The position numbers and the translations under genes were made by a program. This document shows, piece after piece, positions 1 to 64,000 of a DNA stretch of 64,000 nucleotides. The stretch is taken from IMG/VR virus record IMGVR_UViG_3300044212_000090. The stretch is one strand, 5' to 3'. The notes beneath the pieces were generated by a model that searched no databases, was not told the DNA's origin, and saw only the letters and a program-made list of their open reading frames with translations. Within the stretch, counting starts at the first letter, position 1; each line of letters starts with the position of its first letter. Source of the stretch: a virus (lineage: Duplodnaviria > Heunggongvirae > Uroviricota > Caudoviricetes).

Positions 1-279
1 ATGGATCCCGCATGGGGTGCGGTGCTCCGCTCCCGGCGGCTCGCCATGGAGCTGACCCTGAGGGACGTGCAGCGGCTCTCCGGCGTCACGTACGCCTACA
101 TCTCGGAGATCGAATTGGGCCGCAATAACGCCTCCTACGGCATCCTGACGGCCCTGTGCGAAGCGTTGGGGATGGGCGTGGCGGAGTATCTTCGCTTGGT
201 CGCCTACGTGATGGAGCATCCGAACGAAAGCGGGACGCATAGCTTGGGCGTCGGCGAACGAGCCGAACGCGAAGTTTGA
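1..279 (+). CDS. XRE-family helix-turn-helix transcriptional regulator (starts at window edge, may be 5'-partial)
   Basis: 92-aa ORF with classic HTH_3 signature (LTLRDVQRLSGVTYAYISEIELGRNNASYGILTALCEALGM). Confidence 0.6.
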   Translation: MDPAWGAVLRSRRLAMELTLRDVQRLSGVTYAYISEIELGRNNASYGILTALCEALGMGVAEYLRLVAYVMEHPNESGTHSLGVGERAEREV

Positions 280-626
280 TAATCGAAGACATATTGCCTT
301 GTCGTCCAACGGCAGGATGCCTGACTCTGAATCAGGCGATCGTGGTCCGAATCCACGCGAGGCAGCGAAGCGATGGATGGTCCGCGCAGGGTGTCACCCC
401 AGTGCGGGACGTCGCTCATCGCCTGCACGCGGAAGCATGGTGACACATGGCTCTCGCGCAAGTCGGAACAAGAGGAACATAGGCTTGCAGCCTTGCCCAC
501 AACGGTGCTCCGATCGCCGGCTGAGAACAGCCGGAAGTCGTTTCGACGATCGGACAAGTCAGGACCAGGCCACCGCCGAAAGGTTAGGGATGCGGGTTCG
601 AGCACCGCGCGTCGGAACGACTTCAT

Positions 627-699
627 GCCTTTGTGGCTCAGTGGATAAAGCAGCCGCCCCCTAAGCGGCAGATCGCGGGTCCGAATCCCGCCGAAGGCA
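627..699 (+). tRNA. tRNA-Arg (anticodon CCT; C at position 33 is unusual)
   Basis: Cloverleaf read by eye: acceptor GCCTTTG/CGAAGGC, D-arm GCTCAGTGGATAAAGC, anticodon stem GCCGC/GCGGC with loop CCCCTAA, T-arm GCGGGTCCGAATCCCGC. Confidence 0.55.
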
Positions 700-783
700 C
701 GCTGCCGACTCCCCGCATGGCGGGAGTCTGTTATGGGCGTAGCCCCGGCACACGCCATGCTCGCCGACCGAGAACGGTCATAC

Positions 784-859
784 GCCCCCATAGCTCAAAC
801 GGTTGAAGAGCATCCGCCTCTTAAGCGGAGGGCTGTCGGTTCGAGTCCGACTGGAGGCA
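784..859 (+). tRNA. tRNA-Lys (anticodon CTT)
   Basis: Acceptor GCCCCCA/TGGAGGC (one mismatch), D-arm AGCTCAAACGGTTGAAGAGC, anticodon stem TCCGC/GCGGA loop CTCTTAA, T-loop GGTTCGAGTCC. Confidence 0.7.
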
Positions 860-972
860 CGCAGTATCAGTAGGCTATGAGTTGGCAGCGTAGGTAACAC
901 TACCGGGTTAGTCGTGACCCCCAACGAGCTGAACGCATATAGCGACCGGTCGGGTGCAAGGCCCGGCAATAC

Positions 973-1046
973 GCCTCTATGGCTCAATCGGATAGAGCAG
1001 CCGCCTACGAAGCGGCAGGTTGCAGGTTCAAGTCCTGCTGGAGGCA
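973..1046 (+). tRNA. tRNA-Arg (anticodon ACG)
   Basis: Acceptor GCCTCTA/TGGAGGC, D-arm GGCTCAATCGGATAGAGC, anticodon stem GCCGC/GCGGC loop CTACGAA, T-loop GGTTCAAGTCC. Confidence 0.8.
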
Positions 1047-1179
1047 CAAGTCGGATGGAATATGCATGTTCTTCGGACGTGCAAAAAACCTGAAGCCGAG
1101 CAGTCGCTCTCTTCGGAGGGCATGGATTGAAATTCTGTGACCACCAACGAGCCGAACGCAATAGCGGACAGCCGGACGC

Positions 1180-1470
1180 ATGTGTTCGAGCATGAACGAA
1201 GAGCAGACACTGGCGCACGCGGCCATCACGCGCGAGCGGTCCGAACGGCACGTCACCGGCACGGTCGAATCGAGAGGCGCCACATGGCGCTTCCACGCCA
1301 TCGCCACAGGCGAGATGCAACCCACGAACATCGACGGCGGGCATGTCTCGAAGCTCAACGTCTGGCGGCAGGGCACGGGGACCGCGTTCCATTTCGAGCA
1401 CGGCGAGTGGACGGCCCGCGAAGGCGGCAAAGGCGACCTGCTCGCCGCCGTGCTGGCGCTGTTCGACTGA
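1180..1470 (+). CDS. hypothetical protein
   Basis: 96-aa ORF with normal amino-acid composition; preferred over the overlapping R-rich 240-aa frame; start may be the internal ATG at 1192. Confidence 0.4.
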   Translation: MCSSMNEEQTLAHAAITRERSERHVTGTVESRGATWRFHAIATGEMQPTNIDGGHVSKLNVWRQGTGTAFHFEHGEWTAREGGKGDLLAAVLALFD

Positions 1471-1484
1471 AGGGAGAGACGACG

Positions 1485-1859
1485 ATGGCGAATATGGACG
1501 CCTATCTGAGGCAGGTCACCGAGACCGCCTATCCCGACCGGCTGACGGCGTTCCTGCATCTGGCGGGCGTGGAGCCGTATCTGGCGGGCATGCCGGTCGC
1601 CTACAGGGATGGCGACGCATTCCGCGTGGCCGAGGAAGATATGCTGCGCCCGCATGTCGATGGCGAGGGGACGGCGATCTGCGATTACGGCGAGGGATGG
1701 CATGAGAGCATCGGCAACGCATGGCATCCGGATGTCGCCGAATGGATGCGAGTCGACGGCGTAATGCTTTTCCTCGAAGGCCATGCGGACGAGCTGGCTA
1801 TCGCCGCCATCGAGAACGAAGAGGATGACAGCCGCATGCTGCTCGCCTACAGCCGCTGA
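1485..1859 (+). CDS. hypothetical protein
   Basis: Internal ATG (MANMDAY...) of the 1137..1859 frame preceded by AGGGAGAG RBS; the upstream part of that frame is Arg/His-rich junk. Confidence 0.5.
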   Translation: MANMDAYLRQVTETAYPDRLTAFLHLAGVEPYLAGMPVAYRDGDAFRVAEEDMLRPHVDGEGTAICDYGEGWHESIGNAWHPDVAEWMRVDGVMLFLEGHADELAIAAIENEEDDSRMLLAYSR

Positions 1860-1891
1860 GAACGTCCGCGAGCGACGCATATCAAGCCATC

Positions 1892-2845
1892 ATGAAACCT
1901 TATTATTCCGACGACTCCCTGACCCTGTACCTCGGCGATGCCGCCGAGATGCTGCGCTCATTGCCCAGCGGCTCGGCGGATTGCATCGTCACCTCGCCGC
2001 CCTACTACGGGCTGCGCGACTACGGCGGGGGGTATGGCGAGATAGGGCGCGAATCCACCCCTGCGGAATACATCGCCCGCCTTTCCGAGGTGTTCCGCGA
2101 GGCGCGGCGCGCGCTCGCGGACGACGGCACGCTGTGGCTCAACCTGGGCGACAGCTACGCGAGCCACCCCTCATGGGGGCGCGGCGGCGGATCCACGCTG
2201 GACGGACGCGGCAACGAAGCCGCAGGGATAGCGGCATCAGCCGACTCCCGCCTGTTCGACCGCGCCCCCAAGAACCTGCTGGGCATCCCGTGGCGCGTCG
2301 CGTTCGCGCTGCAGGACGACGGCTGGACGCTGCGCAGCGAGATCGTATGGCGCAAGCCCAACGCCATGCCCGAAAGCGTGTCCGACCGGCTCTCCAAGCG
2401 GCACGAGACGATATTCCTCTTGACCAAGGGGCCGCATTACTTCTTCGACCTGGATGCCATCAAGGAGCCTGTCGTCAGCTCGCCGGACAAGCTGAATTTC
2501 GCCCGCGACTCCAAGGAGGCGAAGCATCCCGCGGGGCAGGGCGCCCAGCACCGGAAGGGGCGGACCGCTTCCGCCCCGGAGACGCGCAACCCCGGCGACG
2601 TGTGGGACATCCCCACCGTGCCGTTCGCGGGCGCCCATTTCGCGGCGTTCCCGCCCGAGCTGCCATCCCGCTGCATCAGGGCGGGATGCCGCCCAGGCGG
2701 CGCGGTGCTCGACCCGTTCAACGGCTCGGGGACAACAGGGCTAGCCGCGGCACAGCTCGGACACCCCTACGTCGGCATCGACCTGAATGAGGAGTATCTG
2801 AAGCTCTCACTGGACACCCGGCTCTCCCAGCCCGCGATCCTCTAG
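1892..2845 (+). CDS. DNA methyltransferase, beta-class N6-adenine/N4-cytosine (N6_N4_Mtase family), orphan
   Basis: SPPY motif IV near N-terminus (IVTSPPYYGLRDY) and FxGxG motif I near C-terminus (DPFNGSGTTG). Confidence 0.8.
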   Translation: MKPYYSDDSLTLYLGDAAEMLRSLPSGSADCIVTSPPYYGLRDYGGGYGEIGRESTPAEYIARLSEVFREARRALADDGTLWLNLGDSYASHPSWGRGGGSTLDGRGNEAAGIAASADSRLFDRAPKNLLGIPWRVAFALQDDGWTLRSEIVWRKPNAMPESVSDRLSKRHETIFLLTKGPHYFFDLDAIKEPVVSSPDKLNFARDSKEAKHPAGQGAQHRKGRTASAPETRNPGDVWDIPTVPFAGAHFAAFPPELPSRCIRAGCRPGGAVLDPFNGSGTTGLAAAQLGHPYVGIDLNEEYLKLSLDTRLSQPAIL

Positions 2846-2946
2846 CGGACGGCGGGCGTGTCGCGCTCCATGATGCCGTTTCGTGCCCGCACCGGGCGAA
2901 GCGGGACGCATTCCTTCAGACATCAACGCCTATCAAGGAGATAGTC

Positions 2947-3432
2947 ATGGACATGGATACGCAGGAGCGCAGCACAGTCTTCGAGCAGGAGCTGCAGGAC
3001 AAACTGGACGCCGTCTATCACAGCCGCCAGTCGGCGCTGGATGCGGCGTTTGAAGTCGAAAGCTACTGCGAGGGGAGCGTGCGCGTCTTCCGCTTCTTCG
3101 AGACGGACATCTACCTGCTTTCCGCCGCCGAGTTCGTCTCCAAGCCCGAGCCGTCCATCGACTTCGACGCAAACGGGCGCTACGACGAGGAAAGTCTCGA
3201 CTTCCACGGCGACGATCCTGACGCCTACCGCTTCGTGCCGAGCATGAACGCGGTCGGCTGGGAGCGGCTTCAGCCGGTGAAGGACTTCCTCGACGGCAAA
3301 GCGGAGACGGTGGACATCGCCTCTGCCTACGTCGAGGGATGGGTGGCGGATGACGACGAAGAGGATGCGGAGGCCATCGAGGACACGGGCCTGTGGGCGC
3401 TCATGGCATGGAAGGATCGCGATGATGACTGA
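2947..3432 (+). CDS. acidic hypothetical protein (possible DNA mimic / anti-restriction-like; speculative)
   Basis: 161-aa ORF very rich in D/E, sitting in an island of anti-restriction-type genes; no recognisable catalytic motif. Confidence 0.45.
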   Translation: MDMDTQERSTVFEQELQDKLDAVYHSRQSALDAAFEVESYCEGSVRVFRFFETDIYLLSAAEFVSKPEPSIDFDANGRYDEESLDFHGDDPDAYRFVPSMNAVGWERLQPVKDFLDGKAETVDIASAYVEGWVADDDEEDAEAIEDTGLWALMAWKDRDDD

Positions 3433-3832
3433 CGACGGCATGGTGTGGGCGGCCTACCCTACCGCAGAGCTGGCGCTGGATGCCGCCGTCCGCTGCGAGA
3501 CGACGCTCTCGGGCGCGACGCACATCTACAAGGCGGACGAAGATGCTTGGATAGTCGAGGATGACGGCATCGAGCGCCCGCATGTCCATCGTCTTCCGGC
3601 GGGCGAGGGCTCCTTCGGGCACGATTTCCGCTTCTCCGATCTGATCGGCGACGAACCCGACTTCACATGGCCGACCGGAAAAACGGACAATACGTTTCTG
3701 GGCGATTGGTGCGACGTGGATCCCGCATTCGACCTGCTAGAGGGCCGCGCCGACGAGGCGACCATAGCCTCGGCGCAGACGGATGACGGGGCGTATGTCG
3801 CCCTGATGGGCTGGCGCGGTGCTCGCGCATAG
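3422..3832 (+). CDS. acidic hypothetical protein
   Basis: Start MMTDDGMVW overlaps the previous stop (ATGATGACTGA); acidic composition. Confidence 0.45.
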   Translation: MMTDDGMVWAAYPTAELALDAAVRCETTLSGATHIYKADEDAWIVEDDGIERPHVHRLPAGEGSFGHDFRFSDLIGDEPDFTWPTGKTDNTFLGDWCDVDPAFDLLEGRADEATIASAQTDDGAYVALMGWRGARA

Positions 3833-3898
3833 AAGCAGACCAAGAGGCGATGCCCCCCCCAGCCAAGCTGCGGAGGGGCATATTGAAAGGAACGCACC

Positions 3899-4858
3899 AT
3901 GAGCGACCAACCGAGAAAGCCCAACGGGCAGTATGATTTCGACCCCAGCGCAGGGGCGAATGACCTGCCGAGCCTGAACGTCCCGAAGGTGGCTGGCGGC
4001 GATTCGCACGGCCTTTCGGAGCGCCGCGAGCGCATGGCCTCGCTGATCGACGGCGAAGGCGAGCCGACCGAAGATGACCTTGCCGGGCTGTCCCCGACCG
4101 CCCGGACCATCGTCGAGTGCGAGTGGCGGGAGCATGCGTACTCCGCGAAGGCCGCAGCCAACCGCAAGTGGAACAACCGCCACACGCCCTCGAAGTACCG
4201 GCGCACAAGCGAAGAGGAGGATGACCGGCATGCCGCCGATCTGCGCTACGAGATCGACTGCTCGCATGCCGCCTCGTCCCTCGACGACGATTCGTTCGCC
4301 GCGCTCTCCGTGCACAGCTCGGAATGGCTGGCGAACGGCGAGGCCATGCCCTCGATGACCCGTGAGCGCCAGCGGATGCTGCTGGACGTGGGCAACCGCA
4401 GCGCCGCCCAGGCCGTGGCATCCCGCTCCTCTTATCCCGACATGGTGAGAAGCGCGCTCGACCGCGCCGAGAGCCGCGACGGCATGGAGGAGCGCGCCGA
4501 CGTCGCGGTGCTGGCGGCGTCCAATCCGAGCTTTCCCGTCGATGATGCGATGGCCGAGGCGCGGAATCATGCGCCCTCCGACCGCAGCGCCATCTACCGG
4601 CAGGTCGCCAATCGCGAGGACGCGCCAGAGGATGTCAAGGAAGGCTGCCGACAGTACATCCGCGACAACCGCACGCCCCGGGAGCAGGGGCTCATGGGCG
4701 CCATCACCTGGGACAACGAGGCGCGCGCCCGGCAGTCGTACATGGAGTCGCACGGCGGCTGGGATCAGGAGGACTACAACCGCTCGCAGGGGCGCAATCC
4801 GAACGCCACCCTGTCCGAGAGCAATCCGTACAGCCCGGACTTCAAGCACCGGGCCTGA
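3899..4858 (+). CDS. hypothetical protein carrying the conserved N-terminal QPRKPNGQ-DFDP-AG-DLPSL motif (family member 1)
   Basis: 319-aa ORF with AAAGGA RBS; N-terminal 28 aa shared with ORFs at 20743, 53909..55108 and 60046..60726. Confidence 0.6.
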   Translation: MSDQPRKPNGQYDFDPSAGANDLPSLNVPKVAGGDSHGLSERRERMASLIDGEGEPTEDDLAGLSPTARTIVECEWREHAYSAKAAANRKWNNRHTPSKYRRTSEEEDDRHAADLRYEIDCSHAASSLDDDSFAALSVHSSEWLANGEAMPSMTRERQRMLLDVGNRSAAQAVASRSSYPDMVRSALDRAESRDGMEERADVAVLAASNPSFPVDDAMAEARNHAPSDRSAIYRQVANREDAPEDVKEGCRQYIRDNRTPREQGLMGAITWDNEARARQSYMESHGGWDQEDYNRSQGRNPNATLSESNPYSPDFKHRA

Positions 4859-4985
4859 CGCATATCGATGTCCATGAACATGAATCCAGAGGCGGCGTTC
4901 GCCGCAGCCGAGCGCCGGGACAGGCGCCATCATCCGTTCCGCGCCATCCTCGCACGGCTCGTGCTCCTGAGGGAGGCGTGACGCC

Positions 4986-5363
4986 ATGCGGTTCGCCGAT
5001 CTGAAGCGTTCTCTGGACGGGCGGCTGGCCCGGCGCGAGCTGAATTGCTACGTAGTCTCCATCCCCGTGCTGGGCCGCGACGACATGCCGCTGGCGAAGC
5101 TGGCGTACGACTCGACCGGCCCGAGCCTGATCGACGATTCCTTAAGCGACGAGAGGGACATCGCCGTGGACTTCCTGCTGCCCGCGCTCATGGAGTGCGA
5201 TGTGAAGCCGATCTGGGGCGACGCTTATGACGGCTTCCCGGGCGTGGCGGGCGTCCGATTGGAGCCGGTGAGCATCTTCGACCTGGCCGAACACGCCAGC
5301 CCCGAGCGGCTGCCCCTGTGGCTGACCGACCTGTTCCGCATGGCGCGAGGGGAGAGCGCATGA
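4986..5363 (+). CDS. hypothetical protein
   Basis: 125-aa ORF with GGAGG RBS and normal composition. Confidence 0.45.
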   Translation: MRFADLKRSLDGRLARRELNCYVVSIPVLGRDDMPLAKLAYDSTGPSLIDDSLSDERDIAVDFLLPALMECDVKPIWGDAYDGFPGVAGVRLEPVSIFDLAEHASPERLPLWLTDLFRMARGESA

Positions 5364-5648
5364 TCGCGCTGAAACGGCTCTTGAAGGGCGAGCGCGGGGA
5401 ATAATGCGGAGGGCGAGCCGGAAAGCCCTTCGCGGCGCCTTCCGGGCGTAGCAAATGGGACGCATTGAGCGGTCATGAGGTCGCGGATGTTCGGAGCATG
5501 CTGCGGGGTTCTTCCCGCAAGCGCCCGGATGCCGACGGCCTGAAACAAGACCTGCCGCGAGCCCCAACCTGATCCGCACATCCAAACCTGAAGCGGCTTG
5601 CGGCGGAGTTCAGGACAGGACTAACGTCTAAGCGGTAGACTTGAGGGT

Positions 5649-6272
5649 ATGAACCAGCCCTCCATGACTCCCCGCAAAGCGGCCATCTACCTGCGCATAT
5701 CGCTCGACCGCGAGATGGACGGTCTGGCTATCGACCGCCAGCGCGAGCAGTGCGATGCGCTCGCCAAATACCGCCAGTGGCAGGTTGTCGAGACCTACGT
5801 CGACCAGTCGAAGAGCGCTACGGACCGCACCAAAGTCCGCCCTGCCTACGACCAGATGGTCGCTGACTACAAGGCTGGTGCCTTCGACGCCATCATCTGC
5901 TACGACCTCGACCGGCTCACTCGCCAACCCCGCCAGCTCGAAGACTGGATCGACGCATCCGAGCTGCGCGGCCTCGCCCTGGTCACCGCCAACGGCGACG
6001 CCGACCTCTCCACCGGTTGCTACACCGCAGGGGGCACTGGCGACATACCCAGCCTGTCCGACTTCGAGGACGCCTACCAAGGCCAATGGGACAGCTCCCG
6101 TGAGTACGCTGAACGGCTGGCCGACGACATCGGTCTCACCGACGGCTGGCCGGAGGAAGCCACCCGCTACTTCGACTGGGGCGCTGGACCCGAGACCTGC
6201 GCTTCGACTACACCGTCGCCGACGCCCCCGATGGTGGCGTCTTCGTGTTCCGCAACTACTGAACTCGCCTGA
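5649..6272 (+). pseudogene. serine recombinase (resolvase/invertase catalytic domain), truncated remnant
   Basis: AIYLRISLDREMDGLAIDRQREQC catalytic-Ser region and DLSTG motif present; sequence diverges right after DLSTG and lacks the E-helix/HTH or large C-terminal domain. Confidence 0.5.
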
Positions 6273-6315
6273 ATCCCTCAGAGGTCAGATGGGCCTCTGA
6301 GGGATTCGTCTTTCA
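6272..6315 (+). terminator. rho-independent terminator
   Basis: Hairpin ATCCCTCAGAGG-TCAGATGG-GCCTCTGAGGGAT followed by a T-rich tract. Confidence 0.55.
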
Positions 6316-6414
6316 GTCGAAATCGACCTACCGAGGCCCTCTTCTTGCTGGCCTCAATGCAACGCAACTGATACAATTTGAGGTAGAAGGTAACCGTAAG
6401 ATGAAGGGCTGGAC

Positions 6415-8412
6415 ATGGCGAACGAGAAGTCGACGGACCAGATCGTCCGTGACATGCTGCGCGAGATCGGCGTCATCCGCCCTTGGGAGCAGGACGGTGG
6501 TCCGCAGTGGAAGCGTGACGCCCTCAAGGGTGGCTCGAAGTCAGCGACAGGCACTGCCGAGGGTAAGCCCGAGTTCGTCTTCCTCTCCGGCGGATTCGTC
6601 GTGGTCGTCGAAGATAAGAAGGATGTGCAGCGCACTCGGCACCTCGTCGATGGCGACCCGACGACCGAGTTCCCGTACCGAGCCGACTATGCACTTAACG
6701 GTGCCATCCACTACGCCCAGACGATGCTCGCCAACGGCATCCCCTATGACAAGGGCATCTTCGCCGTCGGCGTCGGTGGTGGCGAGGTCCACCACGAGAT
6801 CGCCGTCTCCTACCTCGCCCCCGGCTTTGTCAAGCACCTCGACGACCTCGACAACCTCGACGTGTTCGCCGAGGGTCAGATCGGCGAGTACTACGCCGTC
6901 CAAGTTCTCGGTCGGCGTCCGCGCGCCGAGGTGCAGCTCGACGACGTGCGGGCTGCTGCCGCGCGCCTCCATGAGGGGATGCGCAACTACGGCTCGGTGG
7001 AGAACGACCGCAAGGCCCCCCTGGTCTCCGCGATCCTGCTGGCGCTCCAGAACCCGTACTTCGACCTCGACCGTCTCACTAGCATCTCGCCGGGCAACAA
7101 CTACCAGGTCTGGGACGGGCGCATCATCTATGACGCAGCCGAGCAGTACATGAAGTCCGAGGCGCTCATGCCGCAGGCCAAGATCGGAACCCTTCTCGAC
7201 CAGTTCTCCTTCATCAAGACCGCACCCCAGCTCAACCGTGCCCACCGCGACCTGGGCGAGTCGCCGCTGAAGTGGATGGCGCGCATCCTGGCCAACGACG
7301 TCTACCACGTCGTTACCGACCCCTCCATGACCGCCTTCGACGTGCTCGGCAACTTCTACCACGAGTTCATCTCCTACGGCGGCGGCGACGGATCGGGTCT
7401 AGGTATCGTCCTCACCCCTGAGCACGTCACCACGCTCATGGCAGAGCTGATCGACGTCAACGCGACCGACTACGTGCTCGACCCCACCGCGGGCACCGCG
7501 TCCTTCCTTATCGCCGCCATGCAGCGCATGTTCGACGACGCTGGGGACAATGCCGCACTCCGCGAGGACATCCGCAAGAACCGGCTCTACGGCATCGAGC
7601 TGCAAGACAAGCTGTTCGCCATCGGGACGACGAACATGATCCTGCGCGGAGATGGCAAGGCGAACTTCCGCCGCGACTCCATCTTCGAGGCGCCCATGGC
7701 AGAGATGCGAGGCGATGTGAAGCTACCCGACGGCAGCATCGCCCTCGGCCACGGCTTCACCAAGGTATTGCTCAACCCGCCATACTCCCAATCCAAGGAC
7801 AAGAACACCCGCAACCTCTCCGAACTGGCTTTCATCGAACGTGCCCTGTCGTTCCTCAACCCCGGCGGAAAGCTCGCCGTCATCGTTCCCCAGTCCGCCA
7901 TGGTCGGCAAGACCAAGGAGGACAAAGCGCGCAAGAAGTACATCCTCGAGCACCACACCCTCGACACCGTCATCACGATGAACCCGATGACGTTCGCGAA
8001 CTCCGGGCATACGCCGCATACCGTGATCGCCATCTTCACCGCCGGGCGTCCCCACCCCAAGGACCACAAGGTGCGCTTCGTGAACTTCGAGAAGGATGGC
8101 TGGGTAGTCGCGCCTCATCGTGGGCTTGTCGACGACGGCACTGTCGCCTCGCGCCGCAAGCATCTTCTGGAGGTCCTGCGCGGCGACGCTCAAGACGACA
8201 CCAGCTTCATCGTGCGCTCTGAGGTCGCTGCCGAAGACGAGTGGCAGCACAGCTACTTCTACTTCAACGACCAGCCGCCCACCTACGAGGACTTCATGGA
8301 CACCGTAGCTGACTACGTCGCCTGGCAGGTCGACATGCACGCTCACGGTCTCGGCGACCTGATCACACCATCCACCGCAGCGGACGAGACCACTCAGGAG
8401 GAAATAGCATGA
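6415..8412 (+). CDS. Type IIB (BcgI-like) restriction-modification enzyme, fused endonuclease-methyltransferase subunit
   Basis: 665 aa. N-terminal PD-(D/E)xK-like segment (FVFLSGGFVVVVEDKKD), gamma-class N6-adenine MTase motifs (LDPTAGTASFL motif I, NPPY motif IV). Size and S-subunit partner match the BcgI A/B architecture; no separate HsdR present. Confidence 0.5.
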   Translation: MANEKSTDQIVRDMLREIGVIRPWEQDGGPQWKRDALKGGSKSATGTAEGKPEFVFLSGGFVVVVEDKKDVQRTRHLVDGDPTTEFPYRADYALNGAIHYAQTMLANGIPYDKGIFAVGVGGGEVHHEIAVSYLAPGFVKHLDDLDNLDVFAEGQIGEYYAVQVLGRRPRAEVQLDDVRAAAARLHEGMRNYGSVENDRKAPLVSAILLALQNPYFDLDRLTSISPGNNYQVWDGRIIYDAAEQYMKSEALMPQAKIGTLLDQFSFIKTAPQLNRAHRDLGESPLKWMARILANDVYHVVTDPSMTAFDVLGNFYHEFISYGGGDGSGLGIVLTPEHVTTLMAELIDVNATDYVLDPTAGTASFLIAAMQRMFDDAGDNAALREDIRKNRLYGIELQDKLFAIGTTNMILRGDGKANFRRDSIFEAPMAEMRGDVKLPDGSIALGHGFTKVLLNPPYSQSKDKNTRNLSELAFIERALSFLNPGGKLAVIVPQSAMVGKTKEDKARKKYILEHHTLDTVITMNPMTFANSGHTPHTVIAIFTAGRPHPKDHKVRFVNFEKDGWVVAPHRGLVDDGTVASRRKHLLEVLRGDAQDDTSFIVRSEVAAEDEWQHSYFYFNDQPPTYEDFMDTVADYVAWQVDMHAHGLGDLITPSTAADETTQEEIA

Positions 8413-9470
8413 GTGTGCTCGACACTTTTGATTTCCAGCCAATGCTGATCACCGACGTGTTCAGACCACACAAAGGGAAGCGTCTTATTGCCGCTGATAG
8501 AGAGCCCGGCAACGTGCCGTTTGTAGGCGGCTCTGAGAGTTTCAATAGCATCACTGGCTTCTCTGATGTGAAGCCACTATTTCCGGGTGGTTGGCTGACA
8601 CTTACGTACAACGGTTCGGTAGGTCATGCAAAACTGCAACCGGCCCCATTCTTCGCCTCGGACGACGTGATCGCCCTAGAACCACTCAGCGACAAGGCCA
8701 ATGCTTCAGCTTTGCTGGTTCTTGCCTCGATCATTACGCGCGAGTGTGTCGCGAAGTACTCCTACGGTGCGAAACTCAATCTTGCCCGCCTTATGAAGCA
8801 AACCATCATGCTTCCTGTCATCACCACTCCAGGCGGCACGCTGACCCCAGACTGGGACGGCATGACCCGTCTCGGCGAGGAGCTTTTCTCCCAGGTTCGC
8901 GACAACACGCACAGCGTTCGACAGACTCACGCTGGCGACGACGACACACTCCAGGACCTGAGGTTCGAGCCCATGTTCATTACGGATGTGTTCGAGGGCT
9001 ACCGTCAAGCCCCAGCATGGCTCAACACCAATCAAGTCAGGGGAGGAGCGCCCCGCTACCCGCACGTGACCAACACGGCACGTGGAAACAGCGTCGCCAG
9101 CTTCATCGACCGCCAGGAACAAGCACCCAACCGAGGCAATGCAATCACCATTGGCATCGACACCCAAGTCGTTGCCTACCAGCCTGTTCCTTTCTACGGT
9201 GCGACCAAGGTCTTCGAGCTACGCAATCCCAGCCTGAATGAGGACAACGCGCTGGTTCTGATGGCAAGTCTGCGCCAGGCCATCACGAAGTTCTCATGGG
9301 GTCACAAGGCCAGCTCTGCCCGTCTTCAGGCGACCCGCATCATGGTCCCCGTCGTCACCGACGCCTCGGGCGAGGATGTCGTCGACTGGGACGGCATGAG
9401 CGCCTACGGCCACGCCCTTCGAGTCCGCACAGAACGATCCTTGACTCCCGTCCTCGGAGACCTCCCATGA
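8409..9470 (+). CDS. restriction-modification specificity (S) subunit with two target-recognition domains
   Basis: 353 aa with two internal repeats (FDFQPMLITDVF... / LRFEPMFITDVFEG...) typical of HsdS/BcgIB-type TRDs; translationally coupled to the upstream gene (ATGA overlap). Confidence 0.6.
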   Translation: MSVLDTFDFQPMLITDVFRPHKGKRLIAADREPGNVPFVGGSESFNSITGFSDVKPLFPGGWLTLTYNGSVGHAKLQPAPFFASDDVIALEPLSDKANASALLVLASIITRECVAKYSYGAKLNLARLMKQTIMLPVITTPGGTLTPDWDGMTRLGEELFSQVRDNTHSVRQTHAGDDDTLQDLRFEPMFITDVFEGYRQAPAWLNTNQVRGGAPRYPHVTNTARGNSVASFIDRQEQAPNRGNAITIGIDTQVVAYQPVPFYGATKVFELRNPSLNEDNALVLMASLRQAITKFSWGHKASSARLQATRIMVPVVTDASGEDVVDWDGMSAYGHALRVRTERSLTPVLGDLP

Positions 9471-9682
9471 GCCGCATACCCAACCCGGCCCGTGGTGTCG
9501 GCCAGGACGTCCGCGACGCCAGACGCGCCCTCGGCTGGAGCCAGATGGAGCTGGCTACCCGCGCCCAGGTCTCGCGACCAACCATCGCCCGCGTCGGGAC
9601 GGGAGCGAACATCTCCACCGGCACGCTGGACAAGGTAGCCCAGGCCCTCGTCAAACGCCTACGAGTCACCGACCACCCCTGA
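9467..9682 (+). CDS. XRE-family HTH regulator (possible controller protein of the R-M pair)
   Basis: 71-aa ORF, LGWSQMELATRAQVSRPTIARV HTH; overlaps the stop of the S subunit. Confidence 0.55.
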   Translation: MSRIPNPARGVGQDVRDARRALGWSQMELATRAQVSRPTIARVGTGANISTGTLDKVAQALVKRLRVTDHP

Positions 9683-9688
9683 CAAACA

Positions 9689-9726
9689 GAACCCCGCAGC
9701 CTAGACGGTTGCGGGGTTCTCGTTTC
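9689..9726 (+). terminator. rho-independent terminator
   Basis: AACCCCGCAGC-CTAGACGGTT-GCGGGGTT hairpin followed by CTCGTTTCC. Confidence 0.6.
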
Positions 9727-10155
9727 CTCATCGCTCACCAGTGGCGAAAGTCCTCGCCGATCCAGCCACGCACGGCGTCGAAGGAGTCGGCACCGACGAA
9801 CTCGGTGTCGAACCCGACGACGATCGAGTCCCTGCACGACCGCATCCCCCGCACCGACGGGTACGAACCGAACCCGCCCGTCGCACGGGTGGCCGTCCGC
9901 TCGACCGTCTTGGTCAGCACGACGAACGAGGCTGGGTGCTTGCGCGAAGTCGTGGTGTCGGCCACCTGGCTCACCTGCCACCCGTTGGCGGCAGCGGCGG
10001 CAATGGGGCCTTCCCCATAGGGGGGGGTGCCGCCAGTGGCCTCTGACCAGGGGTTTTACCCTCTTCGCGCGTCCCAATAACGTCTTTTCAGGACGCAACG
10101 AGGTCCTCGACGGCGATCTCTCCGACGGCCTGCGAGGTGGTGTCCCGCCCACTCA

Positions 10156-10458
10156 TCACGCACCTCCCAGGAGGTCGCGCAGACGACGGGTCTGCTCCGG
10201 TGCGAGGGGTGGAGCGGCGGCGACGAGGCGCTGCACCGCATCTTCGATGGACTCGAACGAAGCGGCCTGGTTCGGGGTCGCGAGGGCGTCCAGGTGACGA
10301 CGCAGGACCTTGACCCGGCCGCCAATCTTGACGCTGGGCAACCTGCCGTCGCGCGTCCATCGGTGAAGGGTCGAGTACGCGCCGTAGCCGAGGGTGGCTG
10401 CCTCTTGGAGGCTGAGATAGTGGGTTTGGTCGGAAACGGGTGGGGTGTAGGTGCCCAT
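10156..10458 (-). CDS. xis: excisionase / MerR-like HTH_17 DNA-binding protein
   Basis: YLSLQEAATLGYGAYSTLHRWTRDGRLPSVKIGGRVKV matches the excisionase-family HTH; located just upstream of the integrase. Confidence 0.55.
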   Translation of the reverse strand: MGTYTPPVSDQTHYLSLQEAATLGYGAYSTLHRWTRDGRLPSVKIGGRVKVLRRHLDALATPNQAASFESIEDAVQRLVAAAPPLAPEQTRRLRDLLGGA

Positions 10459-11333
10459 GATGAACTCCAGTGACTCACCACCCCGATATCGGGTGGTGTC
10501 ACTGGGGTCAATCGGCACCCCAGCCCGGCGACCTTCGCCTCAGGCAATGACGGCGGGCCCACTCCGTCGCGCGGGCCAGTGATAAGTCACCTCATCAACC
10601 GGGCAATCCAGTCCCCGGTCCAGGCAGTCCATCCGGGCGGGAAGGATCGTCACGCCCGACGATCTCGAACCTTCTGGGATCGTCATCAAGACACCACGAT
10701 CCTACACGTCCGGTCAAGTCTGCGCAAGCCTGATGATCTCAGAGGTTCGTTCTGTCCATAACGTGGTGCCATTCCCATAAGAAGGACACGGCGGCATCGC
10801 ACGCGGGGGATGAACGACGGCGTGCTGAGCATGGGCGCAACGAAGAGCGAACCAGATGCACCGGAGCCAAGACGGCGCTTCCGCCTGTTCTGACGACATG
10901 CCGATGAAGCCCCTGCGGCGCTAGGGGAGCGGCAATGCCAGTACCTTACTGCAGTCGACTGCCGACGCCATATTCGCCTCATGCGCATGACGGACAGCCG
11001 AATCACGAGGTGCCCCGAGAGGTGCCCCGAACCGCCTCATGAAAAACAGCCCCGGAATTGCAACGTTCCTGGGGCCTGTGTTCGATTCCTGCATCACCCA
11101 CGCTCTTCTCTCCTTCTTGGCTTTCCACATCGGCTTCATGCCGCTCTTTCCGCGCCATTCCGCCGTTCCCTCGGCGTGTCCTTCCGGGCCTGTTTTCGGG
11201 GACGTTTGCCACGTTCGTGCAAATTCCGGCCCGTAGAGGTACCGCGAGAGGTACCGCGAAATCGGCAGGCGGACGCCCGGCGCGTCGCGTCCGGCTGCAA
11301 CGCTCTCCGCACTCTCCGACTATCCGCTGCCGC

Positions 11334-12617
11334 ATGGGTATCGTCATGAACGATGACAGATTCGGCAGCGTGATTGCGCGCAAGAACAGGAACGGCGACG
11401 CGGCCTCGTGGCGGGCGAAGTACCACAGTCCCATCGACGGCAGCCAGGTGACGCGCTCCTTCAGATCGAAGAGCGCGGCGTATGCTTGGCTCGATGATGA
11501 ACGCGACCTCGTGCGCGATCACATCAAGGGCCGGGCGGCATGGGTGCATCCGTCCGAGCGGGAGAGGCGCAAGAGGGGCGCGGACACGCTCTTGCGCGAA
11601 TACGCATGGGCATGGTACCGCAGGCACGGGCGGACGCGCGACGGGCATCCGCTGGCTCCGGCCACGCTGCGCTACAAGGACCTGGCGATGCTTAGGCTCG
11701 ACGCCGCGTTCGGCTCTCGCCCCCTGCGTTCCATATCGCAGCGCGACGTGGACGAATGGCTTGCCTCTCCCGGCTTCGGGGGACGAACCCCGCTGCGCAC
11801 GGCCTACCTGCTGCTGCGCTCCGTCATGGCGGCGGCCCAGAAGGATGGCTTAATCGATCGCAACCCTTGCGAGGCGGCTGTCCCCGCCAAGCCGAAGAGC
11901 GCCAATCGGCTCATCGCGCCCGCGACCCGAGAGCAGATCGCCCGCATCGAGGCGGCGATGCCGGAGTATTCGCGCATCGCCATACGGGTGGCGCTCGCGT
12001 TCGGCCTGCGGGCCGCGGAGATATGCGCGCTGAGGGTATGCGACTTCGACATGGACGCGATGATTCTGCGTCTGCGCCATTCCGTGCGCCGGGGCGAGGG
12101 GGATGTGGGGCCGCTGCGCCTGGACGGCATGAAGACCGATTCGAGCCGGGAGAACATGCCCATCCCGAGCGGACTCAAGCCGGTATTGGAGGAGCATATC
12201 GCCCGGTTCTGCGATACGGCGGGCGACGCCATGCTCATCCGCCCCGTGCGCTCCGCCGTTCTGAGCCCGAACACGCTGCGCGCCCAGTTCGACAGAGCGC
12301 GAATCAAGGCGGGACGCCCCGACCTGCATCTGCACACGCTTCGCGCCACGGCCATCAGCGAAGCGGTGCACCAGGGCGCCGAGCCCGCCGAGACCCAGCG
12401 CTTCGGGCGGCACGCGGATCCGCGCGTGAGCCTTCAGGCATACCAGCGCGCCCGGGGCGAGAGCCGCATGCGCGAACTGTCCGACGACGTGTACGCGAAC
12501 CTGTTCGGCCCATCGGGCCACGAGAGCGCCAAGGCGGAGCTGGAGCGCACGGTGCGGGAGGCGAAGCTGCTGAACGAGCGGATACTGCGATTGGAGCGGC
12601 AGGTGGCGCGAGGCTAG
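11334..12617 (+). CDS. int: tyrosine-type site-specific integrase
   Basis: C-terminal catalytic region with HxxR (HLHTLRAT) and terminal Tyr (LQAYQ) and an Arg-rich AP2-like N-terminal domain; 427 aa from ATG at ~11334. Confidence 0.8.
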   Translation: MGIVMNDDRFGSVIARKNRNGDAASWRAKYHSPIDGSQVTRSFRSKSAAYAWLDDERDLVRDHIKGRAAWVHPSERERRKRGADTLLREYAWAWYRRHGRTRDGHPLAPATLRYKDLAMLRLDAAFGSRPLRSISQRDVDEWLASPGFGGRTPLRTAYLLLRSVMAAAQKDGLIDRNPCEAAVPAKPKSANRLIAPATREQIARIEAAMPEYSRIAIRVALAFGLRAAEICALRVCDFDMDAMILRLRHSVRRGEGDVGPLRLDGMKTDSSRENMPIPSGLKPVLEEHIARFCDTAGDAMLIRPVRSAVLSPNTLRAQFDRARIKAGRPDLHLHTLRATAISEAVHQGAEPAETQRFGRHADPRVSLQAYQRARGESRMRELSDDVYANLFGPSGHESAKAELERTVREAKLLNERILRLERQVARG

Positions 12618-13561
12618 CGCCGCCGGATGCACACGCGCTTGTACTTCGCCTCGCCGCCCACCATGCTCTTGGCGAGGTCATAAGGGGCTACGCCCCCGTT
12701 GACCGCGCCGAGCAGCTCGAACGCGGCATCGGGCGAGGGCGAGAGCATGTCCATGACATTGATTGGCGCGCCCATCGGGCCGTGATAATCGTCGGGGATG
12801 AGATTCTTCGAGTCGCAGTCGATGATGTCCGTCCCGTCGAAATACGGGTGCAGTTTCGGGTCGTATGCCACGCCGGTATGGGCGTCCCCGCCCTTGCCAA
12901 TCAGTCCTGAGGGCAGATTCGTGAACCAGCGGATGCTGTTGAGGGCGACCGCGCGACGGCCCTCCCGCTCCTTGACCAGCACCGCGTCGATGTCGAAGCC
13001 GTAGCTGTCCGGGATGCGGAAGTATGTGTGATTGTCGGCGGTGCGCCCCAGCCAGCATCGCCCTTCGACGAACGCGGGCAGCACGGCGTGGTTGAGCGTC
13101 ATATTGAGGCTTCCTATCGCCAGGAACCCCTTGCGCGAGCGGTCGATCACGCGGAACCAGTCGTCCCAGAGCGAGAAGGGGGGGTTGCCCAGGACGACAT
13201 CGCACTGTGAGAGCATATCCAGCGCCTCAGGGCAGTCGAACGAGCCGGAGCCGGACAGGGGGGTGGGGATGAACTCCCCGTCTTTGAGATCCCATCGCGC
13301 CCCGCCGTCCCCGCCGAAGATGGTGTCCGTATCGGGCGAGTAGCTGATGCCGGTCACAGAGCGCAGGGAGAGGCGTCCCGCATTGTCGGCGGCCCACTGC
13401 ATGAACCGCGACTCCGGCCCGTCGTTGGTGTTGCACAGGATGCGCCTGCCCGCCAGGTCGGCGTCGTAGTGCGCGAGCTCGCGGTCCACGGTCTCGCGGA
13501 GCGTGTAGTACTCGTCGCGCTTGGCGCGCTGGGACATCAGGAGACCGGCATTTCGAGGCAT
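12614..13561 (-). CDS. orphan N6-adenine DNA methyltransferase, EcoRI-methylase-like family
   Basis: VLGNPPFS motif IV; N-terminal EYYTLxE segment typical of EcoRI_methylase-family proteins. Confidence 0.65.
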   Translation of the reverse strand: MPRNAGLLMSQRAKRDEYYTLRETVDRELAHYDADLAGRRILCNTNDGPESRFMQWAADNAGRLSLRSVTGISYSPDTDTIFGGDGGARWDLKDGEFIPTPLSGSGSFDCPEALDMLSQCDVVLGNPPFSLWDDWFRVIDRSRKGFLAIGSLNMTLNHAVLPAFVEGRCWLGRTADNHTYFRIPDSYGFDIDAVLVKEREGRRAVALNSIRWFTNLPSGLIGKGGDAHTGVAYDPKLHPYFDGTDIIDCDSKNLIPDDYHGPMGAPINVMDMLSPSPDAAFELLGAVNGGVAPYDLAKSMVGGEAKYKRVCIRRR

Positions 13562-13596
13562 GGGGATAGATATGCGTCCGACGCATAAGAGGCTCC

Positions 13597-14376
13597 ATGC
13601 TCACTCTTGGAGACTCCTATGAAACCGTCCCCCCCTCCGGCGCCGCGCTGGTCCTGACTGATCCGCCCTACGGCACCACGCACAACGCATGGGATGACAG
13701 GCCCGACCACGCGCGCCTGTGGGCGCTGCTCGACTCGTTCGGCTGCCCGGTCGTCTCCTTCGGGGGCTTCCGGCTCATCGCGGGGCTGGCGGGAGCGGCG
13801 GGCGATGCGTTCCGCTACGATCTGATCTGGGAGAAATCCTGGCCCGTGGGGTACCTCAACTCCGGGCGCCAGCCGCTGCGCGACCATGAGACGATCGGCG
13901 TGTTCGGGCGCGAGGCCGTGCCCTACCGCCCCCAGCGCGGCGGCGAGACGCTGGCCCATCCCGTCGCCAACGTCGCCTCCTTGCTCCGGCGGGGCGACAG
14001 GAACTACGGCAAGTGCGAGAACCGCACTATATGGATGGATGACGGCACGCGCTCCCAGTACTCGGTGCTGCACGCGGGCTACGGCCCTTATGACGCCAGA
14101 CGCAACGGCTCCATGCACCCCACCGCCAAGCCCGTCGACCTGCTCCGCATGCTCATCCGCATGTACAGCGAGCCGGGCGATCTCGTCTGCGATCCGTTCG
14201 CAGGCTCCGGCTCCACCGGCGTCGCCGCGAAGCTGGAGGGCCGAAGCTTCTTCGGGGTGGAGCGCGACCCGAAGTGGTTCAAGACGGCATCATCCCGCAT
14301 CGAGAGCGCGCAGCTCCAGCCGACCATCGACGGCGGGGACGAGCCACTGCCGGACATGAACCGGTTCGCATCGTGA
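13597..14376 (+). CDS. DNA methyltransferase, beta-class N6/N4 (N6_N4_Mtase family), orphan
   Basis: DPPY motif IV (LVLTDPPYGTTHN), HPTAKP, and DPFAGSGSTG motif I. Confidence 0.8.
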   Translation: MLTLGDSYETVPPSGAALVLTDPPYGTTHNAWDDRPDHARLWALLDSFGCPVVSFGGFRLIAGLAGAAGDAFRYDLIWEKSWPVGYLNSGRQPLRDHETIGVFGREAVPYRPQRGGETLAHPVANVASLLRRGDRNYGKCENRTIWMDDGTRSQYSVLHAGYGPYDARRNGSMHPTAKPVDLLRMLIRMYSEPGDLVCDPFAGSGSTGVAAKLEGRSFFGVERDPKWFKTASSRIESAQLQPTIDGGDEPLPDMNRFAS

Positions 14377-14399
14377 GAGTCGTCCCCATCCCGGTCGTC

Positions 14400-14729
14400 A
14401 TGAGGCCGGACGAAGCCGCACGGAGGCTGCACTGCTCGCTCAGGCATGTCTACGACCTCGACATCCGCATGGTCAGGCCGAGCGCCCGCATCGCGTGGGT
14501 GCGCTCGGACAGGCTCAACCGGGCGTCCGGCTCGCATTTCCCCGAGGAGCGCTTCGTGAGCCACTGGCCCGCGGTCGGCGAGACGGCGGACATGCTGCAT
14601 GTCTCCGCCAGCATGGTGCACCAGTGGATGAGCGACGGGAGGCTGGAGTACCGCAAGCCGCATGCGCGGCTGGCGCTTATCGACCCGGAGAGCATCGTCA
14701 GGCTTGTCGGGGGAGCGGTGCGGCGCTAG
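14400..14729 (+). CDS. DNA-binding protein with two excisionase-type HTH_17 repeats
   Basis: Two tandem units (EAARRLHCSLRHVYDLDIRMVRPSARIAWVRSDRL and GETADMLHVSASMVHQWMSDGRLEYRKP); start at internal ATG after the MTase stop. Confidence 0.5.
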   Translation: MRPDEAARRLHCSLRHVYDLDIRMVRPSARIAWVRSDRLNRASGSHFPEERFVSHWPAVGETADMLHVSASMVHQWMSDGRLEYRKPHARLALIDPESIVRLVGGAVRR

Positions 14730-14744
14730 AAAAGAACAGCAAGA

Positions 14745-14790
14745 AGCCCCCTGCGGCCCGTAATGGGCTTGCAGGGGGCTTCTCTTATAT
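14745..14790. terminator. bidirectional rho-independent terminator between convergent genes
   Basis: AAGAAGCCCCCTGC-GGCCCGTAATGGGCTT-GCAGGGGGCTTCTCTT hairpin. Confidence 0.55.
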
Positions 14791-14803
14791 CTGCTGTGAA
14801 ATC

Positions 14804-16189
14804 TCAGCCCTGCGCGACGGCGGAGAGGCTGTCGGGACCGTTCTTGGGCCGTGCGGCGATGCCCGCGGCGCTTCCGGCGACCAGCGAGCCCATGAGGGAC
14901 TTCAAGTCGATGCCCACGGCGTCGGAGAGCGCATCGGAGAGCTGGGAGGCGGCCTTGGAGGTGTCGCCCACCAGCTTCGTCTCGTTGCCCTCGCCGTACA
15001 TGGTGATGCGGTCGACCTTGGACAGCGGCTCGGAGACGGCCCGCATGATCTCGGGCAGCGCCTTGATGTACTCCTGCGCCAGGATGTAGGGGTTCGACAT
15101 GGCGTTGTACGCCTCGCCCTGCGCCTTGATGCCCGCGGCCTCGCCCTCGCCCTTGGCTTGGATGGCCTCGCCGTCGGCCCTGCCCCTTACCTTGGTGGCC
15201 TCGCCCTCGGCGGCGGCCTGCACCTTGAGGGCCTCGGATGCCTTGGTGCGGGTGAACAGGTCGGCCTCAGCGGCCTGTTGGGCCGCGTACAGATCGGCGT
15301 CCGCCTGCTTCCTCACGGTGGCGTTGAGTTCCTGCTCCCTGACTGCGGCGTTCTTCTCGGCGAGCACGGCCTGGCGTTCTGCGGCTGCGATCTGCGCGTC
15401 CTGCTCGGCGACCTTGAGCTCCTTGGTTCGCGTGGCCGTCTCGGTCTGGTACACCAGATCGGCCTCGGCCTTCGCCCGGTCGGACTCCTTCTTCAGCGCG
15501 GCCTTCTTCAATGCCAGCTCGTTGTCGCGCTCCGCGACCTCCTGCTCGGCCTGGATGCGGGCGAGCTGCGCGGCCTTCTGGATGGAGACCGACTGCTCCG
15601 CGCCCATGGCTTTGATGACGCCTTCCGTATCCGCGAAGTCCTGGACATTGAACGTGACCAGCTCAAGGCCCAGATTGTTCATGTCGGATTCGCTGACATC
15701 GAAGACGGTCTGGTTGAACTTCGCGCGGTCGCGCATGAGGTCGACCAGCTCCATGCCGCCGATCGTTTCGCGCATCTTGCCCACCAGCACCTCGGTCACG
15801 TCCGCCATCATGGCGTCGCGCTTCGCGTTCAAATAGTTGCGGGCGGCTATCTCCTTCAGCCCGTCGGAGGTGCCGATCTGGAAGTTGGCGACGGCCTTGA
15901 CGCGGATCAAAATGGCGTCCTTGGTGGGGATGAGCTCCTGGGTGACCAGCTCGCTCTGGATGGCCCCAAGCGAGAGCCTGTCGATGCGCTGGAGGAAGGG
16001 GATGATGAAGGTGCTGCCGCCGGTGATGAAGCGGCGCCTGCCCAGGCCCGTGACGACGAGCACGGCATCCGTGGGCGCGACGTGGTAGGAGGAGACGGCC
16101 AGGACGACCAGAAGGACGGCCGCGGCGCCGATGAGGATGTAGGTAAGCAAGGGATATGCCTTTCGTTTGGATGTGATGACGAAAGGCAT
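14804..16189 (-). CDS. SPFH/Band-7 (flotillin-like, YqiK-type) membrane protein
   Basis: N-terminal TM helix, SPFH core, and a long Ala/Glu/Gln/Lys-rich coiled-coil C-terminal half; start taken at MPFVITSK. Confidence 0.7.
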   Translation of the reverse strand: MPFVITSKRKAYPLLTYILIGAAAVLLVVLAVSSYHVAPTDAVLVVTGLGRRRFITGGSTFIIPFLQRIDRLSLGAIQSELVTQELIPTKDAILIRVKAVANFQIGTSDGLKEIAARNYLNAKRDAMMADVTEVLVGKMRETIGGMELVDLMRDRAKFNQTVFDVSESDMNNLGLELVTFNVQDFADTEGVIKAMGAEQSVSIQKAAQLARIQAEQEVAERDNELALKKAALKKESDRAKAEADLVYQTETATRTKELKVAEQDAQIAAAERQAVLAEKNAAVREQELNATVRKQADADLYAAQQAAEADLFTRTKASEALKVQAAAEGEATKVRGRADGEAIQAKGEGEAAGIKAQGEAYNAMSNPYILAQEYIKALPEIMRAVSEPLSKVDRITMYGEGNETKLVGDTSKAASQLSDALSDAVGIDLKSLMGSLVAGSAAGIAARPKNGPDSLSAVAQG

Positions 16190-16254
16190 ATATGCGCCTG
16201 CTGTTCGGCTAAGCGCGCGTCCCTGAGCATCCGCTGGACGCATATATCAGGGAT

Positions 16255-17181
16255 ATGAACAAGAAGACAGCGCTCATGCTGACCGCCATCGTCGTAGCCG
16301 CGGCCCTCGCCATCGGGGCATGGTGGATATTCCTTCGTCCGAAGGCAGCGGCCCCGAGAGCGAAGCCGAAGGCATCCGCGTCCGTCTCCGCCCCGACCGC
16401 GCCGAACGCCGACCAGATAGCCGCGCTGACCGATATGGCTACCCGCTTCGAGCACGCCTCGCGCGACTGGGGCGTGGATCCCAACGCGATGACGGACGTG
16501 GATGCGAACAAGCTCAAGGACGGCGCGGCGGTCGTGAGCTTGTACCGCACGCCGTCCACGCTGGACAACGGGCCGCTGGATGCTGTCTCGTCGATCGACC
16601 GCAAGGGCGTGGGCTGGGATGCTCCCAGCCCCGTGTGCGCCGACACGACTCTGGAGCCATGCCACGCCATGCCGACCATGCTTTCCTACTGGGCCAATCA
16701 GCACTGGTCGATGGGCGCGCGGCTTTCGAGCGTCGACGCGCAGGTGAGGGATGCGAGGACGGTGGAGGTCAAGGGCACGGTGCGCGTGGGGCTGTGGACC
16801 ATGCCGGATGCCGACGTGACGCGCGTGTATGGCCCGCATGCCGCCTGGGGCTTCTCGCCCGCTGCGGGCGATCAGACCTTCGACGACGTGCTGACCGTGA
16901 GCGACGGCAAGGTGACGAAGCGGGAGGCGTCCGCCGCGACGGACTGGATCGCGGACCCCTACTACGGCTCATGGGCGAAGAGCGACAACCCCGCGGACGG
17001 CACCATGTCGTGGGGCAATCGCGTCCAGCCGAACATCCCGCTGCTGGGAGATCCCCCCTCGCTCGGACTCGACAGGCGCGACCCCGGCATGGATATGCTC
17101 AAGAGCAGCAACGATGCGTCGTCCCCCGACTGGAAGAGGATCATCGACGAGGCAAGCCATGACCTGCCGAACCACCCGTGA
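16255..17181 (+). CDS. membrane-anchored hypothetical protein
   Basis: N-terminal TM segment (LMLTAIVVAAALAIGAWWIF) and large extracytoplasmic domain; GACGCATAT motif 9 nt upstream of ATG. Confidence 0.55.
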   Translation: MNKKTALMLTAIVVAAALAIGAWWIFLRPKAAAPRAKPKASASVSAPTAPNADQIAALTDMATRFEHASRDWGVDPNAMTDVDANKLKDGAAVVSLYRTPSTLDNGPLDAVSSIDRKGVGWDAPSPVCADTTLEPCHAMPTMLSYWANQHWSMGARLSSVDAQVRDARTVEVKGTVRVGLWTMPDADVTRVYGPHAAWGFSPAAGDQTFDDVLTVSDGKVTKREASAATDWIADPYYGSWAKSDNPADGTMSWGNRVQPNIPLLGDPPSLGLDRRDPGMDMLKSSNDASSPDWKRIIDEASHDLPNHP

Positions 17182-18423
17182 TCAGCCCTTCTCGTAGCGC
17201 CAGTACTCGGTGAACTCGCTGTAGAAGCCCGGCTTCTCGATGCTCACCTCGCCGCCCTGATCGCCCGGATTGCCGTCTTCGATGCCGCCGGGGTGAGCGT
17301 GGTGGGCGCCTACGGTGGCATTGTCGCCGTCGTAGAACTCCACGTGCTCCGCCGGATTCAACAGAATATCGCCTCGCTTGAGATCCTTGGCGGGGTCGGA
17401 CGGCATGTCATGACGCGCGAATCCCATCGTCGCAAGCTGCGAACCCATGCTGTAGGTCGTCCATGGCCACCCGTCTCCGAGCGGGAACTTGGCCCCGTCG
17501 CGCATCGAGTACCATACGAAGCTGGAGCAGTCCATATCGGGATCGTGGGCCCTTCGCGCCTGCGAATAGCCGATGGAGTCGTCGGCGGCGTACTTGTCCG
17601 CCTGCTTCATATAGGCTTCGACCTTGGCGTTGTCCGCCACCGCCCCGCCCGACGTCTCGGATCCGCACGATGCTGCGGGGGAGGCGGCGGATGCCCCCGC
17701 GCCCGCAGCCGGCGCCGCGCTGGCCGTGGCGGGGAAGCTCACGGATCCGATCTGCGCGTAGTACTGCTCCGCGGCGGTCCGGCGGGCATCCCATGTCGCG
17801 GAGATGCTCGCCGGACGCTCCCAGCCCGCCTCCCAGGCCCCCGCGGCCACTTTGGGATCGGTGGCGGTCAGCCAGGTCGCATACAGGGAGTTGCCGGAGA
17901 CCGGCAGGCCCAGCCCCGCCGCCTGGTCGATGAAGACGTTATTGAAGTCGCTCTGCGCGGTCATCGCCAGCAGCGTGGCCTGTGCGGACGGATCGGAATC
18001 CGACTTCCCCGCCAGCCCGTGCTGCGCGAACTGCGCCGCTATCTTCGAGCGGGGCGTCCACTGGGCCAGCCCGTACCCGTTATCAGGGCTGGCCGCGGTC
18101 GGGTTCATGCTCGATTCGGCCTGCAGATTGCCCATCACGCCCGCAGTGGAGGCGCGAGTGTACCCCTTGTCCGCGAACGCCTTCGCCACCGTCAGGACGA
18201 TGTCGCTCGCCGGCGCCGAGGTCGCCCCTGCGGCGGCATCGGCGACGGCGCCCGGGCAGTCGGAACCCGAATCGCCCGCATTGACGACCTGGTTGCCCGC
18301 CGCGGCGGAGATGGAGGCGGACTGCCCGCCTATCGCGCCCATGCCGGAGATGACGAGCACCGCGACGACGAGCGCGGCGGCGCCTATCGCCAGCGCCTTG
18401 AGTCTGAAGAGTCTGCCCAGCAT
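17182..18423 (-). CDS. bifunctional cell-wall hydrolase (lysozyme-like domain plus NlpC/P60/CHAP-like peptidase), CwlT-like conjugation hydrolase
   Basis: Signal/TM N-terminus, GYGLAQWT lysozyme-type motif, C-terminal Cys...His peptidase signature (DCSSFVWYSM ... NPAEHVEFYDG). Confidence 0.65.
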   Translation of the reverse strand: MLGRLFRLKALAIGAAALVVAVLVISGMGAIGGQSASISAAAGNQVVNAGDSGSDCPGAVADAAAGATSAPASDIVLTVAKAFADKGYTRASTAGVMGNLQAESSMNPTAASPDNGYGLAQWTPRSKIAAQFAQHGLAGKSDSDPSAQATLLAMTAQSDFNNVFIDQAAGLGLPVSGNSLYATWLTATDPKVAAGAWEAGWERPASISATWDARRTAAEQYYAQIGSVSFPATASAAPAAGAGASAASPAASCGSETSGGAVADNAKVEAYMKQADKYAADDSIGYSQARRAHDPDMDCSSFVWYSMRDGAKFPLGDGWPWTTYSMGSQLATMGFARHDMPSDPAKDLKRGDILLNPAEHVEFYDGDNATVGAHHAHPGGIEDGNPGDQGGEVSIEKPGFYSEFTEYWRYEKG

Positions 18424-18500
18424 GCGAAGAGGCTATGCGCCGGGCTCACCGGGACGCATATGGCCTATGACACCTCACTATATATAAAGGAGCATCTACC

Positions 18501-18596
18501 ATGACCATCATCATCGCCATCGTCGCGTTTTTCGCAGGCTCGACTCTCGGCACCGTGGCTGCGGCGCTCGCGTTCGCCGCCCGGCGCAACGACTAG
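18501..18596 (+). CDS. small hydrophobic peptide (31 aa)
   Basis: ATG..TAG mini-ORF encoding MTIIIAIVAFFAGSTLGTVAAALAFAARRND, not in ORF track (<60 aa). Confidence 0.25.
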   Translation: MTIIIAIVAFFAGSTLGTVAAALAFAARRND

Positions 18597-18604
18597 AGGG
18601 CGAC

Positions 18605-19042
18605 ATGGCATTTCTGGTCGTCCACCAGCTCATGCTGGCAATGGAGCCGCGTCAGGCGCGGCTCGTCTACGAGGGGCGCAAGAGCGTGGAGCCGCGCCGC
18701 GTGACGGCGCTTTCGCCTTTCGATCGCACATACCTCTACGAGGCAGCGCCCGTCGGCATGGTCACCGGGTGCGCGGATGCCGTGCGCATCGGCTACGGCG
18801 ACCCGGAAGGGTTCTGGGAGCGCTACGGCGACCTGACATGCCTGACGTATGAGGAGTTCAAGGGCCTGGTCTGCGAGAAGGACTCTGATTGGGCCTATGC
18901 GCCGGGCCGGCGCCTCGTCGGCGGCTATGTGCTCACGAATCCGCATCGCTTCGAGACCCCGCAGCCGCTCTCGCGGTTCGGCGTCAGGTGCGCCCCGCAG
19001 AACTTCGCGTACTGCAATTCCGACGCATACGGGCTGCTATGA
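18605..19042 (+). CDS. hypothetical protein (possibly ASCH/PUA-like)
   Basis: 145-aa ORF with AGAGGG RBS; composition normal. Confidence 0.5.
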   Translation: MAFLVVHQLMLAMEPRQARLVYEGRKSVEPRRVTALSPFDRTYLYEAAPVGMVTGCADAVRIGYGDPEGFWERYGDLTCLTYEEFKGLVCEKDSDWAYAPGRRLVGGYVLTNPHRFETPQPLSRFGVRCAPQNFAYCNSDAYGLL

Positions 19043-19464
19043 CCGAGAACGCAAGCGAATACACGCCCACGATGGGGGGCTACGGGCTGCTCTCCAACAC
19101 GCCGGACGAGGACAGGGCGACCGACATGCTGCACGCACTGGTCATGCCGCGCACGACCGGAGGCCTGTTCGCGGCGCGCAACCGCAACAACGGCCGCCTG
19201 CTCGTCGGGCGGCGGCAGACGGGCGGCGTAGCCGAGCTGGCGCCGGATGTCGAGGAGGGCAGGGTCTACGGCATATCCTGGGTGCTCTGCAAGTACGACA
19301 TGGAGCATATCGAAGAGGCGGAGCTGGGCTTCTTCGATGAACGCTGGGCGACCCGTGCTTCGAGCGCATATGGCGAGTGGTCCGGCATGGCCCCGACCGC
19401 GCTCGACGACCCGCTGCTGGAGGAGACGCTGCTTCAGGGGCTGCTCTTCATACTGGAGCTATGA
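19039..19464 (+). CDS. hypothetical protein
   Basis: Start MTENASEY overlaps the previous stop (ATGA); 141 aa. Confidence 0.5.
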   Translation: MTENASEYTPTMGGYGLLSNTPDEDRATDMLHALVMPRTTGGLFAARNRNNGRLLVGRRQTGGVAELAPDVEEGRVYGISWVLCKYDMEHIEEAELGFFDERWATRASSAYGEWSGMAPTALDDPLLEETLLQGLLFILEL

Positions 19465-19563
19465 GACGAAGCCAAAGGGCCTGAACGCCCTGTATGGCAC
19501 CGTCGCTCGGCGGCATGCAACGAACGTTCTAAGCTCTCCGCGCATGGACGCATATCGACGTCC

Positions 19564-20733
19564 ATGACTGATCAACATATGCCGCCGCTGCTCCACGCGC
19601 TGGACGGAGCGGACTTCGCCAACCCCTGGATGTGGGCCGTGCTCTCGCTCGTGCTCGTGTGCTATCTCCTCGCCGCCCACGCTTGCGAGAGCACGGCAGG
19701 CAGGGTCTTCTTCGCGCTCCTCGCGCTGCCGGCCGCATGGCTGGGCTTCTGCGCCCTGGACTTCGCCTTCGCCATCTTCACGCCGAGCGGGCAGAGCGTG
19801 AGCTTCTTCGCCCGCATCATCGACTGGCCGTTTCGGCTCATCGTCGGCATCGGGCTCTTCGTTCTCACGCTCATGCCGCCGTGGCTCAAGAGCGAGGAGA
19901 AGAACATCTCCGCCCCCGCGAAGAAGACGCCGGCGAAAGCGGGAGGGCTGGCCTCTCTCGCCCGGCGCTACGGCATCGCCAAGGCCGCGCCCGGCGAGAG
20001 AGCCGTGCAGGGCTTCAAGTGCGTCGACCACGATGCGGGCGGCGAGGCCACGGCGCTCTATGGCAGCTCGCAGTGGATGAATCTGGAGGACGAGCGCAGG
20101 GCGGGCCGTCTCTACGGCACTCCGGGCGTGGGTCTGGAGTCCTCTGGATTCGGCTCCGGCTCGATAGGCTCGGGCCGCCGGGGCGAGGAGACGCTCGCCC
20201 GCATGATAGCCGCAAGCCATCTCAACGTCATCGCGTTCTACTCGCTGTATGGCCGTGATGCGGCCGGCAGCCGCACGGATGCCGACATCGACTGCGTGCT
20301 GCTCGGCGCCGACCTGCAGGGCCATGCGCGCGCATGGTTCGTGGATGCGAAGAACTACAAGGGAGGCTCCGACACGCGCTACGTGGATGCGGGCAACGGC
20401 TCGCTGGCCCGCATCTCCAAGTCCCTTCACGCCTTCGTGTCCGGCTCGAGGGGATCCGTCACGCTGCCCATGAGCGGCAACATGGCGGCGCAGCGCGCCC
20501 ACTGGGAGGGCGTCCTCAGGTCCCACGTCATCGCCTCGACGTGGTGCGTGTGCATGACGCCCACCGGCGAGCACGGAGCGCCTGACGCGTCCGGCGTCGC
20601 ATGGCCGGGGAGCGTCCCCGCATGGAGCGTGGAGCAGCTCGTGTCGAGCATCAGGAGCGCGGCGCTCGCGCCGGTCGACTCCATACGGGCGGCGGACATC
20701 AATCTGTTCCGGTCGGCCCTGAAAGGCGCATAG
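19564..20733 (+). CDS. membrane protein with C-terminal NERD-like (nuclease-related) domain
   Basis: Three N-terminal TM helices; C-terminal DCVLLGADLQGHARAWFVDAKNYKG resembles the NERD core; GACGCATAT 8 nt upstream of ATG. Confidence 0.45.
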   Translation: MTDQHMPPLLHALDGADFANPWMWAVLSLVLVCYLLAAHACESTAGRVFFALLALPAAWLGFCALDFAFAIFTPSGQSVSFFARIIDWPFRLIVGIGLFVLTLMPPWLKSEEKNISAPAKKTPAKAGGLASLARRYGIAKAAPGERAVQGFKCVDHDAGGEATALYGSSQWMNLEDERRAGRLYGTPGVGLESSGFGSGSIGSGRRGEETLARMIAASHLNVIAFYSLYGRDAAGSRTDADIDCVLLGADLQGHARAWFVDAKNYKGGSDTRYVDAGNGSLARISKSLHAFVSGSRGSVTLPMSGNMAAQRAHWEGVLRSHVIASTWCVCMTPTGEHGAPDASGVAWPGSVPAWSVEQLVSSIRSAALAPVDSIRAADINLFRSALKGA

Positions 20734-20742
20734 CGCGACGGC

Positions 20743-21300
20743 ATGAGCGACACACAGCCAAGGAAGCCCGACGGGCGGTTCGACAACGACCCGAATGCAG
20801 GAGGCGACGACCTGCCGGCGCTGGTCGACCCGGCGGACGAGTGGGACGGCGGCATTCTGACCGGCCCGGGCAAGGCGCGCGACCCGCACGAGCTGGCCGC
20901 GGCCACGCCATTCATCGACAAGGCGAAGGCTGGCCGCATCTCGTCGCGCCTATCAGATGCGGGCGTAAGCGCGGGCGTCATCGGCGACGAGGAGACGCGG
21001 TTCGAGTCCTCAGGCGGGCTGATCGTGAAGGCCGCGGGATCGCGCGGCGAGGCCACGGTGCAGGGGCGCTCGAAGTACTATAGCGTGAGCAGGCTCTCGC
21101 GGCGGCGCATGTCGCTCCGCGAGACCATCTCCCGCAAGGGCTTGTCGCACATGAACGAGCGCGCCCGCGTGGACTTCGGGCCCGACACCTATTACGAAAC
21201 GGAAGAGCAGGCGGCGGATGCCGCCATCGCATGGTGCCGGGACGGCGAGCTGATGCCGGGCGTTGGCAGGGACCATTACAGCGATATCAAGGGATTCTAG
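20743..21300 (+). CDS. hypothetical protein with conserved N-terminal QPRKP-G-FD-DPNAG-DLP-L motif (family member 2)
   Basis: MSDTQPRKPDGRFDNDPNAGGDDLPALV N-terminus; 185 aa. Confidence 0.55.
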   Translation: MSDTQPRKPDGRFDNDPNAGGDDLPALVDPADEWDGGILTGPGKARDPHELAAATPFIDKAKAGRISSRLSDAGVSAGVIGDEETRFESSGGLIVKAAGSRGEATVQGRSKYYSVSRLSRRRMSLRETISRKGLSHMNERARVDFGPDTYYETEEQAADAAIAWCRDGELMPGVGRDHYSDIKGF

Positions 21301-21773
21301 TCCACAGGCCTCGTGCCCACTCCGTCCTCGAACCCTTTGACGGCGAGCTGGAGACGGGCGGCAAGGGCGCCGTCGTCCGCCATGCGTCTCATGCCGGATT
21401 GGGCGTTCTTCGCGCTGAGGTGTTTTCGTGCATCGCCGACGATGATGCCCAGCTCATGGCGGGCGTGGGCGTTTGCCCACCACGCATCGTCATGAGGCGT
21501 GTCGAAGTCGGCGCGCGCGATGACTTCGCCCGTGCGTATATCGCGCACTGCGATGGCCGTGCGGCTCGACAGATCGATGCCGTAGCGCTCGGAAATCGGG
21601 ACGGGTCTGAATTCCAGATTGGCGAGTGTGCCGAAGTCCTCGTTTTCGAGGAAGCGGAGCGGGAATAGCGACGGGTCGAGAATCGCCCACGCCAGCGGCG
21701 GCAAGATGCTAATCGGAAGACGAAGGGCCTTCGGTCTGTTGACAGTCATGCCCATGATCGTATCCGAGGGCAT
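21297..21773 (-). CDS. hypothetical protein, paralog A (weak RuvC/YqgF-like resemblance)
   Basis: Shares LPPLAWAI...F..L..E...PVPI pattern with the adjacent upstream ORF 21877..22314. Confidence 0.4.
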   Translation of the reverse strand: MPSDTIMGMTVNRPKALRLPISILPPLAWAILDPSLFPLRFLENEDFGTLANLEFRPVPISERYGIDLSSRTAIAVRDIRTGEVIARADFDTPHDDAWWANAHARHELGIIVGDARKHLSAKNAQSGMRRMADDGALAARLQLAVKGFEDGVGTRPVD

Positions 21774-21876
21774 CTCCAGGGTCGGGATGCTGCGTCAGGG
21801 CTTCGGAGAACGGATTGGCGTATACCGGCGTGTAGTCCGCCTTGGTGAATCCTATGAGCTTGCACATGCCGTCCGC

Positions 21877-22314
21877 CTATGCCACCGTTCCCTCGCCGTC
21901 GCCCCACTCATGCACCGCCAGCGGCAGTCGCGCCGCGCGCGCGCCGCTGCCCGCGAGCGAGAGCATCGCCATATCCACGTTCGCCGCGTGTTTGAACAGC
22001 GCGAGATTGCCCGTGATGACGCCCAGCTCGCCCCGGGAGCGGGCGGCTCTGGCCCACTGCGGAGGATGGGCCTCTCCGAACGCGACCGAGAGGAACGCAC
22101 TGCCGTCGGAGTCGATCAGCTTCAGCGCCCTGCGGTCCGCGAGGTCAGCGCCCAGCCCGCTCGCTATTGGCACGGGCTGCTTTTCCAAGGCGAACAGCGA
22201 GAGGAAGCCGTGCTCCTTCGCGAAGCCTGCGGGCAGCGCGGCGTCGGAGACGATGGCCCACGCCAGCGGCGGCATCAGATCGACGGACAGACGGAGCGCG
22301 AGCATGCGGCTCAC
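21877..22314 (-). CDS. hypothetical protein, paralog B
   Basis: 145-aa ORF paralogous to 21297..21773 (MPPLAWAIVSD... / PVPIASGLGADL). Confidence 0.4.
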   Translation of the reverse strand: MSRMLALRLSVDLMPPLAWAIVSDAALPAGFAKEHGFLSLFALEKQPVPIASGLGADLADRRALKLIDSDGSAFLSVAFGEAHPPQWARAARSRGELGVITGNLALFKHAANVDMAMLSLAGSGARAARLPLAVHEWGDGEGTVA

Positions 22315-22595
22315 GATTTCGCCCCGTCGATCTCACGGAAGAACGCATCCGCGTCGTCTACGACGTAGACCTTCTGCCCGCGCTTCTCCAGCCGCCTGTG
22401 GATGGCGAGCTGCGCGGGACGGGCCTTGCCGCCGGGCCTCTTGACCTCGACGAAGTAGATGCGCCCGCCGGGAAGGAACACGATGCGGTCCGGCACGCCG
22501 GCAGTGCCCGAGCAGGCCCACTTGGCGGCCCAGCCGCCATGGCGCTTCGCCAGTTCGACCAGACGGAGCTCGACGGTGCGCTCGCGCGTCCTCAT
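22311..22595 (-). CDS. VRR-NUC domain nuclease (PD-(D/E)xK fold)
   Basis: 94-aa protein with DRIVFLPGGRIYFVEVKRPGGKARPAQ core motif. Confidence 0.65.
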   Translation of the reverse strand: MRTRERTVELRLVELAKRHGGWAAKWACSGTAGVPDRIVFLPGGRIYFVEVKRPGGKARPAQLAIHRRLEKRGQKVYVVDDADAFFREIDGAKS

Positions 22596-23007
22596 GAGAA
22601 GAAGCCCTTCCTCTTGCGCTTCTCCCGGGCCGGGGGAGCGGGCATCGCGCGGAGGATGTTCGCCGCCGCGCTCATGCCGAGGGCATCGAGCACCTCGACG
22701 TCCATGCTCCCGGCCATCCGCTCGCGCTGGGCATCGCCGAGCGTCTGGCGCTTCGCCAGCGCGCGGAGCACGACCGGCTCTTCGTCCCACGAGAGGTCCT
22801 CGATCAGATCGTCGGGCAGTCCGCTTCGCCCCGCGACCTCGGCGCGCACGGAAGCCGCGGAGTCGCGGGCCAGGTCGCCCAGCGCGCGGCTTCCGATCGC
22901 CGCCATGCGGGCGGCGGCCCAGCGCACCGGCTCCGCATCGTCGTACGCGGCGCCGTCCGCATCCTTCGCTCCGGTCAGCACGCCGGTCGCATCGTCTACC
23001 CAAGTCA
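22592..23007 (-). CDS. hypothetical protein
   Basis: 138-aa ORF (MTWVDDATGVL...) forming the real 3' part of an otherwise artefactual 1576-aa minus-strand ORF. Confidence 0.45.
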
Positions 23008-23115
23008 TGCAGGTACGTATGCGTCGTGGGCGAAGAGGCATCGAAGAGGAGGAGAAGCGAACATTCCCGATGTGCGCTTTCCGCGCTGGGAATCCGCTTC
23101 GACGAGCGGGTTTGC

Positions 23116-23361
23116 GCCGAATATGGGCACATGGGCCGTATGCAGTGACTAGTACCCATATGCGTTTTTCGTCGTTTTTCCAACGAAAATGGGCGAAACT
23201 GCATACAGAACATACAGGTGCATACGGGCCATATGCACCCCTCATCCCTACTGCCAGTAGGGCTTTAGCCCCCCTGCATATGAGCATATGGTTTATAGAG
23301 GCTTTGGCATGTTTTACCCCTATTTCGGGGTCTCTATAGGAAAAGCCGTATGCATATGCAG
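23116..23361. repeat. ~245-bp intergenic repeat, copy 1 (divergent promoter region; contains dyad CCCTACTG-C-CAGTAGGG)
   Basis: Near-identical to 28868..29111, reverse-complement of 42996..43232, related to 55440..55690. Confidence 0.8.
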
Positions 23362-23530
23362 TCTCGTGCTTTTCGGGGCGGAATCGACGGCGAGAACGAC
23401 GCCTCCTCTGTCGTCGCCCGCGTGCATCGCACATCCCAAATCGATGCCTCGCGAGGACGGACGCCGCAGACGCATAGCGGCGAGCTGAACACCAAGATCG
23501 GTCGAATCCACGATTGAAGGAGATAGACAA

Positions 23531-26500
23531 GTGAAACAAGGAAAGGCGACACGCGCCGCGGCGCTGGGAGCCACGCTGGCGATGCTGGCGGGAGCGGGGG
23601 CAGTATCTCCCGCCGCACTGGCGGACCCGCCCGCCCAGGATCAGCCGGGCGATTCGGGCTCGAACCCGGGCACGGGATCCACGCACACGGTGACGTTCGA
23701 TACCGGCGTGGACGGGCAGACCTACCCGCCGCAGACGGTCAACGACGCGAACGCCGCGGACCTGCCGACGCCCACGAACGGGGGGTCCCGCTTCGACGGC
23801 TGGTACAGCGGCGAAACGAGGTACGACGACAGCACCCCCATCACCCAGGATGTGACCCTCACGGCCCACTGGTCGAAGGCGGTCACAGTGACCGTCAAGT
23901 ACGGCAACGGCCAGGAGGACGTGAGCGTGCCTGCATTCGAGCACGACCTCTTCTCGCTCCCCGCCACGCTCGACCGCGCCGGCTATCGGTTCACCGGCTG
24001 GTCGCCCGACCCGACTACGCCGCTGAGCGAGGATACGACCTTCACGGCCCAGTGGGTCGCCGTGCATCAGGTGACGTTCGACTCCGACGGCGGCTCCGCC
24101 GTCGACTCCCCGCAGAGCGTGGACGACGGCACTCCCATCGCCAAGCCTGACGACCCGACGAAGGACGGACAGCTCTTCTCGGGCTGGACGCTCGCCTCTA
24201 CCGGCGCCCCCTACGACTTCAGCCAGCCGGTGACCGGCGACCTGTCGCTCAGGGCGACGTGGCGCGACGCCGTGCATCAGGTGACGTTCGATGTGAACGG
24301 CGGCACGAGCGTCGACGCGCAGTCCGTGCCCGACAGCCAGAGCGCCGCGAAGCCCGCCGACCCGACGAAGGCAGGCTCCCGCTTCGATGCGTGGCTGGAT
24401 GCCCACGGCGATCCGTACGACTTCAGCCACCCGGTGACCGGCGACGTGAGGCTGACCGCCAGGTGGGTGGCCCAGCACACGGTGACGTTCGACACCGGGG
24501 ATGGCGGCTCGCCCGTGCCCTCGCAGAGCGTGGACGACAAGGGCACCGCCGCGATGCCCGCCGACCCGACCCGCGACGGCTTCCGCTTCGACGGCTGGGA
24601 CTACGACTTCTCGGCTCCCGTGACCGGGGATGTGACCGTCACGGCCAAGTGGCATGCACTGCACCACACGGTGACCTTCGACACGGGCGGCGGCAGCGCC
24701 ATCGCGCCCAAGACCGTGGACGACGGCTCCGCCATCGGCGCGATGCCCGCCAATCCTACCCGCGCGGGCTACCGCTTCGCCGGCTGGCTCGGGCCCGACG
24801 GCAAGGCGTTCAACGCCTCGACGCCCATCACGGATGACACGACCATCACCGCCAAGTGGGTGGCCCAGGTCACGGTGACGTTCGACCCCGCGGGCGGGGC
24901 GCTGGCGGCTCCCGCCTCCCAGACCTTCGACGCGAACGCGAACGCCTCCAAGCCCGCCGACCCGACGAAGGAGGACAGCGAATTCCTCGGCTGGTTCGCG
25001 CCCGGCGCGAGCGCCCCGTTCGATTTCGCGAACACTCCGGTGACCGCCGACCTCACGCTCTCGGCCCGCTGGAAGGCGCTGCGCCACAAGGTGACGTTCG
25101 ACGCGAAGGGCGGCAGGGTCCCGGGGCTTCCGAGCTCCACGGTCATCGTGGCGACTGGAAGCCCCGTGTCCGCCCCCAACGTCCCGACGTTGGCTGCCCA
25201 CCGCTTCGATGGCTGGTACGGCCCGGACGGCGCCAAGTACGACTTCGCAACCCCCGTGGATGACGACATCACGCTCACGGCCCGCTGGACCGCGCTCTAC
25301 GACGTGACGTTCGACTCCGACGGCGGCTCGCAGGTGGCTTCGCAGACCGTGCCCGACGGCGAAACGATCAAGCCCGTCGCCGACCCGACCAAGGCTTGGA
25401 ACGCCTTCCGGGGCTGGACGCTCGACGGGCGGCCGTTCAACGCGACAACACCGATCACGAAGTCCATCACGCTCAAGGCGACGTGGGCCCCGGCTTCGCT
25501 GACCGTCGTCGCCTTCGGCGCCCTTCCCGCCGACGGCGTGAAGACGTTCAACAGCAACAAGCCGCTGCCCGCCTCGCTGACCGTCACCGACGGCACGGAC
25601 AGCTTCACGGCGCCGCAGGTCTCTCTTACGCACGACGACAGCCAGGCGTTCGGGCGGATCGTGGACACGGGCATCTACGCCCAGTCGGCGACGGGCGGAC
25701 AGCCGAGCGCGAACGTGACCGTGGTCTCCACCCAGGGCTCCGCGCTGAACGTGGACGGCATCGCCTTCGCCCGGAACGGCGACGGCACATGGTCCGCGAC
25801 CGTCTCCCGCGCGCTGGACAAGGGCAACGACTCCGCGAGCCGCACCATCGCCCTCTCGGACGGCACATCCGCCGACTGGACGTGGAACGCCCCCGCCGCG
25901 GCGGCGGGCTCGGGCTTCGTGGCCCGGCAGGGCACGGCGACGTTCGCGCTGCCCAACGGGCAGAGGGGCGTGGTGCACGTCAACGCGCAGCGCAGCTACG
26001 ACGCCTCGCTCTCGCTGTCCGTGAGCCGCACGGATGCGAGCGGCAATACGTCGGCCATCCCGGTCATGACCGGCACGGCCGACGCGCCGGGCGGCCCCTA
26101 CACGCTGGGCAAGCTGCCGCACTCCGCCATCTCGGATGCCTACCGCGTGTCCTACGCGGCCGGCCCCGACGTGACGGGCGTGGACGTCGCCCCGGGCCTG
26201 GGCGCGCACGGCGAGCGCACTTTCGCCGTGACCATCCATTACCTGGATGCGGCCGGTGCGGCGCAGACCTCGAACGCCTCCATCACGCTGCCCTTCGACG
26301 CGGCCTCCGTGCAGCCGAGCGCCCCGAGCTCCGCGGCCCTGAAGGCCATCCTGGTCAACGGGCAGCCGATCGCGGGCTGGAACCCCGACGTGCTCGACTA
26401 CACCATCGTCGCCCCGGACGCCTCCACCACGTATCTGGTGAGCCCGCAGGCGGGCGACGGGCAGAGCGTGGTCGCGGGCGACAGCGTGAAGTCCGCCTAC

Positions 26501-27451
26501 GCCACCAAGCAGCTGTGGACGGTGACCGGGCCGGACGGAGCGAAGCGCGCCTACTCGGTCACGGTCGTGCGCCCGCACACGACGCCCACCGCCGACGAGA
26601 AGTTCGTCCCCGCTCTCTCCAAGGACGTCGGCGGGAGCGAGGCCGCGCCGGATGCGACCTCCACGGCGCTCAGGTCCTACGGGTACGTGGACAAGGATGG
26701 CAAATACACGCCCGTCACGGACGGCTCGATGGTCATCCCCGACGGGGGGACGTTCGCCTACGAGACGTACGCAGGACAGGTCGCCAAGGTCACCCGCACG
26801 AAGGTCTCGGGCACCACGTGGAGCTACGACGTGGATGTGTTGAGCCCTGACGGGGCGCACGTGGCCCGCACCACCGTGAAGGCCACGTACGTCACCCCGG
26901 CCACGCACGCCGCGGCCCTCACGGGCGTCAAGTTCGACGGCGCGGCCCTGAAGGGCTTCGACCCGAACAGGCACGACTACACGGTGGGCGTGGACAACCC
27001 CGACCGCTACGTGATCACCCCGCTGTTCGACGCGATGGACGGCATGAGCGTGTCCGTGCGCAAGACGGGCCATACCGCCACGGTCACCGTGACCAGCGCG
27101 GACGGCCTGACGGTCGCGGTCTACACGTTCCACGTGACCACCCGCGAGCTCGCAGACGCCATCAACGGCGTGAAGGGCGCCGCCGCCGCGCTGACCGGGA
27201 ACGGGAGCGGCGATGCGCTTGCGCAGACCGGCGCGAAGCTCACGGTCGGCATGGTCGTCGGACTCGCCGCCGCCGCGATCCTCTGGGTCGCAGCGGGTGC
27301 CTCGCTGGCGCTTCGCCGCCATCTGAGGAAGTCCGAGGGCGAATCCGACGTGACGGACGAGGGCGCGCAGCCCGAGGCGGCGGGCGAAGAGCCTGAAGCC
27401 CCGGAGCCGGAGGTCCCGGACGAGAGTGCGGAAGGCGCACCGGAGGAGTAA
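23531..27451 (+). CDS. LAQTG-anchored cell-surface protein with multiple Listeria-Bacteroides (Flg_new) repeats
   Basis: GTG start, signal peptide, >10 repeats of VTFDxxGG...P.R.GY.F.GW, C-terminal LAQTG + TM helix + RRHLRK tail (sortase class-E type sorting signal). Confidence 0.8.
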   Translation: MKQGKATRAAALGATLAMLAGAGAVSPAALADPPAQDQPGDSGSNPGTGSTHTVTFDTGVDGQTYPPQTVNDANAADLPTPTNGGSRFDGWYSGETRYDDSTPITQDVTLTAHWSKAVTVTVKYGNGQEDVSVPAFEHDLFSLPATLDRAGYRFTGWSPDPTTPLSEDTTFTAQWVAVHQVTFDSDGGSAVDSPQSVDDGTPIAKPDDPTKDGQLFSGWTLASTGAPYDFSQPVTGDLSLRATWRDAVHQVTFDVNGGTSVDAQSVPDSQSAAKPADPTKAGSRFDAWLDAHGDPYDFSHPVTGDVRLTARWVAQHTVTFDTGDGGSPVPSQSVDDKGTAAMPADPTRDGFRFDGWDYDFSAPVTGDVTVTAKWHALHHTVTFDTGGGSAIAPKTVDDGSAIGAMPANPTRAGYRFAGWLGPDGKAFNASTPITDDTTITAKWVAQVTVTFDPAGGALAAPASQTFDANANASKPADPTKEDSEFLGWFAPGASAPFDFANTPVTADLTLSARWKALRHKVTFDAKGGRVPGLPSSTVIVATGSPVSAPNVPTLAAHRFDGWYGPDGAKYDFATPVDDDITLTARWTALYDVTFDSDGGSQVASQTVPDGETIKPVADPTKAWNAFRGWTLDGRPFNATTPITKSITLKATWAPASLTVVAFGALPADGVKTFNSNKPLPASLTVTDGTDSFTAPQVSLTHDDSQAFGRIVDTGIYAQSATGGQPSANVTVVSTQGSALNVDGIAFARNGDGTWSATVSRALDKGNDSASRTIALSDGTSADWTWNAPAAAAGSGFVARQGTATFALPNGQRGVVHVNAQRSYDASLSLSVSRTDASGNTSAIPVMTGTADAPGGPYTLGKLPHSAISDAYRVSYAAGPDVTGVDVAPGLGAHGERTFAVTIHYLDAAGAAQTSNASITLPFDAASVQPSAPSSAALKAILVNGQPIAGWNPDVLDYTIVAPDASTTYLVSPQAGDGQSVVAGDSVKSAYATKQLWTVTGPDGAKRAYSVTVVRPHTTPTADEKFVPALSKDVGGSEAAPDATSTALRSYGYVDKDGKYTPVTDGSMVIPDGGTFAYETYAGQVAKVTRTKVSGTTWSYDVDVLSPDGAHVARTTVKATYVTPATHAAALTGVKFDGAALKGFDPNRHDYTVGVDNPDRYVITPLFDAMDGMSVSVRKTGHTATVTVTSADGLTVAVYTFHVTTRELADAINGVKGAAAALTGNGSGDALAQTGAKLTVGMVVGLAAAAILWVAAGASLALRRHLRKSEGESDVTDEGAQPEAAGEEPEAPEPEVPDESAEGAPEE

Positions 27452-27466
27452 TCCACCAGAGACAAC

Positions 27467-27513
27467 GAAAAGCCCCGCAGCAAGCCCATATCGGGCCGCT
27501 GCGGGGCTTTTTT
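27467..27513 (+). terminator. rho-independent terminator
   Basis: AAAAGCCCCGCAGC...GCTGCGGGGCTTTTTT. Confidence 0.7.
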
Positions 27514-27523
27514 CGTATTCTGG

Positions 27524-27802
27524 CTAGTTCTCTTCGGGCGCCATGCCACCGGCCCTTACGCAGGCCGCCGCGGTCAGGGCGTTGAGCCTCGCCGCATCCC
27601 CCAGCCCCATGCCGGAGTTGGCCTGGGCGAACGCCTCGTCGAGAACGGCGCGGTCGGGCGCGGGGAGCGCGGAGACGATGGAGCGGGCGCGGGCGAACAG
27701 CCGCGCGTCGGATGCGGAGCGCTCGCGCAGATCCATGAGCCGGGCCCCGCCGAGCCTGTTCACCGCTCGGGCCGCATTGTCGATGTCTGCAGTGCTTGTC
27801 AT
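27524..27802 (-). CDS. hypothetical protein
   Basis: 92-aa ORF; GACGCATA-like motif 12 nt upstream of start. Confidence 0.45.
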   Translation of the reverse strand: MTSTADIDNAARAVNRLGGARLMDLRERSASDARLFARARSIVSALPAPDRAVLDEAFAQANSGMGLGDAARLNALTAAACVRAGGMAPEEN

Positions 27803-27843
27803 GACGGGCAGTATGCGTCAGATGCAGGCAATCCTCGCGCCTC

Positions 27844-28818
27844 TCAGCGCCCATCCAGCGCGGGCGGAAGGCGCCAGCCGGCGGCGGAGGGCAATCCCAG
27901 CCGCGCGACGAGCGTATCCATGTTCGCGCGCATCCAGTCGCGTTCGGGGGGCGCGCCCTGTGCGACTGGCGCGAAGCCGTCATCGCAGGATATCCGCTCC
28001 AGCCAGCGGGACGCGGGGGCCGCGTGCATGCGCGGCTCTCCGGCGCAGGCGCGGTCCAGGCGCGAGAGCACGGAGCCGTCGCGCGTGGCGTCGAGCCAGC
28101 ACACGTGGATATGCTCGCAGCCGGGGTGGGCCAGCGCCTGGCGCCAGCGCTGGAACTTGCCCTCGATGCCGGTCGTGCTGGCGGTCGTCTCCGCGCACAG
28201 CGCGGTCGAGGCGTCCATGAGGATGGCATCGGGCCCGCCCCGGCCCATGAGCGCGTCGCCCGTCATGTCGCAGAACCGCCCGAACGCCTCGCCGTACGCG
28301 GCCCAGCCCTGCCGGACGCCAGCCAGTCCTATCTCGGCGCTCATGAGATTGTGCCGCTCGGCCTGCCGGGCGCGGTGATGAGGCCCGGGCCCGAGGGAGG
28401 CTATCTCGACGGGGGAGGCCCCCAGCGCTTCGAGCGCATCGTCGACGTCATGCACGGACAGGCGCAGCGCCATGAACGAGGCGCGGAACGGGCTGGCGGA
28501 CATACGCCCGTCCGTGGATACCGGGAAGCCCGCCTCCAGGATCCCCGCCCCTATCAGATCGAGATAGAGCCGGGAGGCTGGCGTGGCAGGCACCGACGGG
28601 TCGAAGCGGTGCATCTGGCCGGTCTCCAGCGTCCGCCACGAGTGGACGAGCCGGATGGCGCGGAGCGTCTGCGCAAGGCGCGCCCGCAGCCTCGCCTCCG
28701 CTTCGGCACGCTCCGGCATCCAGCCCGGACGAGAGTCTTCGGACGGCTCAAGCCAGTTGAGGAAGGCCCCGGCGAGCCAGTGGGAGGGGTCGAAGGGATC
28801 GAAAATCTGCTGCGGCAT
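27844..28818 (-). CDS. hypothetical protein
   Basis: 324-aa ORF with normal composition. Confidence 0.5.
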   Translation of the reverse strand: MPQQIFDPFDPSHWLAGAFLNWLEPSEDSRPGWMPERAEAEARLRARLAQTLRAIRLVHSWRTLETGQMHRFDPSVPATPASRLYLDLIGAGILEAGFPVSTDGRMSASPFRASFMALRLSVHDVDDALEALGASPVEIASLGPGPHHRARQAERHNLMSAEIGLAGVRQGWAAYGEAFGRFCDMTGDALMGRGGPDAILMDASTALCAETTASTTGIEGKFQRWRQALAHPGCEHIHVCWLDATRDGSVLSRLDRACAGEPRMHAAPASRWLERISCDDGFAPVAQGAPPERDWMRANMDTLVARLGLPSAAGWRLPPALDGR

Positions 28819-28867
28819 GAGGGACGGCTATGCGGCGCCGAAAGAAGCGATTTGGTACTTTATTGCT

Positions 28868-29111
28868 CCGAATATGGGCACATGGGCCGTATGCAGTGAC
28901 TAGTACCCATATGCGTTTTTCGGCGTTTTTCCGCGAAAAACAGCCGAAACTGCATACAGAACATACGGGTGCATACGGGCCATATGCACCCCTCATCCCT
29001 ACTGCCAGTAGGGCTTTAGCCCCCCTGCATATGAGCATATGGTTTATAGAGGCTTTGGCATGTTTTACCCCTATTTCGGGGGTTCCATAGGAAAAGCCGT
29101 ATGCATATGCA
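28868..29111. repeat. ~245-bp intergenic repeat, copy 2
   Basis: Near-identical to copy 1; lies between divergent genes 27844..28818(-) and 29239..30609(+). Confidence 0.8.
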
Positions 29112-29238
29112 GTTCTGCCCTTTTCGGGGCCATATCCGCGAAAAAGAGGACGCTATCGCGTTCGCAGCCCACAGCTCTCGGAGAGGCCTCGCCCCTAATC
29201 GAGGCCATCCTCGCACCTTCCGACGCATACCGCCCTTC

Positions 29239-30609
29239 ATGACAGACACTCCCGAAGACTCTTTGGCATTCGACGCCGAGGCGATGGCGCGGCTCGACGA
29301 TCCGAACGCCGTCACGTTCCTGACAGGCAAGGCGGGCAGCGGCAAGAGCACGCTCATCCGCCACTGGCTTCGCACCTCGGCGCCCGCCAACACGCTGGTC
29401 GCGGCGCCCACGGGCATCGCGGCACTCAATGTGAACGGGGTCACGCTCCATCATCTCATCCACGCCAAGCCCGGCATCACCCCCGACGAGGCGGAGGGGC
29501 TGGGCCATCGCTGGAAGGGTTCGCCCTACAGCGACCTCGGCGCCCTGGTCGTCGACGAGATCAGCATGGTCCGCGCCGACCTCATGGACTGCCTGGATCG
29601 GTTCCTCAAGGCCGCGCGCGGCTCCACGCTGCCGTTCGGAGGCCTCAAGCTCGTGCTGGTGGGCGACCTGGCGCAGCTGCCCCCGGTGGTCACGCGCGAG
29701 GACGCGAAGGCGTTCGATGGCTCGATATGGCCCGGCCCGTGGTTCTTCCAGTCCCATGCGATGGCCGAGGTCATGAAGGGGCTGGACGTGGGACTGCGCG
29801 GCATCGAGCTCACGGAGATCCACCGCCAGAGCGACCCCGCGTTCATCGCGGCTCTGAACGCTCTGCGCGACGGGCGTCCGTCCCGCGGGTCGCTTGCGAC
29901 GCTCAACGCCCGCGTGGCGCCGATGGGCGCGGACTGCGGCATCGTGCTCGCGGCCACGAACCGGCGCGCGGACGTCATCAACGCCGCCATGCTGGCGCGC
30001 CTACCCGGACCATCCGACGTCTTCACGGCGCAGATCGGCGGCGAGTGGGCGAAGTCGCTGAGGCCCGCCCCCGAGCGCCTGGAGACGCGGCCCGGCATGC
30101 GGGTCATGATGCTCACGAACGATCAGGGGGGCCTGTGGGCGAATGGCTCGATGGGGGAGCTTCTTCGCGTCGAGGACGGCGTGGCTGAGATCAGGCTCGA
30201 CGACGGCAGCATCATCGAGGTCGGGCAGCACTCGTGGGAGGTCACCCGCCCTGTCGTGCGCGAGGTGGAGATGAACGACGGAGCGGGCGGCACGCGGAAG
30301 CGTAAACGGCTAGATTCGGTGGTCATCGGCTCCTACCGCCAGATGCCGTTCGCGCCCGGCTGGGCCGTGACCATCCACAAGTCGCAGGGCAAGAGCTTCG
30401 AGCGCTGCCGCATCGAGCTGCCGCCCGGCCCGCTGTTCGCCGCAGGGCAGGCGTACGTGGCCCTGAGCCGCGCCACGGGGCTGGACGGGCTGACCCTGAG
30501 CCGTCCGCTCTACCCCCGGGACGTCATCGCCGACCCCGCCGCGCTGGGCTTCCTGGAGGAGCTGCGCAAGGGCTTCCCGCAGCCGGCGGTGCAGGAAGGG
30601 CTGTTCTAG
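29239..30609 (+). CDS. PIF1/RecD-family (AAA_30/UvrD_C_2) DNA helicase
   Basis: Walker A GKAGSGKST, Walker B LVVDEISM, C-terminal VTIHKSQGKSFE and YVALSRA motifs. Confidence 0.8.
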   Translation: MTDTPEDSLAFDAEAMARLDDPNAVTFLTGKAGSGKSTLIRHWLRTSAPANTLVAAPTGIAALNVNGVTLHHLIHAKPGITPDEAEGLGHRWKGSPYSDLGALVVDEISMVRADLMDCLDRFLKAARGSTLPFGGLKLVLVGDLAQLPPVVTREDAKAFDGSIWPGPWFFQSHAMAEVMKGLDVGLRGIELTEIHRQSDPAFIAALNALRDGRPSRGSLATLNARVAPMGADCGIVLAATNRRADVINAAMLARLPGPSDVFTAQIGGEWAKSLRPAPERLETRPGMRVMMLTNDQGGLWANGSMGELLRVEDGVAEIRLDDGSIIEVGQHSWEVTRPVVREVEMNDGAGGTRKRKRLDSVVIGSYRQMPFAPGWAVTIHKSQGKSFERCRIELPPGPLFAAGQAYVALSRATGLDGLTLSRPLYPRDVIADPAALGFLEELRKGFPQPAVQEGLF

Positions 30610-30778
30610 TCGCAGAAATGCGAGAAACGCCCGTCTGCGGGCCTGACGTGCGCTGGTGGTACGGGATGTATCGCCTTTCGCATATCAGGCCCGCAGACAG
30701 GCGTTTCCGTTCGTCCTGCGGACATGTGTCCGTTTCCGCCGCGCCTCTCGAAGGGGGTGGCTTGTCTCCCTGTTTCGC

Positions 30779-31618
30779 TTATCCCGCGGTTCGAGCCGCG
30801 GCGTCGTTCCGCCCGTCCGATGCGTCCTTCTTTCCGTATTCGGGCAGCTCCGCCTGACGGAGCAGATGGTTGAGCGCATCTGCGATGATCCCGCACTGCA
30901 TCTCGACGGCGCCGGGTCGCACGCCCCGCTCCGTGAGCGCATCGTCGAGCCGCTTCGCCCCGAGGTCACCCCACGGGCTCACGCCGTGGCTTCGCATTAC
31001 GTTTTCGAGCGCATCGAGCCGGACCAGTTCCTCTTTCTTCGCTTCGACGTCCAGCCGCTCGCGCTCCAGCTCTTCGAGCCGCCTGCTCATCGCCGTGCCG
31101 AAGCGCAGTCCGACGTTGCGCCAGTCCTCTTTCTCCTCCAGGAACCCCCTGGCATCCGCGTAATGCCGGTACCGGTCGCGCTCCCGGTTCGCGAAGCACA
31201 GGCGGGTGAGGATGGCGTCGCGCACGGCGGAGATGTTTGCGTCCTCATTGAACACAGGCCTGCGCCGGTAGCGCAGCGCCCCGGAGGACGGCGTGTACCA
31301 CATCAGCCCGATGGCCTGGGGCACCTCTTCGCGCGCGATCATGCCGGACGGGCACACGAGTGTGAGCGAATTCACATACTGGGCGTACAGCGTGTACTTC
31401 GCGTCTCGCAGGAAGTCGCCCCGGTCGACCTTGATCTCGAACCCGTGCGCCTGCATGCCCGGCGCGCGGCGCACCAGATTCACGCCGTCGAGCCGGAGAT
31501 TCCCGTTGGCGTCCGGACCCACGGCTATCTCCTCGAAGAAGCCGCAGCTCTCGAAATGGTAGCGCTTGGATAGGGCCCGCTTAATGTCGGACGATGTGAC
31601 TTTCGCTTGGATTGACAT
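30779..31618 (-). CDS. MmcB-like PD-(D/E)xK nuclease family protein
   Basis: N-terminal VTSSDIKRALSKRY..E...G..R.D..A....G.EIKVDRGDF pattern typical of MmcB/DUF family. Confidence 0.5.
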   Translation of the reverse strand: MSIQAKVTSSDIKRALSKRYHFESCGFFEEIAVGPDANGNLRLDGVNLVRRAPGMQAHGFEIKVDRGDFLRDAKYTLYAQYVNSLTLVCPSGMIAREEVPQAIGLMWYTPSSGALRYRRRPVFNEDANISAVRDAILTRLCFANRERDRYRHYADARGFLEEKEDWRNVGLRFGTAMSRRLEELERERLDVEAKKEELVRLDALENVMRSHGVSPWGDLGAKRLDDALTERGVRPGAVEMQCGIIADALNHLLRQAELPEYGKKDASDGRNDAAARTAG

Positions 31619-31702
31619 GGGGGAGGATATGCGTCGGAGACGGAACAAGGGGCCTCCTGCGGAACGAATTCCGCAGGAGGCCCCTTGTTCCGATGAGTCC
31701 GA

Positions 31703-31876
31703 CTACACCCGGCTCCTTCGCCTCTCGTAGGCCAGCAGCGCCCCGATCAGGGCGAGTGCGGCGCCGCCCGCGATGGCGGCGGGCAGGACGATGCGGCGCA
31801 TTCCTTCTCCGCCCGTCTGCCCAAGGCTGCTCGCGAGCGGCAGCTGCGCATTGGCGAAGACGGGGCTGCCGGTCAT
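31703..31876 (-). pseudogene. orphan cell-wall sorting-signal remnant (LGQTG + TM + charged tail)
   Basis: Encodes ...SLGQTGGEGMRRIVLPAAIAGGAALALIGALLAYERRRSRV with no plausible upstream coding region. Confidence 0.25.
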
Positions 31877-32014
31877 GTTCGTTCCATCCCGCGACCGCTG
31901 CGCCGTGAACGGCAGCGGCCCGTCGCCGTTCGGCTCGCATGGGCGCGAGGCTCGGGAGCGCGGCGCAAGGCCGCTGAGTCGTTCGACGCTCGCAAGGCCG
32001 CGCACGAGAAGGCG

Positions 32015-32440
32015 ATGGCGCGCTACGCGGACGATCTCGGCGCGTACGCCATCGCCCATGAGCGGTACGAACGGGAGCGCTCCGACTACTCGCAGACGCT
32101 GAATGCGTTCCGTCAGGCCCGCGAGCACAGGGAGGCCCAGATAGAGCAGCGGCGCAACGAGTCCGAGCGGCGCCGCCGGCAGGCAATCGCGGATGCCATG
32201 GCGCAGGCCCAGCGGATGGTCCCGCAGGCCATCTGCTGGGCGACGCGGAATCCGATAGGGAAGCTGCGCGAGTACGCGGGCATCATGGCCGGCGCCCAGC
32301 GTGTGCAGACCCCCCCGCCGCTGCCTGACGCGGTCATCCCCGACATCGCGCCGCTCGAATCAATCCCCGAGCAGGCCCCGCACATGCGCGCCGAGCTCGA
32401 AGCGATGCGCGAGGAGGACGGCGCGCAGGACGTCTTCTGA
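32015..32440 (+). CDS. hypothetical charged helical protein (true start uncertain, may lie upstream)
   Basis: 141-aa ORF followed by a strong bidirectional terminator; frame stays open upstream of the first ATG. Confidence 0.4.
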   Translation: MARYADDLGAYAIAHERYERERSDYSQTLNAFRQAREHREAQIEQRRNESERRRRQAIADAMAQAQRMVPQAICWATRNPIGKLREYAGIMAGAQRVQTPPPLPDAVIPDIAPLESIPEQAPHMRAELEAMREEDGAQDVF

Positions 32441-32454
32441 CAAGGCCCGGAGAT

Positions 32455-32500
32455 ACGGCAGAGCGCCCCTGCGGATGATTCCGCAGGGGCGCTCTGCCGT
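32455..32500. terminator. bidirectional rho-independent terminator
   Basis: ACGGCAGAGCGCCCCTGCGG-ATGATT-CCGCAGGGGCGCTCTGCCGT. Confidence 0.7.
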
Positions 32501-32514
32501 ATTCGGATCGGATC

Positions 32515-34296
32515 CTAGCGCATCCGCCGCGCGAGCGGGATGGTCGCCCCGGCGCACGAGAGCAGCAGCCCGATTGCCAGCAGCGGCATCACGCCGCCCG
32601 CGCCGGTCTGCGCGAGCCTGGCGCTCTGTTCGGGCTTGGGCTGCGTGGGGACCGGCGTCTTCGCATCCGCCAGCGCGACCGCCGTGCCGTCCGCGCCGAT
32701 CCGGTCGGCCTTGTCCGTCGTCACGTGGATGCCATTAGCATCCGTGCGGATGGTGATGGCGAACGACCGTCCGTCGAGCGCGTAGCCTTCCGGGGCCTTG
32801 GTCTCCCTGAGCGTGAAGTCGCCGTCCAGCCCCTCGATATGCGTCGCGTTGCCATTCAGAACGTTCTGCCCGTTCGCGTCGGGGATGAGGCGCGAGCCGT
32901 CCTTCACGAACGTCATGGCTTCGTCCGTGCCTTTGCGGTTCAGGCTGAACTGCGCCCCATCCAGGGCCCTGCCGTTAAGGTCGGTCTTTTTGAGATCCAG
33001 CGCGCCGGTGTACACGATGGCCGGGTCGCCGTGCATGAGGCCGTCGTCCTGCCCGTCGTTCTCGGTTTCAGCGGATGAAGCGAGGGCCTCTGGAGCCCCG
33101 GTCGCGCCCGCGAACACGCCCGCGGGCGCGACCGGGTTGCCGTCCCTGCCGATGACCGCGCCCTTGTCGAGGATCGCGTCGAAGGAGAACGAGACGACAA
33201 TCGGCTTGTCCGAGTCGGGCAGAGCGAGACCCCAGTCCGTACCCCAGTACGGGCTCTCGCCCCCGGCGTCCCACACTTGTCCGAACGTGGCGGTCGCGGT
33301 GGAGCCGTCATGAGCGATGAGATAGTCGCCGTCCGCCGTGTCTTCCGGCAGATCGCCGTTCTCGTCCGGCTGGGCGTCCAGGGCCTTGAGGCGCTTCCCG
33401 TCGATGCTCACCTCCTCGTTGCCCGCCCAGGCCAGTCCCTTCGAGAGCGCGGCCTGAAGCATGCCCTTGTTCAGATGGGAGGAGTGCAGCGTCTGGGAGA
33501 TGCTCACGCGCACCGTCTGCCCGATGGACGCCCCGGTCGTCGGCTTGGCATCCACGGCGGCGATGGGCTTGTCCATGAGGTCGGCGGCGGATGGTTTGCC
33601 GAGATAATAACTGCCGTTGCCCCAGGTGCCTATCCACGAGTTGTCTGTAGGGACATTGGGCGCGATCTCCGTGAAGACGATCGCAGGCGTGCTCGCGTGC
33701 GGGGAATCGGCGGACGTGCGGATGAGATACGCGCCGGGCGCAAGCCCCGTGAAGCCATCCCCGTCGCCCGTGGAGAAGGTTGCGGCGGGCGCGGGCAGCC
33801 CATTGCTCGCAGCAAGATTCTCCGCGAAGGCCTGCATGTCATCGGAGACGTCCCCCTTTGCAGTCGCATCTGCGACGCTCTGGAACGGATTGCCCGGATC
33901 CGCATGGGTCCTGAAGTCTGTCGGCATGGCATCGAGGAGAACGGAGGCATCGGCGATGGGATGCATCCTCACGTCTTCGATTCCGTATTCTCGCAGGTTC
34001 TCCGGGATGTCATCCGTGCAGGGGGTGTCCCTATATCCAGGATAAGGAGTGAGGCAGGTCATCGTCTCGCTCGCCGAGGCGTACCCCGCCAGCGGGATGG
34101 CCTCAAGCCTATAAGCGCCCTTCTCGGTCAGCGCCGGGATGTCCTGACTGACGCTGATGGTCGTGAGCGACGTGATATCAGGCTGATAGGGCGATTCCTC
34201 GGCCTGCGCCGGGATGGCGCCGATCATGGTCATGGGGATGACGGCCAGGAGCGCCATCAGCGCTTTTACCGCCCCCCCTCCTATGCTTTTTCGCAT
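32515..34296 (-). CDS. LAQTG-anchored surface protein, pilin-like with CnaB-type domain
   Basis: Signal peptide, TLRETKAPEGYAL CnaB-type motif, C-terminal LAQTG + TM + RRMR. Confidence 0.7.
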   Translation of the reverse strand: MRKSIGGGAVKALMALLAVIPMTMIGAIPAQAEESPYQPDITSLTTISVSQDIPALTEKGAYRLEAIPLAGYASASETMTCLTPYPGYRDTPCTDDIPENLREYGIEDVRMHPIADASVLLDAMPTDFRTHADPGNPFQSVADATAKGDVSDDMQAFAENLAASNGLPAPAATFSTGDGDGFTGLAPGAYLIRTSADSPHASTPAIVFTEIAPNVPTDNSWIGTWGNGSYYLGKPSAADLMDKPIAAVDAKPTTGASIGQTVRVSISQTLHSSHLNKGMLQAALSKGLAWAGNEEVSIDGKRLKALDAQPDENGDLPEDTADGDYLIAHDGSTATATFGQVWDAGGESPYWGTDWGLALPDSDKPIVVSFSFDAILDKGAVIGRDGNPVAPAGVFAGATGAPEALASSAETENDGQDDGLMHGDPAIVYTGALDLKKTDLNGRALDGAQFSLNRKGTDEAMTFVKDGSRLIPDANGQNVLNGNATHIEGLDGDFTLRETKAPEGYALDGRSFAITIRTDANGIHVTTDKADRIGADGTAVALADAKTPVPTQPKPEQSARLAQTGAGGVMPLLAIGLLLSCAGATIPLARRMR

Positions 34297-34378
34297 TTTC
34301 TTGCTTTCGTTCGGTTCCTACGAGGTCATCCCGCGCTATGCGTCGGACGCATGCTCGGACGAGGCATAGGAGGAGTGC

Positions 34379-34942
34379 ATGGCGAAGAAAGCGAAGACGA
34401 AACCGAAGAGGCCGGTGCGGTCCGAATCCCGTACGCGGGCCGAGGCGCTGGCGGCGGCCAAGGCGTTCCTGCGCGCGATGCTGGAGCTCTACGATCTCGA
34501 CCGCGGGGATGCTGGCGTGTGGGGCGAGCGCGAGTGGCTGGCGGTGCGCATGGAGGGTCCGAATCTGGCGCAGGTCGCCGCGCGGCTGTCCATCCGCCCC
34601 GGCTATGCATTCCGCGACTTCATCGAGCCGCTGCGCGACGCGCTGCTCGGCTACTCGCCGGACGACGACCTGCTCGACCTCTGGGAGCCGAACATGCTGG
34701 GACGCATGGGCGGATCGAGGAAGCGCATGAAGGACATGCTCGACGCCGACCAGGCGCATTTCGCAGATGTCGCCGCGAGGCTGGACGCAGACGACATAGC
34801 GAGGGCCGCGGGAGCGTTCGCGGCCCGCTCCAAGAGCCTCGGCATCGCCGAATACGACGAGGAGGAGGCTGAGGAGCGCAGGAACGGCGGGAGGGTCGAC
34901 CTCTCGCTGACGATGAACGGAGGAGATTCTACTGATGAATGA
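34379..34942 (+). CDS. hypothetical protein
   Basis: 187-aa ORF with AGGAGG RBS. Confidence 0.5.
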   Translation: MAKKAKTKPKRPVRSESRTRAEALAAAKAFLRAMLELYDLDRGDAGVWGEREWLAVRMEGPNLAQVAARLSIRPGYAFRDFIEPLRDALLGYSPDDDLLDLWEPNMLGRMGGSRKRMKDMLDADQAHFADVAARLDADDIARAAGAFAARSKSLGIAEYDEEEAEERRNGGRVDLSLTMNGGDSTDE

Positions 34943-35153
34943 CGGCTATCAGATGCTCACGGTGAGCGCGGAGGCGACGCAGCGCGCCACGAAGACGCTC
35001 TCCGTCGTATGGCTTGACTCTCTTGGCGAGCCGACCCCCGAGCACGTGCTCGCGGAACTGAAGCGCGGCGGCCTTGAGGTCGAAGAGGTGGACAGCGACG
35101 AGGACGAGCCGACGTACGAGGACTGCGCCGTGCTGAATGCGGAAAGGGAGTAG
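34935..35153 (+). CDS. small acidic hypothetical protein
   Basis: 72-aa ORF overlapping the upstream stop. Confidence 0.4.
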   Translation: MNDGYQMLTVSAEATQRATKTLSVVWLDSLGEPTPEHVLAELKRGGLEVEEVDSDEDEPTYEDCAVLNAERE

Positions 35154-35159
35154 CGCACG

Positions 35160-35621
35160 ATGGAGCTTGACGGACGGAGATACCGGCGCATCGACGACGT
35201 GAACGAGGCGATGCCGGGCGACCTGGCGCAGATGGGCCACTGGCGCCAGGTTGAGATAGACGAGGTGGAGCGGGACGACGAGGGCGATGTCATCCGCCTT
35301 CTCGCCGGCACCTGCGGATACGAGGTGGGCGAGCTGCCCATCTACATGCGCGGGATCAGGTTCCTGCTGCGCCCCGAGGGCGAGCTGCCGAGCGAGCCGG
35401 GGCTCTACCGCTCCGCGGTCATGGACGAGACCACGCTCTACCTCCGCTCCGGGGACGAGTGGCTGGCGAAGCGCTGCAACCCGTGGATGCTGATCGAGCC
35501 GGATTGCGGCTACTTCCTCCATGGCTCGCTCTCCGACGCGCAGCTGCTGAACATGCTGGGCGGCAGGGAGCTGCTGCCCGTCAAGACCGAATACGCGAAC
35601 GACAAGGAGGCGACCCGATGA
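35160..35621 (+). CDS. hypothetical protein
   Basis: 153-aa ORF. Confidence 0.45.
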   Translation: MELDGRRYRRIDDVNEAMPGDLAQMGHWRQVEIDEVERDDEGDVIRLLAGTCGYEVGELPIYMRGIRFLLRPEGELPSEPGLYRSAVMDETTLYLRSGDEWLAKRCNPWMLIEPDCGYFLHGSLSDAQLLNMLGGRELLPVKTEYANDKEATR

Positions 35622-36040
35622 GCCGCAGGAGGAAGAGCGCCAAGGCGCCGAAGGAAAGCCCCAAGGCGCTCGGCATGCCGCCGGATGCCATCCATCCCGG
35701 CGACATGATCACGCTGGGCGACGGCAACACGTACACGGTCGCCGGGGTCGGCGACGATGGCGGCGTCCGGTTCAGCACGGAATTCGCGGCAGGCGTCGTC
35801 AAACCCCAAGATATCGTCACATTGACCCCTAGGCCGTTCGAGCTGCCGAGCGAGGAGGGGCCGTACGCCGACGCCGCGCACGATTTCTCGCTCTGGTTCC
35901 ATCAGCCGAATCTCGCCGCATCATGGATCCCCCTGTGCGATGGGAACGGCGGAAGGCCCGAGCGGGACGCCCCGCTCTCGGACGAGGAGATGTCCGAGAG
36001 CCGCCCCGATCTCAAGTCATTGGCGGTCAGGACATCATGA
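35618..36040 (+). CDS. hypothetical protein
   Basis: Start MSRRRKSAKAP overlaps previous stop (ATGA). Confidence 0.45.
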   Translation: MSRRRKSAKAPKESPKALGMPPDAIHPGDMITLGDGNTYTVAGVGDDGGVRFSTEFAAGVVKPQDIVTLTPRPFELPSEEGPYADAAHDFSLWFHQPNLAASWIPLCDGNGGRPERDAPLSDEEMSESRPDLKSLAVRTS

Positions 36041-36207
36041 GAGCGCTCTCCGAATCCCAGCTCGACGCGCTGGCCCTGCTCCGCTGCGGGCCGGCGTACG
36101 CCTGCGACGGCTACCGTCGCCGCACCTTCGAGTCGCTGGTGTCGCGCGGCCTGGCCGCAAGGCATGGCGACCGGTACTACGCTCAGGGGCGTTCCATCGA
36201 GGACTAG
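36037..36207 (+). CDS. small hypothetical protein
   Basis: 56-aa ORF, ATGA overlap with previous gene. Confidence 0.35.
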   Translation: MRALSESQLDALALLRCGPAYACDGYRRRTFESLVSRGLAARHGDRYYAQGRSIED

Positions 36208-36275
36208 CTCTGCACGGACGCATAACCCCTCTCAGCAATCATCACGATTCCTGAGAGGGGTTCGCGTATGTGGAA

Positions 36276-36539
36276 TCAGATTTCCTTCAGCTCGAAAATC
36301 TCCTCCAACTTCGGCACCTCGTTCTGGCTCAGCACCGCCAGGGGATTGCCATTGACGCGAAGCGTGAACCAGAAGGCGTAGCTTCCGCTCTTCGATGAGA
36401 TGAAATCCCTAGCCGATCGCTCGATGTCGACTGACAGCTCCAGCAGGTCGCCCACGCGCACGCCATGCGCATACCGCGCCCTGCTCTTGCGCCTGATCGC
36501 CGTCACTGTCAGCGGCGCCGAGGTCATGCGGATGCTCAT
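36276..36539 (-). CDS. hypothetical protein
   Basis: 87-aa ORF in a locally lower-GC segment. Confidence 0.4.
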   Translation of the reverse strand: MSIRMTSAPLTVTAIRRKSRARYAHGVRVGDLLELSVDIERSARDFISSKSGSYAFWFTLRVNGNPLAVLSQNEVPKLEEIFELKEI

Positions 36540-36757
36540 TGCCTCTCCTCTGTTTTCCGCTTCGCCGCGCGTATGGCGGCGCTCGCGTCATCCAATGCAT
36601 CCAGTATGTCGCTTACGGACAGAATGAGCGCGTTCGTGCCGCCGGGAATGGCGGATGCTCCGCCGAGCTGCCCGTACAGGCTCTCAGCGGAGACGAACGC
36701 TGCCATCGTCTGGCTCTGGATGGCATCCAGCGCGCGCAGCGCGATTTCATCGTCCAT
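36536..36757 (-). CDS. small hypothetical protein
   Basis: 73-aa ORF (MDDEIALRALDAIQ...). Confidence 0.4.
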   Translation of the reverse strand: MDDEIALRALDAIQSQTMAAFVSAESLYGQLGGASAIPGGTNALILSVSDILDALDDASAAIRAAKRKTEERQ

Positions 36758-36770
36758 GTTGGAATTCCTT

Positions 36771-36947
36771 TCAGCCAAGAGCATCTTCAAGCCAGTCGCA
36801 GTCGCGGCACAGCCATTCGCCGACGCATCCATCATAGGACGCCGTGCACTCGAAGCAGACGAGACGGAGGCAGACATGGCATGGCACCAGGCAATCCCCC
36901 CTGCCGCACCTGGCACCGCATATGGCGCATGTCAGCATGTCCTGCAT
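36771..36947 (-). CDS. small Cys-rich (zinc-ribbon-like) protein
   Basis: 58 aa with CxxC...CxxC...CxxC...CxxC spacing. Confidence 0.4.
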   Translation of the reverse strand: MQDMLTCAICGARCGRGDCLVPCHVCLRLVCFECTASYDGCVGEWLCRDCDWLEDALG

Positions 36948-37037
36948 GCCGTCACCTCTGATCTCTTTCGATCCACGCTCCCGAAGGAGCGGCCAAAGAG
37001 AAAATGCGCAACGGCACCTTCTCTTTGGTACCATGCG

Positions 37038-38636
37038 TCAGCCCCGGAAGAAGTCGCTGATGACGTTCGGCGTGCTCGTATCGAACCCCACGACGTCAAG
37101 CTGCCCGACGTCGGTCGGATCGGCTATCGAGAAGCCGCTGGAGGTCATGCCGACCACGGCGAGCCGTGCGTCGATGCCCGAGGCCCTGCGGTACTCGGCG
37201 AGCGCCTGCGTGGGCTTGATGTCGCCCGCGAAGGTCTCATTGTCGGTCAGGATTTCAAACGAATCGAACTCCTTGCCATGCTCCTTCGCCCAGACCATCG
37301 GCAGGGCGCAGTCGGTGGCCCCCATCGGCAGGCCGGAGATGGCGCAAAGATTGTCGTCGAGGCGGCGGCGCGGGGAGACGTCCAAGGGGGTCAGCTCCGC
37401 GCCCGTATTCCAGCCGAAGCTGTCCGCGCTCTTCGCGGTGAAGCCCACGATTTCATATTCGCGCTCTGACTTCGCGGTGACCATCGCCAGCGCGGCGGAT
37501 GCCTCGCGTGGCGTGATGGGCAGCCCCGCGATGGAGTCATAGCCCATCGAGCCGGAGATGTCCAGGGCCAGCAGCGTGCGCCTGCCGGTCGGCTCCACCG
37601 CGTCGAACGAGAGGTAGAACGCCTCGTCCAGCACATCGCAGATGCGATGGACCGGCGTCCATGTCAGCGAGCCCTTGAGGCCATGTCCGGAGGCGTACGT
37701 CTTCAGGGCCACGAGCAGGGCGAGCGGGTGCAGCCGCGCCCGCTTGATGGCCTCCGCATCGGTCAGGCGCTCAGCCACGCCGCCAAGCACGCCCAACTTG
37801 GTCAGCCGGGGGAGCTGGCGCATCAGGGCTCCCAGCGGCACGGAGTCGTTGTCCAGCAGCGCCCGCCAGACCTCGGGGGAGTTCAGGGCCTCGGAGGGCA
37901 GCGCCTCCCACGGAAGACGGGAGAATGCCCTGTCGGCCCGCAGGGCCGTCGCGAGGTCCTTGGGGACCATGCGCTGCGCCTCCTCAAACGCCCTGGTGAA
38001 GTCCGAGCCGCCCGTGCGGTGGGCCATCCAGTCGAGGATTGCCGCGGTGGCCTCGTCATCGGTCTTCGGGTGCGAGAGGCGCAGCAGATCGCGGTGGGTC
38101 CACCCGTCGCGCTGGCGGTACTTGACGGCCTGATACTCCAGTGCCGAGGCGTCGCGGGCGGTGTACCAGGACGCCACGGCGCGGCGAAGGGCGCGCCCCC
38201 AGCCTCGGAACTGCTCGGCGTAGGCCACGAACATGAACAGGTGCGTGGAGGTGCGGGCGACCTTCGGCAGCGCCTCAAGCGCGTAGGAGCGCCCCGCGTC
38301 GTCCGCGACGGAGGCCGCGACGGCGAGCGCGAAGAGCGCCGGGTTCTGGCGGGGCGCGCGCCCGTTCGCGGACACGTCCACGATGGCGTCCACCAGCGCT
38401 TGAGGTTCGGACTTCGCCAGCGCGAAGACGACCCCGGCGTTCTCGCGGGCGTATTCGGTCGGCTTGGCGTAGTAGGTGCCGCCGTCCACTCCGAGGATGA
38501 GGAAGCGATGCAGGCGCTTCATGTCGTCGACTGCGAATACGTAGCCGCCGGCGGAGTTCCTCGTCTCGTCGGCCCGGCCCGGCGTGCGCTCGGTCTGCGG
38601 GGTGCGGCGGGTGGATATGGTCTTCAGGGCGTCCAT
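37038..38636 (-). CDS. rsr: Ro60-like ribonucleoprotein Rsr (TROVE domain + vWA)
   Basis: ~530-aa product with long TROVE-like helical region and vWA MIDAS motif (LALDISGSMGY); start MDALKTIS taken inside the 783-aa frame whose 5' part overlaps the Y-RNA locus. Confidence 0.7.
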   Translation of the reverse strand: MDALKTISTRRTPQTERTPGRADETRNSAGGYVFAVDDMKRLHRFLILGVDGGTYYAKPTEYARENAGVVFALAKSEPQALVDAIVDVSANGRAPRQNPALFALAVAASVADDAGRSYALEALPKVARTSTHLFMFVAYAEQFRGWGRALRRAVASWYTARDASALEYQAVKYRQRDGWTHRDLLRLSHPKTDDEATAAILDWMAHRTGGSDFTRAFEEAQRMVPKDLATALRADRAFSRLPWEALPSEALNSPEVWRALLDNDSVPLGALMRQLPRLTKLGVLGGVAERLTDAEAIKRARLHPLALLVALKTYASGHGLKGSLTWTPVHRICDVLDEAFYLSFDAVEPTGRRTLLALDISGSMGYDSIAGLPITPREASAALAMVTAKSEREYEIVGFTAKSADSFGWNTGAELTPLDVSPRRRLDDNLCAISGLPMGATDCALPMVWAKEHGKEFDSFEILTDNETFAGDIKPTQALAEYRRASGIDARLAVVGMTSSGFSIADPTDVGQLDVVGFDTSTPNVISDFFRG

Positions 38637-38711
38637 GATAGGGGCTCCTTCTTTGTTCGGACCGCCCGATGTGGCGGTCATGTGTCTGACGTGGGATATA
38701 TGCGTCCCGGA

Positions 38712-38768
38712 AACAGGAAAAGCCCTCGCGAGCGGTCGTGCAGACCGCCTGCGAGGGCTTTTCCTGAT
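38712..38768 (-). terminator. rho-independent terminator downstream of the Y-RNA-like gene
   Basis: AAAAGCCCTCGCAGGCGGTC-TGCAC-GACCGCTCGCGAGGGCTTTT followed by CCTGTTTCC on the minus strand. Confidence 0.6.
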
Positions 38769-38770
38769 AA

Positions 38771-38918
38771 GAAGAGAACGGCGGACATGTTGTGGAATCC
38801 GGAAAATACGCGCTCTGCCAACTGAGCTACACGGGCATGGAGCCCGTGGCGGGACTTGAACCCGCGACCTCGCCGTTACCAGTGGATAACCGGATTCCCC
38901 CGGCCCGCCATTCTCTTC
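38771..38918 (-). ncRNA. yrlA: YrlA-type bacterial Y RNA (Ro-binding-like terminal helix + permuted tRNA-like module)
   Basis: Termini pair as GAAGAGAAUGGCGG/CCGCCGUUCUCUUC and GGAAUCCGG/CCGGAUUCC around an internal loop. Core contains T-arm GCGGG-UUCAAGU-CCCGC, then an acceptor-like stem closed by a loop (CACGGGC-UCCAU-GCCCGUG), then D-arm GCUC-AGUUGG-CA-GAGC. Sits immediately upstream of rsr on the same strand. Confidence 0.6.
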
Positions 38919-39705
38919 GACTCTTAAGTTGTATGTGCGTCGGACATGTGACTGGCATCGGAGGATATCGTATGCAGGAGATAACCGATGCCATCCGGCC
39001 CGCCGCACATCCACCCTATGCGTCCCGCTTCTCGTTCCTCCAGCCGTCCAGGGATTGGATATAGCAGCCTTCGAGAAGACGCAGCATCCGCCATGGCTCC
39101 GACTGCCGATGCGATTCCAGTAGTCGTCGCCGAATTTGTGCGCAATGTCAAGGATGGCACCGCCCGGCTCGGTGATGACATAGTAGCCATCGGCGTCAGG
39201 TTCGTCCGCATCCCTGTTCAGCAGGATGCGGCGATCGCGAATTTCAGGGGACACCTCATGCAGCCAATCGACCAGCCATCCGAACTGCTGGCCCCCCAGC
39301 TCGATGTCCAGGATGTGCTCTGATGCCCTCGCCTCGCCCGGCTTGTAGAACGCGATGCGCATGCCATCGCCCATACGCGCGAAGAACATGGCTATCCGCT
39401 TGTCGCTCCATCCGAGAACCGCCCGAAGTCGATGCTGTCGAATGCTCCGCTTGGCCCGACGAGCCGAAATGCGAGTCGCTCACTTCATTGTGCTCGAACC
39501 CTTGGGGATTGCCGAGGCCATGCCCAAGGAGCCATGAGACGAAGGGGGCCACGAACGACGCCGGCTCATTGAAGCCGCCGAGCGGGCGCAGCCCGCCGGG
39601 CGTGTACTGCACGACGGAGAAGCGCAGTCCGCCGCCGTCGCGGCGCGAGAGCGTGAGCCTCAGGTCCGTTGCCGCCATCCAGATCGACATGCCTGTCATC
39701 TTCCG

Positions 39706-39975
39706 TCATGCCGTCTTCTTCCTATCTAGCCACGCTTCCTTGAGCGCGGATATCGCCTCGTCCTTGTCGCCGGGATTGAAGAGATCCGCCATATGCCCGT
39801 CATCGCGCCTAAGCCAGCCGAGCAGCTCACGCCGCCCGTCCGGGCCTAACGAGACCGTCTGGTCGATGTGCAGTTTGGCGCACTGGATGCGCAATCGGAG
39901 GCACTGCGGGCCGTCTGTGATCGTCAGGGCCTTCCCAATGGAGGAATCGGTCAGCGTCAGCGTACCGTCTGTCAC
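39706..39975 (-). CDS. hypothetical protein (start uncertain)
   Basis: Only the C-terminal ~90 aa of the 170-aa ORF look protein-like. Confidence 0.3.
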   Translation of the reverse strand: MTDGTLTLTDSSIGKALTITDGPQCLRLRIQCAKLHIDQTVSLGPDGRRELLGWLRRDDGHMADLFNPGDKDEAISALKEAWLDRKKTA

Positions 39976-40331
39976 GCCCGCCCTGTGCGTCCCGCATCCG
40001 AGATCGCGCCGAGCACCAGCGTCAGCATGTCCTCCGCCTCGTCGCGTTCGCAGTGCTCTCGTCGCATGATGGAGCGAATGACATCCTCCCATCCCGTCCT
40101 GTCGAGCTTCAGCGGCTGGGCATCGTGCGCGGCGAGCGCACGGGTCGCCTTGGCGCGGACGGCATCCTTGAGCCTGTCGAAATGCTCTTGGTCCCAGCGG
40201 GGAATGCGGTCCCCCCACTCCCTCGCCATGATGGAGCGCAGCGTAAGTCCTACATAGGCGTTGACTATGTTCTCCATCGTGGGGTCGGGCGCATCCCGCG
40301 CCTCGCCGATGATGGCGTCCAGCTCGCTCAT
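39972..40331 (-). CDS. hypothetical protein
   Basis: 119-aa ORF with normal composition. Confidence 0.5.
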   Translation of the reverse strand: MSELDAIIGEARDAPDPTMENIVNAYVGLTLRSIMAREWGDRIPRWDQEHFDRLKDAVRAKATRALAAHDAQPLKLDRTGWEDVIRSIMRREHCERDEAEDMLTLVLGAISDAGRTGRA

Positions 40332-40699
40332 AGGCTTCGCTCCTTCCGGGATTTCGCCACGGCCTTCAAGATGGCGTGGATGATGTACGTGTTCGTGATG
40401 ACAGGAGCGCCGAGTTTTCGGGCGGCATCCTGCGCCGCCCTGATGTCCTCGTCATCCCAGCCCAGGCGTTCGTGGAATCGCCTCTCCTCTCTCACGGAGC
40501 GCAGCGTCCAACCGCCGAAGCGGATGCGGAAGGTATCCCAGCTCTCGTGCCAGTCGCCAATGGCATCGGAGCACGTCCAGACGGCGGCGCCCGCCTCGCC
40601 CTTCCTGCGATAGGCCATCAGCGTCTCGCAGGAAGGGCGCGAGAGCACATAGCGGCCCGGCTTCAATGGCTCAACAGAGTCGTACTGCAATTTGGTCAT
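40328..40699 (-). CDS. hypothetical protein
   Basis: Start MTKLQYD within the 199-aa frame; 123 aa. Confidence 0.5.
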   Translation of the reverse strand: MTKLQYDSVEPLKPGRYVLSRPSCETLMAYRRKGEAGAAVWTCSDAIGDWHESWDTFRIRFGGWTLRSVREERRFHERLGWDDEDIRAAQDAARKLGAPVITNTYIIHAILKAVAKSRKERSL

Positions 40700-41070
40700 G
40701 ACATCTTCCTGTATTTCCTGACCGCCGCGAACGCCTCGTCCATGACGGTCAGGCGCCTGTCGCCGTCCGGCGCGTAGCGCTGCTCCTCTCCGAATGCCTC
40801 CGACGCTATGGCGGACTCCTTGCCGCGGAGCACGAGCGCCTCGTCGCGCACGGCGGCGATGAAGTCGTCGAACAGAATGATGCGGTAGGCATCGCTCGTA
40901 TCGAGCAGATCGGCGATGTCGGCCCACGCCATCCTCTCGCCGCCGTACGTGAAGCCGTCCGCATCGCGCCAGAAGGCATCCACTGCGACGTCGGCTTCAG
41001 GATCCAGCGCCAGATACAGGCCGAGCGCGTCCGGCTCGGTCATCGCTTCGTTCGTCAGCTGCACCGTCAT
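40696..41070 (-). CDS. hypothetical acidic protein
   Basis: 124-aa ORF, coupled (ATGA) to neighbours. Confidence 0.45.
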   Translation of the reverse strand: MTVQLTNEAMTEPDALGLYLALDPEADVAVDAFWRDADGFTYGGERMAWADIADLLDTSDAYRIILFDDFIAAVRDEALVLRGKESAIASEAFGEEQRYAPDGDRRLTVMDEAFAAVRKYRKMS

Positions 41071-41507
41071 TCTTCAGTCCTTTCGATCTCCGCCCTCACG
41101 ATGCCCGCCTTGCGGCGGTACTCGTCGCGGATCATGGGCGGCAGCCCGAGCCACGCGCTCCAGTGCTCCGATTCGCCCGGGTCGGGCGAAGCCATGTTCG
41201 CATCCGCCTTCCATATGCCGTAGGCGATGGCATCCAGCACTCCGTCCGGAGCGCCCTGCGGCTCGGGGGCCGTGCTGATGGCGGGCACGCGCTCCTGTTC
41301 CTCTTCGTTCCAGCGCGAATGCTCGGGGCAGTAGAGCAGGGGGGCCTTGCCCTTGCGTTTCACGCTCGCCCAGTCGCCGTCCCACGCCGCCTCTACAAGA
41401 TCGTCGATGTCGTAGAACCAGTTCGCATCGCCGTCCTCGCCAGCCTCGGCGGAGCAGCCCGGGGCATCGCAGATGCCTTTGAGGAAGATGTGCCGTTCGC
41501 AGGTCAT
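41067..41507 (-). CDS. hypothetical Cys-containing protein
   Basis: Start MTCERH inside the 178-aa frame. Confidence 0.45.
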   Translation of the reverse strand: MTCERHIFLKGICDAPGCSAEAGEDGDANWFYDIDDLVEAAWDGDWASVKRKGKAPLLYCPEHSRWNEEEQERVPAISTAPEPQGAPDGVLDAIAYGIWKADANMASPDPGESEHWSAWLGLPPMIRDEYRRKAGIVRAEIERTEE

Positions 41508-41707
41508 CGCTTCGCCTCCGTCATGCCGTCGAGCAGCTCTCCGATGCGCTTTGCCGCCGCATCGCGCCGCTCGCACGAAAGCGGAATCGCCCCCGAGCGC
41601 CATGCTTCGAGCGCACCGAGCAGGCCATGCAGCTCAAGGCCCTTGGCGATGCTCTCCAGCGCTTCGGTCTTCCGCGCCGTCATCGGGTCCTCGTATCGAG
41701 CCATCAT
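41504..41707 (-). CDS. small hypothetical protein
   Basis: 67-aa ORF. Confidence 0.4.
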   Translation of the reverse strand: MMARYEDPMTARKTEALESIAKGLELHGLLGALEAWRSGAIPLSCERRDAAAKRIGELLDGMTEAKR

Positions 41708-41982
41708 CGATGCTCCTCCCTGTAGTCTTCGAGCGCCGCTTCAAACCCGGCGCGGTTCGCCTCCGCCGCGACGCGGAACGCATCGCGGATGTCGCCGGTC
41801 CTCTCATAGACGACTTCCGCCATCGCGGCGGTGCGATCGCCCGGCGTGAGCGCGGAGGTGACGAACGCCGAGAGCGCCTCCATCGCCGCCTCCATCGCCT
41901 CGTCGCGGCTGGCGTACCGCCCCTCCGATGCCTCCATGTAGGCGAGCACCAGCTCGGCTATCTTCGGAATGTCCTTCGGCAT
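41704..41982 (-). CDS. hypothetical protein
   Basis: 92-aa ORF. Confidence 0.45.
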   Translation of the reverse strand: MPKDIPKIAELVLAYMEASEGRYASRDEAMEAAMEALSAFVTSALTPGDRTAAMAEVVYERTGDIRDAFRVAAEANRAGFEAALEDYREEHR

Positions 41983-41985
41983 GGC

Positions 41986-42339
41986 TCAGTCCTTTCCCAC
42001 GATTTCGCGCATGTGCATCAGCGCTTCTTTCGCCTCATCACGGTAGGTCTCGATCAGCGCGTCGTCCCACGCGCCGGGCAGTCCCTTTTCGTCCTTGCCC
42101 AGCAGCCGGGCGATGGCCTGACGGTACAGACCGTACAGCCGCTTGGACATGGCCGCTATCTCGGCCTCGGACGGCTCGGCGGTGCGGCCCGCGACGTAGG
42201 CGTCTTGCTCGGACCTGATGTCCGCGTTCTGGCATTCGAGGTCGTAGTTGGGCACTTCGCCTTCGTCCAGTTCACTGCGGTCGGCGACTGGCACGAGAAG
42301 CGGATAACGCTCCTCTGCTTCGTTCTGCGCGATGCTCAT
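41986..42339 (-). CDS. hypothetical acidic protein
   Basis: 117-aa ORF. Confidence 0.45.
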   Translation of the reverse strand: MSIAQNEAEERYPLLVPVADRSELDEGEVPNYDLECQNADIRSEQDAYVAGRTAEPSEAEIAAMSKRLYGLYRQAIARLLGKDEKGLPGAWDDALIETYRDEAKEALMHMREIVGKD

Positions 42340-42343
42340 GGCT

Positions 42344-42745
42344 CTACCTCGCCTCGAATCCGGGCACGACGTTCTCGGGCTTGAGGACGACCTTGTAGTG
42401 ATCGGGGCTCACATTGGCGGAGTCGACCTGCTCGACGAAGTACGTCACGTTGTCCGAGAGCCCGAGGAAATGCTTCTTGTACTGGTCGGGCCCGGTCTTG
42501 CAGGTGACCTCCAGCTGGTGGTCGTCGCGGTCGACGAGGATGGAGCAGAAGCCCTCGATGGAGAGCAGGTACTTGTCCGTGATCCCGTTGACGAAGACTA
42601 TCTTGCGGGCGACCTTGAAGTTGTCCGAGTCCTGCGAGAGGTTGTGCGATGCGGTATCCGCATCCGAGCACGCCGACAGGGAGAGCGCCGCGGCTATGGC
42701 GGCGAGCCCTGCGACGATGCGCTTGGGCTTGATGCGAATTGTCAT
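42344..42745 (-). CDS. lipoprotein
   Basis: MTIRIKPKRIVAGLAAIAAALSLSAC signal peptide with lipobox; GACGCATAT 8 nt upstream of ATG. Confidence 0.6.
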   Translation of the reverse strand: MTIRIKPKRIVAGLAAIAAALSLSACSDADTASHNLSQDSDNFKVARKIVFVNGITDKYLLSIEGFCSILVDRDDHQLEVTCKTGPDQYKKHFLGLSDNVTYFVEQVDSANVSPDHYKVVLKPENVVPGFEAR

Positions 42746-42995
42746 GCTCTCCATATGCGTCCCGGATGGGCGGGTATGATCGATTCCCGCGAGCGACAAG
42801 AGCATTAGGGATATGGGGCCGGACGAGCTGAAGGCTGCGGCGACAGAGAGCGAACAGGCGCGCGCCGCAGTGGACGCCGAGCGCCGGCGGCGATGGGATT
42901 CGTTCAAGGAAATCCCGAAAACGCCTTTCAAGAGCATCCTCGACTGGTCGCGGCGCGCCCGGCGTCCATTAACGGAATCCCCGTAAATCATCGAA

Positions 42996-43232
42996 CTGCA
43001 TATGCATACGGCTTTTCCTATAGAGACCCTGAAACAGGGCTAAATCACACTAAAGCCCCTATAAACCATATGCTCATATGCAGGGGGGCTAAAGCCCTAC
43101 TGGCAGTAGGGATGAGGGGTGCATATGGCCCGTATGCACCCGTATGTTCTGTATGCAGTTTCGCCCATTTTCGGCGGAAAAACGCCGAAAAACGCATACG
43201 GGTGCTAGCCGGCGCATACGGCGCATATGCCT
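42996..43232. repeat. ~245-bp intergenic repeat, copy 3 (inverted orientation)
   Basis: Reverse complement of copies 1/2 with a diverged distal end; between divergent genes 42344..42745(-) and 43227..43703(+). Confidence 0.75.
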
Positions 43233-43703
43233 CTTTCTGATGCGATGCGCCGCATCTCCCGACGCACACAGCGGGGCATGACACTGCTCAATGATTATCT
43301 GAAGCCCCTGGAGGAGTCCGGCGTTCTGGAGCCCTCCGAGCTCGCGGAGCGCATCCTCGCAGGCCTTTCCAGGCCCGACGCCAAGTCGTTGCTCGCCGAG
43401 GTGCTGCCCGGAGCCATCGCCACGGCCCAGTCCCGCGAGCGCATGCGCCCCTCGCGCACGCCGACCATGACCAGCGGCAAGGTCGCGGCCCAGCGGGCCA
43501 TGTTCTCGCCGCTGTTCCATGTGGTCATTCCACTGGCCTCCGGGCGCAAGCTGCTCGCCGACTGCGTGAAGGGCGATCTGCTCGAATACGCGGAGACCTT
43601 GCGCACGCACGCCCGCATGACGATGGCGAAGGCGGACGAGTACGAGCGCATGGCGAACGAGCTGCCGGACGATACGACCACAGTCATCGAGGCGTTCGGA
43701 TAG
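43227..43703 (+). CDS. hypothetical protein (start may be the internal ATG at ~43278)
   Basis: 158-aa ORF overlapping the end of the repeat. Confidence 0.4.
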   Translation: MPLSDAMRRISRRTQRGMTLLNDYLKPLEESGVLEPSELAERILAGLSRPDAKSLLAEVLPGAIATAQSRERMRPSRTPTMTSGKVAAQRAMFSPLFHVVIPLASGRKLLADCVKGDLLEYAETLRTHARMTMAKADEYERMANELPDDTTTVIEAFG

Positions 43704-43959
43704 GCGGGGTGCATGCAGGAGAGCGAGGAAGCGGCGATTCCTCCCCGCCCACAAGGGGCGGAGTTTCCTCGCCGCAAATCTCATGAAGCCCCCGCGCGAA
43801 GCCCAAGCATCTCTCGGACAACCAAGAAAAAGACGGCTTCGCGCGGGGCCTTTTTCCTCAAGCGGGACGCATCAGAGAGGCAACGAGGGCGCTCAGAGGT
43901 CGTCCGAACAGCCAATATGCTGGCAGCGCCCTCGCCCAACCTATAGAAGGAGAACCCAT

Positions 43960-44790
43960 ATGAAGACTCTAGATGACCCGGCTCTGTCTAAGCTCGCGGA
44001 CATGCTCGATGATCTGGAAGGCGAGCGCAAGGCCACTGCGAACCGCGTGCGCATCCTCACCGCCGCCACGCCCGACGAGGACGGCGTCATGCGAGGCTTC
44101 GCGCTGTCCGCCGACGATCCGTCCGTAAGGACCATGGAGGCGCTCAACGAGGGGCTCTCCAAGTTGGAGCACGAGGCGGTCCTCCAGCTCCAGCGGGTCA
44201 TGCGCAAGCACCCGCTCGGCGCATGGCAGAGGGCGCAGAAGGGCGTGGGGGAGAAGACCCTCGCCCGTCTGCTCGGAGCCATCGGAGACCCGTACATCCG
44301 CCGCGACGACGGGCAGCCGCGCACCGTGCACCAGCTCTGGGCGCTGTGCGGGCTCCACGTCATCGAGGGACGCGCTGCAAAGCGCGCGAAGGGCGTGCAG
44401 TGCAATTGGAGCACCATCGCCAAGACCCGGGCCTACTTGATTTCCGAGGCCATCGTCAAGGCCGGCGTGCGCACCGCCGAGGACGGCTCCAAGATCGCCC
44501 TCTCGCCCTACGCGCAGGCGTATCTCGACCGCCGCGCCCACACCGCGCTCACGCATCCCGAGGCGAGCGCAGCGGACGAGAGGAAGGGTCTGGGCTGGAC
44601 GAAGGCCCACGCCCACGCGGATGCCATGCGCATCGTCTCCAAGACCTTCCTGAAGGCCCTGTGGCGCGAGGCCAAGCGATTGCACGAGGAGGAGGGCGGG
44701 GGCGACGGCTCGCTTCTTCTGGTAATCGATGGAGTGAAAGACTCCGACTTCGCCGCGCTTAAGAGCGAAGCGTCGCTTGCGAGCGCCTGA
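43960..44790 (+). CDS. hypothetical protein (possible replication/relaxation-associated protein; speculative)
   Basis: 276-aa ORF with AAGGAGA RBS, convergent with the FtsK-like translocase. Confidence 0.45.
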   Translation: MKTLDDPALSKLADMLDDLEGERKATANRVRILTAATPDEDGVMRGFALSADDPSVRTMEALNEGLSKLEHEAVLQLQRVMRKHPLGAWQRAQKGVGEKTLARLLGAIGDPYIRRDDGQPRTVHQLWALCGLHVIEGRAAKRAKGVQCNWSTIAKTRAYLISEAIVKAGVRTAEDGSKIALSPYAQAYLDRRAHTALTHPEASAADERKGLGWTKAHAHADAMRIVSKTFLKALWREAKRLHEEEGGGDGSLLLVIDGVKDSDFAALKSEASLASA

Positions 44791-44848
44791 CGAAGATTTG
44801 CCGCATGCCCATCGCCCCACCGTGCAGCCTAAAGCAAGGCGCTTCTTG

Positions 44849-46726
44849 CTAACCCTGTTCCATGATTCGCGCCAGCTCGGAGGCATCCATGAGCTGGGCC
44901 CCGGTGCCCATATCCTTTGGTTTTGGCTTCGTGCCCGTGCCGTCATCTCCGCCGCTCGGCGCGGGCGTAGGGGCCTCTCCGCCGAACTCGGCTTTTGAAT
45001 CCTCCCACCCCTCCTTGAGCAGCCGAAGGATGCTGTCGGTGGCGAGCGCCTTCTGCAGCGGCAGATCGATGCGCTGGGTGAGGAAGTTCATGAAGGCGCC
45101 GTCGATCTGGTCATCAGGCCCGTGCTTGCGCAATGTGTCAAGGTACTTGCCCCTGTCCACGTCGTCCGGCAATCCCAGCAGGTCGACCAGGCGGCGTCCG
45201 AAGACCTCTACATCCGACATGCCGTCGCGACCGGCCCAGTAGGTCTTGTATACGCGCCCGCGCTGCCCCGAGAGCTCGGCTCGCCCCACGCCCTTCGACA
45301 CGCCGCCATCCCTGATGTAGACGGGAATCTCCGGCATGTCATGCTGATCATGGAAGGTCGCCAGGATGGCGGAGCTGGGGTTCGCGCCCTGCACCATGCG
45401 GTGTCCGAAGAGATCGCGGGTCGTGGGCCCCAGCCCGGAGCGGTCGTTCACGGTCTGCGAGGCCAGGATGAGGATGTATCCCTGCGCCCGGGCGGTGCGC
45501 AGAATGCGCAGGGCCTTCATCTTGATGTCGTACTCGGCCTGCCCGTTGTATTGCTGCTCGAAGATGGCGGGGGGCACCTTCTCCGGATTCGGGATCGATT
45601 TGACCATGATGGCGGCATCGACGAGCGAGGAGAACTCATCGACGACCACGACGTGCCGCGGGTATTTGGCCTTGGCCCAGTCGGGGATGGAGTACCAGTT
45701 TTGCCAAGCATTCTCCTTCCACACCTTCGCGCGTTCGCCATGCTCCACATCCTCGATGAGGAGATTGAGGACCCCTGCTGACTGCTGCACGGACTCGCAG
45801 CCCCAGTGCCCCGGCGTGACCCACGGGCGCAGCCAGTAGTAGTCGGTGGCTTTGTTCGACAGGTCGATGATGGAGAGGAGCGGCTTCTGCGCGACCAATC
45901 CCGCGAGGATGTTGTTGATCGCCACGCTCTTGCCGGAGCCTCCCTCGCCGCCGATCAGCAGGAACGAGGATTCCTTCCAGTCGACGGACGCGGTTTCGTA
46001 GTCGAGCCCGCCCGCCTTGGGCAGCAGCACGCCGAACGGGGTTCTGGAGAACTGCTCTGGAGAGCCGAGTCCGTCAAGGGGGAAGGGGTGCACGGGAAGA
46101 AACGTCGGCGGCTCGCCGGGATGGATGTCGATCGTGCCCTCGCGCGCGTCCGCATCGAAGTACCAGCCGGGCCGGCCTATCTGCAGGCAGGCGGACTGCA
46201 CCTTGGAATCGTATTTGTCGGACGTGTAGATGATCGAGGAGTCGAGCGTACAGTGCCAGCCGCCGTCCTTCGCCGGCTCGACTTTCGCCTCCCAGGGCTT
46301 GAGTCCCATCGCGGCGGTGAGGAACCCCCGCGCGGTCGTCTGCTCGGGGCTCAGCCGCTCGAAGATGGCTTTGCCCTCGTACGGGCGGAACTCCGTCATC
46401 TTGAAGCCCGGCAGCGAGCTCTCGTAGTTCGCCTGCACCTTGGCCGCCGCGCTCGGCGTGCACTGGGACGCCGCGAGCTTGACGACCTTGCGGTCCCCGT
46501 TGTCCTCCACGGAGGCCACGGAGCGGTCCACCAGCACGGCGACGTGACGCTCTGCGTCGATGTAGTCCAACTCCGCGTCGGAGGCCTCTGGCGTCTCTCG
46601 CCTGAATTTGTCGAGCATGCGGTCGAGCAGGGCGCGGTGCGAGGCGTCGCCCACGGGGTCGAAGACGAACGACGCGCCCGCCTTGTTCTTGATCTTGGAT
46701 GGGTAGCTGCACTCAAATTTCTGCAT
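44849..46726 (-). CDS. FtsK/SpoIIIE-family DNA translocase (conjugative transfer ATPase, TraB/TcpA-like)
   Basis: Walker A GGEGGSGKS, Walker B HVVVVDEFSSL, 625 aa. Confidence 0.8.
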   Translation of the reverse strand: MQKFECSYPSKIKNKAGASFVFDPVGDASHRALLDRMLDKFRRETPEASDAELDYIDAERHVAVLVDRSVASVEDNGDRKVVKLAASQCTPSAAAKVQANYESSLPGFKMTEFRPYEGKAIFERLSPEQTTARGFLTAAMGLKPWEAKVEPAKDGGWHCTLDSSIIYTSDKYDSKVQSACLQIGRPGWYFDADAREGTIDIHPGEPPTFLPVHPFPLDGLGSPEQFSRTPFGVLLPKAGGLDYETASVDWKESSFLLIGGEGGSGKSVAINNILAGLVAQKPLLSIIDLSNKATDYYWLRPWVTPGHWGCESVQQSAGVLNLLIEDVEHGERAKVWKENAWQNWYSIPDWAKAKYPRHVVVVDEFSSLVDAAIMVKSIPNPEKVPPAIFEQQYNGQAEYDIKMKALRILRTARAQGYILILASQTVNDRSGLGPTTRDLFGHRMVQGANPSSAILATFHDQHDMPEIPVYIRDGGVSKGVGRAELSGQRGRVYKTYWAGRDGMSDVEVFGRRLVDLLGLPDDVDRGKYLDTLRKHGPDDQIDGAFMNFLTQRIDLPLQKALATDSILRLLKEGWEDSKAEFGGEAPTPAPSGGDDGTGTKPKPKDMGTGAQLMDASELARIMEQG

Positions 46727-46931
46727 GCTGCGCTGCTATGCGAAGAGAGGAGCGCCGCCTGTCGACGCGCGGTCGTTCGCATCATCCATGGGCGGCGCTC
46801 CTGCCGTGGCATATGCGTCAGAAGGAAGAAAGGGCGCCGGCGGCGCACGTGTGGTTGTGCGCGCCACTTCCCGGGCCTTGCGGCGCTCTGCGATATCCGA
46901 TGCGTCCCGCACGGGACGCATATGCCCCTTC

Positions 46932-47465
46932 ATGAAGAATCTACGAGAACTGAAGCAGCACTACATGCCGGATATCTGCACCGTATCTGCGGCGCTCATC
47001 CGCTCCGGCGTGTACCTGTGCCTGTGCGACAACTGTCTGACCTATCAGGAGACGGGCCGCGAGGGCGCCATCGCCTTCCTCGCGCGCCACTACCCGCACG
47101 GCATGCACCATGTGATCGACGTGCCCATATCCGGCGATTTCGACGCGGTGCGCATGGACGGCTTTCGCACGTTCCGCAACTCCCGCGAGGCCGCTGCGGG
47201 GCTGGGCACGGCGAACGGTATGCTCCTCGCCGAACCGGAGGAGATCGTCGCCGCGGCCTGCGCGAACGGCGAGGCCTACGGGCACCGCTGGGCGCTGCCC
47301 AACCGCATCGTCATGGATGGCCGTGAGACGTTCTCGTGCGACAAGGCCGCTGCGGACGCCATGAAGAGGAACGAGAACTCCAAGGCGAACGCGGGCAACA
47401 TCGCCCGCGCCGCGAGCCGCGGGAACGGCGTGGCGTACGGTCATCGCTGGGAGTGGGCGCTATGA
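46932..47465 (+). CDS. hypothetical protein with internal AYGHRW repeat
   Basis: Start MKNLRELK 8 nt after GACGCATAT; two copies of (G)xAYGHRW(A/E). Confidence 0.45.
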   Translation: MKNLRELKQHYMPDICTVSAALIRSGVYLCLCDNCLTYQETGREGAIAFLARHYPHGMHHVIDVPISGDFDAVRMDGFRTFRNSREAAAGLGTANGMLLAEPEEIVAAACANGEAYGHRWALPNRIVMDGRETFSCDKAAADAMKRNENSKANAGNIARAASRGNGVAYGHRWEWAL

Positions 47466-48046
47466 GCGCCCGCCTCTTCCTCGACTTCGACGGCGTGCTC
47501 AACGTGCTGGGCGATGCCGCGCATTTCCACGACGATGCCCATTTCGACGCCGATCGCGAGGCGTACGCGCCCATCGACGGCATCGCCTACCATCTGCGCT
47601 GGTCGGGCGAGCTGGCGGACCGCCTCTCCGCGCTCTTCGCCGACTGCGAGGCGACATGGCTCTCCACGTGGGAGCCGTACGTGGGCCTCCTGGAGCCGAA
47701 GCTCGGCTGGGACCCGCATGCCATCGGCACCGTGAAATGGTACGACCCGGTGACGTGGATAGGCCGGAGCACCGGCAAGCTGGAGACCATCCTCTCCGCC
47801 GTGCGGGGCGGCGGCGCCGAGCCCATCATCTGGGTCGACGACGAGGAGTGCGGGACATGCGCGAAACGGAAGATACAGCGCCTATGTCCGGCCATGCCGG
47901 TGCTCATGGTTCGACCCAGCCCCGTGACCGGCATATCGAAGCGGCAGTTGGCACTGATCGAGCACGCCGTGCATGGCAGCATCGCGCCCGGCGTGACGCT
48001 GGACGACGAGGCGCGTTTCAGCCCTACTTCGCACCAAGGCCTCTGA
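47462..48046 (+). CDS. HAD-superfamily hydrolase-like protein
   Basis: N-terminal LFLDFDGVL (HAD motif I DxDGVL). Confidence 0.5.
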   Translation: MSARLFLDFDGVLNVLGDAAHFHDDAHFDADREAYAPIDGIAYHLRWSGELADRLSALFADCEATWLSTWEPYVGLLEPKLGWDPHAIGTVKWYDPVTWIGRSTGKLETILSAVRGGGAEPIIWVDDEECGTCAKRKIQRLCPAMPVLMVRPSPVTGISKRQLALIEHAVHGSIAPGVTLDDEARFSPTSHQGL

Positions 48047-48541
48047 GCCACTCCTCCTCGCCGATGGCGTAGCGCTCGCGGGCCAGAGGCGCGAAACACC
48101 CGAGCGTGTAGGCGTCCGCGATGTCCGCAAGAAGCACGGAGTCGCCCGCCATCTCGGCGATAAGCATGCCGTCCTGGAAGAACGCCAGCCGCCCCGGGCG
48201 CCCGGTGCGCGAGTACGCCGCCCAGGATGCGTCCCCGCCCGGCTGGACGGCCTTCACGCCTTGCCTTGAGTCGTCACAGCCCGTCCAGCCGATTTCGTAG
48301 GCGCGGTACGCCGCCCGGCGCAAGGGGCTCACGCCCCGGTGCCGGCGCTTCACCGAACCGCCCTCGTCGGCCTCACGCGAAGACGGGCCGCGGGATAGAG
48401 CCGCGCCATCGCCTTGCGCTCGCGGCGGGCCTGGGCGTATGTGGGCAGAGGCGAGCGCCGGGCAAGCACGATGCCGCCGCGCTCCATGACGTCCGTCCAC
48501 CGCGTCAGATTCGCCGCCTTGATCTGCACGCTCCACTCCAT
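48024..48541 (-). pseudogene. hypothetical gene apparently split by a frameshift
   Basis: Protein-like N-terminus (MEWSVQIKAANLTRWTDVMERGG...) in one frame (48350..48541) and protein-like C-terminus in another (48024..~48340). Confidence 0.25.
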
Positions 48542-48783
48542 GATTTTGCCTCGCTTTCCGCATCGGCTCGGGGGCTATGCGCATAGCCGCGCATGATGCA
48601 GCAAAGAAAGCCGCTGCGCTGAGGCAGCAGAGGCGCATCGGATATGCCCCCGGCGACTGCTCGCCGAGGGCCTCCTTATATCCGTCCCGACCTTAGGCAT
48701 AGCCCCTTTCCGGGCGGGCCGCGAAGCAGGACGCATGCCGCTTATGTGAAAGCGGGAAAGTCTCCCGCGACAAGGAGAGAACC

Positions 48784-49116
48784 CTAATAAGAGACCGGCC
48801 TCGGGTCGTCCTCGAACCATGTGGCGTCTTCATCGCACTCGAAGCCGAGCGCCTTGAACTCCTCTGGAGTCTCGGCGGCTCCGCGCATGTCCGTAGGCAC
48901 AATCCCGCCGTTCGGCCTATGGAAGAGCCTTACGCGCATGTCGAGAATCACGTCCTGATCAGGGTCGCACAGGCTCTCCAGTACGGGCAGTGCCAGTCGT
49001 CGCGCCTCGCGATTATCCCTCGCGGCGACGAGGATGACCCATTCAGGGGAGTCTGGACCATAGGCGTGGGCGCAGTACACGCGGTTGCCGGGATGACCGG
49101 CTTCAAGTCCGCTCAT
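48784..49116 (-). CDS. hypothetical protein
   Basis: Start MSGLEAGHPG within the 125-aa frame. Confidence 0.45.
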   Translation of the reverse strand: MSGLEAGHPGNRVYCAHAYGPDSPEWVILVAARDNREARRLALPVLESLCDPDQDVILDMRVRLFHRPNGGIVPTDMRGAAETPEEFKALGFECDEDATWFEDDPRPVSY

Positions 49117-49267
49117 GACTACTCCTCCTCGCTCTCGAAGAGCCTGTCGAATTCGGGGCACAGATGCCGCAGCCGCTTCGTCTCGCGCCTGAAGCGCCGG
49201 TCGGACGCCGTAAGCATCCGCGCCAGCCGATCCGTCGGTGAAATCATCATGCCCGACGGTATGCGTC

Positions 49268-50548
49268 TCAGGCGAACGGCAGCAGATGCGCCAGCAGCAG
49301 TCCTGCGTACGTGAGAGCAGTCAGCCCCATGACGTCCATGTTCAGCCGCCGTTCGTCGTATATGCGCAGTCCTCCACCCGGCATAAGCATCGCGGCCAGC
49401 GGCAGCACCGGCGCGAAGTACCGGCTCTGCATCCCCTCGGCATACCCTCCCGGAGTGCCGAGCCATGTGGAGACCATCGCCAGTACGGTCAGTGCGAGGA
49501 ACGCGCACAGCGCGGCGCCTGCGGCCCATCGCATCGAGCACGGCGCATGGCGCGCGGCGCCGATGCCCGCGAGCACGAACGCCACGAGGATGGGCGCCAT
49601 GACCGGCAGCGGCAGCAGCGCGTATTCGCTGCCCGTCACCAGCTGCACGTTGCGCGTGATATTCCGCCCGCCCTCGACCGTGGAGACATCCAATGGCTGG
49701 ACGAGGCTGCGTCCTACGGATTCAAACAGCAGCACGGGATGGGAGAGCAGCTGATGCTGCGCGGCGGCGACGCCTGCGACATCCTTCACGCCGGGGGCTA
49801 TCATCCGCGTGGCGTGGCGCCAGAGCAGCGCGGGAGCCAGCGCCGCGAGCGCGGGCAGGGCGAGCAGCGCGTTCCGCAGGGCGTCCCCGCGCTTGAGGCA
49901 GACGGCGAGCAGGACGAGCAGCGCCAGGTTCGTGGGCTTCGTGGCGCCCAGCATGGCGGCGCATGCGGTCAGAGCCGCAAGCGACCACGGCCAGCGGAGT
50001 CCGGAGTCTTTCAGATGCAGCGCCAGCGCGATGAACAGGAACGCGACGGACGTGTTCACGGCGTCCGCAGTGGGATAGAGATAGGAGAGGAACACGGTCG
50101 GCATCAGGGCGGCCATCGCCATGAGCATCGCCAGCCGCCCGCTCAGAGCGATGGCCAGAGCAGTGAGGGCCGCGCAGCACAGCAGCGTCAGGGCCGAGGC
50201 GATATGGTAATGCCCGGGCGCGAGCGCCGAGGGGAAGTAGAGGAGCGGCGAGTAGACAGACGTGTTGTTGAACTGCAGGAAGCCACCCTGCGCATCGATC
50301 GAGCCGTACTGCGCGGGATTGGCGGGGTTGGGCAGCGCCCTCAACTGCCCGGATGCTATCTGACAGGCGCGCCACCAGTGTTGCCCCTCGTCGTTGCGCG
50401 ACGGCCTGTGATCGAAGAGGATGAGCGTCATGCCGCACAGGGCCGTGAACAGGAAGTACAGGCCGGCGATGCGGGCGGGGGTGGGCATATGGCACGCGCC
50501 GGTGCGCTCGCCCAATGCGTGCCGGGGGATAGACTCTTCGCTTCTCAT
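49268..50548 (-). CDS. polytopic integral membrane protein (DUF2142/glycosyltransferase-39-like topology; function unknown)
   Basis: >=10 predicted TM segments; start MRSEES 9 nt after a GACGCATGC motif. Confidence 0.55.
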   Translation of the reverse strand: MRSEESIPRHALGERTGACHMPTPARIAGLYFLFTALCGMTLILFDHRPSRNDEGQHWWRACQIASGQLRALPNPANPAQYGSIDAQGGFLQFNNTSVYSPLLYFPSALAPGHYHIASALTLLCCAALTALAIALSGRLAMLMAMAALMPTVFLSYLYPTADAVNTSVAFLFIALALHLKDSGLRWPWSLAALTACAAMLGATKPTNLALLVLLAVCLKRGDALRNALLALPALAALAPALLWRHATRMIAPGVKDVAGVAAAQHQLLSHPVLLFESVGRSLVQPLDVSTVEGGRNITRNVQLVTGSEYALLPLPVMAPILVAFVLAGIGAARHAPCSMRWAAGAALCAFLALTVLAMVSTWLGTPGGYAEGMQSRYFAPVLPLAAMLMPGGGLRIYDERRLNMDVMGLTALTYAGLLLAHLLPFA

Positions 50549-50672
50549 GACCGCTCGCATGCGTCGGACGTAGGGCGCGAGGTTATCGCTACTGCATACA
50601 AGCGAAGGCCCGCGACTGATTCCTTGCAAAGAAGTCAGGCGCGGGCCTTCGCTATCATGTCCTCTATTGCGC

Positions 50673-51053
50673 CTACTGCGCAGACAACATCTCAGGCCAC
50701 TTGTCCTCGGCGATGCTCTCGCACTGCTCCTTCGAGGGCGCGTAGACCCAGCCCTCTCCGACCACAGGCCCGTCTTCGCAGAGGCCCCGGTAGTCGGGTC
50801 CCAGACAGACGGCTTCGCAGAAGCCGCGTTCCATCGACCAGAGGTCGCCTAGGCCGGCATCCGTCAGCACCGTGAGTCCTTCGATGAAATAGCGCTCGTA
50901 CTCGCCCGGGGACGAGGCCTTCACCCGCGACGCGATGCGCCTGGCGTCCTCCGCGCTCGCGCACGCGCAGATCGTGCGGAACTCCTCGCCCGTGTCGCCG
51001 GATATCAGATAGATCCTATCGGGCACGATGCCGCCTCTTCCTTCGTCAGACAT
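50673..51053 (-). CDS. hypothetical Cys-rich protein
   Basis: 126-aa ORF. Confidence 0.45.
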   Translation of the reverse strand: MSDEGRGGIVPDRIYLISGDTGEEFRTICACASAEDARRIASRVKASSPGEYERYFIEGLTVLTDAGLGDLWSMERGFCEAVCLGPDYRGLCEDGPVVGEGWVYAPSKEQCESIAEDKWPEMLSAQ

Positions 51054-51258
51054 TCTCCTGCCTTTCGTTGAGCGTGATGGCGTCCCATCGCGTGTATATG
51101 GCTGTCACCTGGCCAGACGGAGCGACCTTGCCGCCCGCCCGGTCGACGATGCAGAGCATCGTGCGTTTCTCGTTCGGCTCCGCCGCGTACGCATCGGCGG
51201 GCCATTCGCTGTAGTCGCCGCCGACGTAGACGCGGTGGAATCTGCGAATGGCTTTCAT
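51046..51258 (-). CDS. small hypothetical protein
   Basis: 70-aa ORF. Confidence 0.4.
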   Translation of the reverse strand: MKAIRRFHRVYVGGDYSEWPADAYAAEPNEKRTMLCIVDRAGGKVAPSGQVTAIYTRWDAITLNERQENV

Positions 51259-51713
51259 CGTCGCGCCGTCCCCTCGAATTCGAGGTTATTGACGTACAGG
51301 GTGGCCTGCCCGTCGTGGATGCGGAGTTTTCCGGCGCTGGGACGACCGTCCGGGAGATGCAGCCAGACTCGCTGCACGCTGGCGTCCGTGCACCCGTCCC
51401 ATCCTTCGAGGCCGGTGACATGGTAGGCGTCCTCGACCTTCGAGATGTTGGTTTCCGCGATGCGCTTGTTCTCCGGCTGCCGGATGATGCCGCGCACGCC
51501 GAAGAACAATCCCGCGAGGACTCCAACGCCCGCTAGGGCGGCGATGATGGAACGAATGGCGATTCTTCCTTTATGCGAGTCGAACGCAAGCTCAGGCAGA
51601 ATCATGAACAGTATCATCCCGGCGAATGCGATGAAGAACGCGGTCGCCAGTCCCGGCGCTATCGCATTGGCGGCGGATGCCGTCTGCTGAATTTCGGCTG
51701 ATGCGAGCGTCAT
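51255..51713 (-). CDS. membrane protein
   Basis: Two N-terminal TM helices then soluble domain. Confidence 0.5.
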   Translation of the reverse strand: MTLASAEIQQTASAANAIAPGLATAFFIAFAGMILFMILPELAFDSHKGRIAIRSIIAALAGVGVLAGLFFGVRGIIRQPENKRIAETNISKVEDAYHVTGLEGWDGCTDASVQRVWLHLPDGRPSAGKLRIHDGQATLYVNNLEFEGTARR

Positions 51714-51970
51714 GACTTGGCCTCCGCATCCGGATACCGCTGCGCGAATTCCGCATCGTCGAAGAGGAGTATGGATTCGATCTCGCCATACGGGATCATC
51801 GTGAGCACGCCCACCTCCGGGCCTTCATGGGACATGAAGTTCCTGAAGCAGGCGGGGTCCTCCACGATGCGACCTATGGGGCGGAAAGACAGGAAGTGTT
51901 CGTCCTCGCCGTATCCGTCCGCGACGAGGACGCGGCTGCAGCTTCCGACATTGACGAGGATCCTCATTCC
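51710..51970 (-). CDS. small hypothetical protein
   Basis: Start MRILVNVG within 146-aa frame. Confidence 0.4.
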   Translation of the reverse strand, partial: GMRILVNVGSCSRVLVADGYGEDEHFLSFRPIGRIVEDPACFRNFMSHEGPEVGVLTMIPYGEIESILLFDDAEFAQRYPDAEAKS

Positions 51971-52500
51971 GTCCCCTTCGGCGCTCCGGGCAGCAGCCGC
52001 TGCATCACGCGGCCGAAGGATTCGAGCGCGAACGGGCGGGACTCCGCGCCGCCCGCGAGCTTGACGGTCACGCCGCCCCTGCGGCCCGGCTTCCACGCCA
52101 CGCCGTCGGGGATGGCCCCGTCGTGCGCGGCGATGGACTTGGACAGCCACGCGGGGGAGGTGACCTCGGGCACCGGATAGTTCACCGTGATGACGCTCGG
52201 GCGTCCGCCCACGGTGATGTCGTGCTCCACGAGGAAGTCCCCGAACGCAAGCGGGTCGGACACCTCGTATCTGCCCTCGCCGTCCTTGGACACGCTGATG
52301 GTCGCGGAGGGAGCGCCGTCGAACACGGCGTCCTCGCTCTCGGAGTCCGCATCGTGCGTGCGCAGATACTCGGCCTTCGCGGCCTTGAACGCGCCGTCGA
52401 TGCGCTTGGAGAGGATCTGCATGCCCGCCATCGCGGCGCGCAGCTGGTCCTCGGGCAGGTCGGAGAAGTCGAACTCGTCCGCCTTGGTCTTCTTGGTCAT
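51964..52500 (-). CDS. hypothetical protein (weak resemblance to phage Gp157/Gam-like proteins; speculative)
   Basis: Start MTKKTKADEFDF; 178 aa. Confidence 0.4.
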   Translation of the reverse strand: MTKKTKADEFDFSDLPEDQLRAAMAGMQILSKRIDGAFKAAKAEYLRTHDADSESEDAVFDGAPSATISVSKDGEGRYEVSDPLAFGDFLVEHDITVGGRPSVITVNYPVPEVTSPAWLSKSIAAHDGAIPDGVAWKPGRRGGVTVKLAGGAESRPFALESFGRVMQRLLPGAPKGTE

Positions 52501-52559
52501 GGCCTTTCCTTTCATTGGGCAGAATCGCCTATGATCGCCATATGCGTCCCATTCGCGCA

Positions 52560-53140
52560 ATCCTGTGACGCATATGCGTATCCAGCGCGCGACGTCAACG
52601 TTCTCCATAAAGACGATGGCGGCGGCAGAAGCCCCTTACTGCTTCGTAACGGACCGGGCCAGCGCCGCGCGCATTGCTTTCCTTCGGGACGCACACGAAA
52701 CACTGCGCGGCGTCAACGTCGCTGCATCGAATGGTTTCAACAGCATTCGGCGCGGAGCGATGGCGGGGAGCAGCCCGATCGATCACCTCGGCAAGCCACG
52801 ACCCCCGCCAGCGCCGCGCCTTTTCCTCTTATCGGACGCATAGCGCGTATCGCACGGCGTCAACGTCGCCGCCGCGGATCCTTTGAGACAGTCCGTGGGC
52901 GGATCGATGGCGGGGATAGGACGATTTAGACAACCTTTTTCGTCTGCTGAAGCCCCGCCAGCGCCGTGCATTTTCCTTATCGGACGCATAGGCATTATCA
53001 GAACGCGGCGTCAACGCCGCTGCCCTGCGGGCTTTACGGGATCATTCACTCGCGGGATTGCAGAACGATGGCGGGCGAGGATGGTCTGATAACCTTCCAC
53101 CCGATGACCCCGCCAGCGCCGCGCTCTTCCTCTTTTCAGA
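52560..53140. repeat. tandem array of four degenerate ~140-bp repeats
   Basis: Each unit carries GCGGCGTCAACG(T/C)CGC ... GATGGCGGG ... CCCCGCCAGCGCCG(C/T)GC ... TT(A)TCGGACGCATAG. Confidence 0.7.
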
Positions 53141-53831
53141 ATTCCGGCTCGTCCGGGTCTGCGATGAACGAGCCGCGCACCTCCCTGATGCCCGCCAGCC
53201 TCTTCCAGACATCCTCGGGGATGTCCACTCGCTCGCCGTTCGGCCCGTCCACGCGCTTCACGCCCCAGATGCCCACCAGCGCCGCGTCGTGCAGCGCGTG
53301 GGAGAAGTCCGGGCCGCTCACGGGCAGCGCTCCGGGGATGGCCCAGGCGTTGAACGGGGCATCTAGGGGATCGAGCGTGGGGCGCGGATGCTCGGGGGGC
53401 TGGTATCGCTTCGGCGCGACGGCGAGCAGCGCATGCGCGAACTCGACCGGCATCTCGCGGGCGACGTGCGCGACTGTCTCAAGGGACAGGGCGCGGGCCA
53501 TGGCCTCGTCGCCGTCCATGCCCCGGACGTGCAGCGCCGAGGCGAATGCGGCGGCCGTGGCGAACGGCATTCCGTTCAGGCCCAGCGCCCCGTAGCAAGA
53601 GCGCAGCCACGACCATGACTCGCCGTCGTCCTCAGGCACGCGACAGGGAACATCCGGCAGGAACTCGAAGTACGGGCGCCAACTCAGCTCGCCCTCATGC
53701 ATCGCCGCATCCCGCTCGCGCCCGTGGCCCGGCTGCTCCGCGCGATGCATGGCGATGGCGGCGTCCGCCGCGCGGAGCAGCCCGTCGTCGGCGGACGAGA
53801 GCGAGAAGGCATTGAAGTCTATGGTCAGCAT
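53136..53831 (-). CDS. hypothetical protein
   Basis: Start MLTIDFNAF 10 nt after GACGCATA motif. Confidence 0.45.
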   Translation of the reverse strand: MLTIDFNAFSLSSADDGLLRAADAAIAMHRAEQPGHGRERDAAMHEGELSWRPYFEFLPDVPCRVPEDDGESWSWLRSCYGALGLNGMPFATAAAFASALHVRGMDGDEAMARALSLETVAHVAREMPVEFAHALLAVAPKRYQPPEHPRPTLDPLDAPFNAWAIPGALPVSGPDFSHALHDAALVGIWGVKRVDGPNGERVDIPEDVWKRLAGIREVRGSFIADPDEPEF

Positions 53832-53908
53832 GGGCCCCGGTATGCGTCGGAAGACGCCAGCGGCCCGTGCAGGAGACATCCCGCACGGGCCGCTCTGTTC
53901 GATGTCTT

Positions 53909-55108
53909 CTAGGCTTCCTGCTCCTCCATGCTCACGTCGATGTAGCCGTCCTGCGCGTGGTAGTCATGCATCGCATCGACGTCATAGGAGGTGTACTGCT
54001 CTCCGGCCTCGCGGCACAGCCGCATGGCGCGGCGGGTCTCTTTCGAGGGCACGAGCATATCCGTCTGCGCCCCCGTCAGCTCCTTGCCCGCGTCGTAGCG
54101 GCGCTGCACGTCGTCGAAGACGGCCTGTATCTGCGCATCGGTGGCGGAGCCGCCGAGCTCGGAGACGGCGGCACGACGCGCACGCCCCTCTGGGGAATTG
54201 ACCCCTCGGACAATCGCATCATGCATGCCCGGAGTCGCGTACGCCCTGCCCTTCGGCGGATGGACGGTGATGTGGGCCTGCCAGCCGGTGCCGTAGTCGT
54301 CGGTGCGGCAGCTGACCTTGTAATCCGCCGGTATCTCGCCGCGCCTCTGGAGGGCCTTGATGTCGCGCCGCATGCCTTTGACCCGCTCGGCGGGGGAGAG
54401 ATGCGAGTCGTAGCGCCCGCCCGTGAAGGCCGTGCCGCCGGTCTGGCCCACGGTGGTCGTCCCCGGCTTGATGGGGTTGGGGATGCCGGAAAGCTCTCCC
54501 TTGATGTAGTGCGCGGCATCGTCCGCGTTTGTGAAATGCCTGGAATCCGCGTCGTTCCAGTAATCCTTGTCATCCTCGTGCACCTCGACGGAGCACGCCC
54601 CGCCCAGATGCTCGACGGCCACCAGATGCGTGCCGTCGCCCTTGTCGAAGAAGCGCCTGAAGTCGGTGCCCGCCCGGCGGGAGCCGTCCTCCCTGAGGCC
54701 GAGCTCCGCGAAATCATCCGGCGGCGCTTCGATGGGGCGGGAGCTTCCCCCCAGCTGGACCGCGATGTAGGTCGCCGCCTCGAACGCGGTTGCGAAGTGG
54801 TTGGAGTTCACGGCGTTCTGGTAGTCGTCATCGTCTGCCGTGCGCAGCTCGACATCGCAGCTCCCGTCCGCGTTATCGGTGGCCCACAGCTGCTCGCCGT
54901 CTCCCTTGGCGAAGGACCGCCTGAGCTGGTTGCCGCTATTCCAGACATCCTCCGCTTCGAGGCCATACTCCTCGAAGACGTCCTGCGGCCCCTGTGCTGC
55001 GGATGCACCGAGGCTCGGCAGGTCGCCTGCGCCCGCGTTGCCCTTGCTGTCAAACTCGCCGCCCGTGCTTGCGGGCGATCCTTTCGGTTTTCTTGCCTGA
55101 TTGCTCAT
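53909..55108 (-). CDS. hypothetical protein with conserved N-terminal motif (family member 3) and two internal ~55-aa repeats
   Basis: MSNQARKPKG...FDSKGNAGAGDLPSLG N-terminus; repeats FxKGDG..L.A......C.VE...DDDDY.N...S.HF..A..AA.YI. Confidence 0.5.
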   Translation of the reverse strand: MSNQARKPKGSPASTGGEFDSKGNAGAGDLPSLGASAAQGPQDVFEEYGLEAEDVWNSGNQLRRSFAKGDGEQLWATDNADGSCDVELRTADDDDYQNAVNSNHFATAFEAATYIAVQLGGSSRPIEAPPDDFAELGLREDGSRRAGTDFRRFFDKGDGTHLVAVEHLGGACSVEVHEDDKDYWNDADSRHFTNADDAAHYIKGELSGIPNPIKPGTTTVGQTGGTAFTGGRYDSHLSPAERVKGMRRDIKALQRRGEIPADYKVSCRTDDYGTGWQAHITVHPPKGRAYATPGMHDAIVRGVNSPEGRARRAAVSELGGSATDAQIQAVFDDVQRRYDAGKELTGAQTDMLVPSKETRRAMRLCREAGEQYTSYDVDAMHDYHAQDGYIDVSMEEQEA

Positions 55109-55116
55109 GATGCCCT

Positions 55117-55398
55117 CTATGCGAACCGGAGCTGGCGATACGGCCCGTACGCCTCGATGAGGCTGGCGGGCACCACGTCCAAACGGGCCAAGCGATTGCG
55201 CTCCGATATCCATGTGACATGGGGCATCTCCGCTTCGCGGTAGAGGCCGGGCGCCAGATGCTTCGCGTTCCCCTCTTCATGCCGGGCGACGACCAGCTCG
55301 GTGCGGTCGCCCTCGGCGAGGTAGAGGTGTCCGTCCGGAGTGCGGTAGGCGCGCTGGTGGGTGTTGCGGATGAGATAGGGAGTCGGGTAGGTCTTCAT
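55117..55398 (-). CDS. hypothetical protein
   Basis: 93-aa ORF with normal composition. Confidence 0.45.
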   Translation of the reverse strand: MKTYPTPYLIRNTHQRAYRTPDGHLYLAEGDRTELVVARHEEGNAKHLAPGLYREAEMPHVTWISERNRLARLDVVPASLIEAYGPYRQLRFA

Positions 55399-55439
55399 GT
55401 CCCGAGGAATGCGTCCTGCAGCAGAATCGCTTCGAGCAG

Positions 55440-55690
55440 GGCAGGCATGCCGTCCTATGGCTTTCCTAAGAGGACCCCCGAAAACCCCCTATATATCCTA
55501 TTATCCCCTATAATCCATAGGACGGTATGTATAGGGGGTTTAATACTTACTCGCAGTAGGGCTCAGGGCGTCCCTATGGCCCATAGGACACCGTATGATC
55601 CATAGGACGTTTCCGCTGTTTTCGAAGCCGAAAAGCCGCAAAACGTCCTATGGATCATACGGCGTCCTTTCGCGCGCATGCCGCTTTTCG
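55440..55690. repeat. divergent variant of the ~245-bp intergenic repeat (copy 4)
   Basis: Same architecture (CTATGG/CCATAG blocks, TACTCGCAGTAGGG dyad-like core) between divergent genes 55117..55398(-) and 55900..56199(+). Confidence 0.55.
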
Positions 55691-55899
55691 CCGACGCATA
55701 ACCTGACTTAACCCCCGCGCGAAGCCTGCCCGAGGCGCCATGTCGTTCCACATCGTTTCTGGCGCCGACGGGCCTTCGCGTGGGGCGCCTCGTATCCGGA
55801 TAGGGGAAAGCGCGGCAGCTGCCGGTCCACTGGCCGTACGTTTCCTCGATGAGCTGCGACGCTATTGTCGGCAATCCGTCCCATCCGCGCATAGACATC

Positions 55900-56199
55900 C
55901 ATATGTCTGCAACAAACATCGCCGCCACCGGATGGCGCGCATTCTGGGCCAACCTTCTCAATCCCGGCACCATGAGCCTTTTCATCGCCGTGGTGCTGTT
56001 CATCGTGCTGCTCGGCTTCGTGTTCCGCAACACCGTCAGCGCCTTCAGTTTTGCGCTCCGCGCCGGGGCCTTCGTGCTCGCCGCATGCATGGTCATCGGC
56101 TTCGCCGGCGTGCTGGGCATCACGTTCAATGGGCTGGCCCCGATAGTCAACTGGTTCCTGGAGATCGTGCACGCCCCGCTCTACATGCCGGAGGCCTGA
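55900..56199 (+). CDS. small integral membrane protein
   Basis: Start MSATNIAATGW; three predicted TM helices. Confidence 0.5.
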   Translation, partial: HMSATNIAATGWRAFWANLLNPGTMSLFIAVVLFIVLLGFVFRNTVSAFSFALRAGAFVLAACMVIGFAGVLGITFNGLAPIVNWFLEIVHAPLYMPEA

Positions 56200-56205
56200 C
56201 CCATC

Positions 56206-57205
56206 ATGGCGAATCGCAGAAGCGGATCCTCCGGCGGGATCGGATGGTTCATGGGGTTCCTGGGCACCATGTTAGCGGTGTGCTGCCTGATGGTGGTGCT
56301 CGTCTCCTCGGGCATGTGGCGCACCCTCGCCGAGACGTTCGGCATCGGCGACGGCGGCGCATCCTCATCGCAGCTGACGACTCCCGCCCCCGCGCCCACG
56401 CGCGAGCCGGGGGCGAAGACGCCCGCGCAGTGGCTCTCCGAACTCTTCGGTCAGATGACGGGAGCGGCTCCCGAGGCGCCCGCTCCGGCCCTGACGGCGA
56501 AGCCGGACGCCATCCCGTCCGCGCCCAAGGTGGCGATTCCCGCCATCCCCGCGCCCTCGGCTCCCGCGAACGGCTGGGGCGGGCATATCGAGGCTTATAA
56601 CGCGGCGCTGGGGCAGTTAAACGGCATCGCCGTAGCCAAGCCTTCGATAGGCGGCTACGACCGCGATGCGCAGTTCGGCGGCTGGGCGAACAGCCCGTCC
56701 CTGTGCGGCAAGGGCACGACCCGCGATGCCATCCTCAAGCGCGATCTGATCGGCGCGGCATCAGGCAAGGACTGCCAGGTGACGCTGGGACTGCTCCACG
56801 ACCCGTACACGGGGGCGCGACATCCCCTTCAAGCGCGGCTCCGCCACCAGCTCGGCGGTGCAGATCGATCATGTCGTCGCCCTGCTCGACGCCTACGGCT
56901 CGGGGGCCAGGAACTGGTCGCAGGCCAGGCGGGTGCAGTACGCCAACGACCCGGACGTGCTGTTGGCGGTGGACGGCCCCGCCAACATGGCGAAGGGCGC
57001 GGGCCTCGACTTCGCGGGCACGGCGCAGTACCGCGCCCAGGGCACGGTCGCGCCCGATGTGTGGATGCCGGACAACAAGGCATATAGGTGCGATTATATG
57101 ACCAAGCGCGTGAATATTAAAGCCAAGTACGGCCTGACGATGACGGCGCGCGAGAAGCAGCAGACAGTGCAATACATCGCGGCATGCGCCGCAGGGAAGA
57201 ACTGA
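56206..57205 (+). pseudogene. secreted HNH endonuclease (DUF1524/GmrSD C-terminal-like), +1 frameshift
   Basis: N-terminal TM plus Pro/Ala linker plus GYDRDAQFGGW...DCQVTLGLLHDPYTG in frame 1; continuation DIPFKRGSATSSAVQIDHVVALLDAYGSGARNW...ANDPDVLLAVDGPANMAKG in frame 2; switch occurs at a run of five G (ACGGGGGCGCG). Confidence 0.6.
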
Positions 57206-57212
57206 GGAATCC

Positions 57213-57605
57213 TTGGCATCACTCATCGCGCAGTGCAATCAGGCCCTTGAGGCCGCCGGCTGGCAGCCGAAGGACAACAGGGATTACTTCACGAAGTGGC
57301 ATGGAAGGATGGTGCGCGTGCTCATCATCGCGGCGTGGGCCGAGGACAGGCACTACGGCGAGCTCATCATCCGGCGCGCGGAGTGCGAATCCTCCGCCCG
57401 GCCCGACCAGATGCGGCACATGGCCGCGTTCGCAGACACTGAGGCGATTCATTTAGGCGAGTGCGAAGGGAGTGCGGATGCGCTGGCGAAGCTCCTGACC
57501 GGCCTCGACTACTGGTCGGAGCGGAACCCGTTCCACGACTCAGCGGAAAAGAGGAACGCGGATATGGCGCTCTTCCGGGAAGAGAGCGCGACGAGGAAGA
57601 AGTAG
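57213..57605 (+). CDS. hypothetical protein
   Basis: 130-aa ORF. Confidence 0.45.
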   Translation: MASLIAQCNQALEAAGWQPKDNRDYFTKWHGRMVRVLIIAAWAEDRHYGELIIRRAECESSARPDQMRHMAAFADTEAIHLGECEGSADALAKLLTGLDYWSERNPFHDSAEKRNADMALFREESATRKK

Positions 57606-57743
57606 GGAGGGCGGAGAATCGCCGCCGCGACTACATAGGTCGTTCGGCACCTGAATGGGCAGCAGCTCTTTGCTCTCTATATCCCATGCATCCCGCCCTT
57701 TTCCGACGCATATCCTATGGCAACCCAACAAAGGAGAAATGTC

Positions 57744-58349
57744 TTGAAATCCAAGAAGACCCTGTGGATCACCCTCGGCTCCATCGGAGCGGTGGTCGTC
57801 CTGCTCGTCATCTCGCTCATCGGCTCCTATAATTCGATGGCAAGCTCAAAGAACGACGTAGAGAATGCATGGAGCCAGGTCGAGGTGAGCTACCAGCGCC
57901 GCGCCGACCTCATCCCCAATCTCGTGAAGGTCGCCCAGCAGGCATCCGTGCGCGAGCAGGATATCCTCACCGCAGCCCTGAACGCCCGCTCCAAGGCCCT
58001 GAGCGCCAACGTCGCGCCCGGAGACGCCAATGCCCTTGCCCAGTCGCAGGCCCCTGTGGACAGCGCCCTGAGCCGCCTTCTGGCGCTCAATGAGTCGTAT
58101 CCCGACTTGAAGAGCAACCGGAACTGGGAGAATCTGCAATCCCAGCTGGAGGGCACGGAGAATCGAGTGGCGGTATCCCGATCGGACTACAACGACGCGG
58201 TGCGCGGCTACAACGACCGCATCGTGCGCTTCCCCGGCAACGCGCTCGCCGGGATGTTCGGCTTTGAGAAGGTCGGATACTTCGCCGCCCAGCAGGGCGC
58301 GCAGGATGCCCCGTCCATCATGTTCGACAATCCGAGCGCGACCAAGTGA
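57744..58349 (+). CDS. lemA: LemA family protein
   Basis: N-terminal TM helix and LemA-type helical domain; probable TTG start after AAAGGAGA RBS. Confidence 0.7.
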   Translation: MKSKKTLWITLGSIGAVVVLLVISLIGSYNSMASSKNDVENAWSQVEVSYQRRADLIPNLVKVAQQASVREQDILTAALNARSKALSANVAPGDANALAQSQAPVDSALSRLLALNESYPDLKSNRNWENLQSQLEGTENRVAVSRSDYNDAVRGYNDRIVRFPGNALAGMFGFEKVGYFAAQQGAQDAPSIMFDNPSATK

Positions 58350-59110
58350 GCCGCGCTCTTCCCAGGCGGCTGATTGCCCTTGCGCTCGCCCTGCTCTCGC
58401 TCATCGCACTGGCCGCGTGCGGCGCGATCGCGGCCCCGCAGACCATCCCCAAGGCCCCCTCGCTCATGCGCCCGGTGGTCGACAGGACCGGCACGCTCTC
58501 GGACTCCGACATCGATGCGATATCCAAGGCCGCGGGCAACAATGCGAAGAATCCCACGTCCCCGCAGGTGGCGGTGCTCATGGTCGGCTCGCTGCCCGGC
58601 GGCGACACCGTGGAGCAGGCATCCCTCAAGGCCGCCCGGGCGTGGGGGATAGGCGGCAAGGGCATGAAGAACGGCGTGCTGTTCTATATCGCCAAGGACG
58701 ACCACGAGATGCGGCTGGAGGTCGCGGACGGCGTGGGCGACCGCCTCACCGACCTGGAGTCCGACCGCATCCTGGACGACCATGTGAAGCCGCTGTTCAA
58801 AAAGGACAGGTACGCCGAGGGGATCGAGACGGGGGTGAAGCTCGTGCGCGCCGAGATAGGCGGCAGGCCGGGGACGACGCACGTTGGGAGTGGGCGGAAG
58901 AGCGCCGACGCTGCGGACAAGGCGAAGGCGCCCAATATCTTCGTCGGCATACTCTCCTTCGTCCTGCTGTTCGCGCTGCTCTTCTTCATCCTGCCGTTCG
59001 CGCTGCTCTTCGGCGGCTCGTCGTCAAGCTCCTCCTCGTCATCCTCCAGTGACTCGTCGTTCGGCGGAGGCGGCGGCTTCTCGGGCGGCGGAGCATCGTC
59101 GGGCTGGTGA
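58346..59110 (+). CDS. TPM-domain (TLP18.3/Psb32-like phosphatase) membrane protein with Ser/Gly-rich tail
   Basis: Signal peptide/lipobox-like N-terminus, TPM core (GVLFYIAKDDHEMRLEVADG), C-terminal TM and poly-Ser/Gly; classic LemA-TPM pairing. Confidence 0.7.
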   Translation: MSRALPRRLIALALALLSLIALAACGAIAAPQTIPKAPSLMRPVVDRTGTLSDSDIDAISKAAGNNAKNPTSPQVAVLMVGSLPGGDTVEQASLKAARAWGIGGKGMKNGVLFYIAKDDHEMRLEVADGVGDRLTDLESDRILDDHVKPLFKKDRYAEGIETGVKLVRAEIGGRPGTTHVGSGRKSADAADKAKAPNIFVGILSFVLLFALLFFILPFALLFGGSSSSSSSSSSSDSSFGGGGGFSGGGASSGW

Positions 59111-59124
59111 GGCCGAATAACACG

Positions 59125-59172
59125 AAAAGACCGACGCCGCAGATACCTCTATCTGCGGCGTCGGTCTTTTTT
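59125..59172. terminator. bidirectional rho-independent terminator
   Basis: AAAAGACCGACGCCGCAGATA...TATCTGCGGCGTCGGTCTTTTTT. Confidence 0.7.
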
Positions 59173-59180
59173 ATGTCAGC

Positions 59181-59945
59181 CTAGAAGACGAAGTCTCGGA
59201 CTGCTTTCGCAACCGTCTGCGCGATGAGCCGCCCCTCGTCGCGGGCCGCGCTCTTGCGCATCTCGATCATGACCGATGCCAGCCCGTGCTTCGGGTCATC
59301 GAGATTGTTGGGGACGATGGATCCTTTGAAGACCTCATTGAGACCCACGCCCAGCCCGAGGAATTCCAGTTGCTCGCCGAGCATAATCGCCAGCTCCATG
59401 CCCCGCGCGTCGCCGTTGTGCCCGAGGCACACCTGCGGGCGTCCATCGTCCGCGTGCAGCTCATAGGGCCACGGCTCGTCCGAGTAGGTGTGCACGTCGA
59501 GCAGAACGCACTGGCCGAACTGGGCGATCATGCGCTGAGCGACATGGGTAAGCATCGCATGGTAGGGCCAGTAGACCTCGGCCATGCGGTCGCGCACTTC
59601 CAGATCGTCCGGCTCCTGACCGGGCCTGTAGATGGGATCGCCGTTCTCGTCGCGCGTGTAGACGACGCCCATGCCGACGGCGTTCATCTCCTCGCGCTCG
59701 TCGGGGTATCGTTCGACGTCGCAGTACACCCGGCTGACATCGGTGCCTAGCAGCTGGCCCATGGCGCGCTGCGCGATGGTCTCGCCCACGACATCGGCGT
59801 AAGAGTCCGCGAGATTGCAGATGGTCCGCTGCGTGCGCCTGACATCCGCCAGTCGCATGGAGTCGAAATCACGAGCGAGGCCCGCATGCGGCACGGAGAC
59901 CAGCGCCGGGAAGTCGCCGAAGGAGTTCAGTGAAAGAGTCTGCAT
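59181..59945 (-). CDS. N-formylglutamate amidohydrolase (FGase)-family zinc hydrolase
   Basis: ALVSVPHAG ... HNGDARG motifs typical of the FGase/HutG-like family; start MQTLSLNSF 11 nt after GACGCATA. Confidence 0.6.
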   Translation of the reverse strand: MQTLSLNSFGDFPALVSVPHAGLARDFDSMRLADVRRTQRTICNLADSYADVVGETIAQRAMGQLLGTDVSRVYCDVERYPDEREEMNAVGMGVVYTRDENGDPIYRPGQEPDDLEVRDRMAEVYWPYHAMLTHVAQRMIAQFGQCVLLDVHTYSDEPWPYELHADDGRPQVCLGHNGDARGMELAIMLGEQLEFLGLGVGLNEVFKGSIVPNNLDDPKHGLASVMIEMRKSAARDEGRLIAQTVAKAVRDFVF

Positions 59946-60045
59946 CCGATGTTGTATGCGTCCGGAGAGAAGGAGAAACAGCCGCCGCGCGCGTTTGGGA
60001 TATACGGATTGGATGAGGGCGGCTGTATAACTTCTCTTATGGGTT

Positions 60046-60726
60046 CTAGTCTTCCGCGACCAGCCTTGCCGCTTCGACCGCATCGTCGTACTCAACATAC
60101 GGCGGATTCTCCGGCGCATTATCTGCGACCGCCATCGCCACCACGTCGGGCCGTCCCAGCCTCTCATAATTCCACCCGTCAGGGGCGTATTCGTCATTCC
60201 ACGCCACGCGGGCGACAGGCCTGAAGCCGTGGCGACCATAGAGGCTCGGCAGACCCCCTCGGATGTCGTAGCAGTCGAGCCTTCTCGCGCCCCTCTCCAC
60301 GGCCTTCTCGACCAGTGCGTCGCCGCCGTGCTCGCCTTTGTACGAGAACACGGATACCAGCTCGTCGCCATCCGCGATGGCGAAGCCGGTGCGCCCGTCC
60401 TCGTCCAGATAGAGGTCGTCGCGCAGATAGTCGTCCGCGTCGTGCACATCCACCGCCGAAGCCATCGGATTGTTCTCCTTGAGCGCCGCGATGCGATCGC
60501 GGAACAATTCGGCGTTCTCCGGCGTGGCGTCCAGCTTGAAGAAGAGCTTCGGCGATGCGCTGGGAGCCGCGCCGTCCAGACTCACGCCGCCTACAGGCTC
60601 GCACGGGACCTTGTTTCCGCCGATGCTCAGGTACGCCTTGCGCGGGTTCAGGCTCGGGAGGTCGGATGCCCCCGCGTTCGGGTCGAAATCGAATTGCCCG
60701 TTGGGCTTCCTAGGCTGATTGGTCAT
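60046..60726 (-). CDS. GNAT-family acetyltransferase with conserved N-terminal motif (family member 4)
   Basis: MTNQPRKPNGQFDFDPNAGASDLPSLNP N-terminus; C-terminal GNAT-like core (ELVSVF...GGDALVEKAVERGARRLDCYDI...LYGRHGFRPV). Confidence 0.55.
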   Translation of the reverse strand: MTNQPRKPNGQFDFDPNAGASDLPSLNPRKAYLSIGGNKVPCEPVGGVSLDGAAPSASPKLFFKLDATPENAELFRDRIAALKENNPMASAVDVHDADDYLRDDLYLDEDGRTGFAIADGDELVSVFSYKGEHGGDALVEKAVERGARRLDCYDIRGGLPSLYGRHGFRPVARVAWNDEYAPDGWNYERLGRPDVVAMAVADNAPENPPYVEYDDAVEAARLVAED

Positions 60727-60758
60727 GCCGTCGCGCTATGCGAGCGGCGGCATGTGTT

Positions 60759-60983
60759 CTACTCGAAGTGGACGACCTGCCAGATGCCGAGCGGCTCCAT
60801 GCTCTCTGCCGTCTTGATGGCCTCCGTCTCGCTCTCGCAGTCGAGCGCTGCGGTGCGGATGCCATATTCGGCGTCCTCGCGGCTCAGCGTATCGGGGTAC
60901 TGGGCCATGATCTCCTCGACCCGCTTGGCGACCGCTTTTTCGATGGCGGGCGTGCTTTCTTTGAGTCCCACTCGGTTCGTCAT
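60759..60983 (-). CDS. small hypothetical protein
   Basis: Start MTNRVGLKE within the 112-aa frame; 74 aa. Confidence 0.4.
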   Translation of the reverse strand: MTNRVGLKESTPAIEKAVAKRVEEIMAQYPDTLSREDAEYGIRTAALDCESETEAIKTAESMEPLGIWQVVHFE

Positions 60984-61670
60984 ATTCGTTCCTTTCGTTT
61001 CCGCATCATATGCGTCCTGCAATCCAAGGCCGTTGCCTGGCTCCAGCCTATCATTTTCGCTCTGGACGCATTCCCGGTATGCTAGCCCGTAGAACATAGG
61101 GAAAGATTACGAAAAGGAGTGCAGGAAGCGCGGCAAAGCCCTCCCAGCCGTGCGCGAGGCGTTCGGAGAGCCTGGTCTCGAATTCCTCGAAGCCGGGCGA
61201 GCATGCGACGTCGATGTCGCGGCAGACAAGTCCGCCCACGGATCGCAGGGACGCCAGCCGAAGGGCGCTCCGGGAGGAATCGGCGGACGGTTCGCCTAGC
61301 GGCGCTCAGAGCGCCTAGCTGCGGCTGATGCTGCAATGATGCCCAGTGTTGCCATCAGGCCTGGATTTTGCGCCCGTCGCATGACAGAGTATGTGCATCC
61401 AGCGCATAGCGCGAATCCCATGAGACTCTTCCTGTGCTCCGCCCAGCCGTACATCGCCAGCATGTTCCTGCTCGCGATCGTCGTCTACATGCTGCACGTC
61501 CAGCCGCATCATCGCTCAGCGCCCGCGTGGCTGAACGCCGCCATGGCGCTCTCGGCGCTGGGCATGGGCTCCTGCGAGCTGACCATCGATCTCACGGGCT
61601 ATCCCATCGCCATCCCCGCGGCGCTGGCATTCTTCGCGCTGTCCGCCGTCATGGGACGGATGGCGTTTCG

Positions 61671-62126
61671 TCAGCTCTTCGGGCCGAGCGCCGCGTCCAG
61701 CCGCGCCGTGAAACCGTCCAGCGACTTCGCGTCCCGCTCGTAGCCCGCCTTCGCCGCATCCGTGCCCACGGTGCAGTCGCGCGACTTCGGAGCCGGCACC
61801 GGCTTCTCGACCAGCGAGACGACCGCGCCCAAGTCCTTCACGTCCGCATCGAGCGACTGCACGGCCTTCACGCCCCTGCCGTACGCCGCGTTCGCGCGGT
61901 CGTAGGATGCCGCCGTCCGGGCACTGGCGGACGCGCATGCGGAGATGGAGGCGCGGAGTGCGGTCTCATGGCGCGCCGCAGCGTACAGATGCCAGCCGCC
62001 GACGCCCAGAGCCAGCGCCAGCACGGCCAGGACCGCCCCGAGGCGCAGGGCGAATCGCCAGCGTCGTTCGCGTCGCTCGATGCGGTAGTCGTTGAGGCCG
62101 CGGGCCAGCGCCCGCTCGAAGCTATC
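61671..62126 (-). CDS. membrane-anchored hypothetical protein (TM then extracytoplasmic domain); possibly the 3' part of a frameshifted gene
   Basis: RRERRW-TM(RFALRLGAVLAVLALALGVGGW)-soluble domain; upstream part of its frame is junk and overlaps the neighbouring gene's real frame. Confidence 0.3.
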   Translation of the reverse strand, partial: DSFERALARGLNDYRIERRERRWRFALRLGAVLAVLALALGVGGWHLYAAARHETALRASISACASASARTAASYDRANAAYGRGVKAVQSLDADVKDLGAVVSLVEKPVPAPKSRDCTVGTDAAKAGYERDAKSLDGFTARLDAALGPKS

Positions 62127-62394
62127 CAACGCTCTGCCTTCTGAGCGAATACTCGACGACCGCGCCATCGCGCGTCCGATCGAAGAGCTCATGCCCCCGC
62201 TTCGAGATCTCCAGCGCATGCATGACCGCCTCGGGGGCCGTGCGGATGTCCAGGCGCGGGCGATGCGCTGCATCGGCCCACTGGTTCTGGATGACCGTGA
62301 GCTCCACGCGATTCGCGCTGGACACCTGCCATGACTGGCGTTCGATGCGATGCGCGACGACGAAGGCAGCGGCGGCATCTGCGAGCGATCTCAT
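62122..62394 (-). CDS. hypothetical protein (possible N-terminal domain of the downstream membrane protein)
   Basis: Start MRSLADAAAAF within 117-aa frame. Confidence 0.35.
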   Translation of the reverse strand: MRSLADAAAAFVVAHRIERQSWQVSSANRVELTVIQNQWADAAHRPRLDIRTAPEAVMHALEISKRGHELFDRTRDGAVVEYSLRRQSVG

Positions 62395-62666
62395 GATGCA
62401 TCCCCTCGCGGGGTCATGCCCGCCGTAGCCGCTCCCGCGAACAGGGAGGTGATGATGCCGAGGGCATTCACCCACCTGTGCCCCACGAAGAAGAGGACTG
62501 CCTGCAGCGCCGCAGCAGCGAACAGCAGCGCAAGCGTGACGGGAAGCAGCCGGGGCGAGTAGGATGCCCCTTTATACCCCTTCCATGCCAGAACGCTCTG
62601 GCATGCAACCCCCGCCAGCATCACGAGCATGGAAACGAAAGACAGCGCATCATAGGTGCCGCTCAT
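62391..62666 (-). CDS. small membrane protein
   Basis: 91 aa, three hydrophobic segments. Confidence 0.4.
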   Translation of the reverse strand: MSGTYDALSFVSMLVMLAGVACQSVLAWKGYKGASYSPRLLPVTLALLFAAAALQAVLFFVGHRWVNALGIITSLFAGAATAGMTPRGDAS

Positions 62667-63142
62667 CGCCCCGCCTCCTCATCTGCCTGCCTGATGGCCC
62701 TGCCGGTCGGCTTGAGCCTGACGAAGCGGGTGCCGCTGTCCGGGTCGAGCCACATGGCCTGCGCGGCGTTCTCGCCGAGCAGCACGAAGCGCTTCGGCTC
62801 GCCGTCCAGCGCCGCGAGCGACCATGCCTGACAGGTGGCGCGGACCGTGCGATTGACGGCGTAGGACAATGCCCCCAGCTGGGCGACGACGAGCACGATG
62901 ATGGCGACCATCCTATCGTCGGGGGAGAGCTGGGCCTCCCCGTGCTCGACTCCCTGCACGACGAGGCCCAGCACGCTCAGCGCGGCGATGGAGACGACGG
63001 CGGCGAAGCCCGCGCGGATGAGCGGGGAGGCCCACGAGCGGGCATCCTGCAGGTTCTCTACCGCGCATGAGAGCGCGGCGAAGACCAGCGCGAGAAGCAG
63101 GGCTAGAGCGATGACGGCGAAGCAGACGAGATAGTAGCGCAT
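62663..63142 (-). CDS. membrane protein
   Basis: 159 aa, several TM helices. Confidence 0.45.
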   Translation of the reverse strand: MRYYLVCFAVIALALLLALVFAALSCAVENLQDARSWASPLIRAGFAAVVSIAALSVLGLVVQGVEHGEAQLSPDDRMVAIIVLVVAQLGALSYAVNRTVRATCQAWSLAALDGEPKRFVLLGENAAQAMWLDPDSGTRFVRLKPTGRAIRQADEEAGR

Positions 63143-63490
63143 CTATCGCGCCTCCCGGATGTCGAGCTTCACGACGTTGCGATGCGAGACCTCAAGCGGC
63201 TCCGCATGCGGCTCGGGATGCTCCAGCCCGCCGAGCATCGCCAGGCATTCGGCATCCGAGTACGTGCCATCCCCATAGCCGCCGCCGATGAGGTTGATGG
63301 CGCCGCGCACGCCCTGCTCGAGGTCGGCGACGGAGTACATGAGCTCGCCCTTGGGGTGGAAGGGCCACTGGTGCGTGAGCACGACGTAGCGCTCTCCCCG
63401 CGCGCGGACATCCCACCAGTAGCTGGATTCTGATTCGGGGATGGCGAAGCGCACCTGCCTCGCATCCTGCGGCATTTCAATGTTGGTCAT
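63143..63490 (-). CDS. hypothetical protein
   Basis: 115-aa ORF; GACGCATAT 10 nt upstream of start. Confidence 0.45.
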   Translation of the reverse strand: MTNIEMPQDARQVRFAIPESESSYWWDVRARGERYVVLTHQWPFHPKGELMYSVADLEQGVRGAINLIGGGYGDGTYSDAECLAMLGGLEHPEPHAEPLEVSHRNVVKLDIREAR

Positions 63491-63523
63491 GAAAGAACAT
63501 ATGCGTCGGCGGTTGCTCTTGTC

Positions 63524-64000
63524 TTAGAGCACCCTCCGTATCACATACCCGCCCGGGAACACATTGCCCACCGTGTTCACTCGCGTGCCGACGCCCGGTG
63601 TCTCGGCGCCGATCTCCATGCCGTTGCCGATGTAGATGGCGGCATGATGGCTGTTGGCGAGGATGTCGCCGGGCGTCGCGTCCGCCAGCGAGGCGACCGC
63701 GACGCCCGCTCCCGCCTGCGCCCCCGAGTAATGCGGGAGGCCCACGCCGAAATGCGCGAACACGTACATGACGAACCCCGAGCAATCCCAGCCGGAGGGC
63801 GTCGTGCCGCCCCAGGCATACGGAGCGCCCTGGAAGCCCAGGGCGAACGCCGCGGGCGACGCGCCGTCGGGTACGGGCACAGGAGCCGCAGATGCGCTGG
63901 ATGGAGCCGCAGGGGGCGTCTCAAGCGGCTCTCTCTCGGCGGAGCGGCTGGCTGCCTGCGCGGCCTCGCGCTCGCGCTGCGCTCTCTCGGCGGCGGCCTT
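63524..64000 (-). CDS. NlpC/P60-family peptidoglycan peptidase (5' end beyond window)
   Basis: APYAWGGTTPSGWDCSGFVMYVF ... HHAAIYIGNG catalytic Cys/His signature; frame remains open to the window edge. Confidence 0.7.
   Translation of the reverse strand, partial: KAAAERAQREREAAQAASRSAEREPLETPPAAPSSASAAPVPVPDGASPAAFALGFQGAPYAWGGTTPSGWDCSGFVMYVFAHFGVGLPHYSGAQAGAGVAVASLADATPGDILANSHHAAIYIGNGMEIGAETPGVGTRVNTVGNVFPGGYVIRRVL

Follow-up and report, generated by a model that had tools for sequence, protein, structure and literature searches.

A short N-terminal peptide tag shared by otherwise unrelated proteins of large elements of apparently conjugative type

Why should four proteins that have little else in common begin with the same short peptide? 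In the stretch of DNA analysed here (64,000 nucleotides, hereafter the window), the ORFs A (3899-4858, + strand), B (20743-21300, +), C (53909-55108, -) and D (60046-60726, -) encode otherwise unrelated proteins sharing an N-terminal tag of 26-33 residues with the consensus M-x-x-Q-x-R-K-P-(0 or 7 aa)-G-[QRE]-[FY]-D-x-x-[PG]-[NS]-A-G-x-x-D-L-P-x-L, in which a basic half (RKP, in some cases followed by KGSPxxxG) leads through G-[QE]-[FY]-D into an acidic half ending in DLPxL. The translations agree with the sequence-only reading that first pointed to this motif, and a profile of the four N-termini searched against the six-frame ORFs of the window recovered these four and no others, at 63-77 bits against 8 bits for the best non-tag ORF. 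All four ORFs are also backed by a GC3 of 0.80-0.87. The tag has a short form in A (MSDQPRKPNGQYDFDPSAGANDLPSL; 3899-3976, +; translation, window profile and codon analysis) and in D (60649-60726, -; translation and AlphaFold model), the short form plus one extra Thr in B (20743-20823, +; translation and window profile), and a long form in C (55010-55108, -; translation and alignment), where the GSPASTG insertion, first counted as eight residues, amounts to seven in the alignment.

Compared in pairs, the tag-coding sequences of A-D are 64-78% identical at the nucleotide level and contain 6-9 synonymous codon changes. Nei-Gojobori analysis of 15 tagged genes (105 pairs), comparing the tag with the next 22 codons, gave a pS of 0.68 and a pN of 0.23 inside the tag and a pS of 0.63 and a pN of 0.71 directly after it. 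The pN of the tag is about one third of the background, while its synonymous sites are saturated, with a pS as in unrelated sequence. Therefore, conservation acts on the protein, which bears out the earlier claim of protein-level selection rather than recent DNA duplication. Nucleotide identity among the 15 genes is 0.27 upstream of the tag, 0.66 within it and 0.31 after it, and conservation stops sharply after DLPxL. The tags are 50-85% identical, whereas local alignments of the cargos score at chance level, so that the C-terminal parts are indeed unrelated, as had been proposed; the cargo comparison revealed no conserved C-terminal feature common to them. G, P, D and N abound in the tag sequences, which contain no hydrophobic stretch as in a Sec/Tat signal. 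In the AlphaFold model of D, the tag is a low-confidence coil (pLDDT ~54, versus >90 for the domain), and the tag is accordingly predicted to be intrinsically disordered.

The cargo of A (3977-4858, +; ~293 aa) is mildly acidic (pI 5.1) and matches no known family; the tagged protein P0023 has a counterpart of its last ~80 aa, there preceded by a long-form tag. That of B (20824-21300, +; 158 aa), likewise without a match to any known family, had been described as basic, but its computed pI of 6.4 is near neutral. The cargo of C (53909-55009, -) comprises two repeats, of ~80 aa rather than the ~55 aa initially estimated, and a C-terminal domain that it shares with P0020 and P0021, with a weak match to DUF5811. 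D had been taken for a GNAT acetyltransferase. The fold holds, since the model of D (pLDDT 89) retrieved only GNAT acetyltransferases among its top 50 Foldseek PDB matches (probability ~1.0, TM-scores 0.34-0.56), but curated GNAT models did not detect the cargo (60046-60648, -; no Pfam match at E<=1 and no NCBIfam match at E<=0.1). Its sole match is phrog_2563, a PHROG without assigned function, and we describe it as a divergent GNAT-fold domain. Besides this fold, tagged cargos include putative Doc/Fic toxins, pentapeptide-repeat proteins and proteins of unknown type. One tagged protein matches Pfam Fic at 34.7 bits (cut-off 24; locus L008) and another has Doc-like matches (locus L002); in both, the Fic motif reads QxFxDGNKR, with Gln in place of the catalytic His of HxFx(D/E)GN(G/K)RxxR. 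Small ORFs lie upstream of tagged genes, some overlapping them (one of 168 aa ahead of Doc/Fic, one of 112 aa ahead of D and one of 93 aa ahead of C), and these match no known family. Tagged genes often adjoin methylases, ArdA and GmrSD, and a Peptidase_M50B was seen near them once.

When 1.84 billion proteins were searched exhaustively with an HMM, 15 true tag representatives emerged. The tag starts at residues 1-3 in 14 of them, and in the exception, P0029, the start was probably called 11 codons too far upstream; every tagged gene in the fetched loci carries the tag N-terminally. None of the 15 representatives belongs to a curated family, and Pfam, NCBIfam, PHROGs and PADLOC do not cover the tag. 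It is no feature of a known characterised domain, in keeping with the initial remark that no such N-terminal signal family was known. Nor is the tag confined to the four window genes: there are the 15 representatives, and looser versions occur in Bifidobacterium genomes and on homologues of D. Neither 50,697 phage genomes nor IMG/VR contained a tight tag; one IMG/VR contig bears a loosely tagged gene. The related megaplasmid pMP7017, which is reportedly conjugative, is without the tag. The tag is restricted to this element lineage. Members of one cargo family variously bear the tight tag, a looser one, no tag or an unrelated long extension, and close cargo homologues can differ in tag subtype; the flavour of the tag follows lineage, not cargo. 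In addition, decayed and frameshifted copies point to turnover at the 5' ends of these genes. The tag is a modular, exchangeable N-terminal add-on.

The elements that carry it are large (150-210 kb) and of Bifidobacterium type, with at least 5-6 tagged genes per related element in the parts seen; relatives of the element in the window account for at least a dozen further tagged proteins. A 150-kb contig encodes tagged D, Doc/Fic, C, P0024 and P0031. It probably also encodes B, whose cluster representative, P0005, is recorded from a contig of this length; elsewhere, five tagged genes, one of them frameshifted, lie within 12 kb (L039) and six within 5.5 kb (L012). The elements carry FtsK/SpoIIIE-like ATPases, an AAA_10/VirB4-like ATPase and lysozyme and CHAP hydrolases, and they share their backbone with pMP7017. 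In the window, this backbone is represented by an FtsK/SpoIIIE-like transfer ATPase (44849-46726, -) common to Bifidobacterium elements and the pMP7017 family, a cell-wall hydrolase of the transfer backbone with a Phage_lysozyme2 domain (17182-18423, -), and a 308-aa protein (16255-17181, +) homologous to the hydrolase-adjacent gene in pMP7017 and Bifidobacterium loci. Tagged genes lie less than 3 kb from FtsK/VirB4-like transfer ATPases in five independent contexts. Directly downstream of C, a 247-aa protein (53136-53879, -) has homologues adjoining the tag cluster of L012 and, in four Bifidobacterium genomes, the transfer ATPase; this neighbourhood, a correlation from few loci, makes it a candidate partner of the tag. 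In the window proteins that were scanned, Pfam and PHROGs revealed no capsid, portal, terminase or tail genes, and no virion genes appear in the Pfam annotation precomputed for the flanking loci. Judged by gene content, the elements are of conjugative type rather than phages.

Several of these genes also share a start context. A GCATAG box lies 9 nt 5' of the ATG of B (20728-20733, +), which has no Shine-Dalgarno sequence and a leaderless, -10-like geometry, 8 nt 5' of that of C (55117-55122, -) and 9 nt 5' of that of D (60736-60741, -). In A, the box lies 66 nt 5' of the ATG (3827-3832, +) and the gene starts with an ordinary ribosome-binding site. The GCATAG-N8-9-ATG context is common to B, C, D and the hydrolase and transfer ATPase genes (N9 in both), and the box of B, C and D suggests a leaderless promoter-like element. 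The same box also precedes genes that are neither tagged nor transfer-related.

Based on the conjugative backbone genes nearby, the toxin/anti-defence-type cargo and the shared promoter box, we tentatively propose that the tag serves for recruitment to, or delivery by, the element's conjugation machinery, a reading to which we assign a probability of roughly 0.4. Accessory proteins would dock through the tag to a single shared partner in the DNA-transfer apparatus that the element itself encodes; the FtsK/VirD4-like ATPases are candidates for this partner, as is an adaptor, for example the 53136-53879 protein. Once docked, we infer, the proteins would enter the recipient together with the DNA and serve there as effectors of establishment, anti-defence or addiction. 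The strong purifying selection confined to the peptide, its strict N-terminal position, its exchangeability and its disorder all count for delivery, as do the many tagged genes per element, the conjugative backbone, the proximity to transfer ATPases and the common start context. Moreover, Doc/Fic, the GNAT fold and pentapeptide repeats resemble known conjugation-delivered or injected effectors. Against delivery, to our knowledge the characterised T4SS signals are all C-terminal or internal (PMC8406263) and none is N-terminal, and pMP7017 is conjugative yet tagless, so the tag must be dispensable for transfer itself. The lack of specificity of the GCATAG box and the few loci behind the candidate-partner correlation also count against it, and the possibly related half-motif in phage head-module and polyvalent proteins, which serve different machinery, could point to a partner outside the T4SS. 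Conjugative T4SSs do move plasmid proteins and TA-module toxins into recipients (PMC5675462, PMC8406263), which provides a precedent for delivery, and a framework for effector delivery is available (PMC5512222).

Like the proteins described here, the Bartonella VbhT/BID-fused TA-module toxins (Harms et al. 2017, PMC5675462) are Fic-type or TA toxins encoded on a conjugative plasmid near transfer genes, with an added module outside the toxin domain and with the same toxin families also occurring without it. In contrast, BID is a folded C-terminal domain of ~100 aa with a basic tail that belongs to Gram-negative VirB-type systems, whereas the tag, disordered and 26-33 aa long, stands at the very start of the protein and belongs to an actinobacterial, FtsK-type setting. 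A BID-type or other C-terminal T4SS signal was excluded by the position of the tag at residues 1-3, its disordered coil and the lack of a common C-terminal feature among the cargos. A likeness may also be proposed to the F-like pED208 T4SS, by which several accessory and establishment proteins (ParA/B, SSB, PsiA/B) reach the recipient with the DNA (PMC8406263, PMC11288057); those substrates need the relaxosome for transfer and are not marked by any shared sequence tag, unlike the proteins described here, which would be candidates for such transfer. Polymorphic toxin systems resemble the tagged family in their constant N-terminus, unrelated C-termini including toxin folds, several paralogues per element and recombination, and the tagged proteins do combine a constant N-terminus with variable toxin-type C-terminal domains (the Doc/Fic and GNAT-fold cargos). 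However, the known trafficking regions of polymorphic toxins are folded domains (LXG, MuF, PAAR, Rhs and others) tied to T5, T6 or T7 secretion or to phage, unlike the disordered tag, and Pfam, NCBIfam and PHROG detected no folded trafficking domain at the tagged N-termini. The immunity gene of such systems normally lies downstream of the toxin, whereas the small ORFs here are upstream, and many of the tagged cargos are not evidently toxins.

The first half of the tag probably has relatives of another kind. A half-motif, NQPRDxxG[RK][WF], or more fully Y-x-x-N-Q-P-R-D-x-x-G-[RK]-[WF], recurs widely at junctions within phage polyvalent-like proteins; its pattern occurs in 74 viral stretches versus 1 for a scrambled control, and the motif itself appears undescribed in the literature. 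As in the tagged proteins, polyvalent proteins (Iyer et al. 2017, PMC5512222) place before an effector domain a peptide of QPR..G.[FW] type that aligns in register with the short tag, with cargo of toxin/anti-defence type in both, and intermediates of the form NQPR[DE]PKGSPxGG[RQ][FW] bridge the polyvalent junction to the long tag. Unlike the tag, the phage junction mostly lies inside the protein, leads into a Gly-rich linker and has no D..PNAG..DLPxL half. On one cargo family, a graded series runs from QPRDKNGRF and RDEKGKF through RRREPKGxPxGGRFA to the tight tag; in locus L043, the junctions KYNENQPREPKGSPIGGRF and KYDKNQPRDPKGSPTGGQW precede successive domains; and a possibly related half-motif stands at the N-terminus of a head-module protein of Nocardia phage P3.1. 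A viral-junction profile, built from regex-selected peptides and of low power, did not detect the tags of the window, although it detected the N-termini of the D homologues P0047 (E 9e-5) and P0066 (E 0.02). Through these graded intermediates, the first half of the tag resembles the junction motif, and the tag is probably not without relatives; the junction half-motif is possibly ancestral to it.

Apart from delivery, the same observations could reflect a docking peptide for a common intracellular partner, element- or host-encoded (a chaperone, inhibitor, protease or hub), that keeps toxins or effectors inactive, times their degradation or localises them without any relation to export. This would suit a disordered short linear motif under protein-level selection, many toxin-like cargos with small ORFs upstream, a tag flavour that follows lineage over cargo, as co-evolution with any single partner predicts, and the transfer of pMP7017 without tags. 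We nevertheless consider it unlikely, as an ordinary docking motif needs no strict residue-1 position, the repeated closeness to transfer ATPases is left unexplained, and no chaperone or protease candidate is consistently adjacent except the 53136-like protein. Rather more doubtful is a cleavage or pro-peptide site inherited from polyvalent effector junctions, at which an element or host protease would remove the peptide and activate the released module. The graded series, the L043 junctions ahead of successive domains and the excess of the junction pattern over its scrambled control speak for such an origin, and polyvalent proteins are known to undergo proteolytic processing (PMC5512222). Set against this, the phage-junction profile misses the tags of the window, the D..PNAG..DLPxL half is conserved like the first, which is more than a cleavage site needs, and no protease is consistently linked to the tag (Peptidase_M50B once).

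A phage or phage-plasmid could in principle use the tag as a capsid-packaging signal, loading tagged proteins into virions for injection. Short N-terminal, cargo-independent tags on diverse effector and anti-restriction proteins that travel with the DNA or particle include the T4 CTS on internal proteins, those of the P1 Dar proteins and PVC/eCIS loading signals. These systems, however, are virions or tail-like particles, whose genes were not found among the scanned window proteins, and their signals have no sequence similarity to the tag. The half-motif in the P3.1 head-module protein and phage polyvalent-like proteins, the loosely tagged gene on an IMG/VR contig and the PHROG match of D's cargo agree with packaging, which we regard as very improbable given the conjugative-megaplasmid type of the backbone; T4 CTS-like targeting was rejected on the absence of virion genes (capsid, portal, terminase and tail) from the scanned window proteins and the flank Pfam annotation, and of the tight tag from the phage collections. 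It is just as hard to credit that conservation serves the nucleic acid, either as a 5' cassette recombination junction or as an initiation region of leaderless mRNA. Decayed or frameshifted copies and tag swapping do indicate recombination at 5' ends, and several tagged genes have a leaderless-type start context, but synonymous sites are saturated (pS 0.68) while the amino acids are conserved, the same tag occurs on genes with ordinary ribosome-binding sites, and untagged genes use the identical start context.

Beside the four tagged ORFs, the window contains an isolated half-motif at 61252-61296 (+), where RQPKGAPGGIGGRFA, followed by a stop, ends an ATG-less ORF; this is probably a decayed copy of the tag.

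The four tagged genes of the window, 3899-4858(+), 20743-21300(+), 53909-55108(-) and 60046-60726(-) (hereafter A, B, C and D), translate as the sequence-only reading had described them. Since the DNA has 66% G+C, gene calling was based on GC3, and all four are well supported as genes (GC3 0.80-0.87). A profile of the four N-termini searched against all six-frame ORFs of the window recovered exactly A-D (63-77 bits; runner-up ORF, 8 bits), and in 4/4 the motif starts at the initiator Met. Three details of the earlier description needed correction: the insertion in the tag of C is 7 aa rather than 8, the cargo of B (the protein beyond the tag) is neutral rather than basic, and the repeat unit in C is ~80 aa rather than ~55.

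Within the motif, any two of A-D are 64-78% identical at the nucleotide level and show 6-9 synonymous codon differences. Nei-Gojobori analysis of 15 tagged genes whose DNA could be taken from the window or from related contigs gave pS 0.68 and pN 0.23 over 22 alignable tag codons, against pS 0.63 and pN 0.71 over the 22 codons directly 3' of the tag. Nucleotide identity across the 15 genes rose from 0.27 upstream of the tag to 0.66 within it and fell back to 0.31 beyond. Synonymous sites in the tag thus show the divergence of unrelated sequence, and the amino acids alone are held, which bears out the earlier claim that the motif is kept by selection at the protein level. Conservation at the nucleic-acid level is disfavoured by the same pS and pN values, and we regard it as very improbable.

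The HMM search proposed with the sequence-only reading was run exhaustively against 1.84 billion representative proteins (E<=1e-3) and returned 16 matches, 15 of them true representatives; the other, P0027, was rejected as a cadherin-repeat false positive with 7 partial matches. The tag lies at residues 1-3 in 14 of the 15, and in P0029, the exception, it follows a likely GTG start, the called one probably being too far upstream by 11 codons. Two forms can be distinguished, a short one, M[ST][DN]QPRKPNGQ[FY]DFDPNAG..DLP[SA]L, and a long one, M..Q[AS]RKP[KA]GSP...GG[EQ][FY]D..[GP][NK].G..DLP.L, and conservation ends sharply right after DLPxL. No curated library covers the tag (no match in Pfam, PADLOC, NCBIfam or PHROGs), and we found no account of the motif in the literature. 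Consensus peptides of both forms, searched by tblastn in 72,556 plasmids and 50,697 phages, yielded chance matches only, motif scans of genome-contig and viral-contig collections gave zero true matches, and a DNA-pattern scan of metagenome contigs gave 14 stretches, the genuine ones on 2 contigs only. The motif alignment had no match in a word-indexed homology search, a result limited by the short query, as the window proteins are themselves in that collection. Proteins A-D occur in metagenome assemblies only, in clusters of 3-8 members named 'hypothetical protein', the largest contigs bearing them being 209,659 and 150,294 bp. These data indicate that the tag family is real, selected and not catalogued before, and that it is restricted to Bifidobacterium-type conjugative elements.

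Tags are 50-85% identical across proteins with chance-level cargo similarity, and between proteins with homologous cargos the tag is, as a rule, better conserved than the cargo: P0020 and P0021, which have C-type cargo, share 96% identity in the tag and 34% in the cargo, and P0028 and P0029 share 79% and 30%. Cargo pieces are also shuffled, P0023 joining a long tag to the last ~80 aa of A, and P0020 a short tag to one C module and the C-terminal domain of C. Moreover, the D cargo family displays a graded series of N-termini, from a tight tag (P0035) through MNQPREPKGAPGGTGGRF..SGLPGL, M..RRREPKG[IL]P[TI]GGRFA....SDL (including a B. adolescentis protein on 145 contigs), ..QPRDKNGRFQ and ..RDEKGKFA to no tag or a long, unrelated extension. 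The D cargo standing behind such varied N-termini, the tag is an exchangeable add-on whose flavour tracks lineage, not cargo.

The GNAT acetyltransferase assignment made earlier for D was borne out by predicted structure and not by sequence models: the cargo was modelled with pLDDT 89 and pTM 0.82 and its best 50 matches among PDB structures were all GNAT acetyltransferases, while Pfam and NCBIfam gave no GNAT match. In the same model the tag (residues 1-29) is a coil of low confidence. PDB sequence searches with A, C, D and the related tagged protein P0024 returned nothing significant. Among the relatives, a Doc-like tagged protein (L002:13661-14386) carries the motif QWFTDGNKR, with Gln replacing the catalytic His; in related contigs a 168-aa ORF precedes and overlaps this Doc/Fic-like tagged gene. 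The window at ~57606-57716 is without the 1.36-kb insertion that contains these two genes (compare L002:13158-14386). L008 encodes another Fic protein, whose tag is degenerate, and L012 holds 6 tagged genes within 5.5 kb, for the most part encoding pentapeptide-repeat proteins.

The element carrying the tags encodes 3-4 apparently orphan DNA methylases, including two N6_N4_Mtase and one EcoRI-type enzyme (1892-2845, 12614-13561 and 13597-14376), plus a type I HsdM/HsdS pair (6415-9470; HsdM, 6415-8412), with which HsdR was not seen. Large mobile elements typically show this kind of anti-restriction loading. Between A and the HsdM/HsdS pair, and adjoining A, lies a gene for a 207-aa resolvase-ArdA fusion (5649-6272(+)), which matches a resolvase N-terminal domain and the antirestriction protein ArdA. 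An array of four tRNA genes (Gln-CTG, Arg-CCT, Lys-CTT and Arg-ACG; 295-1047(+)) is present, and other genes encode an integrase, an SPFH/flotillin protein, a cell-wall hydrolase of lysozyme type, a PIF1/RecD-like helicase, surface proteins bearing Flg_new repeats or a SpaA domain, and a Ro60/TROVE + vWA protein (37038-39389(-)); across the whole window, no match to a Y-RNA-type family attained the Rfam gathering score. No virion genes were found among the window proteins scanned. The window also encodes an FtsK/SpoIIIE-like transfer ATPase (44849-46726(-)), directly adjoined by a transposase gene (43783-44790(+); phrog_4285, E 4e-74). Homologues of this ATPase are 53-56% identical in the genomes of B. 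castoris, B. canis, B. cuniculi and B. animalis and 26-34% identical on megaplasmids of actinobacteria, among them the pMP7017 family, which is conjugative according to the literature. Conserved backbone genes encode proteins of ~280 and ~310 aa, two ATPases (one of ~630 aa, the other VirB4/AAA_10-like), an FtsK/SpoIIIE-like protein of ~1100 aa and a hydrolase of lysozyme or glucosaminidase+CHAP type. Nucleotide similarity between the window and pMP7017 (81% over 97 nt) is confined to the gene of a 389-aa membrane protein (19564-20733(+)), immediately 5' of B with a 9-nt gap; its pMP7017 homologue is annotated as a zinc-ribbon protein and adjoins an ImmA/IrrE peptidase.

Tagged genes lie within ~3 kb of backbone ATPases in five independent contexts. 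P0024 adjoins a 1085-aa FtsK-like protein on a 150-kb contig, P0032 a 1279-aa AAA_10 protein and P0067 an 852-aa homologue of a pMP7017 ATP-binding protein, and in 4/4 Bifidobacterium loci the ATPase operon is adjoined by proteins starting MSQPRKPKGSPNSTGGQFD..., MEQPRKPKGAPNGAGGQYD... or MNQTRRPKGSPGGTGGQYA.... The 150-kb contig carries D, Doc/Fic, C, P0024 and P0031 within the ~40 kb examined, and probably B as well, since the representative of B's cluster is recorded from a contig of that size. L039 has 5 tagged genes in 12 kb, including one frameshifted. In pMP7017, no tag was found in 53 kb scanned or by tblastn.

The (C/G)GCATAG box is ~2x over-represented in the window (18 against 9 expected, the count being for CGCATAG). 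At 10-11 boxes an ATG opening a long ORF follows 8-11 nt downstream without a Shine-Dalgarno ribosome-binding site; these lie at 18433-18439, 20727-20733, 28828-28834, 34364-34369, 46736-46742, 48575-48586 (a perfect palindrome, CTATGCGCATAG), 55117-55123, 55888-55894, 60736-60742 and 61403-61409, and the genes so preceded include B, C and D, the cell-wall hydrolase (17182-18423(-)), the transfer ATPase and others. This geometry resembles that of the -10 box of leaderless mRNAs. In other tagged genes the box, palindromic at times, lies 35-66 nt upstream and a normal ribosome-binding site is present as well. The arrangement suggests that tagged and transfer genes are co-regulated. The box is not specific to these genes.

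The strict N-terminal position, disorder and modularity of the tag, the many tagged proteins per element, their toxin/anti-defence flavour and the conjugative context are best fitted by a recruitment or delivery signal, to which we give a probability of roughly 40%; the tag would recruit or deliver the cargos to the element's transfer machinery. To our knowledge, all known T4SS translocation signals are C-terminal or internal, whereas the present tag is N-terminal. Conjugative T4SSs translocate toxins of TA modules, as with VbhT-BID and PezT-BID (PMC5675462), and plasmid proteins such as the pED208 substrates (PMC8406263). Under recruitment or delivery, this would be the first sequence-defined substrate tag of a Gram-positive (actinobacterial) conjugation system and also the first N-terminal one; the set of toxins, possible DNA mimics and modifying enzymes that precede Bifidobacterium megaplasmids and integrated elements into new hosts would be recognisable from sequence, and the tag would be portable for delivering proteins into bifidobacteria. 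The best candidate partner of the tag, from a small number of loci, is the product of 53136-53879(-), a gene directly downstream of C. Homologues adjoin the tag cluster of L012 and, in 4/4 Bifidobacterium loci, immediately precede the ATPase, and none is in the homologous region of pMP7017. The protein matches no known family in Pfam, NCBIfam or PHROGs, its homology search reached near-identical proteins only, and structure prediction gave no usable model (pLDDT 38). Alternatively, the tag could dock a partner outside export, which we consider rather unlikely. Other identities considered for the tag, and dropped for want of a test or a fit, were a beta-clamp-binding motif, mimics of the SSB C-terminal tail and the FtsZ C-terminal peptide, Pup-like GGQ/GGE, an AT-hook and an FHA-binding site.

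A loose-form scan found a viral 787-aa protein, with an ART-PolyVal match below threshold, in which KYNENQPREPKGSPIGGRF, KYDKNQPRDPKGSPTGGQW and KYDENQLRDSRGRW each stand ahead of successive regions. The strict pattern Y..NQPRD..G[RK][WF] then matched 74 viral stretches against 1 in a codon-scrambled control. In the IMG/VR contigs L045-L118 this junction motif is mostly internal and leads into a Gly-rich linker, a contig carrying as many as 4 copies; in Nocardia phage P3.1 (L120:3989-4699) it forms the N-terminus of a head-module protein. PDB searches with three large phage proteins bearing it returned nothing. The junction motif is widespread in large phage proteins and, as far as we found in the literature, undescribed. 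The short tag matches it in register (N-Q-P-R-x-x-x-G-x-[FW]). The viral-junction profile detected only looser N-termini of D homologues and missed the window's tags, so we rate a relationship between the two as suggestive. That the tag is a site of processing or a pro-peptide, derived from the junctions of polyvalent proteins, is doubtful, and a capsid-packaging signal seems to us scarcely credible. That tag and NQPRDxxG[RK][WF] represent one ancient, undescribed 'ride-along' signal of phage heads, polyvalent proteins and actinobacterial conjugation systems, which would couple effector domains to DNA translocation so that effectors enter the next host with the DNA, is a long shot. Whatever its purpose, the tag marks at least a dozen unknown, putatively co-regulated accessory proteins per element and points to a very common, undescribed junction motif of phage effector proteins.

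Decayed copies were also seen. At L037:13742(-) a 23-codon tag stub, MSNQARKPKGSPASTGGECGFEY, is followed by a stop 86 nt upstream of the tagged gene P0031, and at L039:9300(+) the tag is frameshifted away from a 362-aa ORF; both look like signs of turnover, by recombination or decay, at tag-coding 5' ends. In the window, an ORF without ATG (61093-61296(+)) contains a C-terminal half-tag, GRQPKGAPGGIGGRFA, followed by a stop and conserved in L002. It could be the remnant of a tagged gene that has decayed, or the half-motif could be in separate use.

What the first reader, a model, noticed from the sequence alone, without database searches (positions are those of the whole stretch)
23116..55690. 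A ~245-bp repeat occurs only at divergent promoter junctions and contains an operator-like dyad
Near-identical copies lie at 23116..23361 and 28868..29111, an inverted copy at 42996..43232, and a diverged variant at 55440..55690. In every case the repeat fills the gap between a minus-strand gene start and a plus-strand gene start: the 22592..23007 gene and the adhesin; the 27844..28818 gene and the helicase; the lipoprotein and the 43227..43703 gene; the 55117..55398 gene and the membrane-protein gene. Each copy carries a perfect dyad CCCTACTG-C-CAGTAGGG. The variant has TACTCGCAGTAGGG. Several GCATA(T/C)G / CATATG blocks and a hairpin TTTTCGGCG-TTTTT-CGCCGAAAA show compensatory differences between copies. 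This looks like a reusable bidirectional promoter/operator cassette controlling several operons of the element in parallel, as a single repressor of an ICE or prophage regulon would.
Basis: seen in the sequence. Interest (0 to 1): 0.65.

Follow-up and report, generated by a model that had tools for sequence, protein, structure and literature searches.

The report
Repeated iteron cassette between divergent promoters
A 250-bp DNA cassette packed with about a dozen copies of one 9-bp word sits four times between back-to-back genes of a conjugative element from a gut actinobacterium, and most likely is a shared docking platform for an element-encoded DNA-binding protein that controls several operons at once.

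Summary
In detail: three 88-93% identical copies (23112-23385 +, 28863-29130 +, 42979-43236 -) and one colinear diverged copy (55440-55690 -), all at divergent gene junctions. Each cassette holds 13-15 short repeats (CATAYG core, about 60-fold enriched), in tandem runs 8-10 bp apart and in inverted pairs, plus phased A/T tracts and a central 17-bp palindrome. In the diverged copy most repeats change together to CCTATGG at the same positions.

A different-sequence cassette with the same build occurs at least 7 times in a related Bifidobacterium longum conjugative element. There the repeat positions are conserved while the spacers diverge.

The cassettes hold no sigma-70-like promoter. They lie between outward-facing copies of a separate 8-mer, GACGCATA, found exactly 9 nt before 14 start codons (0.01 expected), which is probably the real promoter signal.

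Best reading (about 0.45): a repeat-array operator, or upstream control region, for an unidentified element-encoded protein, kept uniform by gene conversion. Rivals: a hairpin active on single-stranded DNA, a selfish palindromic repeat, origin-like repeats.

Also found: a TIGR-TasA RNA-guided system next to copy 3, and a Ro60/Y-RNA pair.

The parts
23112..23385 (+). Cassette copy c1 (core 23116-23378)
28863..29130 (+). Cassette copy c2
42979..43236 (-). Cassette copy c3 (inverted relative to c1 and c2)
55440..55690 (-). Cassette copy c4. Diverged variant in which the 9-mer TGCATAYGG / CCRTATGCA is replaced by GTCCTATGG / CCATAGGAC at corresponding positions.
23246..23262 (.). Central 17-bp perfect palindrome CCCTACTGCCAGTAGGG. 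The same palindrome is at 28997-29013 and 43095-43111, and a degenerate form at 55545-55561.
   Evidence: 4 matches, 0.11 expected
23196..23240 (+). Repeat run in c1: three tandem CATAC cores 10 bp apart, then an inverted CATATG. GTGCATACGG-G-CCATATGCAC forms a 21-bp near-palindrome. Equivalent runs lie in c2 and c3. In c4 the run reads GTCCTATGG-G-CCATAGGGAC.
23166..23189 (.). Phased T/A tracts forming a small hairpin (TTTTCGTCG-TTTTTC-CAACGAAAA in c1). The equivalents are at 28916-28940 in c2 and 43168-43191 in c3. The c4 equivalent lies inside 55613-55640.
55585..55668 (.). Long hairpin of c4: 28-nt arms, 96% complementary, 28 nt between them, built from inverted repeats
55446..55529 (.). 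Second hairpin of c4: 18-nt arms, 89% complementary, 48 nt between them
23018..23025 (-). Outward-facing start-associated motif GACGCATA, 9 nt before ATG 23008 (left of c1)
23469..23476 (+). Outward-facing GACGCATA right of c1, ahead of the adhesin leader (GTG at 23531, which has its own ribosome-binding site)
28829..28836 (-). Motif variant GCCGCATA, 10 nt before ATG 28818 (left of c2)
29222..29229 (+). GACGCATA, 9 nt before the true PIF1-helicase start at 29239 (right of c2)
42754..42761 (-). GACGCATA, 8 nt before ATG 42745, the probable true start of the VG64-domain gene (left of c3)
43261..43268 (+). Motif variant GACGCACA, 9 nt before ATG 43278 (141-aa gene upstream of tasA, right of c3)
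55408..55415 (-). Motif variant GACGCATT, 9 nt before ATG 55398 (left of c4)
55693..55700 (+). GACGCATA directly right of c4. No start codon follows. A stem-loop (about 55713-55786) follows instead, and its stem sequence equals that of the tigRNA-like unit at 43786-43852.

Best explanation
The cassette is a double-stranded-DNA docking scaffold for a sequence-specific, element-encoded DNA-binding protein. It is an array of 9-bp repeats (TGCATAYGG and its complement), arranged in tandem runs one helical turn apart and in inverted pairs. Phased A/T tracts bend the DNA, and a separate 17-bp palindrome could serve a second, dimeric regulator. The cassette is inserted between two outward-facing copies of the element's own start signal (GACGCATA, 9 nt before the start codon), so it forms the shared upstream region of two divergent transcription units.

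Binding of the protein along the array, probably with wrapping or looping, would switch both flanking units together. The same protein would do this at every copy. This would co-regulate helicase, nuclease, VG64, TasA and surface-protein operons.

Copy c4 has a coherently changed repeat sequence. It would answer to a paralogous or altered-specificity binder, giving a second, separate control circuit. Copies are kept alike by gene conversion and segmental duplication.

Shown: the anatomy, the repeat enrichment and spacing, the coherent swap in c4, the position relative to the start motifs, conservation of repeat positions in relatives, and the copy-number variation.

Inferred: that a protein binds, that the start motif is a promoter, and that the effect is regulatory. 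The binder was not identified.
For: Repeat enrichment:
- CATAYG occurs at 52.8 per kb in c1-c3 against 0.89 per kb in the rest of the window. c1 has 13 copies; shuffles give a mean of 0.29 and a maximum of 4.
- c4 has 6 copies of CCTATGG against 0.03 in shuffles.
- The B. longum cassette has 11 copies of GTATGCA against 0.04 in shuffles.
- Same-orientation neighbours lie 8-10 bp apart in all three cassette types.

Coherent swap: c4 is colinear with c1-c3, and most repeats, in both orientations, change together.

Conserved site positions: the B. longum cassette (at least 7 copies, 90-95% identical) and a further variant, L113, keep the repeats as conserved islands at the same positions while the spacers between them diverge. 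In L113 the inner inverted repeat carries mismatches, yet the repeat core is kept. This favours sequence recognition over pure hairpin structure.

Position: all four window copies lie between outward-facing start motifs, at divergent junctions.

The start motif alone suffices in 35-nt divergent gaps (13561/13597, and L111). The cassette is therefore an addition to working promoters.

Extra palindromes: the central dyad occurs only in the cassettes. B. longum cassettes carry one or two perfect CTTTACAATATTGTAAAG palindromes at one edge.

Not coding and no known RNA family: cassette GC is 0.49-0.52 against 0.66 for the window, and there is no Rfam match.
Against: - No binding protein was identified, and no protein family was found next to cassettes in both species.
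- Whole cassettes, spacers included, are 88-95% identical within a genome. That is more than operator function needs. It fits recent duplication, gene conversion or a selfish repeat equally well.
- The repeats also build very stable hairpins (single-strand DNA folding z-scores -5.5, -9.4 and -11.0), with about 10 compensatory pairs between c4 and the rest. The small hairpin shows two compensatory pairs between copy variants. A structure-based role on single-stranded DNA or RNA is not excluded.
- Relatives of the element lack the cassette at the same junction (L111, L112), so it is dispensable.
- No transcription data exist for any of this.
Confidence: 0.45

Rival explanations
1. A hairpin element that works on single-stranded DNA. 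After conjugative entry of one strand, the cassette folds into its two or three long hairpins. It then serves as a priming site for complementary-strand synthesis (a single-strand origin) or as a single-strand promoter for early genes, like Frpo/ssi in the leading regions of plasmids.
For: - Strong excess of foldback potential in all three cassette types (z -5.5, -9.4, -11.0).
- A three-hairpin consensus with 10 compensatory pairs, and GGCG/CGCC against GTTG/CAAC in the small hairpin.
- The related element has a VirB4-like ATPase, so transfer as single-stranded DNA is plausible.
- The window is rich in orphan methyltransferases and has an ArdA remnant, like anti-defence leading regions (PMC11541004).
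- Multiple copies sit upstream of genes for DNA metabolism.
Against: - No -35/-10 hexamer pair in the stems.
- Copies lie in both orientations and between genes on both strands, whereas Frpo-driven genes all lie on the transferred strand (PMC11541004).
- Using the same 9-mer in every stem, and tandem runs at about 10-bp spacing, is not needed for a hairpin.
- In c1-c3 one repeat (AACATACGG) has no pairing partner yet is kept.
- The L113 variant keeps repeat cores but not perfect pairing.
- Recombinant copies that break the small hairpin exist.
Confidence: 0.2
2. A selfish or neutral palindromic repeat (MITE-like or ERIC/Correia-like). It spreads by duplication and gene conversion into the only places that tolerate insertions, the gaps between back-to-back promoters. 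It has no dedicated function for the element.
For: - Copy-number polymorphism: a 98%-identical relative has a 1.05-kb segment with two more copies, absent from the window at 27822/27827.
- The cassette is absent from the same junction in relatives L111 and L112.
- Whole-length identity within a genome contrasts with no alignable similarity between genera.
- Copies are mosaics of two variants, which indicates exchange between copies.
- Assemblies break at the cassette.
Against: - No terminal inverted repeats with defined ends and no target-site duplications. The extra copies in L020 carry flank sequence of c2, so they arose by segmental duplication rather than transposition.
- No transposase is associated.
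- The architecture (repeat positions, A-tracts, a palindrome) is kept across three sequence-unrelated versions, and the repeat swap in c4 is coherent. This implies selection on the sites.
Confidence: 0.15
3. Repeat clusters of a replication system: origin or copy-control sites bound by the element's helicase/primase-type initiator. Parallels are staphylococcal pathogenicity-island origins, phage P4 ori/crr, and the extra repeat clusters of P1 and F plasmids.
For: - Repeats flank A/T-rich, bent DNA.
- c2 and one B. longum copy lie directly upstream of a PIF1 helicase, and another B. longum copy lies next to a prim-pol/DUF5906 protein.
- Specificity variants are typical of initiator and repeat pairs (own knowledge).
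Against: - There are 4-7 near-identical copies per element within tens of kb, and no prim-pol initiator was seen in this window.
- Other copies lie next to unrelated genes: an adhesin, RNA ligase, restriction-modification genes and IS607.
- The A/T-rich stretch is short in the window-type cassette.
Confidence: 0.1
4. The cassette belongs to the TIGR-TasA RNA-guided system next to c3. It would be either a guide-RNA array or the DNA target of the guides.
For: - A TasA-type gene (43960-44790; NCBIfam NF052498, E 3.9e-49) lies about 730 nt from c3.
- tigRNA-like units lie near c3 and c4.
- Nuclease-free Tas proteins are RNA-guided repressors, and a B. longum TasA is known (bioRxiv 10.64898/2026.09.09.750476).
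- Inverted 9-mer pairs superficially resemble dual-spacer targets.
Against: - The unit architecture (stem, CCA, 9 nt, CG...CCA, 9 nt, CG, stem) is obvious in homologous loci and at four other places in the window. It is absent from the cassettes.
- Cassette copies are near-identical, so there are no variable spacers.
- None of the four spacer pairs has a target in the window, even allowing 4 mismatches of 17-18.
- TasA homologue loci have no such cassettes.
- c1 and c2 have no tas gene nearby.
Confidence: 0.04

Closest known systems
Omega-protein heptad arrays of plasmid pSM19035, and ParR/parC repeats of plasmid R1 (own knowledge)
   Same: Arrays of 7-11-bp repeats in direct and inverted orientation, about one helical turn apart. 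They are placed at promoter regions, occur at several places on one element, and are bound cooperatively by a small dimeric protein that regulates several operons in parallel (and can also act as a centromere).
   Different: Here each array is embedded in a 250-330-bp unit conserved over its whole length, with phased A-tracts and an extra palindrome. There are 4-7 copies. No ribbon-helix-helix or partition gene was linked to it. The promoters appear to lie outside the array.
Rco operators OI/OII with DNA looping at the divergent Pc/Pr promoters of the conjugative plasmid pLS20 (PMC4207663)
   Same: Clusters of repeated binding sites in a divergent promoter region of a Gram-positive conjugative element, controlling conjugation and establishment genes.
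   Different: pLS20 has one such switch. Here the whole region is reused at several junctions, with a second specificity class.
Stoperators of mycobacteriophage L5, and start-associated sequences (SAS/ESAS) of Cluster K mycobacteriophages (own knowledge)
   Same: Short motifs repeated many times across one actinobacterial mobile genome, tied to gene starts. The window's GACGCATA-N9-ATG motif resembles SAS in its fixed distance to start codons.
   Different: Stoperators are single 13-bp sites, not 250-bp multi-site cassettes. SAS includes the ribosome-binding site, whereas GACGCATA does not and also precedes tRNA and non-coding loci.
Frpo/ssi single-strand promoters in plasmid leading regions (PMC11541004)
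   Same: Repeated long imperfect hairpins, a few hundred nt long, upstream of early or anti-defence genes of conjugative elements.
   Different: Frpo has -35/-10 hexamers in the stem, and all copies and genes lie on the transferred strand. Here no hexamers are found, both orientations occur, the flanking genes are divergent, and the stems are built from one repeated 9-mer.
Stem-loop TIGR arrays of TasA systems (PMC12045711; bioRxiv 10.64898/2026.09.09.750476)
   Same: Palindromic stem-loops in non-coding DNA of the same kind of element. A TasA gene and real tigRNA-like units are present in this window.
   Different: The cassettes lack the box C/D-spacer unit structure and lack variable spacers.

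Membership tests
Repeat-array operator (or centromere-like site) of a mobile element | Many copies of one short motif, far above chance | tested here: met
   13 against 0.29 in shuffles (c1), 6 against 0.03 (c4), 11 against 0.04 (B. longum); about 60-fold enrichment over the rest of the window
Repeat-array operator (or centromere-like site) of a mobile element | Regular spacing near one helical turn, with site positions conserved while spacers diverge | tested here: met
   gaps of 8-10 bp; L113 against L001b: repeat islands conserved, spacers diverged
Repeat-array operator (or centromere-like site) of a mobile element | Location in promoter regions | tested here: inconclusive
   All copies lie between outward-facing GACGCATA start motifs. 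That these motifs are promoters is an inference; there are no transcription data.
Repeat-array operator (or centromere-like site) of a mobile element | A cognate binding protein encoded by the element | tested here: inconclusive
   HTH proteins exist, as does a tandem paralogue pair at 21297-22314. None is linked to the cassette, and Pfam, PHROGs and NCBIfam searches of the flanking genes gave no DNA-binding domain.
Repeat-array operator (or centromere-like site) of a mobile element | Demonstrated binding and regulation | not testable with these tools
   Needs EMSA, footprinting, ChIP or reporter assays
Bidirectional sigma-70 promoter | -35 and -10 hexamers with 16-18-nt spacing, on both strands | tested here: not met
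   0 sites in c1, c3 and c4 (c2 was not scanned)
Frpo/ssi single-strand promoter | Long imperfect hairpin in single-stranded DNA | tested here: met
   (z -5.5 to -11.0)
Frpo/ssi single-strand promoter | -35/-10 hexamers within the stem | tested here: not met
Frpo/ssi single-strand promoter | All copies and their downstream genes on one (transferred) strand | tested here: not met
   c1 and c2 are +, c3 and c4 are -, and the flanking genes are divergent
MITE or other small transposable repeat | Terminal inverted repeats with defined ends, and target-site duplication | tested here: not met
   The ends differ between copies, no duplication is seen at the flanks, and the extra copies in L020 carry c2 flank sequence
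MITE or other small transposable repeat | Presence/absence polymorphism | tested here: met
   L020 against the window; L111 lacks it
MITE or other small transposable repeat | Copies scattered through the host genome | not testable with these tools
   The host genome is not in the genome collection. Pattern scans of the viral and metagenome collections found nothing.
Stem-loop TIGR array | Units of stem, box C (CCA), 8-10-nt spacer, box D/loop/box C, spacer, box D, stem | tested here: not met
   The scan finds 4 good units elsewhere in the window and none in the cassettes. The same scan recovers obvious arrays in homologue loci.
Stem-loop TIGR array | Spacers differ between units | tested here: not met
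   Cassette copies are 88-93% identical
Repeat-type replication origin | Repeats flanking an A/T-rich region next to an initiator gene, one per replicon | tested here: inconclusive
   Repeats and A-tracts are present, and a helicase or prim-pol lies next to some copies. But there are 4-7 copies and unrelated neighbours.
Integron attC or other site-specific recombination site | A cognate integrase and uniform orientation | tested here: not met
   The window's tyrosine recombinase scores 15.8 bits against a cut-off of 265 for the integron-integrase model, and the cassettes lie in both orientations
Known RNA family (Rfam 15) | A match to any covariance model | tested here: not met
   whole window at gathering thresholds; c1, c2, c3 at E up to 1; c4 was not searched at the relaxed threshold

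The most novel reading that the evidence does not exclude
The cassette and the GACGCATA start motif together form a private, portable gene-control system of a family of actinobacterial conjugative elements. Every gene carries the element's own minimal start signal. A self-propagating repeat cassette, with at least two separate specificities in one element, is copied between back-to-back start signals to bring new cargo operons under the control of one binder. It may be read in two states: as a hairpin on the entering single strand and as an operator on the duplex.
Probability: 0.15. Interest if true: 0.8.

Novelty: new variant of a known kind. Interest (0 to 1): 0.55.

Why it matters
If correct, large conjugative elements of gut Bifidobacterium and related actinobacteria wire many operons to one or two regulators by copying a whole 250-330-bp control cassette, rather than by evolving single operators. 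These operons include replication and repair genes, surface proteins, and an RNA-guided TasA system.

This gives direct handles for experiments: two probe types with different repeat sequences, in culturable B. longum strains that carry a sister cassette. Such experiments could find the master regulator of these poorly understood elements.

The cassettes also explain why metagenome assemblies of these elements break at fixed points. They also point to a second, probably more general feature: an element-wide 8-mer at a fixed distance from start codons, unlike the usual Bifidobacterium promoter.

Tried and rejected
- **Exact-pattern scans.** Scans for the cassette core in the viral, genome and metagenome collections found nothing. 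BLAST of the cassette, or of 20 kb of the window, against phages and plasmids gave nothing useful.
- **Tas protein and 324-aa protein in viral contigs.** No relatives were found.
- **Sigma-70 promoter reading.** Rejected.
- **Known RNA family.** Rejected.
- **Protein-coding reading.** Rejected. A stop-free stretch of about 100 codons runs through c1-c3, but GC is 0.49-0.52, there is no start context, and it is not kept in c4.
- **TIGR array or TasA target.** Rejected.
- **Serine recombinase acting on the dyad.** The only resolvase-like ORF (5649-6272) is a truncated N-terminal domain fused to an ArdA-like tail. The dyad also has an odd-length centre.
- **Integron-like reading.** Rejected.
- **Search for inversion between c2 and c3 in other samples.** Uninformative, because all contigs end in the cassette.
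- **Finding the binder by shared neighbours between the window and B. longum.** Only the helicase is shared next to cassettes.


Full report
**1. The observation**

Repeat detection finds a direct pair, 23112-23411 and 28863-29162 (300 nt, 88%). It also finds 253-nt inverted matches of both with 42979-43231 (90% and 88%). BLAST gives 93% (c1 against c2) and 91% (c1 against c3). It recovers the fourth copy at 55440-55690 at about 70% over 150 nt. A four-way alignment shows that c4 is colinear over the whole unit.

The dyad CCCTACTG-N-CAGTAGGG is present exactly three times and once in degenerate form. It occurs nowhere else in the window (4 matches against 0.11 expected).

**2. Anatomy**

The dominant feature is not the dyad. 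It is a 9-bp word, TGCATAYGG, with its complement CCRTATGCA.
- Its core CATAYG occurs 13-15 times per cassette: 52.8 per kb in c1-c3 against 0.89 per kb in the rest of the window. c1 has 13 copies against a shuffle mean of 0.29 and a maximum of 4 in 2000 shuffles.
- The words form tandem runs with 8-10 bp between starts. An example is CTGCATACAG-AACATACGGG-TGCATACGGG.
- They also form inverted pairs, such as GTGCATACGG-G-CCATATGCAC.
- Between the word clusters lie T5/A4 tracts phased at about 10 bp.
- The cassettes have 49-52% GC in a 66% GC window.

Because the words occur in both orientations, each cassette can fold into a left long hairpin, the central dyad and a right long hairpin. The consensus fold has 69 pairs. 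Single-strand folding energies are far below those of shuffles: z -5.5 for c2 and -9.4 for c4. In c4 the arms are nearly perfect: 28 nt at 96% and 18 nt at 89%.

**3. The diverged copy**

c4 keeps the layout. At most of the corresponding positions, in both orientations, the word is GTCCTATGG / CCATAGGAC instead of TGCATAYGG / CCRTATGCA. CCTATGG occurs 6 times against 0.03 in shuffles. Two positions keep the CATACGG form.

This coherent change produces most of the 10 'compensatory' pairs in the consensus fold. It is what either model predicts: a binding protein with changed specificity, or maintained hairpins. It does not tell the two apart.

**4. Gene context and a second motif**

Several gene starts needed correction.
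- The PIF1-family helicase starts at 29239. The 456-aa product is the one on record in other assemblies; the 502-aa form is not.
- The 'lipoprotein' is a Phage_VG64-domain protein. Its N-terminal extension has non-coding-like codon statistics.
- The ORF 55740-56600 is arginine-rich nonsense.

While mapping the words I found that GACGCATA occurs 33 times in the window (17 on one strand, 16 on the other). It nearly always points at a gene.
- GACGCATA-N9-ATG occurs 14 times against 0.01 expected.
- With one mismatch and N8-N10 spacing, about 28 plausible gene starts carry it (30 matches, two of them dubious).
- The spacer has no ribosome-binding sequence.
- The motif also precedes the tRNA cluster (234, ahead of tRNA-Gln at 295), the adhesin leader, and non-coding stem-loops (55693; 52835 and 52983).
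- Two divergent genes are separated by only 35 nt, consisting of two back-to-back motifs. This is seen at 13561/13597 and, in a relative, between the exonuclease and the helicase.

I infer that the motif is the element's promoter-proximal signal, mostly for leaderless mRNAs. Bifidobacterium promoters mapped by Cappable-seq are of the ordinary -35/TATAAT type (PMC4782308), so this signal is probably specific to the element.

Every cassette lies between two outward-facing copies or one-mismatch variants of this motif, at 3-220 nt. No sigma-70-like hexamer pair is found in c1, c3 or c4. The cassette is therefore upstream of the likely promoters and is not the promoters themselves.

**5. Relatives**

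The nearest helicase relative (59% identity) is in a 187-kb Bifidobacterium longum contig. That contig also encodes a 1382-aa VirB4-like AAA_10 protein and a prim-pol protein, so it is a conjugative element of the type IV secretion kind.

It carries at least 6 copies, and a second B. longum contig one more, of a 330-bp cassette. The copies are 90-95% identical to each other and not alignable to the window's cassette. The build is the same:
- 11 copies of GTATGCA (0.04 expected), in tandem runs 8-10 bp apart and in inverted pairs;
- phased A5 tracts;
- an A/T-rich inverted repeat;
- a single-strand fold z of -11.0;
- one or two perfect 18-bp palindromes, CTTTACAATATTGTAAAG, at one edge of four copies;
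- GACGCATAC-N9-ATG just outside.

Its neighbours are an exonuclease, a restriction-modification module, TnpB, the helicase, prim-pol, an RNA ligase and IS607. Some junctions are divergent and some are not.

A third version (L113, human gut, helicase 56% identical) keeps the words as conserved islands at the same positions while the spacers between them differ. Its inner inverted repeat has mismatches although the word core is kept. This pattern is the best evidence that the words are read as sequence on duplex DNA, and do not serve only as stems.

Other relatives (L111, L112) have no cassette at the helicase junction. The cassette is therefore an optional addition.

**6. Dynamics**

A metagenome contig 98% identical to the window (L020) has a 1.05-kb segment absent from the window at 27822/27827. 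The segment holds two further cassette copies between two co-directional genes. One copy carries flank sequence of the left side of c2 and the other of its right side. This points to segmental duplication rather than transposition.

Aligning nine copies shows two variants of the left third and of the small hairpin. These are distributed as a mosaic, and orthologous copies differ between the two elements. This indicates gene conversion between copies.

The two hairpin variants (GGCG/CGCC and GTTG/CAAC) differ by two compensatory pairs, but recombinant copies with mismatches exist.

Short-read contigs carrying the flanking genes end in the cassette.

**7. Alternatives tested**

- Known RNA families: none.
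- Protein-coding: no.
- TIGR-Tas: the gene at 43960-44790 is a TasA-type protein. It matches NCBIfam NF052498 (E 3.9e-49, 167.5 bits against a cut-off of 100) and a PDB chain, 9mty. Homologous loci carry textbook stem-loop guide arrays: CUU, stem, CCA, N9, CG...CCCA, N9, CG, stem (PMC12045711; bioRxiv 10.64898/2026.09.09.750476). The same scan finds four good units in the window, at about 5552-5606, 43786-43852, 43883-43935 and 55809-55863 (minus strand), with loop consensus CGNACNNCCA. It finds none in the cassettes. None of the four spacer pairs has a target in the window. The TIGR reading of the cassette is rejected.
- Frpo/ssi-type single-strand promoters: these need -35/-10 hexamers in the stem and a single orientation (PMC11541004). 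Neither holds here.
- MITE: no defined ends and no target duplications.
- Integron-like or invertase sites: no suitable recombinase.

**8. Most likely mechanism**

The cassette is a multi-site platform for an element-encoded DNA-binding protein. The protein would bind the 9-bp words cooperatively along one face of a bent duplex. A second dimeric protein may bind the palindrome. Sitting directly upstream of two outward-facing start signals, the complex would repress or activate both flanking units. Reuse of the cassette couples several operons to one binder.

c4 defines a second specificity class. Gene conversion keeps the copies alike.

Shown: the anatomy, the statistics, the position, the conservation pattern and the polymorphism.

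Inferred: protein binding, the promoter nature of GACGCATA, and the regulatory effect.

The binder is unknown. I give this reading about 0.45. The rivals are a hairpin element active on single-stranded DNA (about 0.2), a selfish palindromic repeat (about 0.15), origin-like repeats (about 0.1) and a TIGR-related role (about 0.04).

**9. Comparison with known systems and novelty**

In how it would work, the closest systems are the omega-protein heptad arrays of pSM19035, ParR/parC of R1, and the Rco operator clusters of pLS20 (PMC4207663). In genome-wide distribution it recalls L5 stoperators and Cluster K start-associated sequences.

It differs from all of them in several ways. It is a long unit conserved over its whole length and reused 4-7 times. 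It has two co-resident specificities. It sits between copies of an element-specific start motif.

I found no description of it in the searched literature. I rate it a new variant of a known kind, of moderate interest. The element-wide start motif and the dispersed TasA guide units may deserve as much attention as the cassette itself.

Noticed in passing
window-wide, e.g. 1874, 13571-13587, 19547, 29222, 46915, 63500; also L001, L111, L113: The 8-mer GACGCATA occurs 33 times, oriented toward genes. It lies exactly 9 nt before ATG 14 times (0.01 expected) and before about 28 plausible gene starts if one mismatch is allowed. The spacer has no ribosome-binding site. The motif also precedes the tRNA cluster (234) and non-coding stem-loops. 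Two back-to-back copies make up entire 35-nt divergent intergenic regions. It looks like an element-specific promoter signal for leaderless mRNAs, unlike the usual Bifidobacterium -10/-35 promoters.
   Followed up: partly
window 43960-44790 (+); units at about 5552-5606 (+), 43786-43852 (+), 43883-43935 (+), 55809-55863 (-): A TasA-type TIGR-associated protein (NCBIfam NF052498, E 3.9e-49), preceded by a conserved partner gene (43278-43703, phrog_4604). At least four stem-loop tigRNA-like units are present (stem, CCA, N8-9, CGNACNNCCA, N9, CG, stem): two directly upstream of tasA and two dispersed, one of them next to c4. No target of their spacers lies in the window. Homologue loci L106, L108 (Collinsella) and L109 show clear arrays, some of them inside the tas gene.
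   Followed up: partly
window 55713-55786 (+): A stem-loop whose 15-nt stem (CCCCCGCGCGAAGCC) is identical to that of the tigRNA-like unit at 43786-43852, but with a longer, imperfectly tigRNA-like interior. It sits directly after a GACGCATA motif next to c4.
   Followed up: no
window 38782-38894 (-) and 37038-38636 (-): A YrlA-like Y RNA (Rfam RF02553, 42.3 bits, E 6e-7, below the gathering score) lies just upstream of a Ro60/TROVE-vWA gene. The Ro60 module is absent from two related contigs (L020, L022) and present in two others (L021, L023), so it is variable cargo.
   Followed up: partly
window 52681-53023: Three tandem units of about 148 bp in the 52608-53136 intergenic region. At least the last two contain CTTATCGGACGCATAG, that is, the start motif with no start codon after it. 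They may be repeated promoters for non-coding transcripts.
   Followed up: no
window 5649-6272 (+): A chimeric ORF: the N-terminal catalytic domain of a serine recombinase (residues 11-122) fused to an ArdA-like antirestriction C-terminus. It is probably a deletion remnant. Together with four DNA methyltransferase genes and a type I specificity-subunit gene (1892-2845, 6415-9470, 12614-14376), it suggests an anti-defence region.
   Followed up: partly
window 3899-3979, 20743-20830, 60646-60726 (-): Three otherwise unrelated proteins share an N-terminal peptide, M(S/T)xQPRKPNGQ(Y/F)DFDPxAGAxDLPSLN. This was also seen as an 82-nt inverted DNA repeat at 79%. It may be a shared targeting or secretion tag.
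   Followed up: no
window 21297-21773 (-) and 21877-22314 (-): Tandem paralogues (40% identical, no family match) in the operon that starts at c1. They were considered as possible binders of the two repeat classes, but without evidence.
   Followed up: no
L013 4340-4357, L014 619-667, L016 3024-3041, L019 8977-8994: One or two perfect 18-bp palindromes, CTTTACAATATTGTAAAG, at one edge of four B. longum cassette copies. They look like classical operators of a dimeric repressor, analogous to the central dyad of the window's cassette.
   Followed up: partly
window 30624-30707 and 46737-46813: Further long stem-loops with 26-31-nt interiors, lying at and just beyond the ends of genes. They are not cassette-like, and the scan did not score them as tigRNA units.
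   Followed up: no
L001 1296-1426 vs 6757-6887: In B. longum, a 131-nt fragment of the middle of the helicase gene (92% identical) lies directly after the first cassette copy, ahead of an inserted restriction-modification/TnpB module. This is a trace of a rearrangement at the cassette.
   Followed up: no

What the first reader, a model, noticed from the sequence alone, without database searches (positions are those of the whole stretch)
37038..38918. Rsr (Ro60/TROVE-vWA) with an upstream YrlA-type Y RNA carrying a circularly permuted tRNA-like module, embedded in a mobile element
On the minus strand immediately upstream of the rsr-like gene is a ~150-nt segment whose two ends pair extensively. 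The terminal helix is GAAGAGAAUGGCGG with CCGCCGUUCUCUUC; after an asymmetric internal loop comes a 9-bp helix GGAAUCCGG/CCGGAUUCC. The core reads, in order, a perfect T-arm (GCGGG-UUCAAGU-CCCGC), an acceptor-like 7-bp stem closed by a 5-nt loop (CACGGGC-UCCAU-GCCCGUG), and a canonical D-arm (GCUC-AGUUGG-CA-GAGC). This is the published architecture of bacterial Y RNAs of the YrlA class: an effector (Ro)-binding stem formed by the RNA termini plus a tRNA mimic whose acceptor stem is capped. A separate hairpin terminator follows, so the RNA is its own transcription unit. The six-frame track wrongly runs an ORF across it. Rsr/Y-RNA modules are usually chromosomal or prophage-borne next to RtcB/RtcR; here there is no RtcB and the module sits inside a putative conjugative element, which would be an unusual vehicle for an RNA quality-control/repair module.
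Basis: partly seen in the sequence, partly recalled or inferred. Interest (0 to 1): 0.8.

Follow-up and report, generated by a model that had tools for sequence, protein, structure and literature searches.

The report
Rsr gene with two Y RNAs
This is an ordinary bacterial Ro60 (Rsr) gene preceded by its partner non-coding Y RNAs, one carrying a tRNA look-alike domain and one a plain hairpin, an arrangement already described in hundreds of bacteria and actinobacterial phages, here sitting in a gene island rich in mobile-element genes.

Summary
Window 38918..38771 (-) is a 148-nt RNA. Its ends pair, and its core reads T-arm, capped 7-bp acceptor-like stem, D-arm. The gene 135 nt downstream (38636..37038, -) is a full-length Rsr/Ro60 (TROVE + Ro60-vWA).

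A covariance model built only from rsr-linked RNAs of 43 other loci hits exactly this segment (118 bits, E 7e-25) and nothing else significant in 64 kb. On 49 homologues, 93% of cells pair against 35-47% when partners are slid, and 21 of 29 pairs show compensatory changes. The Rfam YrlA score (42 bits) is below gathering (69), but so were the YrlA matches in all eight rsr loci that matched among ten scanned (34-50 bits).

It has the same Rsr-binding stem and no tRNA module (independent model: 50.7 bits, E 3e-9).

The locus matches the published YrlA + second-Y-RNA + rsr layout (Chen et al. 2014), also seen here in phages Sparky and Cashline. Lack of RtcB is not unusual there. The surroundings are mobile-element-like, but conjugation is not shown.

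Verdict: new member of a known kind; low interest.

The parts
39016..39025 (-). Promoter/operator-like motif GGACGCATAG. Its last bases start a TANNNT hexamer (TAGGGT, 39018-39013), 6-7 nt before the short Y RNA.
   Evidence: The motif is over-represented: 22 hits against 4.9 +/- 2.2 in shuffles. The same motif precedes YrlA in the nearest relative, L081:6804. Its function is inferred.
38931..39012 (-). Short Y RNA (YrlB/Yrn2-like long hairpin; model core 39006-38937). It shares the GGCGGGCCGGA...CGGUUAUC 5' strand and the CACAUGUCCG 3' strand with YrlA. It has a pyrimidine-rich loop and no tRNA module.
   Evidence: Model R2 was built from 23 short rsr-linked hairpins of other loci. It gives one hit in the window, 50.7 bits, E 2.7e-9. 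Fold. Alignments. R2 finds 64 such hits in 80 rsr loci, all on the rsr strand.
38771..38918 (-). YrlA-class Y RNA, 148 nt.
   Evidence: R1, built without the window sequence, gives 118.4 bits, E 7e-25, with ends exactly 38918/38771. Rfam RF02553 gives 42.3 bits, E 4e-8. Fold z = -6.1. Covariation.
38898..38906 (-). Presumed Rsr-contact motif GGGCCGGGG on the 5' strand. The family consensus here is GGGCCGGAG; the published motif is GNCGAAN0-1G.
   Evidence: G13, G15, C17 and G18 are invariant in 49 homologues. The motif definition is from PMC4201824. Binding itself is not tested.
38871..38889 (-). V region, starting with the conserved YUAY (UUAU, 38889-38886). It is followed by AGGUC (38870-38866), equivalent to a tRNA variable loop ending in C48.
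   Evidence: T30 and C34 are invariant. The V stem is poorly supported by covariation: 65% paired against 62% when slid by +1.
38849..38865 (-). T-arm mimic, GCGGG-UUCAAGU-CCCGC.
   Evidence: 99.6% of cells are paired and 3 of 5 pairs covary. The loop GGUUCxAxxCC is invariant.
38830..38848 (-). Acceptor-stem mimic: 7 bp, CACGGGC/GCCCGUG, capped by the loop U-CCA-U.
   Evidence: All 7 pairs covary and 92.5% of cells are paired. Stem length and loops across homologues.
38812..38827 (-). D-arm mimic, GCUC-AGUUGGCA-GAGC, preceded by UA (positions 8-9 of a tRNA).
   Evidence: UAGCUxA...AGAGC is invariant in 49 homologues.
38714..38766 (-). 23-bp GC-rich hairpin with a weak U tail. It is a candidate terminator or 3' stabiliser of the Y RNA unit.
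   Evidence: -47.6 kcal/mol, z = -7.6. The consensus terminator scan did not call it.
38698..38707 (-). Second copy of the motif (GGACGCATAT), between the hairpin and rsr.
   Evidence: The analogous copy in L081 lies at 9950, 51 nt before rsr.
37038..38636 (-). rsr: Ro60 ortholog, 532 aa (TROVE ring + vWA with DISGS MIDAS motif). A GAAGGAG Shine-Dalgarno lies 8 nt before the ATG.
   Evidence: Pfam. NCBIfam RNA-bind_Rsr 495 bits over the full length. PDB 2NVO, 1YVP, 9NEN. 7020 homologues found, with conserved N-terminus MDxLxTIxTRRTPQ.

Best explanation
The locus encodes a bacterial Ro60 ribonucleoprotein module: the ring protein Rsr plus two partner Y RNAs made from the DNA just upstream.

Both RNAs carry the same stem, formed by their 5' and 3' ends with the conserved GGGCCG(G/A)(A/G)G strand. 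By homology this stem docks on Rsr.

- The longer RNA (YrlA) carries a compact tRNA mimic in place of a loop. Read from 5' to 3' it has a variable-loop-like AGGUC, a T-arm, an acceptor stem closed by a loop, U8-A9 and a D-arm. The Rsr-binding stem therefore emerges where the anticodon stem of a tRNA would be.
- The shorter RNA is a plain long hairpin with a pyrimidine-rich loop.

By analogy with D. radiodurans, S. Typhimurium and M. smegmatis, the Y RNAs gate access to the Rsr ring and tether it to an effector. The effector is PNPase or a still unidentified tRNA-elbow-binding protein. The complex then degrades or repairs structured or damaged RNA under stress.

This YrlA has a 7-bp acceptor stem and a loop reading U-CCA-U. 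It may, like M. smegmatis YrlA, be nicked by RNase P to give a two-piece RNA with a CCA end.

What is shown here: sequence and structure membership, covariation, linkage to rsr, and an intact rsr. What is inferred: expression, Rsr binding, the effector, RNase P processing, the transcription units and the biological role.
For: - R1, built from 43 other loci, hits window 38918..38771 at 118.4 bits, E 7e-25. This is among the six best of the family and the only significant hit in 64 kb.
- Covariation on 49 sequences: 93.1% of cells paired against 35-47% when slid; score 0.60 against 0.09-0.15; 21 of 29 pairs have compensatory changes.
- R1 finds 108 such RNAs in 60 of 80 rsr loci from many phyla, 107 of them on the rsr strand.
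- Rfam YrlA is the best and only meaningful Rfam hit.
- The features defined by Chen et al. 2014 are present: YUAY, the V, T, AS and D arms, same strand, within 4 kb of Ro60.
- The second Y RNA is confirmed by independent model R2. Chen et al. report that each studied species has a tRNA-like Y RNA plus a long-hairpin Y RNA.
- Rsr is full-length and matches 2NVO, 1YVP and 9NEN.
- The same layout occurs in actinophages. Sparky has YrlA 3607-3755, a short Y RNA 3762-3832 and Ro at 4001. Cashline has two YrlA copies directly upstream of Ro.
Against: - The Rfam score of 42.3 bits is below the curated gathering score of 69. However, all eight rsr-linked YrlA matches found among ten other loci scanned score 34-50 bits, so the threshold reflects the enteric seed rather than non-membership.
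- The published GNCGAA motif reads GCCGGG here.
- NCBIfam's Rsr equivalog cut-off (900 bits) is not reached (495 bits).
- There is no expression, binding or modification data for this locus.
- The V hairpin is weak.
- No sigma-70 consensus promoter or canonical terminator was found.
Confidence: 0.9

Rival explanations
1. The two structured RNAs act mainly in cis, as a leader of the rsr mRNA. In this reading Rsr or a tRNA-binding factor binds its own 5' region, the 23-bp hairpin acts as an attenuator, and the RNAs are not independent trans-acting Y RNAs.
For: The RNAs lie 135-375 nt upstream of rsr on the same strand. A strong hairpin sits between them and the start codon. In M. smegmatis, YrlA and YrlB are processed from one precursor upstream of rsr.
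Against: - A second copy of the recurrent promoter-like motif lies between the hairpin and rsr (38707-38698).
- In the nearest relative, a 2.7-2.9 kb SIR2_2 gene on the opposite strand separates the Y RNAs from rsr by 3 kb, and both are retained.
- In other genomes the RNAs lie downstream of rsr.
- Published Y RNAs accumulate as free Rsr-bound RNAs.
Confidence: 0.15
2. It is a circularly permuted tRNA gene. After processing by RNase P and trimming to CCA, it would yield a functional, chargeable split tRNA used in translation.
For: It has a 7-bp acceptor stem with an encoded U-CCA-U loop, a perfect T-arm and D-arm, and a G15/C48 Levitt pair by sequence. M. smegmatis YrlA is cleaved by RNase P and receives CCA.
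Against: - There is no anticodon arm. The position is occupied by a 25-bp stem with the Rsr-binding motif.
- The V hairpin is weak and not conserved.
- ARAGORN and the Rfam tRNA model do not call it.
Confidence: 0.03
3. The tRNA-like pieces are remnants of two tRNA genes, for example att-site debris from integration of the mobile element.
For: The surroundings contain integrase, resolvase and transposase genes and a tRNA cluster.
Against: - Neither half has another copy in the window, even allowing 3 mismatches.
- The two halves pair with each other over 7 bp.
- The whole 148-nt unit, including the non-tRNA stems, is conserved and covaries in 60 of 80 rsr loci.
Confidence: 0.01
4. The region is protein-coding, an N-terminal extension of Rsr giving the 783-aa ORF.
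For: An uninterrupted reading frame runs from 39389 to 37038.
Against: - GC3 drops to background between about 39100 and 38650 and is 0.83-1.0 inside rsr.
- 26 homologues all start at the MDxLxT motif encoded at 38636, which has a GAAGGAG Shine-Dalgarno.
- M. smegmatis YrlA was likewise buried in a mis-annotated ORF.
Confidence: 0.01

Closest known systems
Mycobacterium smegmatis YrlA/YrlB-Rsr locus (Chen et al. 2014, PMC4201824)
   Same: - It is actinobacterial.
- The Y RNAs lie 5' of rsr on the same strand, hidden in a mis-called ORF.
- YrlA has V, T, 7-bp AS and D arms and a GAGCCG/GGGCCG 5' motif.
- A second Rsr-bound RNA lies next to it.
- No RtcB lies adjacent.
   Different: Here the short RNA lies upstream of YrlA rather than between YrlA and rsr, and it has no T-arm. 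CCA is fully encoded in the AS loop, whereas CA is added post-transcriptionally in M. smegmatis. The context here is a mobile-element-like island. Nothing has been tested experimentally.
Salmonella Typhimurium rsr-yrlBA-rtcBA operon; Rfam RF02553; crystal structure 6CU1
   Same: Both have a two-module YrlA (Rsr-binding stem plus tRNA mimic with capped acceptor stem) together with a short hairpin YrlB.
   Different: - The Y RNAs lie 3' of rsr in Salmonella and 5' here.
- RtcB, RtcA and RtcR are absent here.
- The Salmonella AS is shorter and is not cleaved by RNase P.
- The Rfam model scores this RNA at only 42 of the 69 bits required.
Ro-like protein + YrlA of actinobacteriophages (e.g. Mycobacterium phage Sparky, Gordonia phages Cashline and Sixama)
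   Same: Rsr is 51-54% identical. YrlA (79-115 bits with R1) lies beside Ro: directly upstream in Sparky and Cashline, and within the tRNA cluster about 1 kb downstream in Sixama. Sparky also has a short Y RNA. The modules are carried by mobile DNA, with no RtcB.
   Different: No capsid, portal or terminase gene was found among the ORFs tested in this 64-kb window. The window instead has restriction-modification, ArdA-like, FtsK-like and surface-protein genes.
Deinococcus radiodurans Rsr-Yrn1-PNPase (RYPER)
   Same: Rsr matches at 8e-110. The general mechanism is the same: a Y RNA tethers Rsr to an effector nuclease.
   Different: Yrn1 has a different arm order and only partial tRNA features. 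According to Chen et al., it evolved independently of YrlA.
[quoted passage not shown]
   Same: A Band_7/flotillin gene (14804-16243) is present in this element and, at 65% identity, in the related element L081.
   Different: It lies 21 kb away from rsr. No tRNA-like RNA lies next to it and no RtcB is present. The link is only circumstantial.

Membership tests
YrlA-class bacterial Y RNA | Encoded within 4 kb of a Ro60/Rsr ortholog on the same strand | tested here: met
   The RNA ends 135 nt upstream of the rsr ATG, on the same strand.
YrlA-class bacterial Y RNA | 5' and 3' ends pair into a long stem carrying the GNCGAAN0-1G motif on the 5' strand | tested here: inconclusive
   The stem is present and covaries (helices 1 and 2). 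The motif reads GCCGGGGG: GNCG is kept and AA is replaced by GG. The consensus of 49 homologues is GCCGGAG.
YrlA-class bacterial Y RNA | Conserved YUAY opening the V region | tested here: met
   UUAU at 38889-38886. T30 and C34 are invariant in the alignment.
YrlA-class bacterial Y RNA | Order T stem-loop, AS stem-loop, D stem-loop with near-invariant T and D sequences | tested here: met
   GGUUCxAxxCC and UAGCUxA...AGAGC are invariant. The AS covaries at 7 of 7 pairs.
YrlA-class bacterial Y RNA | Nucleotides for tRNA tertiary pairs (U8:A14, G15:C48, G18/G19 with 55/56, 54:58) | tested here: met
   Read directly from the sequence: U90 A91; D loop AGUUGGCA; AGGUC before the T stem; T loop UUCAAGU. 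The three-dimensional fold was not tested.
YrlA-class bacterial Y RNA | Reaches the Rfam RF02553 gathering score (69 bits) | tested here: not met
   42.3 bits, E 4e-8. All eight rsr-adjacent YrlA matches found among ten other loci scanned also score 34-50 bits, so the threshold excludes this whole branch.
YrlA-class bacterial Y RNA | Significant match to a covariance model of rsr-linked YrlA built without this sequence | tested here: met
   118.4 bits, E 7e-25, full length 1-146 of 146.
YrlA-class bacterial Y RNA | Bound by Rsr; carries psi55 and dihydrouridine; stable small transcript | not testable with these tools
   Requires immunoprecipitation, Northern blotting and modification mapping.
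Second (YrlB/Yrn2-type) Y RNA | Rsr-binding stem, long hairpin with small pyrimidine-rich loop, encoded beside rsr | tested here: met
   39012-38931; loop UUAUCUCCUGCAUACGAUAUCCU. R2 gives 50.7 bits, E 2.7e-9. This class has no curated Rfam family.
Rsr / Ro60 | TROVE (HEAT-repeat ring) followed by a Ro60-type vWA domain with a MIDAS motif, full length | tested here: met
   Pfam PF05731 5e-46 and PF25045 1e-57. DISGS is present. 2NVO matches residues 4-532.
Rsr / Ro60 | NCBIfam NF041674 equivalog cut-off (900 bits) | tested here: not met
   495 bits over 3-532. It is a full-length homologue but diverged from the equivalog seed.
rsr-yrlBA-rtcBA RNA-repair operon | Adjacent RtcB ligase, RtcA cyclase and RtcR activator | tested here: not met
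   No RtcB, RtcA or RtcR domain in any ORF scanned across the 64 kb.
Conjugative element (ICE/plasmid) | Relaxase plus coupling protein/T4SS ATPase, or an actinomycete TraB-type FtsK translocase with a replication/integration module | tested here: inconclusive
   - Found: Tyr integrase 11058-12617, resolvase/ArdA-like 5649-6272, transposase 43783-44790, and cell-wall hydrolase 17182-18423.
- Found: an FtsK/SpoIIIE-like 625-aa protein, with Pfam 5e-4 below cut-off and PHROG 6e-16.
- Not found: relaxase, VirB4 or VirD4.
- There is no plasmid DNA match.
Tailed phage / prophage | Capsid, portal, terminase and tail genes | tested here: not met
   None was found among 20 unknown ORFs in PHROGs or about 60 ORFs in Pfam. 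The only phage-like hits are an RDF-like Phage_VG64 gene, a lysozyme, and a PHROG 'virion structural protein' match for the ORF that Pfam calls LemA. The window may not cover the whole element.

The most novel reading that the evidence does not exclude
Rsr plus two Y RNAs is a cargo module of a so far undescribed family of actinobacterial mobile elements. The family would comprise this window and the ENA/Logan contigs L081-L084. These share Rsr at 69% identity, Band-7 at 65%, PIF1 at 45%, and a family-specific intergenic motif GGACGCATA placed separately before the Y RNAs and before rsr.

In this reading the module serves the element in conflict with RNA-targeting host or rival toxins. The YrlA, with its template-encoded N-CCA acceptor loop, would be processed by RNase P into a nicked tRNA decoy or repair platform.
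Probability: 0.1. Interest if true: 0.55.

Novelty: new member of a known kind. Interest (0 to 1): 0.2.

Why it matters
The finding adds one more instance to a family known since 2014, so it matters little for RNA biology.

Three practical points follow.

1. Rfam's YrlA gathering score missed this RNA and all eight rsr-linked YrlA matches found among ten other loci scanned. Genome annotation will therefore routinely miss these RNAs and let ORF callers run across them.
2. Short hairpin Y RNAs with the same Rsr-binding stem are widespread beside rsr (64 hits in 80 loci) and have no curated model.
3. Rsr/Y RNA modules travel on mobile DNA of Actinobacteria. They occur in 353 phage records and in this island. 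This supports the view that they act in RNA-damage conflicts, but the analysis here does not test that view.

Tried and rejected
- **V hairpin as an anticodon arm (7-nt YU-NNN-RN loop).** By eye many homologues look like this. MFE folding found it in only 3 of 44, and the stem shows no better pairing than a slid control (65% against 62%). Dropped.
- **Enrichment of N-CCA loops after a 7-bp AS.** Found in 5 of 62 homologues plus the window, several of them close relatives or paralogues. This is too few independent cases to claim selection.
- **att-site or tRNA-fragment origin.** No second copy of either half exists.
- **Phage identity of the window.** The megablast match is limited to an RDF-like gene at 73% identity. 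PHROGs shows no credible structural genes.
- **Plasmid identity.** No DNA match. Rsr occurs in only 7 of 72,556 plasmids, mostly megaplasmids.
- **Known defence system.** PADLOC gave nothing for Rsr and its neighbours.
- **Near relatives in IMG/VR and JGI metagenomes.** None in IMG/VR, and one 45%-identity relative in JGI metagenomes. The JGI contig carrying a 100% identical Rsr fragment does not reach the Y RNAs.
- **Consensus promoter and terminator scans.** Nothing found.
- **Conservation of the small Cys-rich ORF just after rsr (36771-37034) and of the ORF upstream (39389-39100).** No homologues in any locus.
- **Literature.** Burroughs & Aravind 2016 and the 2020 Annual Review could not be read.
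Full report
**Observation**

The RNA candidate spans window 38918..38771 (148 nt).

- The ends form a 16-bp helix, GAAGAGAAUGGCGGGC with GUCCGCCGUUCUCUUC.
- After a small asymmetric loop comes GGAAUCCGG/CCGGAUUCC.
- The core reads AGGUC, then the T-arm GCGGG-UUCAAGU-CCCGC (38865-38849).
- Next comes a 7-bp stem CACGGGC/GCCCGUG capped by UCCAU (38848-38830), then UA.
- Last is the D-arm GCUC-AGUUGGCA-GAGC (38827-38812).

The predicted fold reproduces this. MFE is -75.9 kcal/mol, 6.1 sd below dinucleotide shuffles.

A 23-bp hairpin follows at 38766-38714 (-47.6 kcal/mol, z -7.6). Its U tail is weak and the simple terminator scan did not call it.

The mechanical ORF list contains a 783-aa frame (37038..39389) running across the RNA. 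The GC3 frame plot shows no coding signal from about 39100 to 38650 and a very strong one (0.83-1.0) from 38650 down.

**The protein**

The CDS 38636..37038 (532 aa) has a GAAGGAG Shine-Dalgarno 8 nt upstream.

- It matches Pfam TROVE (5e-46) and the Ro60-type vWA domain (1e-57).
- It matches NCBIfam RNA-bind_Rsr over its full length, at 495 bits against a cut-off of 900.
- It matches D. radiodurans Rsr 2NVO (8e-110) and vertebrate Ro60 structures.
- 7020 homologues were found. The nearest full-length one is 69% identical. Named ones at about 55-57% are from Actinomycetaceae, Bifidobacteriaceae and relatives.
- The N-terminus MDxLxTIxTRRTPQ and the MIDAS DxSGS motif are conserved.

**Is the RNA a YrlA?**

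The Rfam gathering scan of the window found only four tRNAs. A permissive scan of 501 nt gave YrlA (RF02553) as the only meaningful hit, 42.3 bits, E 4e-8, below the gathering score of 69.

To judge this I fetched 80 rsr loci from genomes of many phyla and the contigs of the nearest relative. A simple T-arm...D-arm pattern already showed such modules next to rsr in most loci.

A MAFFT alignment of 49 of them, including the window, has these invariant blocks:

- GGGCCG
- GGUUAYC
- GGUUCxAxxCC
- UAGCUxA...AGAGC

RNAalifold predicts the terminal helix, inner helix, T, acceptor-like and D helices. Of 29 pairs, 21 show compensatory changes.

Counting pairs gave 93.1% of cells paired against 35-47% when the 3' partners are slid by 1-3 columns. 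The covariation score was 0.60 against 0.09-0.15, and no shuffle of 500 reached it. The helices were not used to select the sequences.

A covariance model (R1) built from 43 sequences of other loci only hits window 38918..38771 end to end at 118.4 bits, E 7e-25. No other hit in the 64 kb has E below 0.01.

The same model finds 108 RNAs in 60 of the 80 loci, 107 of them on the rsr strand. The window's score is among the six highest.

Of ten other rsr loci scanned with Rfam, eight gave rsr-adjacent YrlA matches. All eight score 34-50 bits on Rfam YrlA, below gathering. The sub-threshold Rfam score therefore reflects that model's narrow seed, not a reason to exclude this RNA.

The features match the definition in Chen et al. 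2014 (PMC4201824):

- same strand and within 4 kb of Ro60;
- a 5' motif resembling GNCGAAN0-1G, here GCCGGGGG, so only partly matching;
- YUAY opening a V region;
- T, AS and D stem-loops;
- bases for the tRNA tertiary pairs.

The T7 primer that paper used for M. smegmatis YrlA contains ...GATGTGAGCCG, the same 5' block as this family.

It was confirmed by the 6CU1 crystal structure (10.1101/312249).

**A second Y RNA**

Directly upstream, at 39012..38931, is a long hairpin. It repeats the YrlA stem on both strands: GGCGGGCCGGA...CGGUUAUC on the 5' side and CACAUGUCCG on the 3' side. In place of the tRNA module it has a 23-nt pyrimidine-rich loop.

Similar short hairpins occur beside rsr in many loci. 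A model built from 23 of them without the window gives a single hit in the window, 39006..38937, 50.7 bits, E 2.7e-9. It gives 64 hits in the 80 loci, all on the rsr strand.

**Transcription**

This section is inferred. No sigma-70 consensus promoter was found.

A 10-nt motif, GGACGCATA(G/T/A), is strongly over-represented in the window: 22 hits against 4.9 +/- 2.2 expected. It is also over-represented in the nearest relative L081: 11 against 1.5. It is essentially absent from the other loci.

It is mostly intergenic and oriented with the downstream gene, often 7-9 nt before the start codon.

- One copy lies just before the short Y RNA (39025-39016). Its end forms a TANNNT hexamer, TAGGGT.
- Another lies between the big hairpin and rsr (38707-38698).
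- In L081, copies precede YrlA (6804) and rsr (9950).
- The 12-nt spacer between the short Y RNA and YrlA has no such motif.

The most economical reading is two units: one running motif, short Y RNA, YrlA, hairpin; the other running motif, rsr.

In L081/L082 a 906-967-aa SIR2_2 gene on the opposite strand lies between the Y RNAs and rsr, putting YrlA 3.08 kb upstream of rsr, and both are kept. This also argues for separate units.

**Context**

The window has 62-71% G+C. It carries:

- four tRNA genes at its start;
- several DNA methylases, type I restriction-modification M and S subunits, a resolvase/ArdA-like protein, a tyrosine integrase and a Band-7/flotillin protein;
- a lysozyme and a 1306-aa repeat surface protein;
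- a PIF1-type helicase and a SpaA-domain protein;
- an RDF-like Phage_VG64 protein and an FtsK/SpoIIIE-like protein;
- a transposase.

This is clearly mobile-element-like. However, no relaxase, VirB4/VirD4, capsid, portal or terminase was detected. There is no plasmid DNA match, and the only phage DNA match is to the RDF-like gene. 'Conjugative' is therefore unproven.

Only Rsr (69%), Band-7 (65%) and PIF1 (45%) are shared with L081.

**Is the vehicle unusual?**

Rsr homologues at 51-54% identity occur in 353 of 50,697 phage records, nearly all actinophages. They occur in only 7 of 72,556 plasmids, mostly non-mobilizable megaplasmids.

In phages Sparky, Cashline and Sixama the Ro gene is accompanied by YrlA-type RNAs. 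In Sparky a short Y RNA is also present, with no RtcB nearby.

Chen et al. already listed 22 phages. Iyer et al. 2021 (PMC7824862) mention TROVE proteins with a tRNA-like partner in jumbo phages.

Mobile carriage and absence of RtcB are therefore established for this family. Carriage on a non-phage island would be a modest extension.

No RtcB, RtcA or RNA ligase was found in the window. A weak HAD_SAK_2 hit (24 bits, below cut-off) lies 9 kb away.

**Mechanism**

By homology, both RNAs dock on the Rsr ring through the conserved stem. YrlA presents a tRNA-shaped module whose elbow (T and D stems) is the likely effector-binding surface.

Known roles are gating of the ring and tethering of PNPase for degradation of structured RNA. 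A link to RNA repair has been proposed.

The 7-bp acceptor stem is the feature that made M. smegmatis YrlA an RNase P substrate. Here the loop reads U-CCA-U, so a discriminator base and CCA are template-encoded. RNase P cleavage before G83 (38836) is a reasonable but untested prediction.

**Verdict**

The locus is a new member of a known kind: YrlA + short Y RNA + rsr.

Noticed in passing
window 38931-39012 (-): A second, short Y RNA (long hairpin, pyrimidine-rich loop) lies directly upstream of YrlA. It duplicates both strands of the Rsr-binding stem. No Rfam family covers this class, yet 64 similar RNAs lie beside rsr in the 80 loci examined.
   Followed up: yes
window, 22 sites (e.g. 233+, 13579-, 16236+, 19546+, 38707-, 39025-, 42762-, 46907-/46914+, 52834+, 52982+); L081, 11 sites: The 10-nt motif GGACGCATA(G/T/A) is over-represented 4-7 fold. 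It is mostly intergenic, oriented with the downstream gene, and often 7-9 nt before the start codon. It sometimes occurs as inverted pairs. It also precedes a tRNA gene and the Y RNAs. It is specific to this window and the L081-L084 contigs. It looks like an element- or lineage-specific promoter or operator, reminiscent of phage stoperators and start-associated sequences.
   Followed up: partly
window 23112-23411 (+), 28863-29162 (+), 42979-43231 (inverted): A 250-300-nt repeat (88-90% identity) is present three times. Each copy lies immediately upstream of, or overlapping, a gene start: the surface protein, the PIF1 helicase and the RDF-like gene.
   Followed up: no
window 52681-53132: Three tandem units of about 150 nt, two of them with an exact GGACGCATAG copy, lie in an apparently non-coding stretch.
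   Followed up: no
L081:6814-10001 and L082:4247-7434: In the nearest relative (Rsr 69% identical), YrlA and a short Y RNA are separated from rsr by a 906-967-aa SIR2_2 gene on the opposite strand. Neighbours include a DnaN-like clamp, an RNA ligase (PF09414), NT5C, an SNF2 helicase, a CHAP hydrolase and a DNA methylase.
   Followed up: partly
window 38837-38841 (-): The loop capping the 7-bp acceptor-like stem reads U-CCA-U, that is, a template-encoded discriminator plus CCA followed by one nucleotide before G+1. The same N-CCA-U occurs in a few homologues (L007, L008, L047, L073). This is too few to call it selected.
   Followed up: partly
L001, L003, L004, L027, L032, L038, L076, L078: All eight rsr-adjacent YrlA matches found among ten loci scanned (L022 and L053 gave none) score 34-50 bits on Rfam RF02553, whose gathering score is 69. 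Standard annotation will therefore miss YrlA outside the seed clade.
   Followed up: yes
window 39100-39389 (-): An ORF with a coding-like GC3 signal starts at 39389 but has no in-frame stop before it runs through both Y RNAs into rsr. It is either a small gene that lost its stop codon or a chance frame. No homologue was found.
   Followed up: partly
window 14804-16243 (-) and L081:1-624: A Band-7/flotillin protein is shared at 65% identity with the related element. Band-7 genes are linked in the literature to tRNA-like RNAs and RtcB, but no such RNA lies next to it here.
   Followed up: no
window 47336-48046 (+): A weak match (E 5e-5, 24 bits, below cut-off) to HAD_SAK_2, the HAD domain of 'Swiss Army Knife' RNA repair proteins, lies 9 kb from rsr.
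   Followed up: no
window 295-1047 (+): A cluster of four tRNA genes (Gln-CTG, Arg-CCT, Lys-CTT, Arg-ACG) is preceded at 233 by the GGACGCATAG motif. Several other rsr loci and Ro-carrying phages also have tRNA clusters next to rsr (L003, L022, L038, Sparky, Sixama).
   Followed up: no
window 5649-6272 (+): A 207-aa ORF gives overlapping Pfam hits to the Resolvase N-terminal domain (5e-22) and to ArdA antirestriction protein (9e-8).
   Followed up: no
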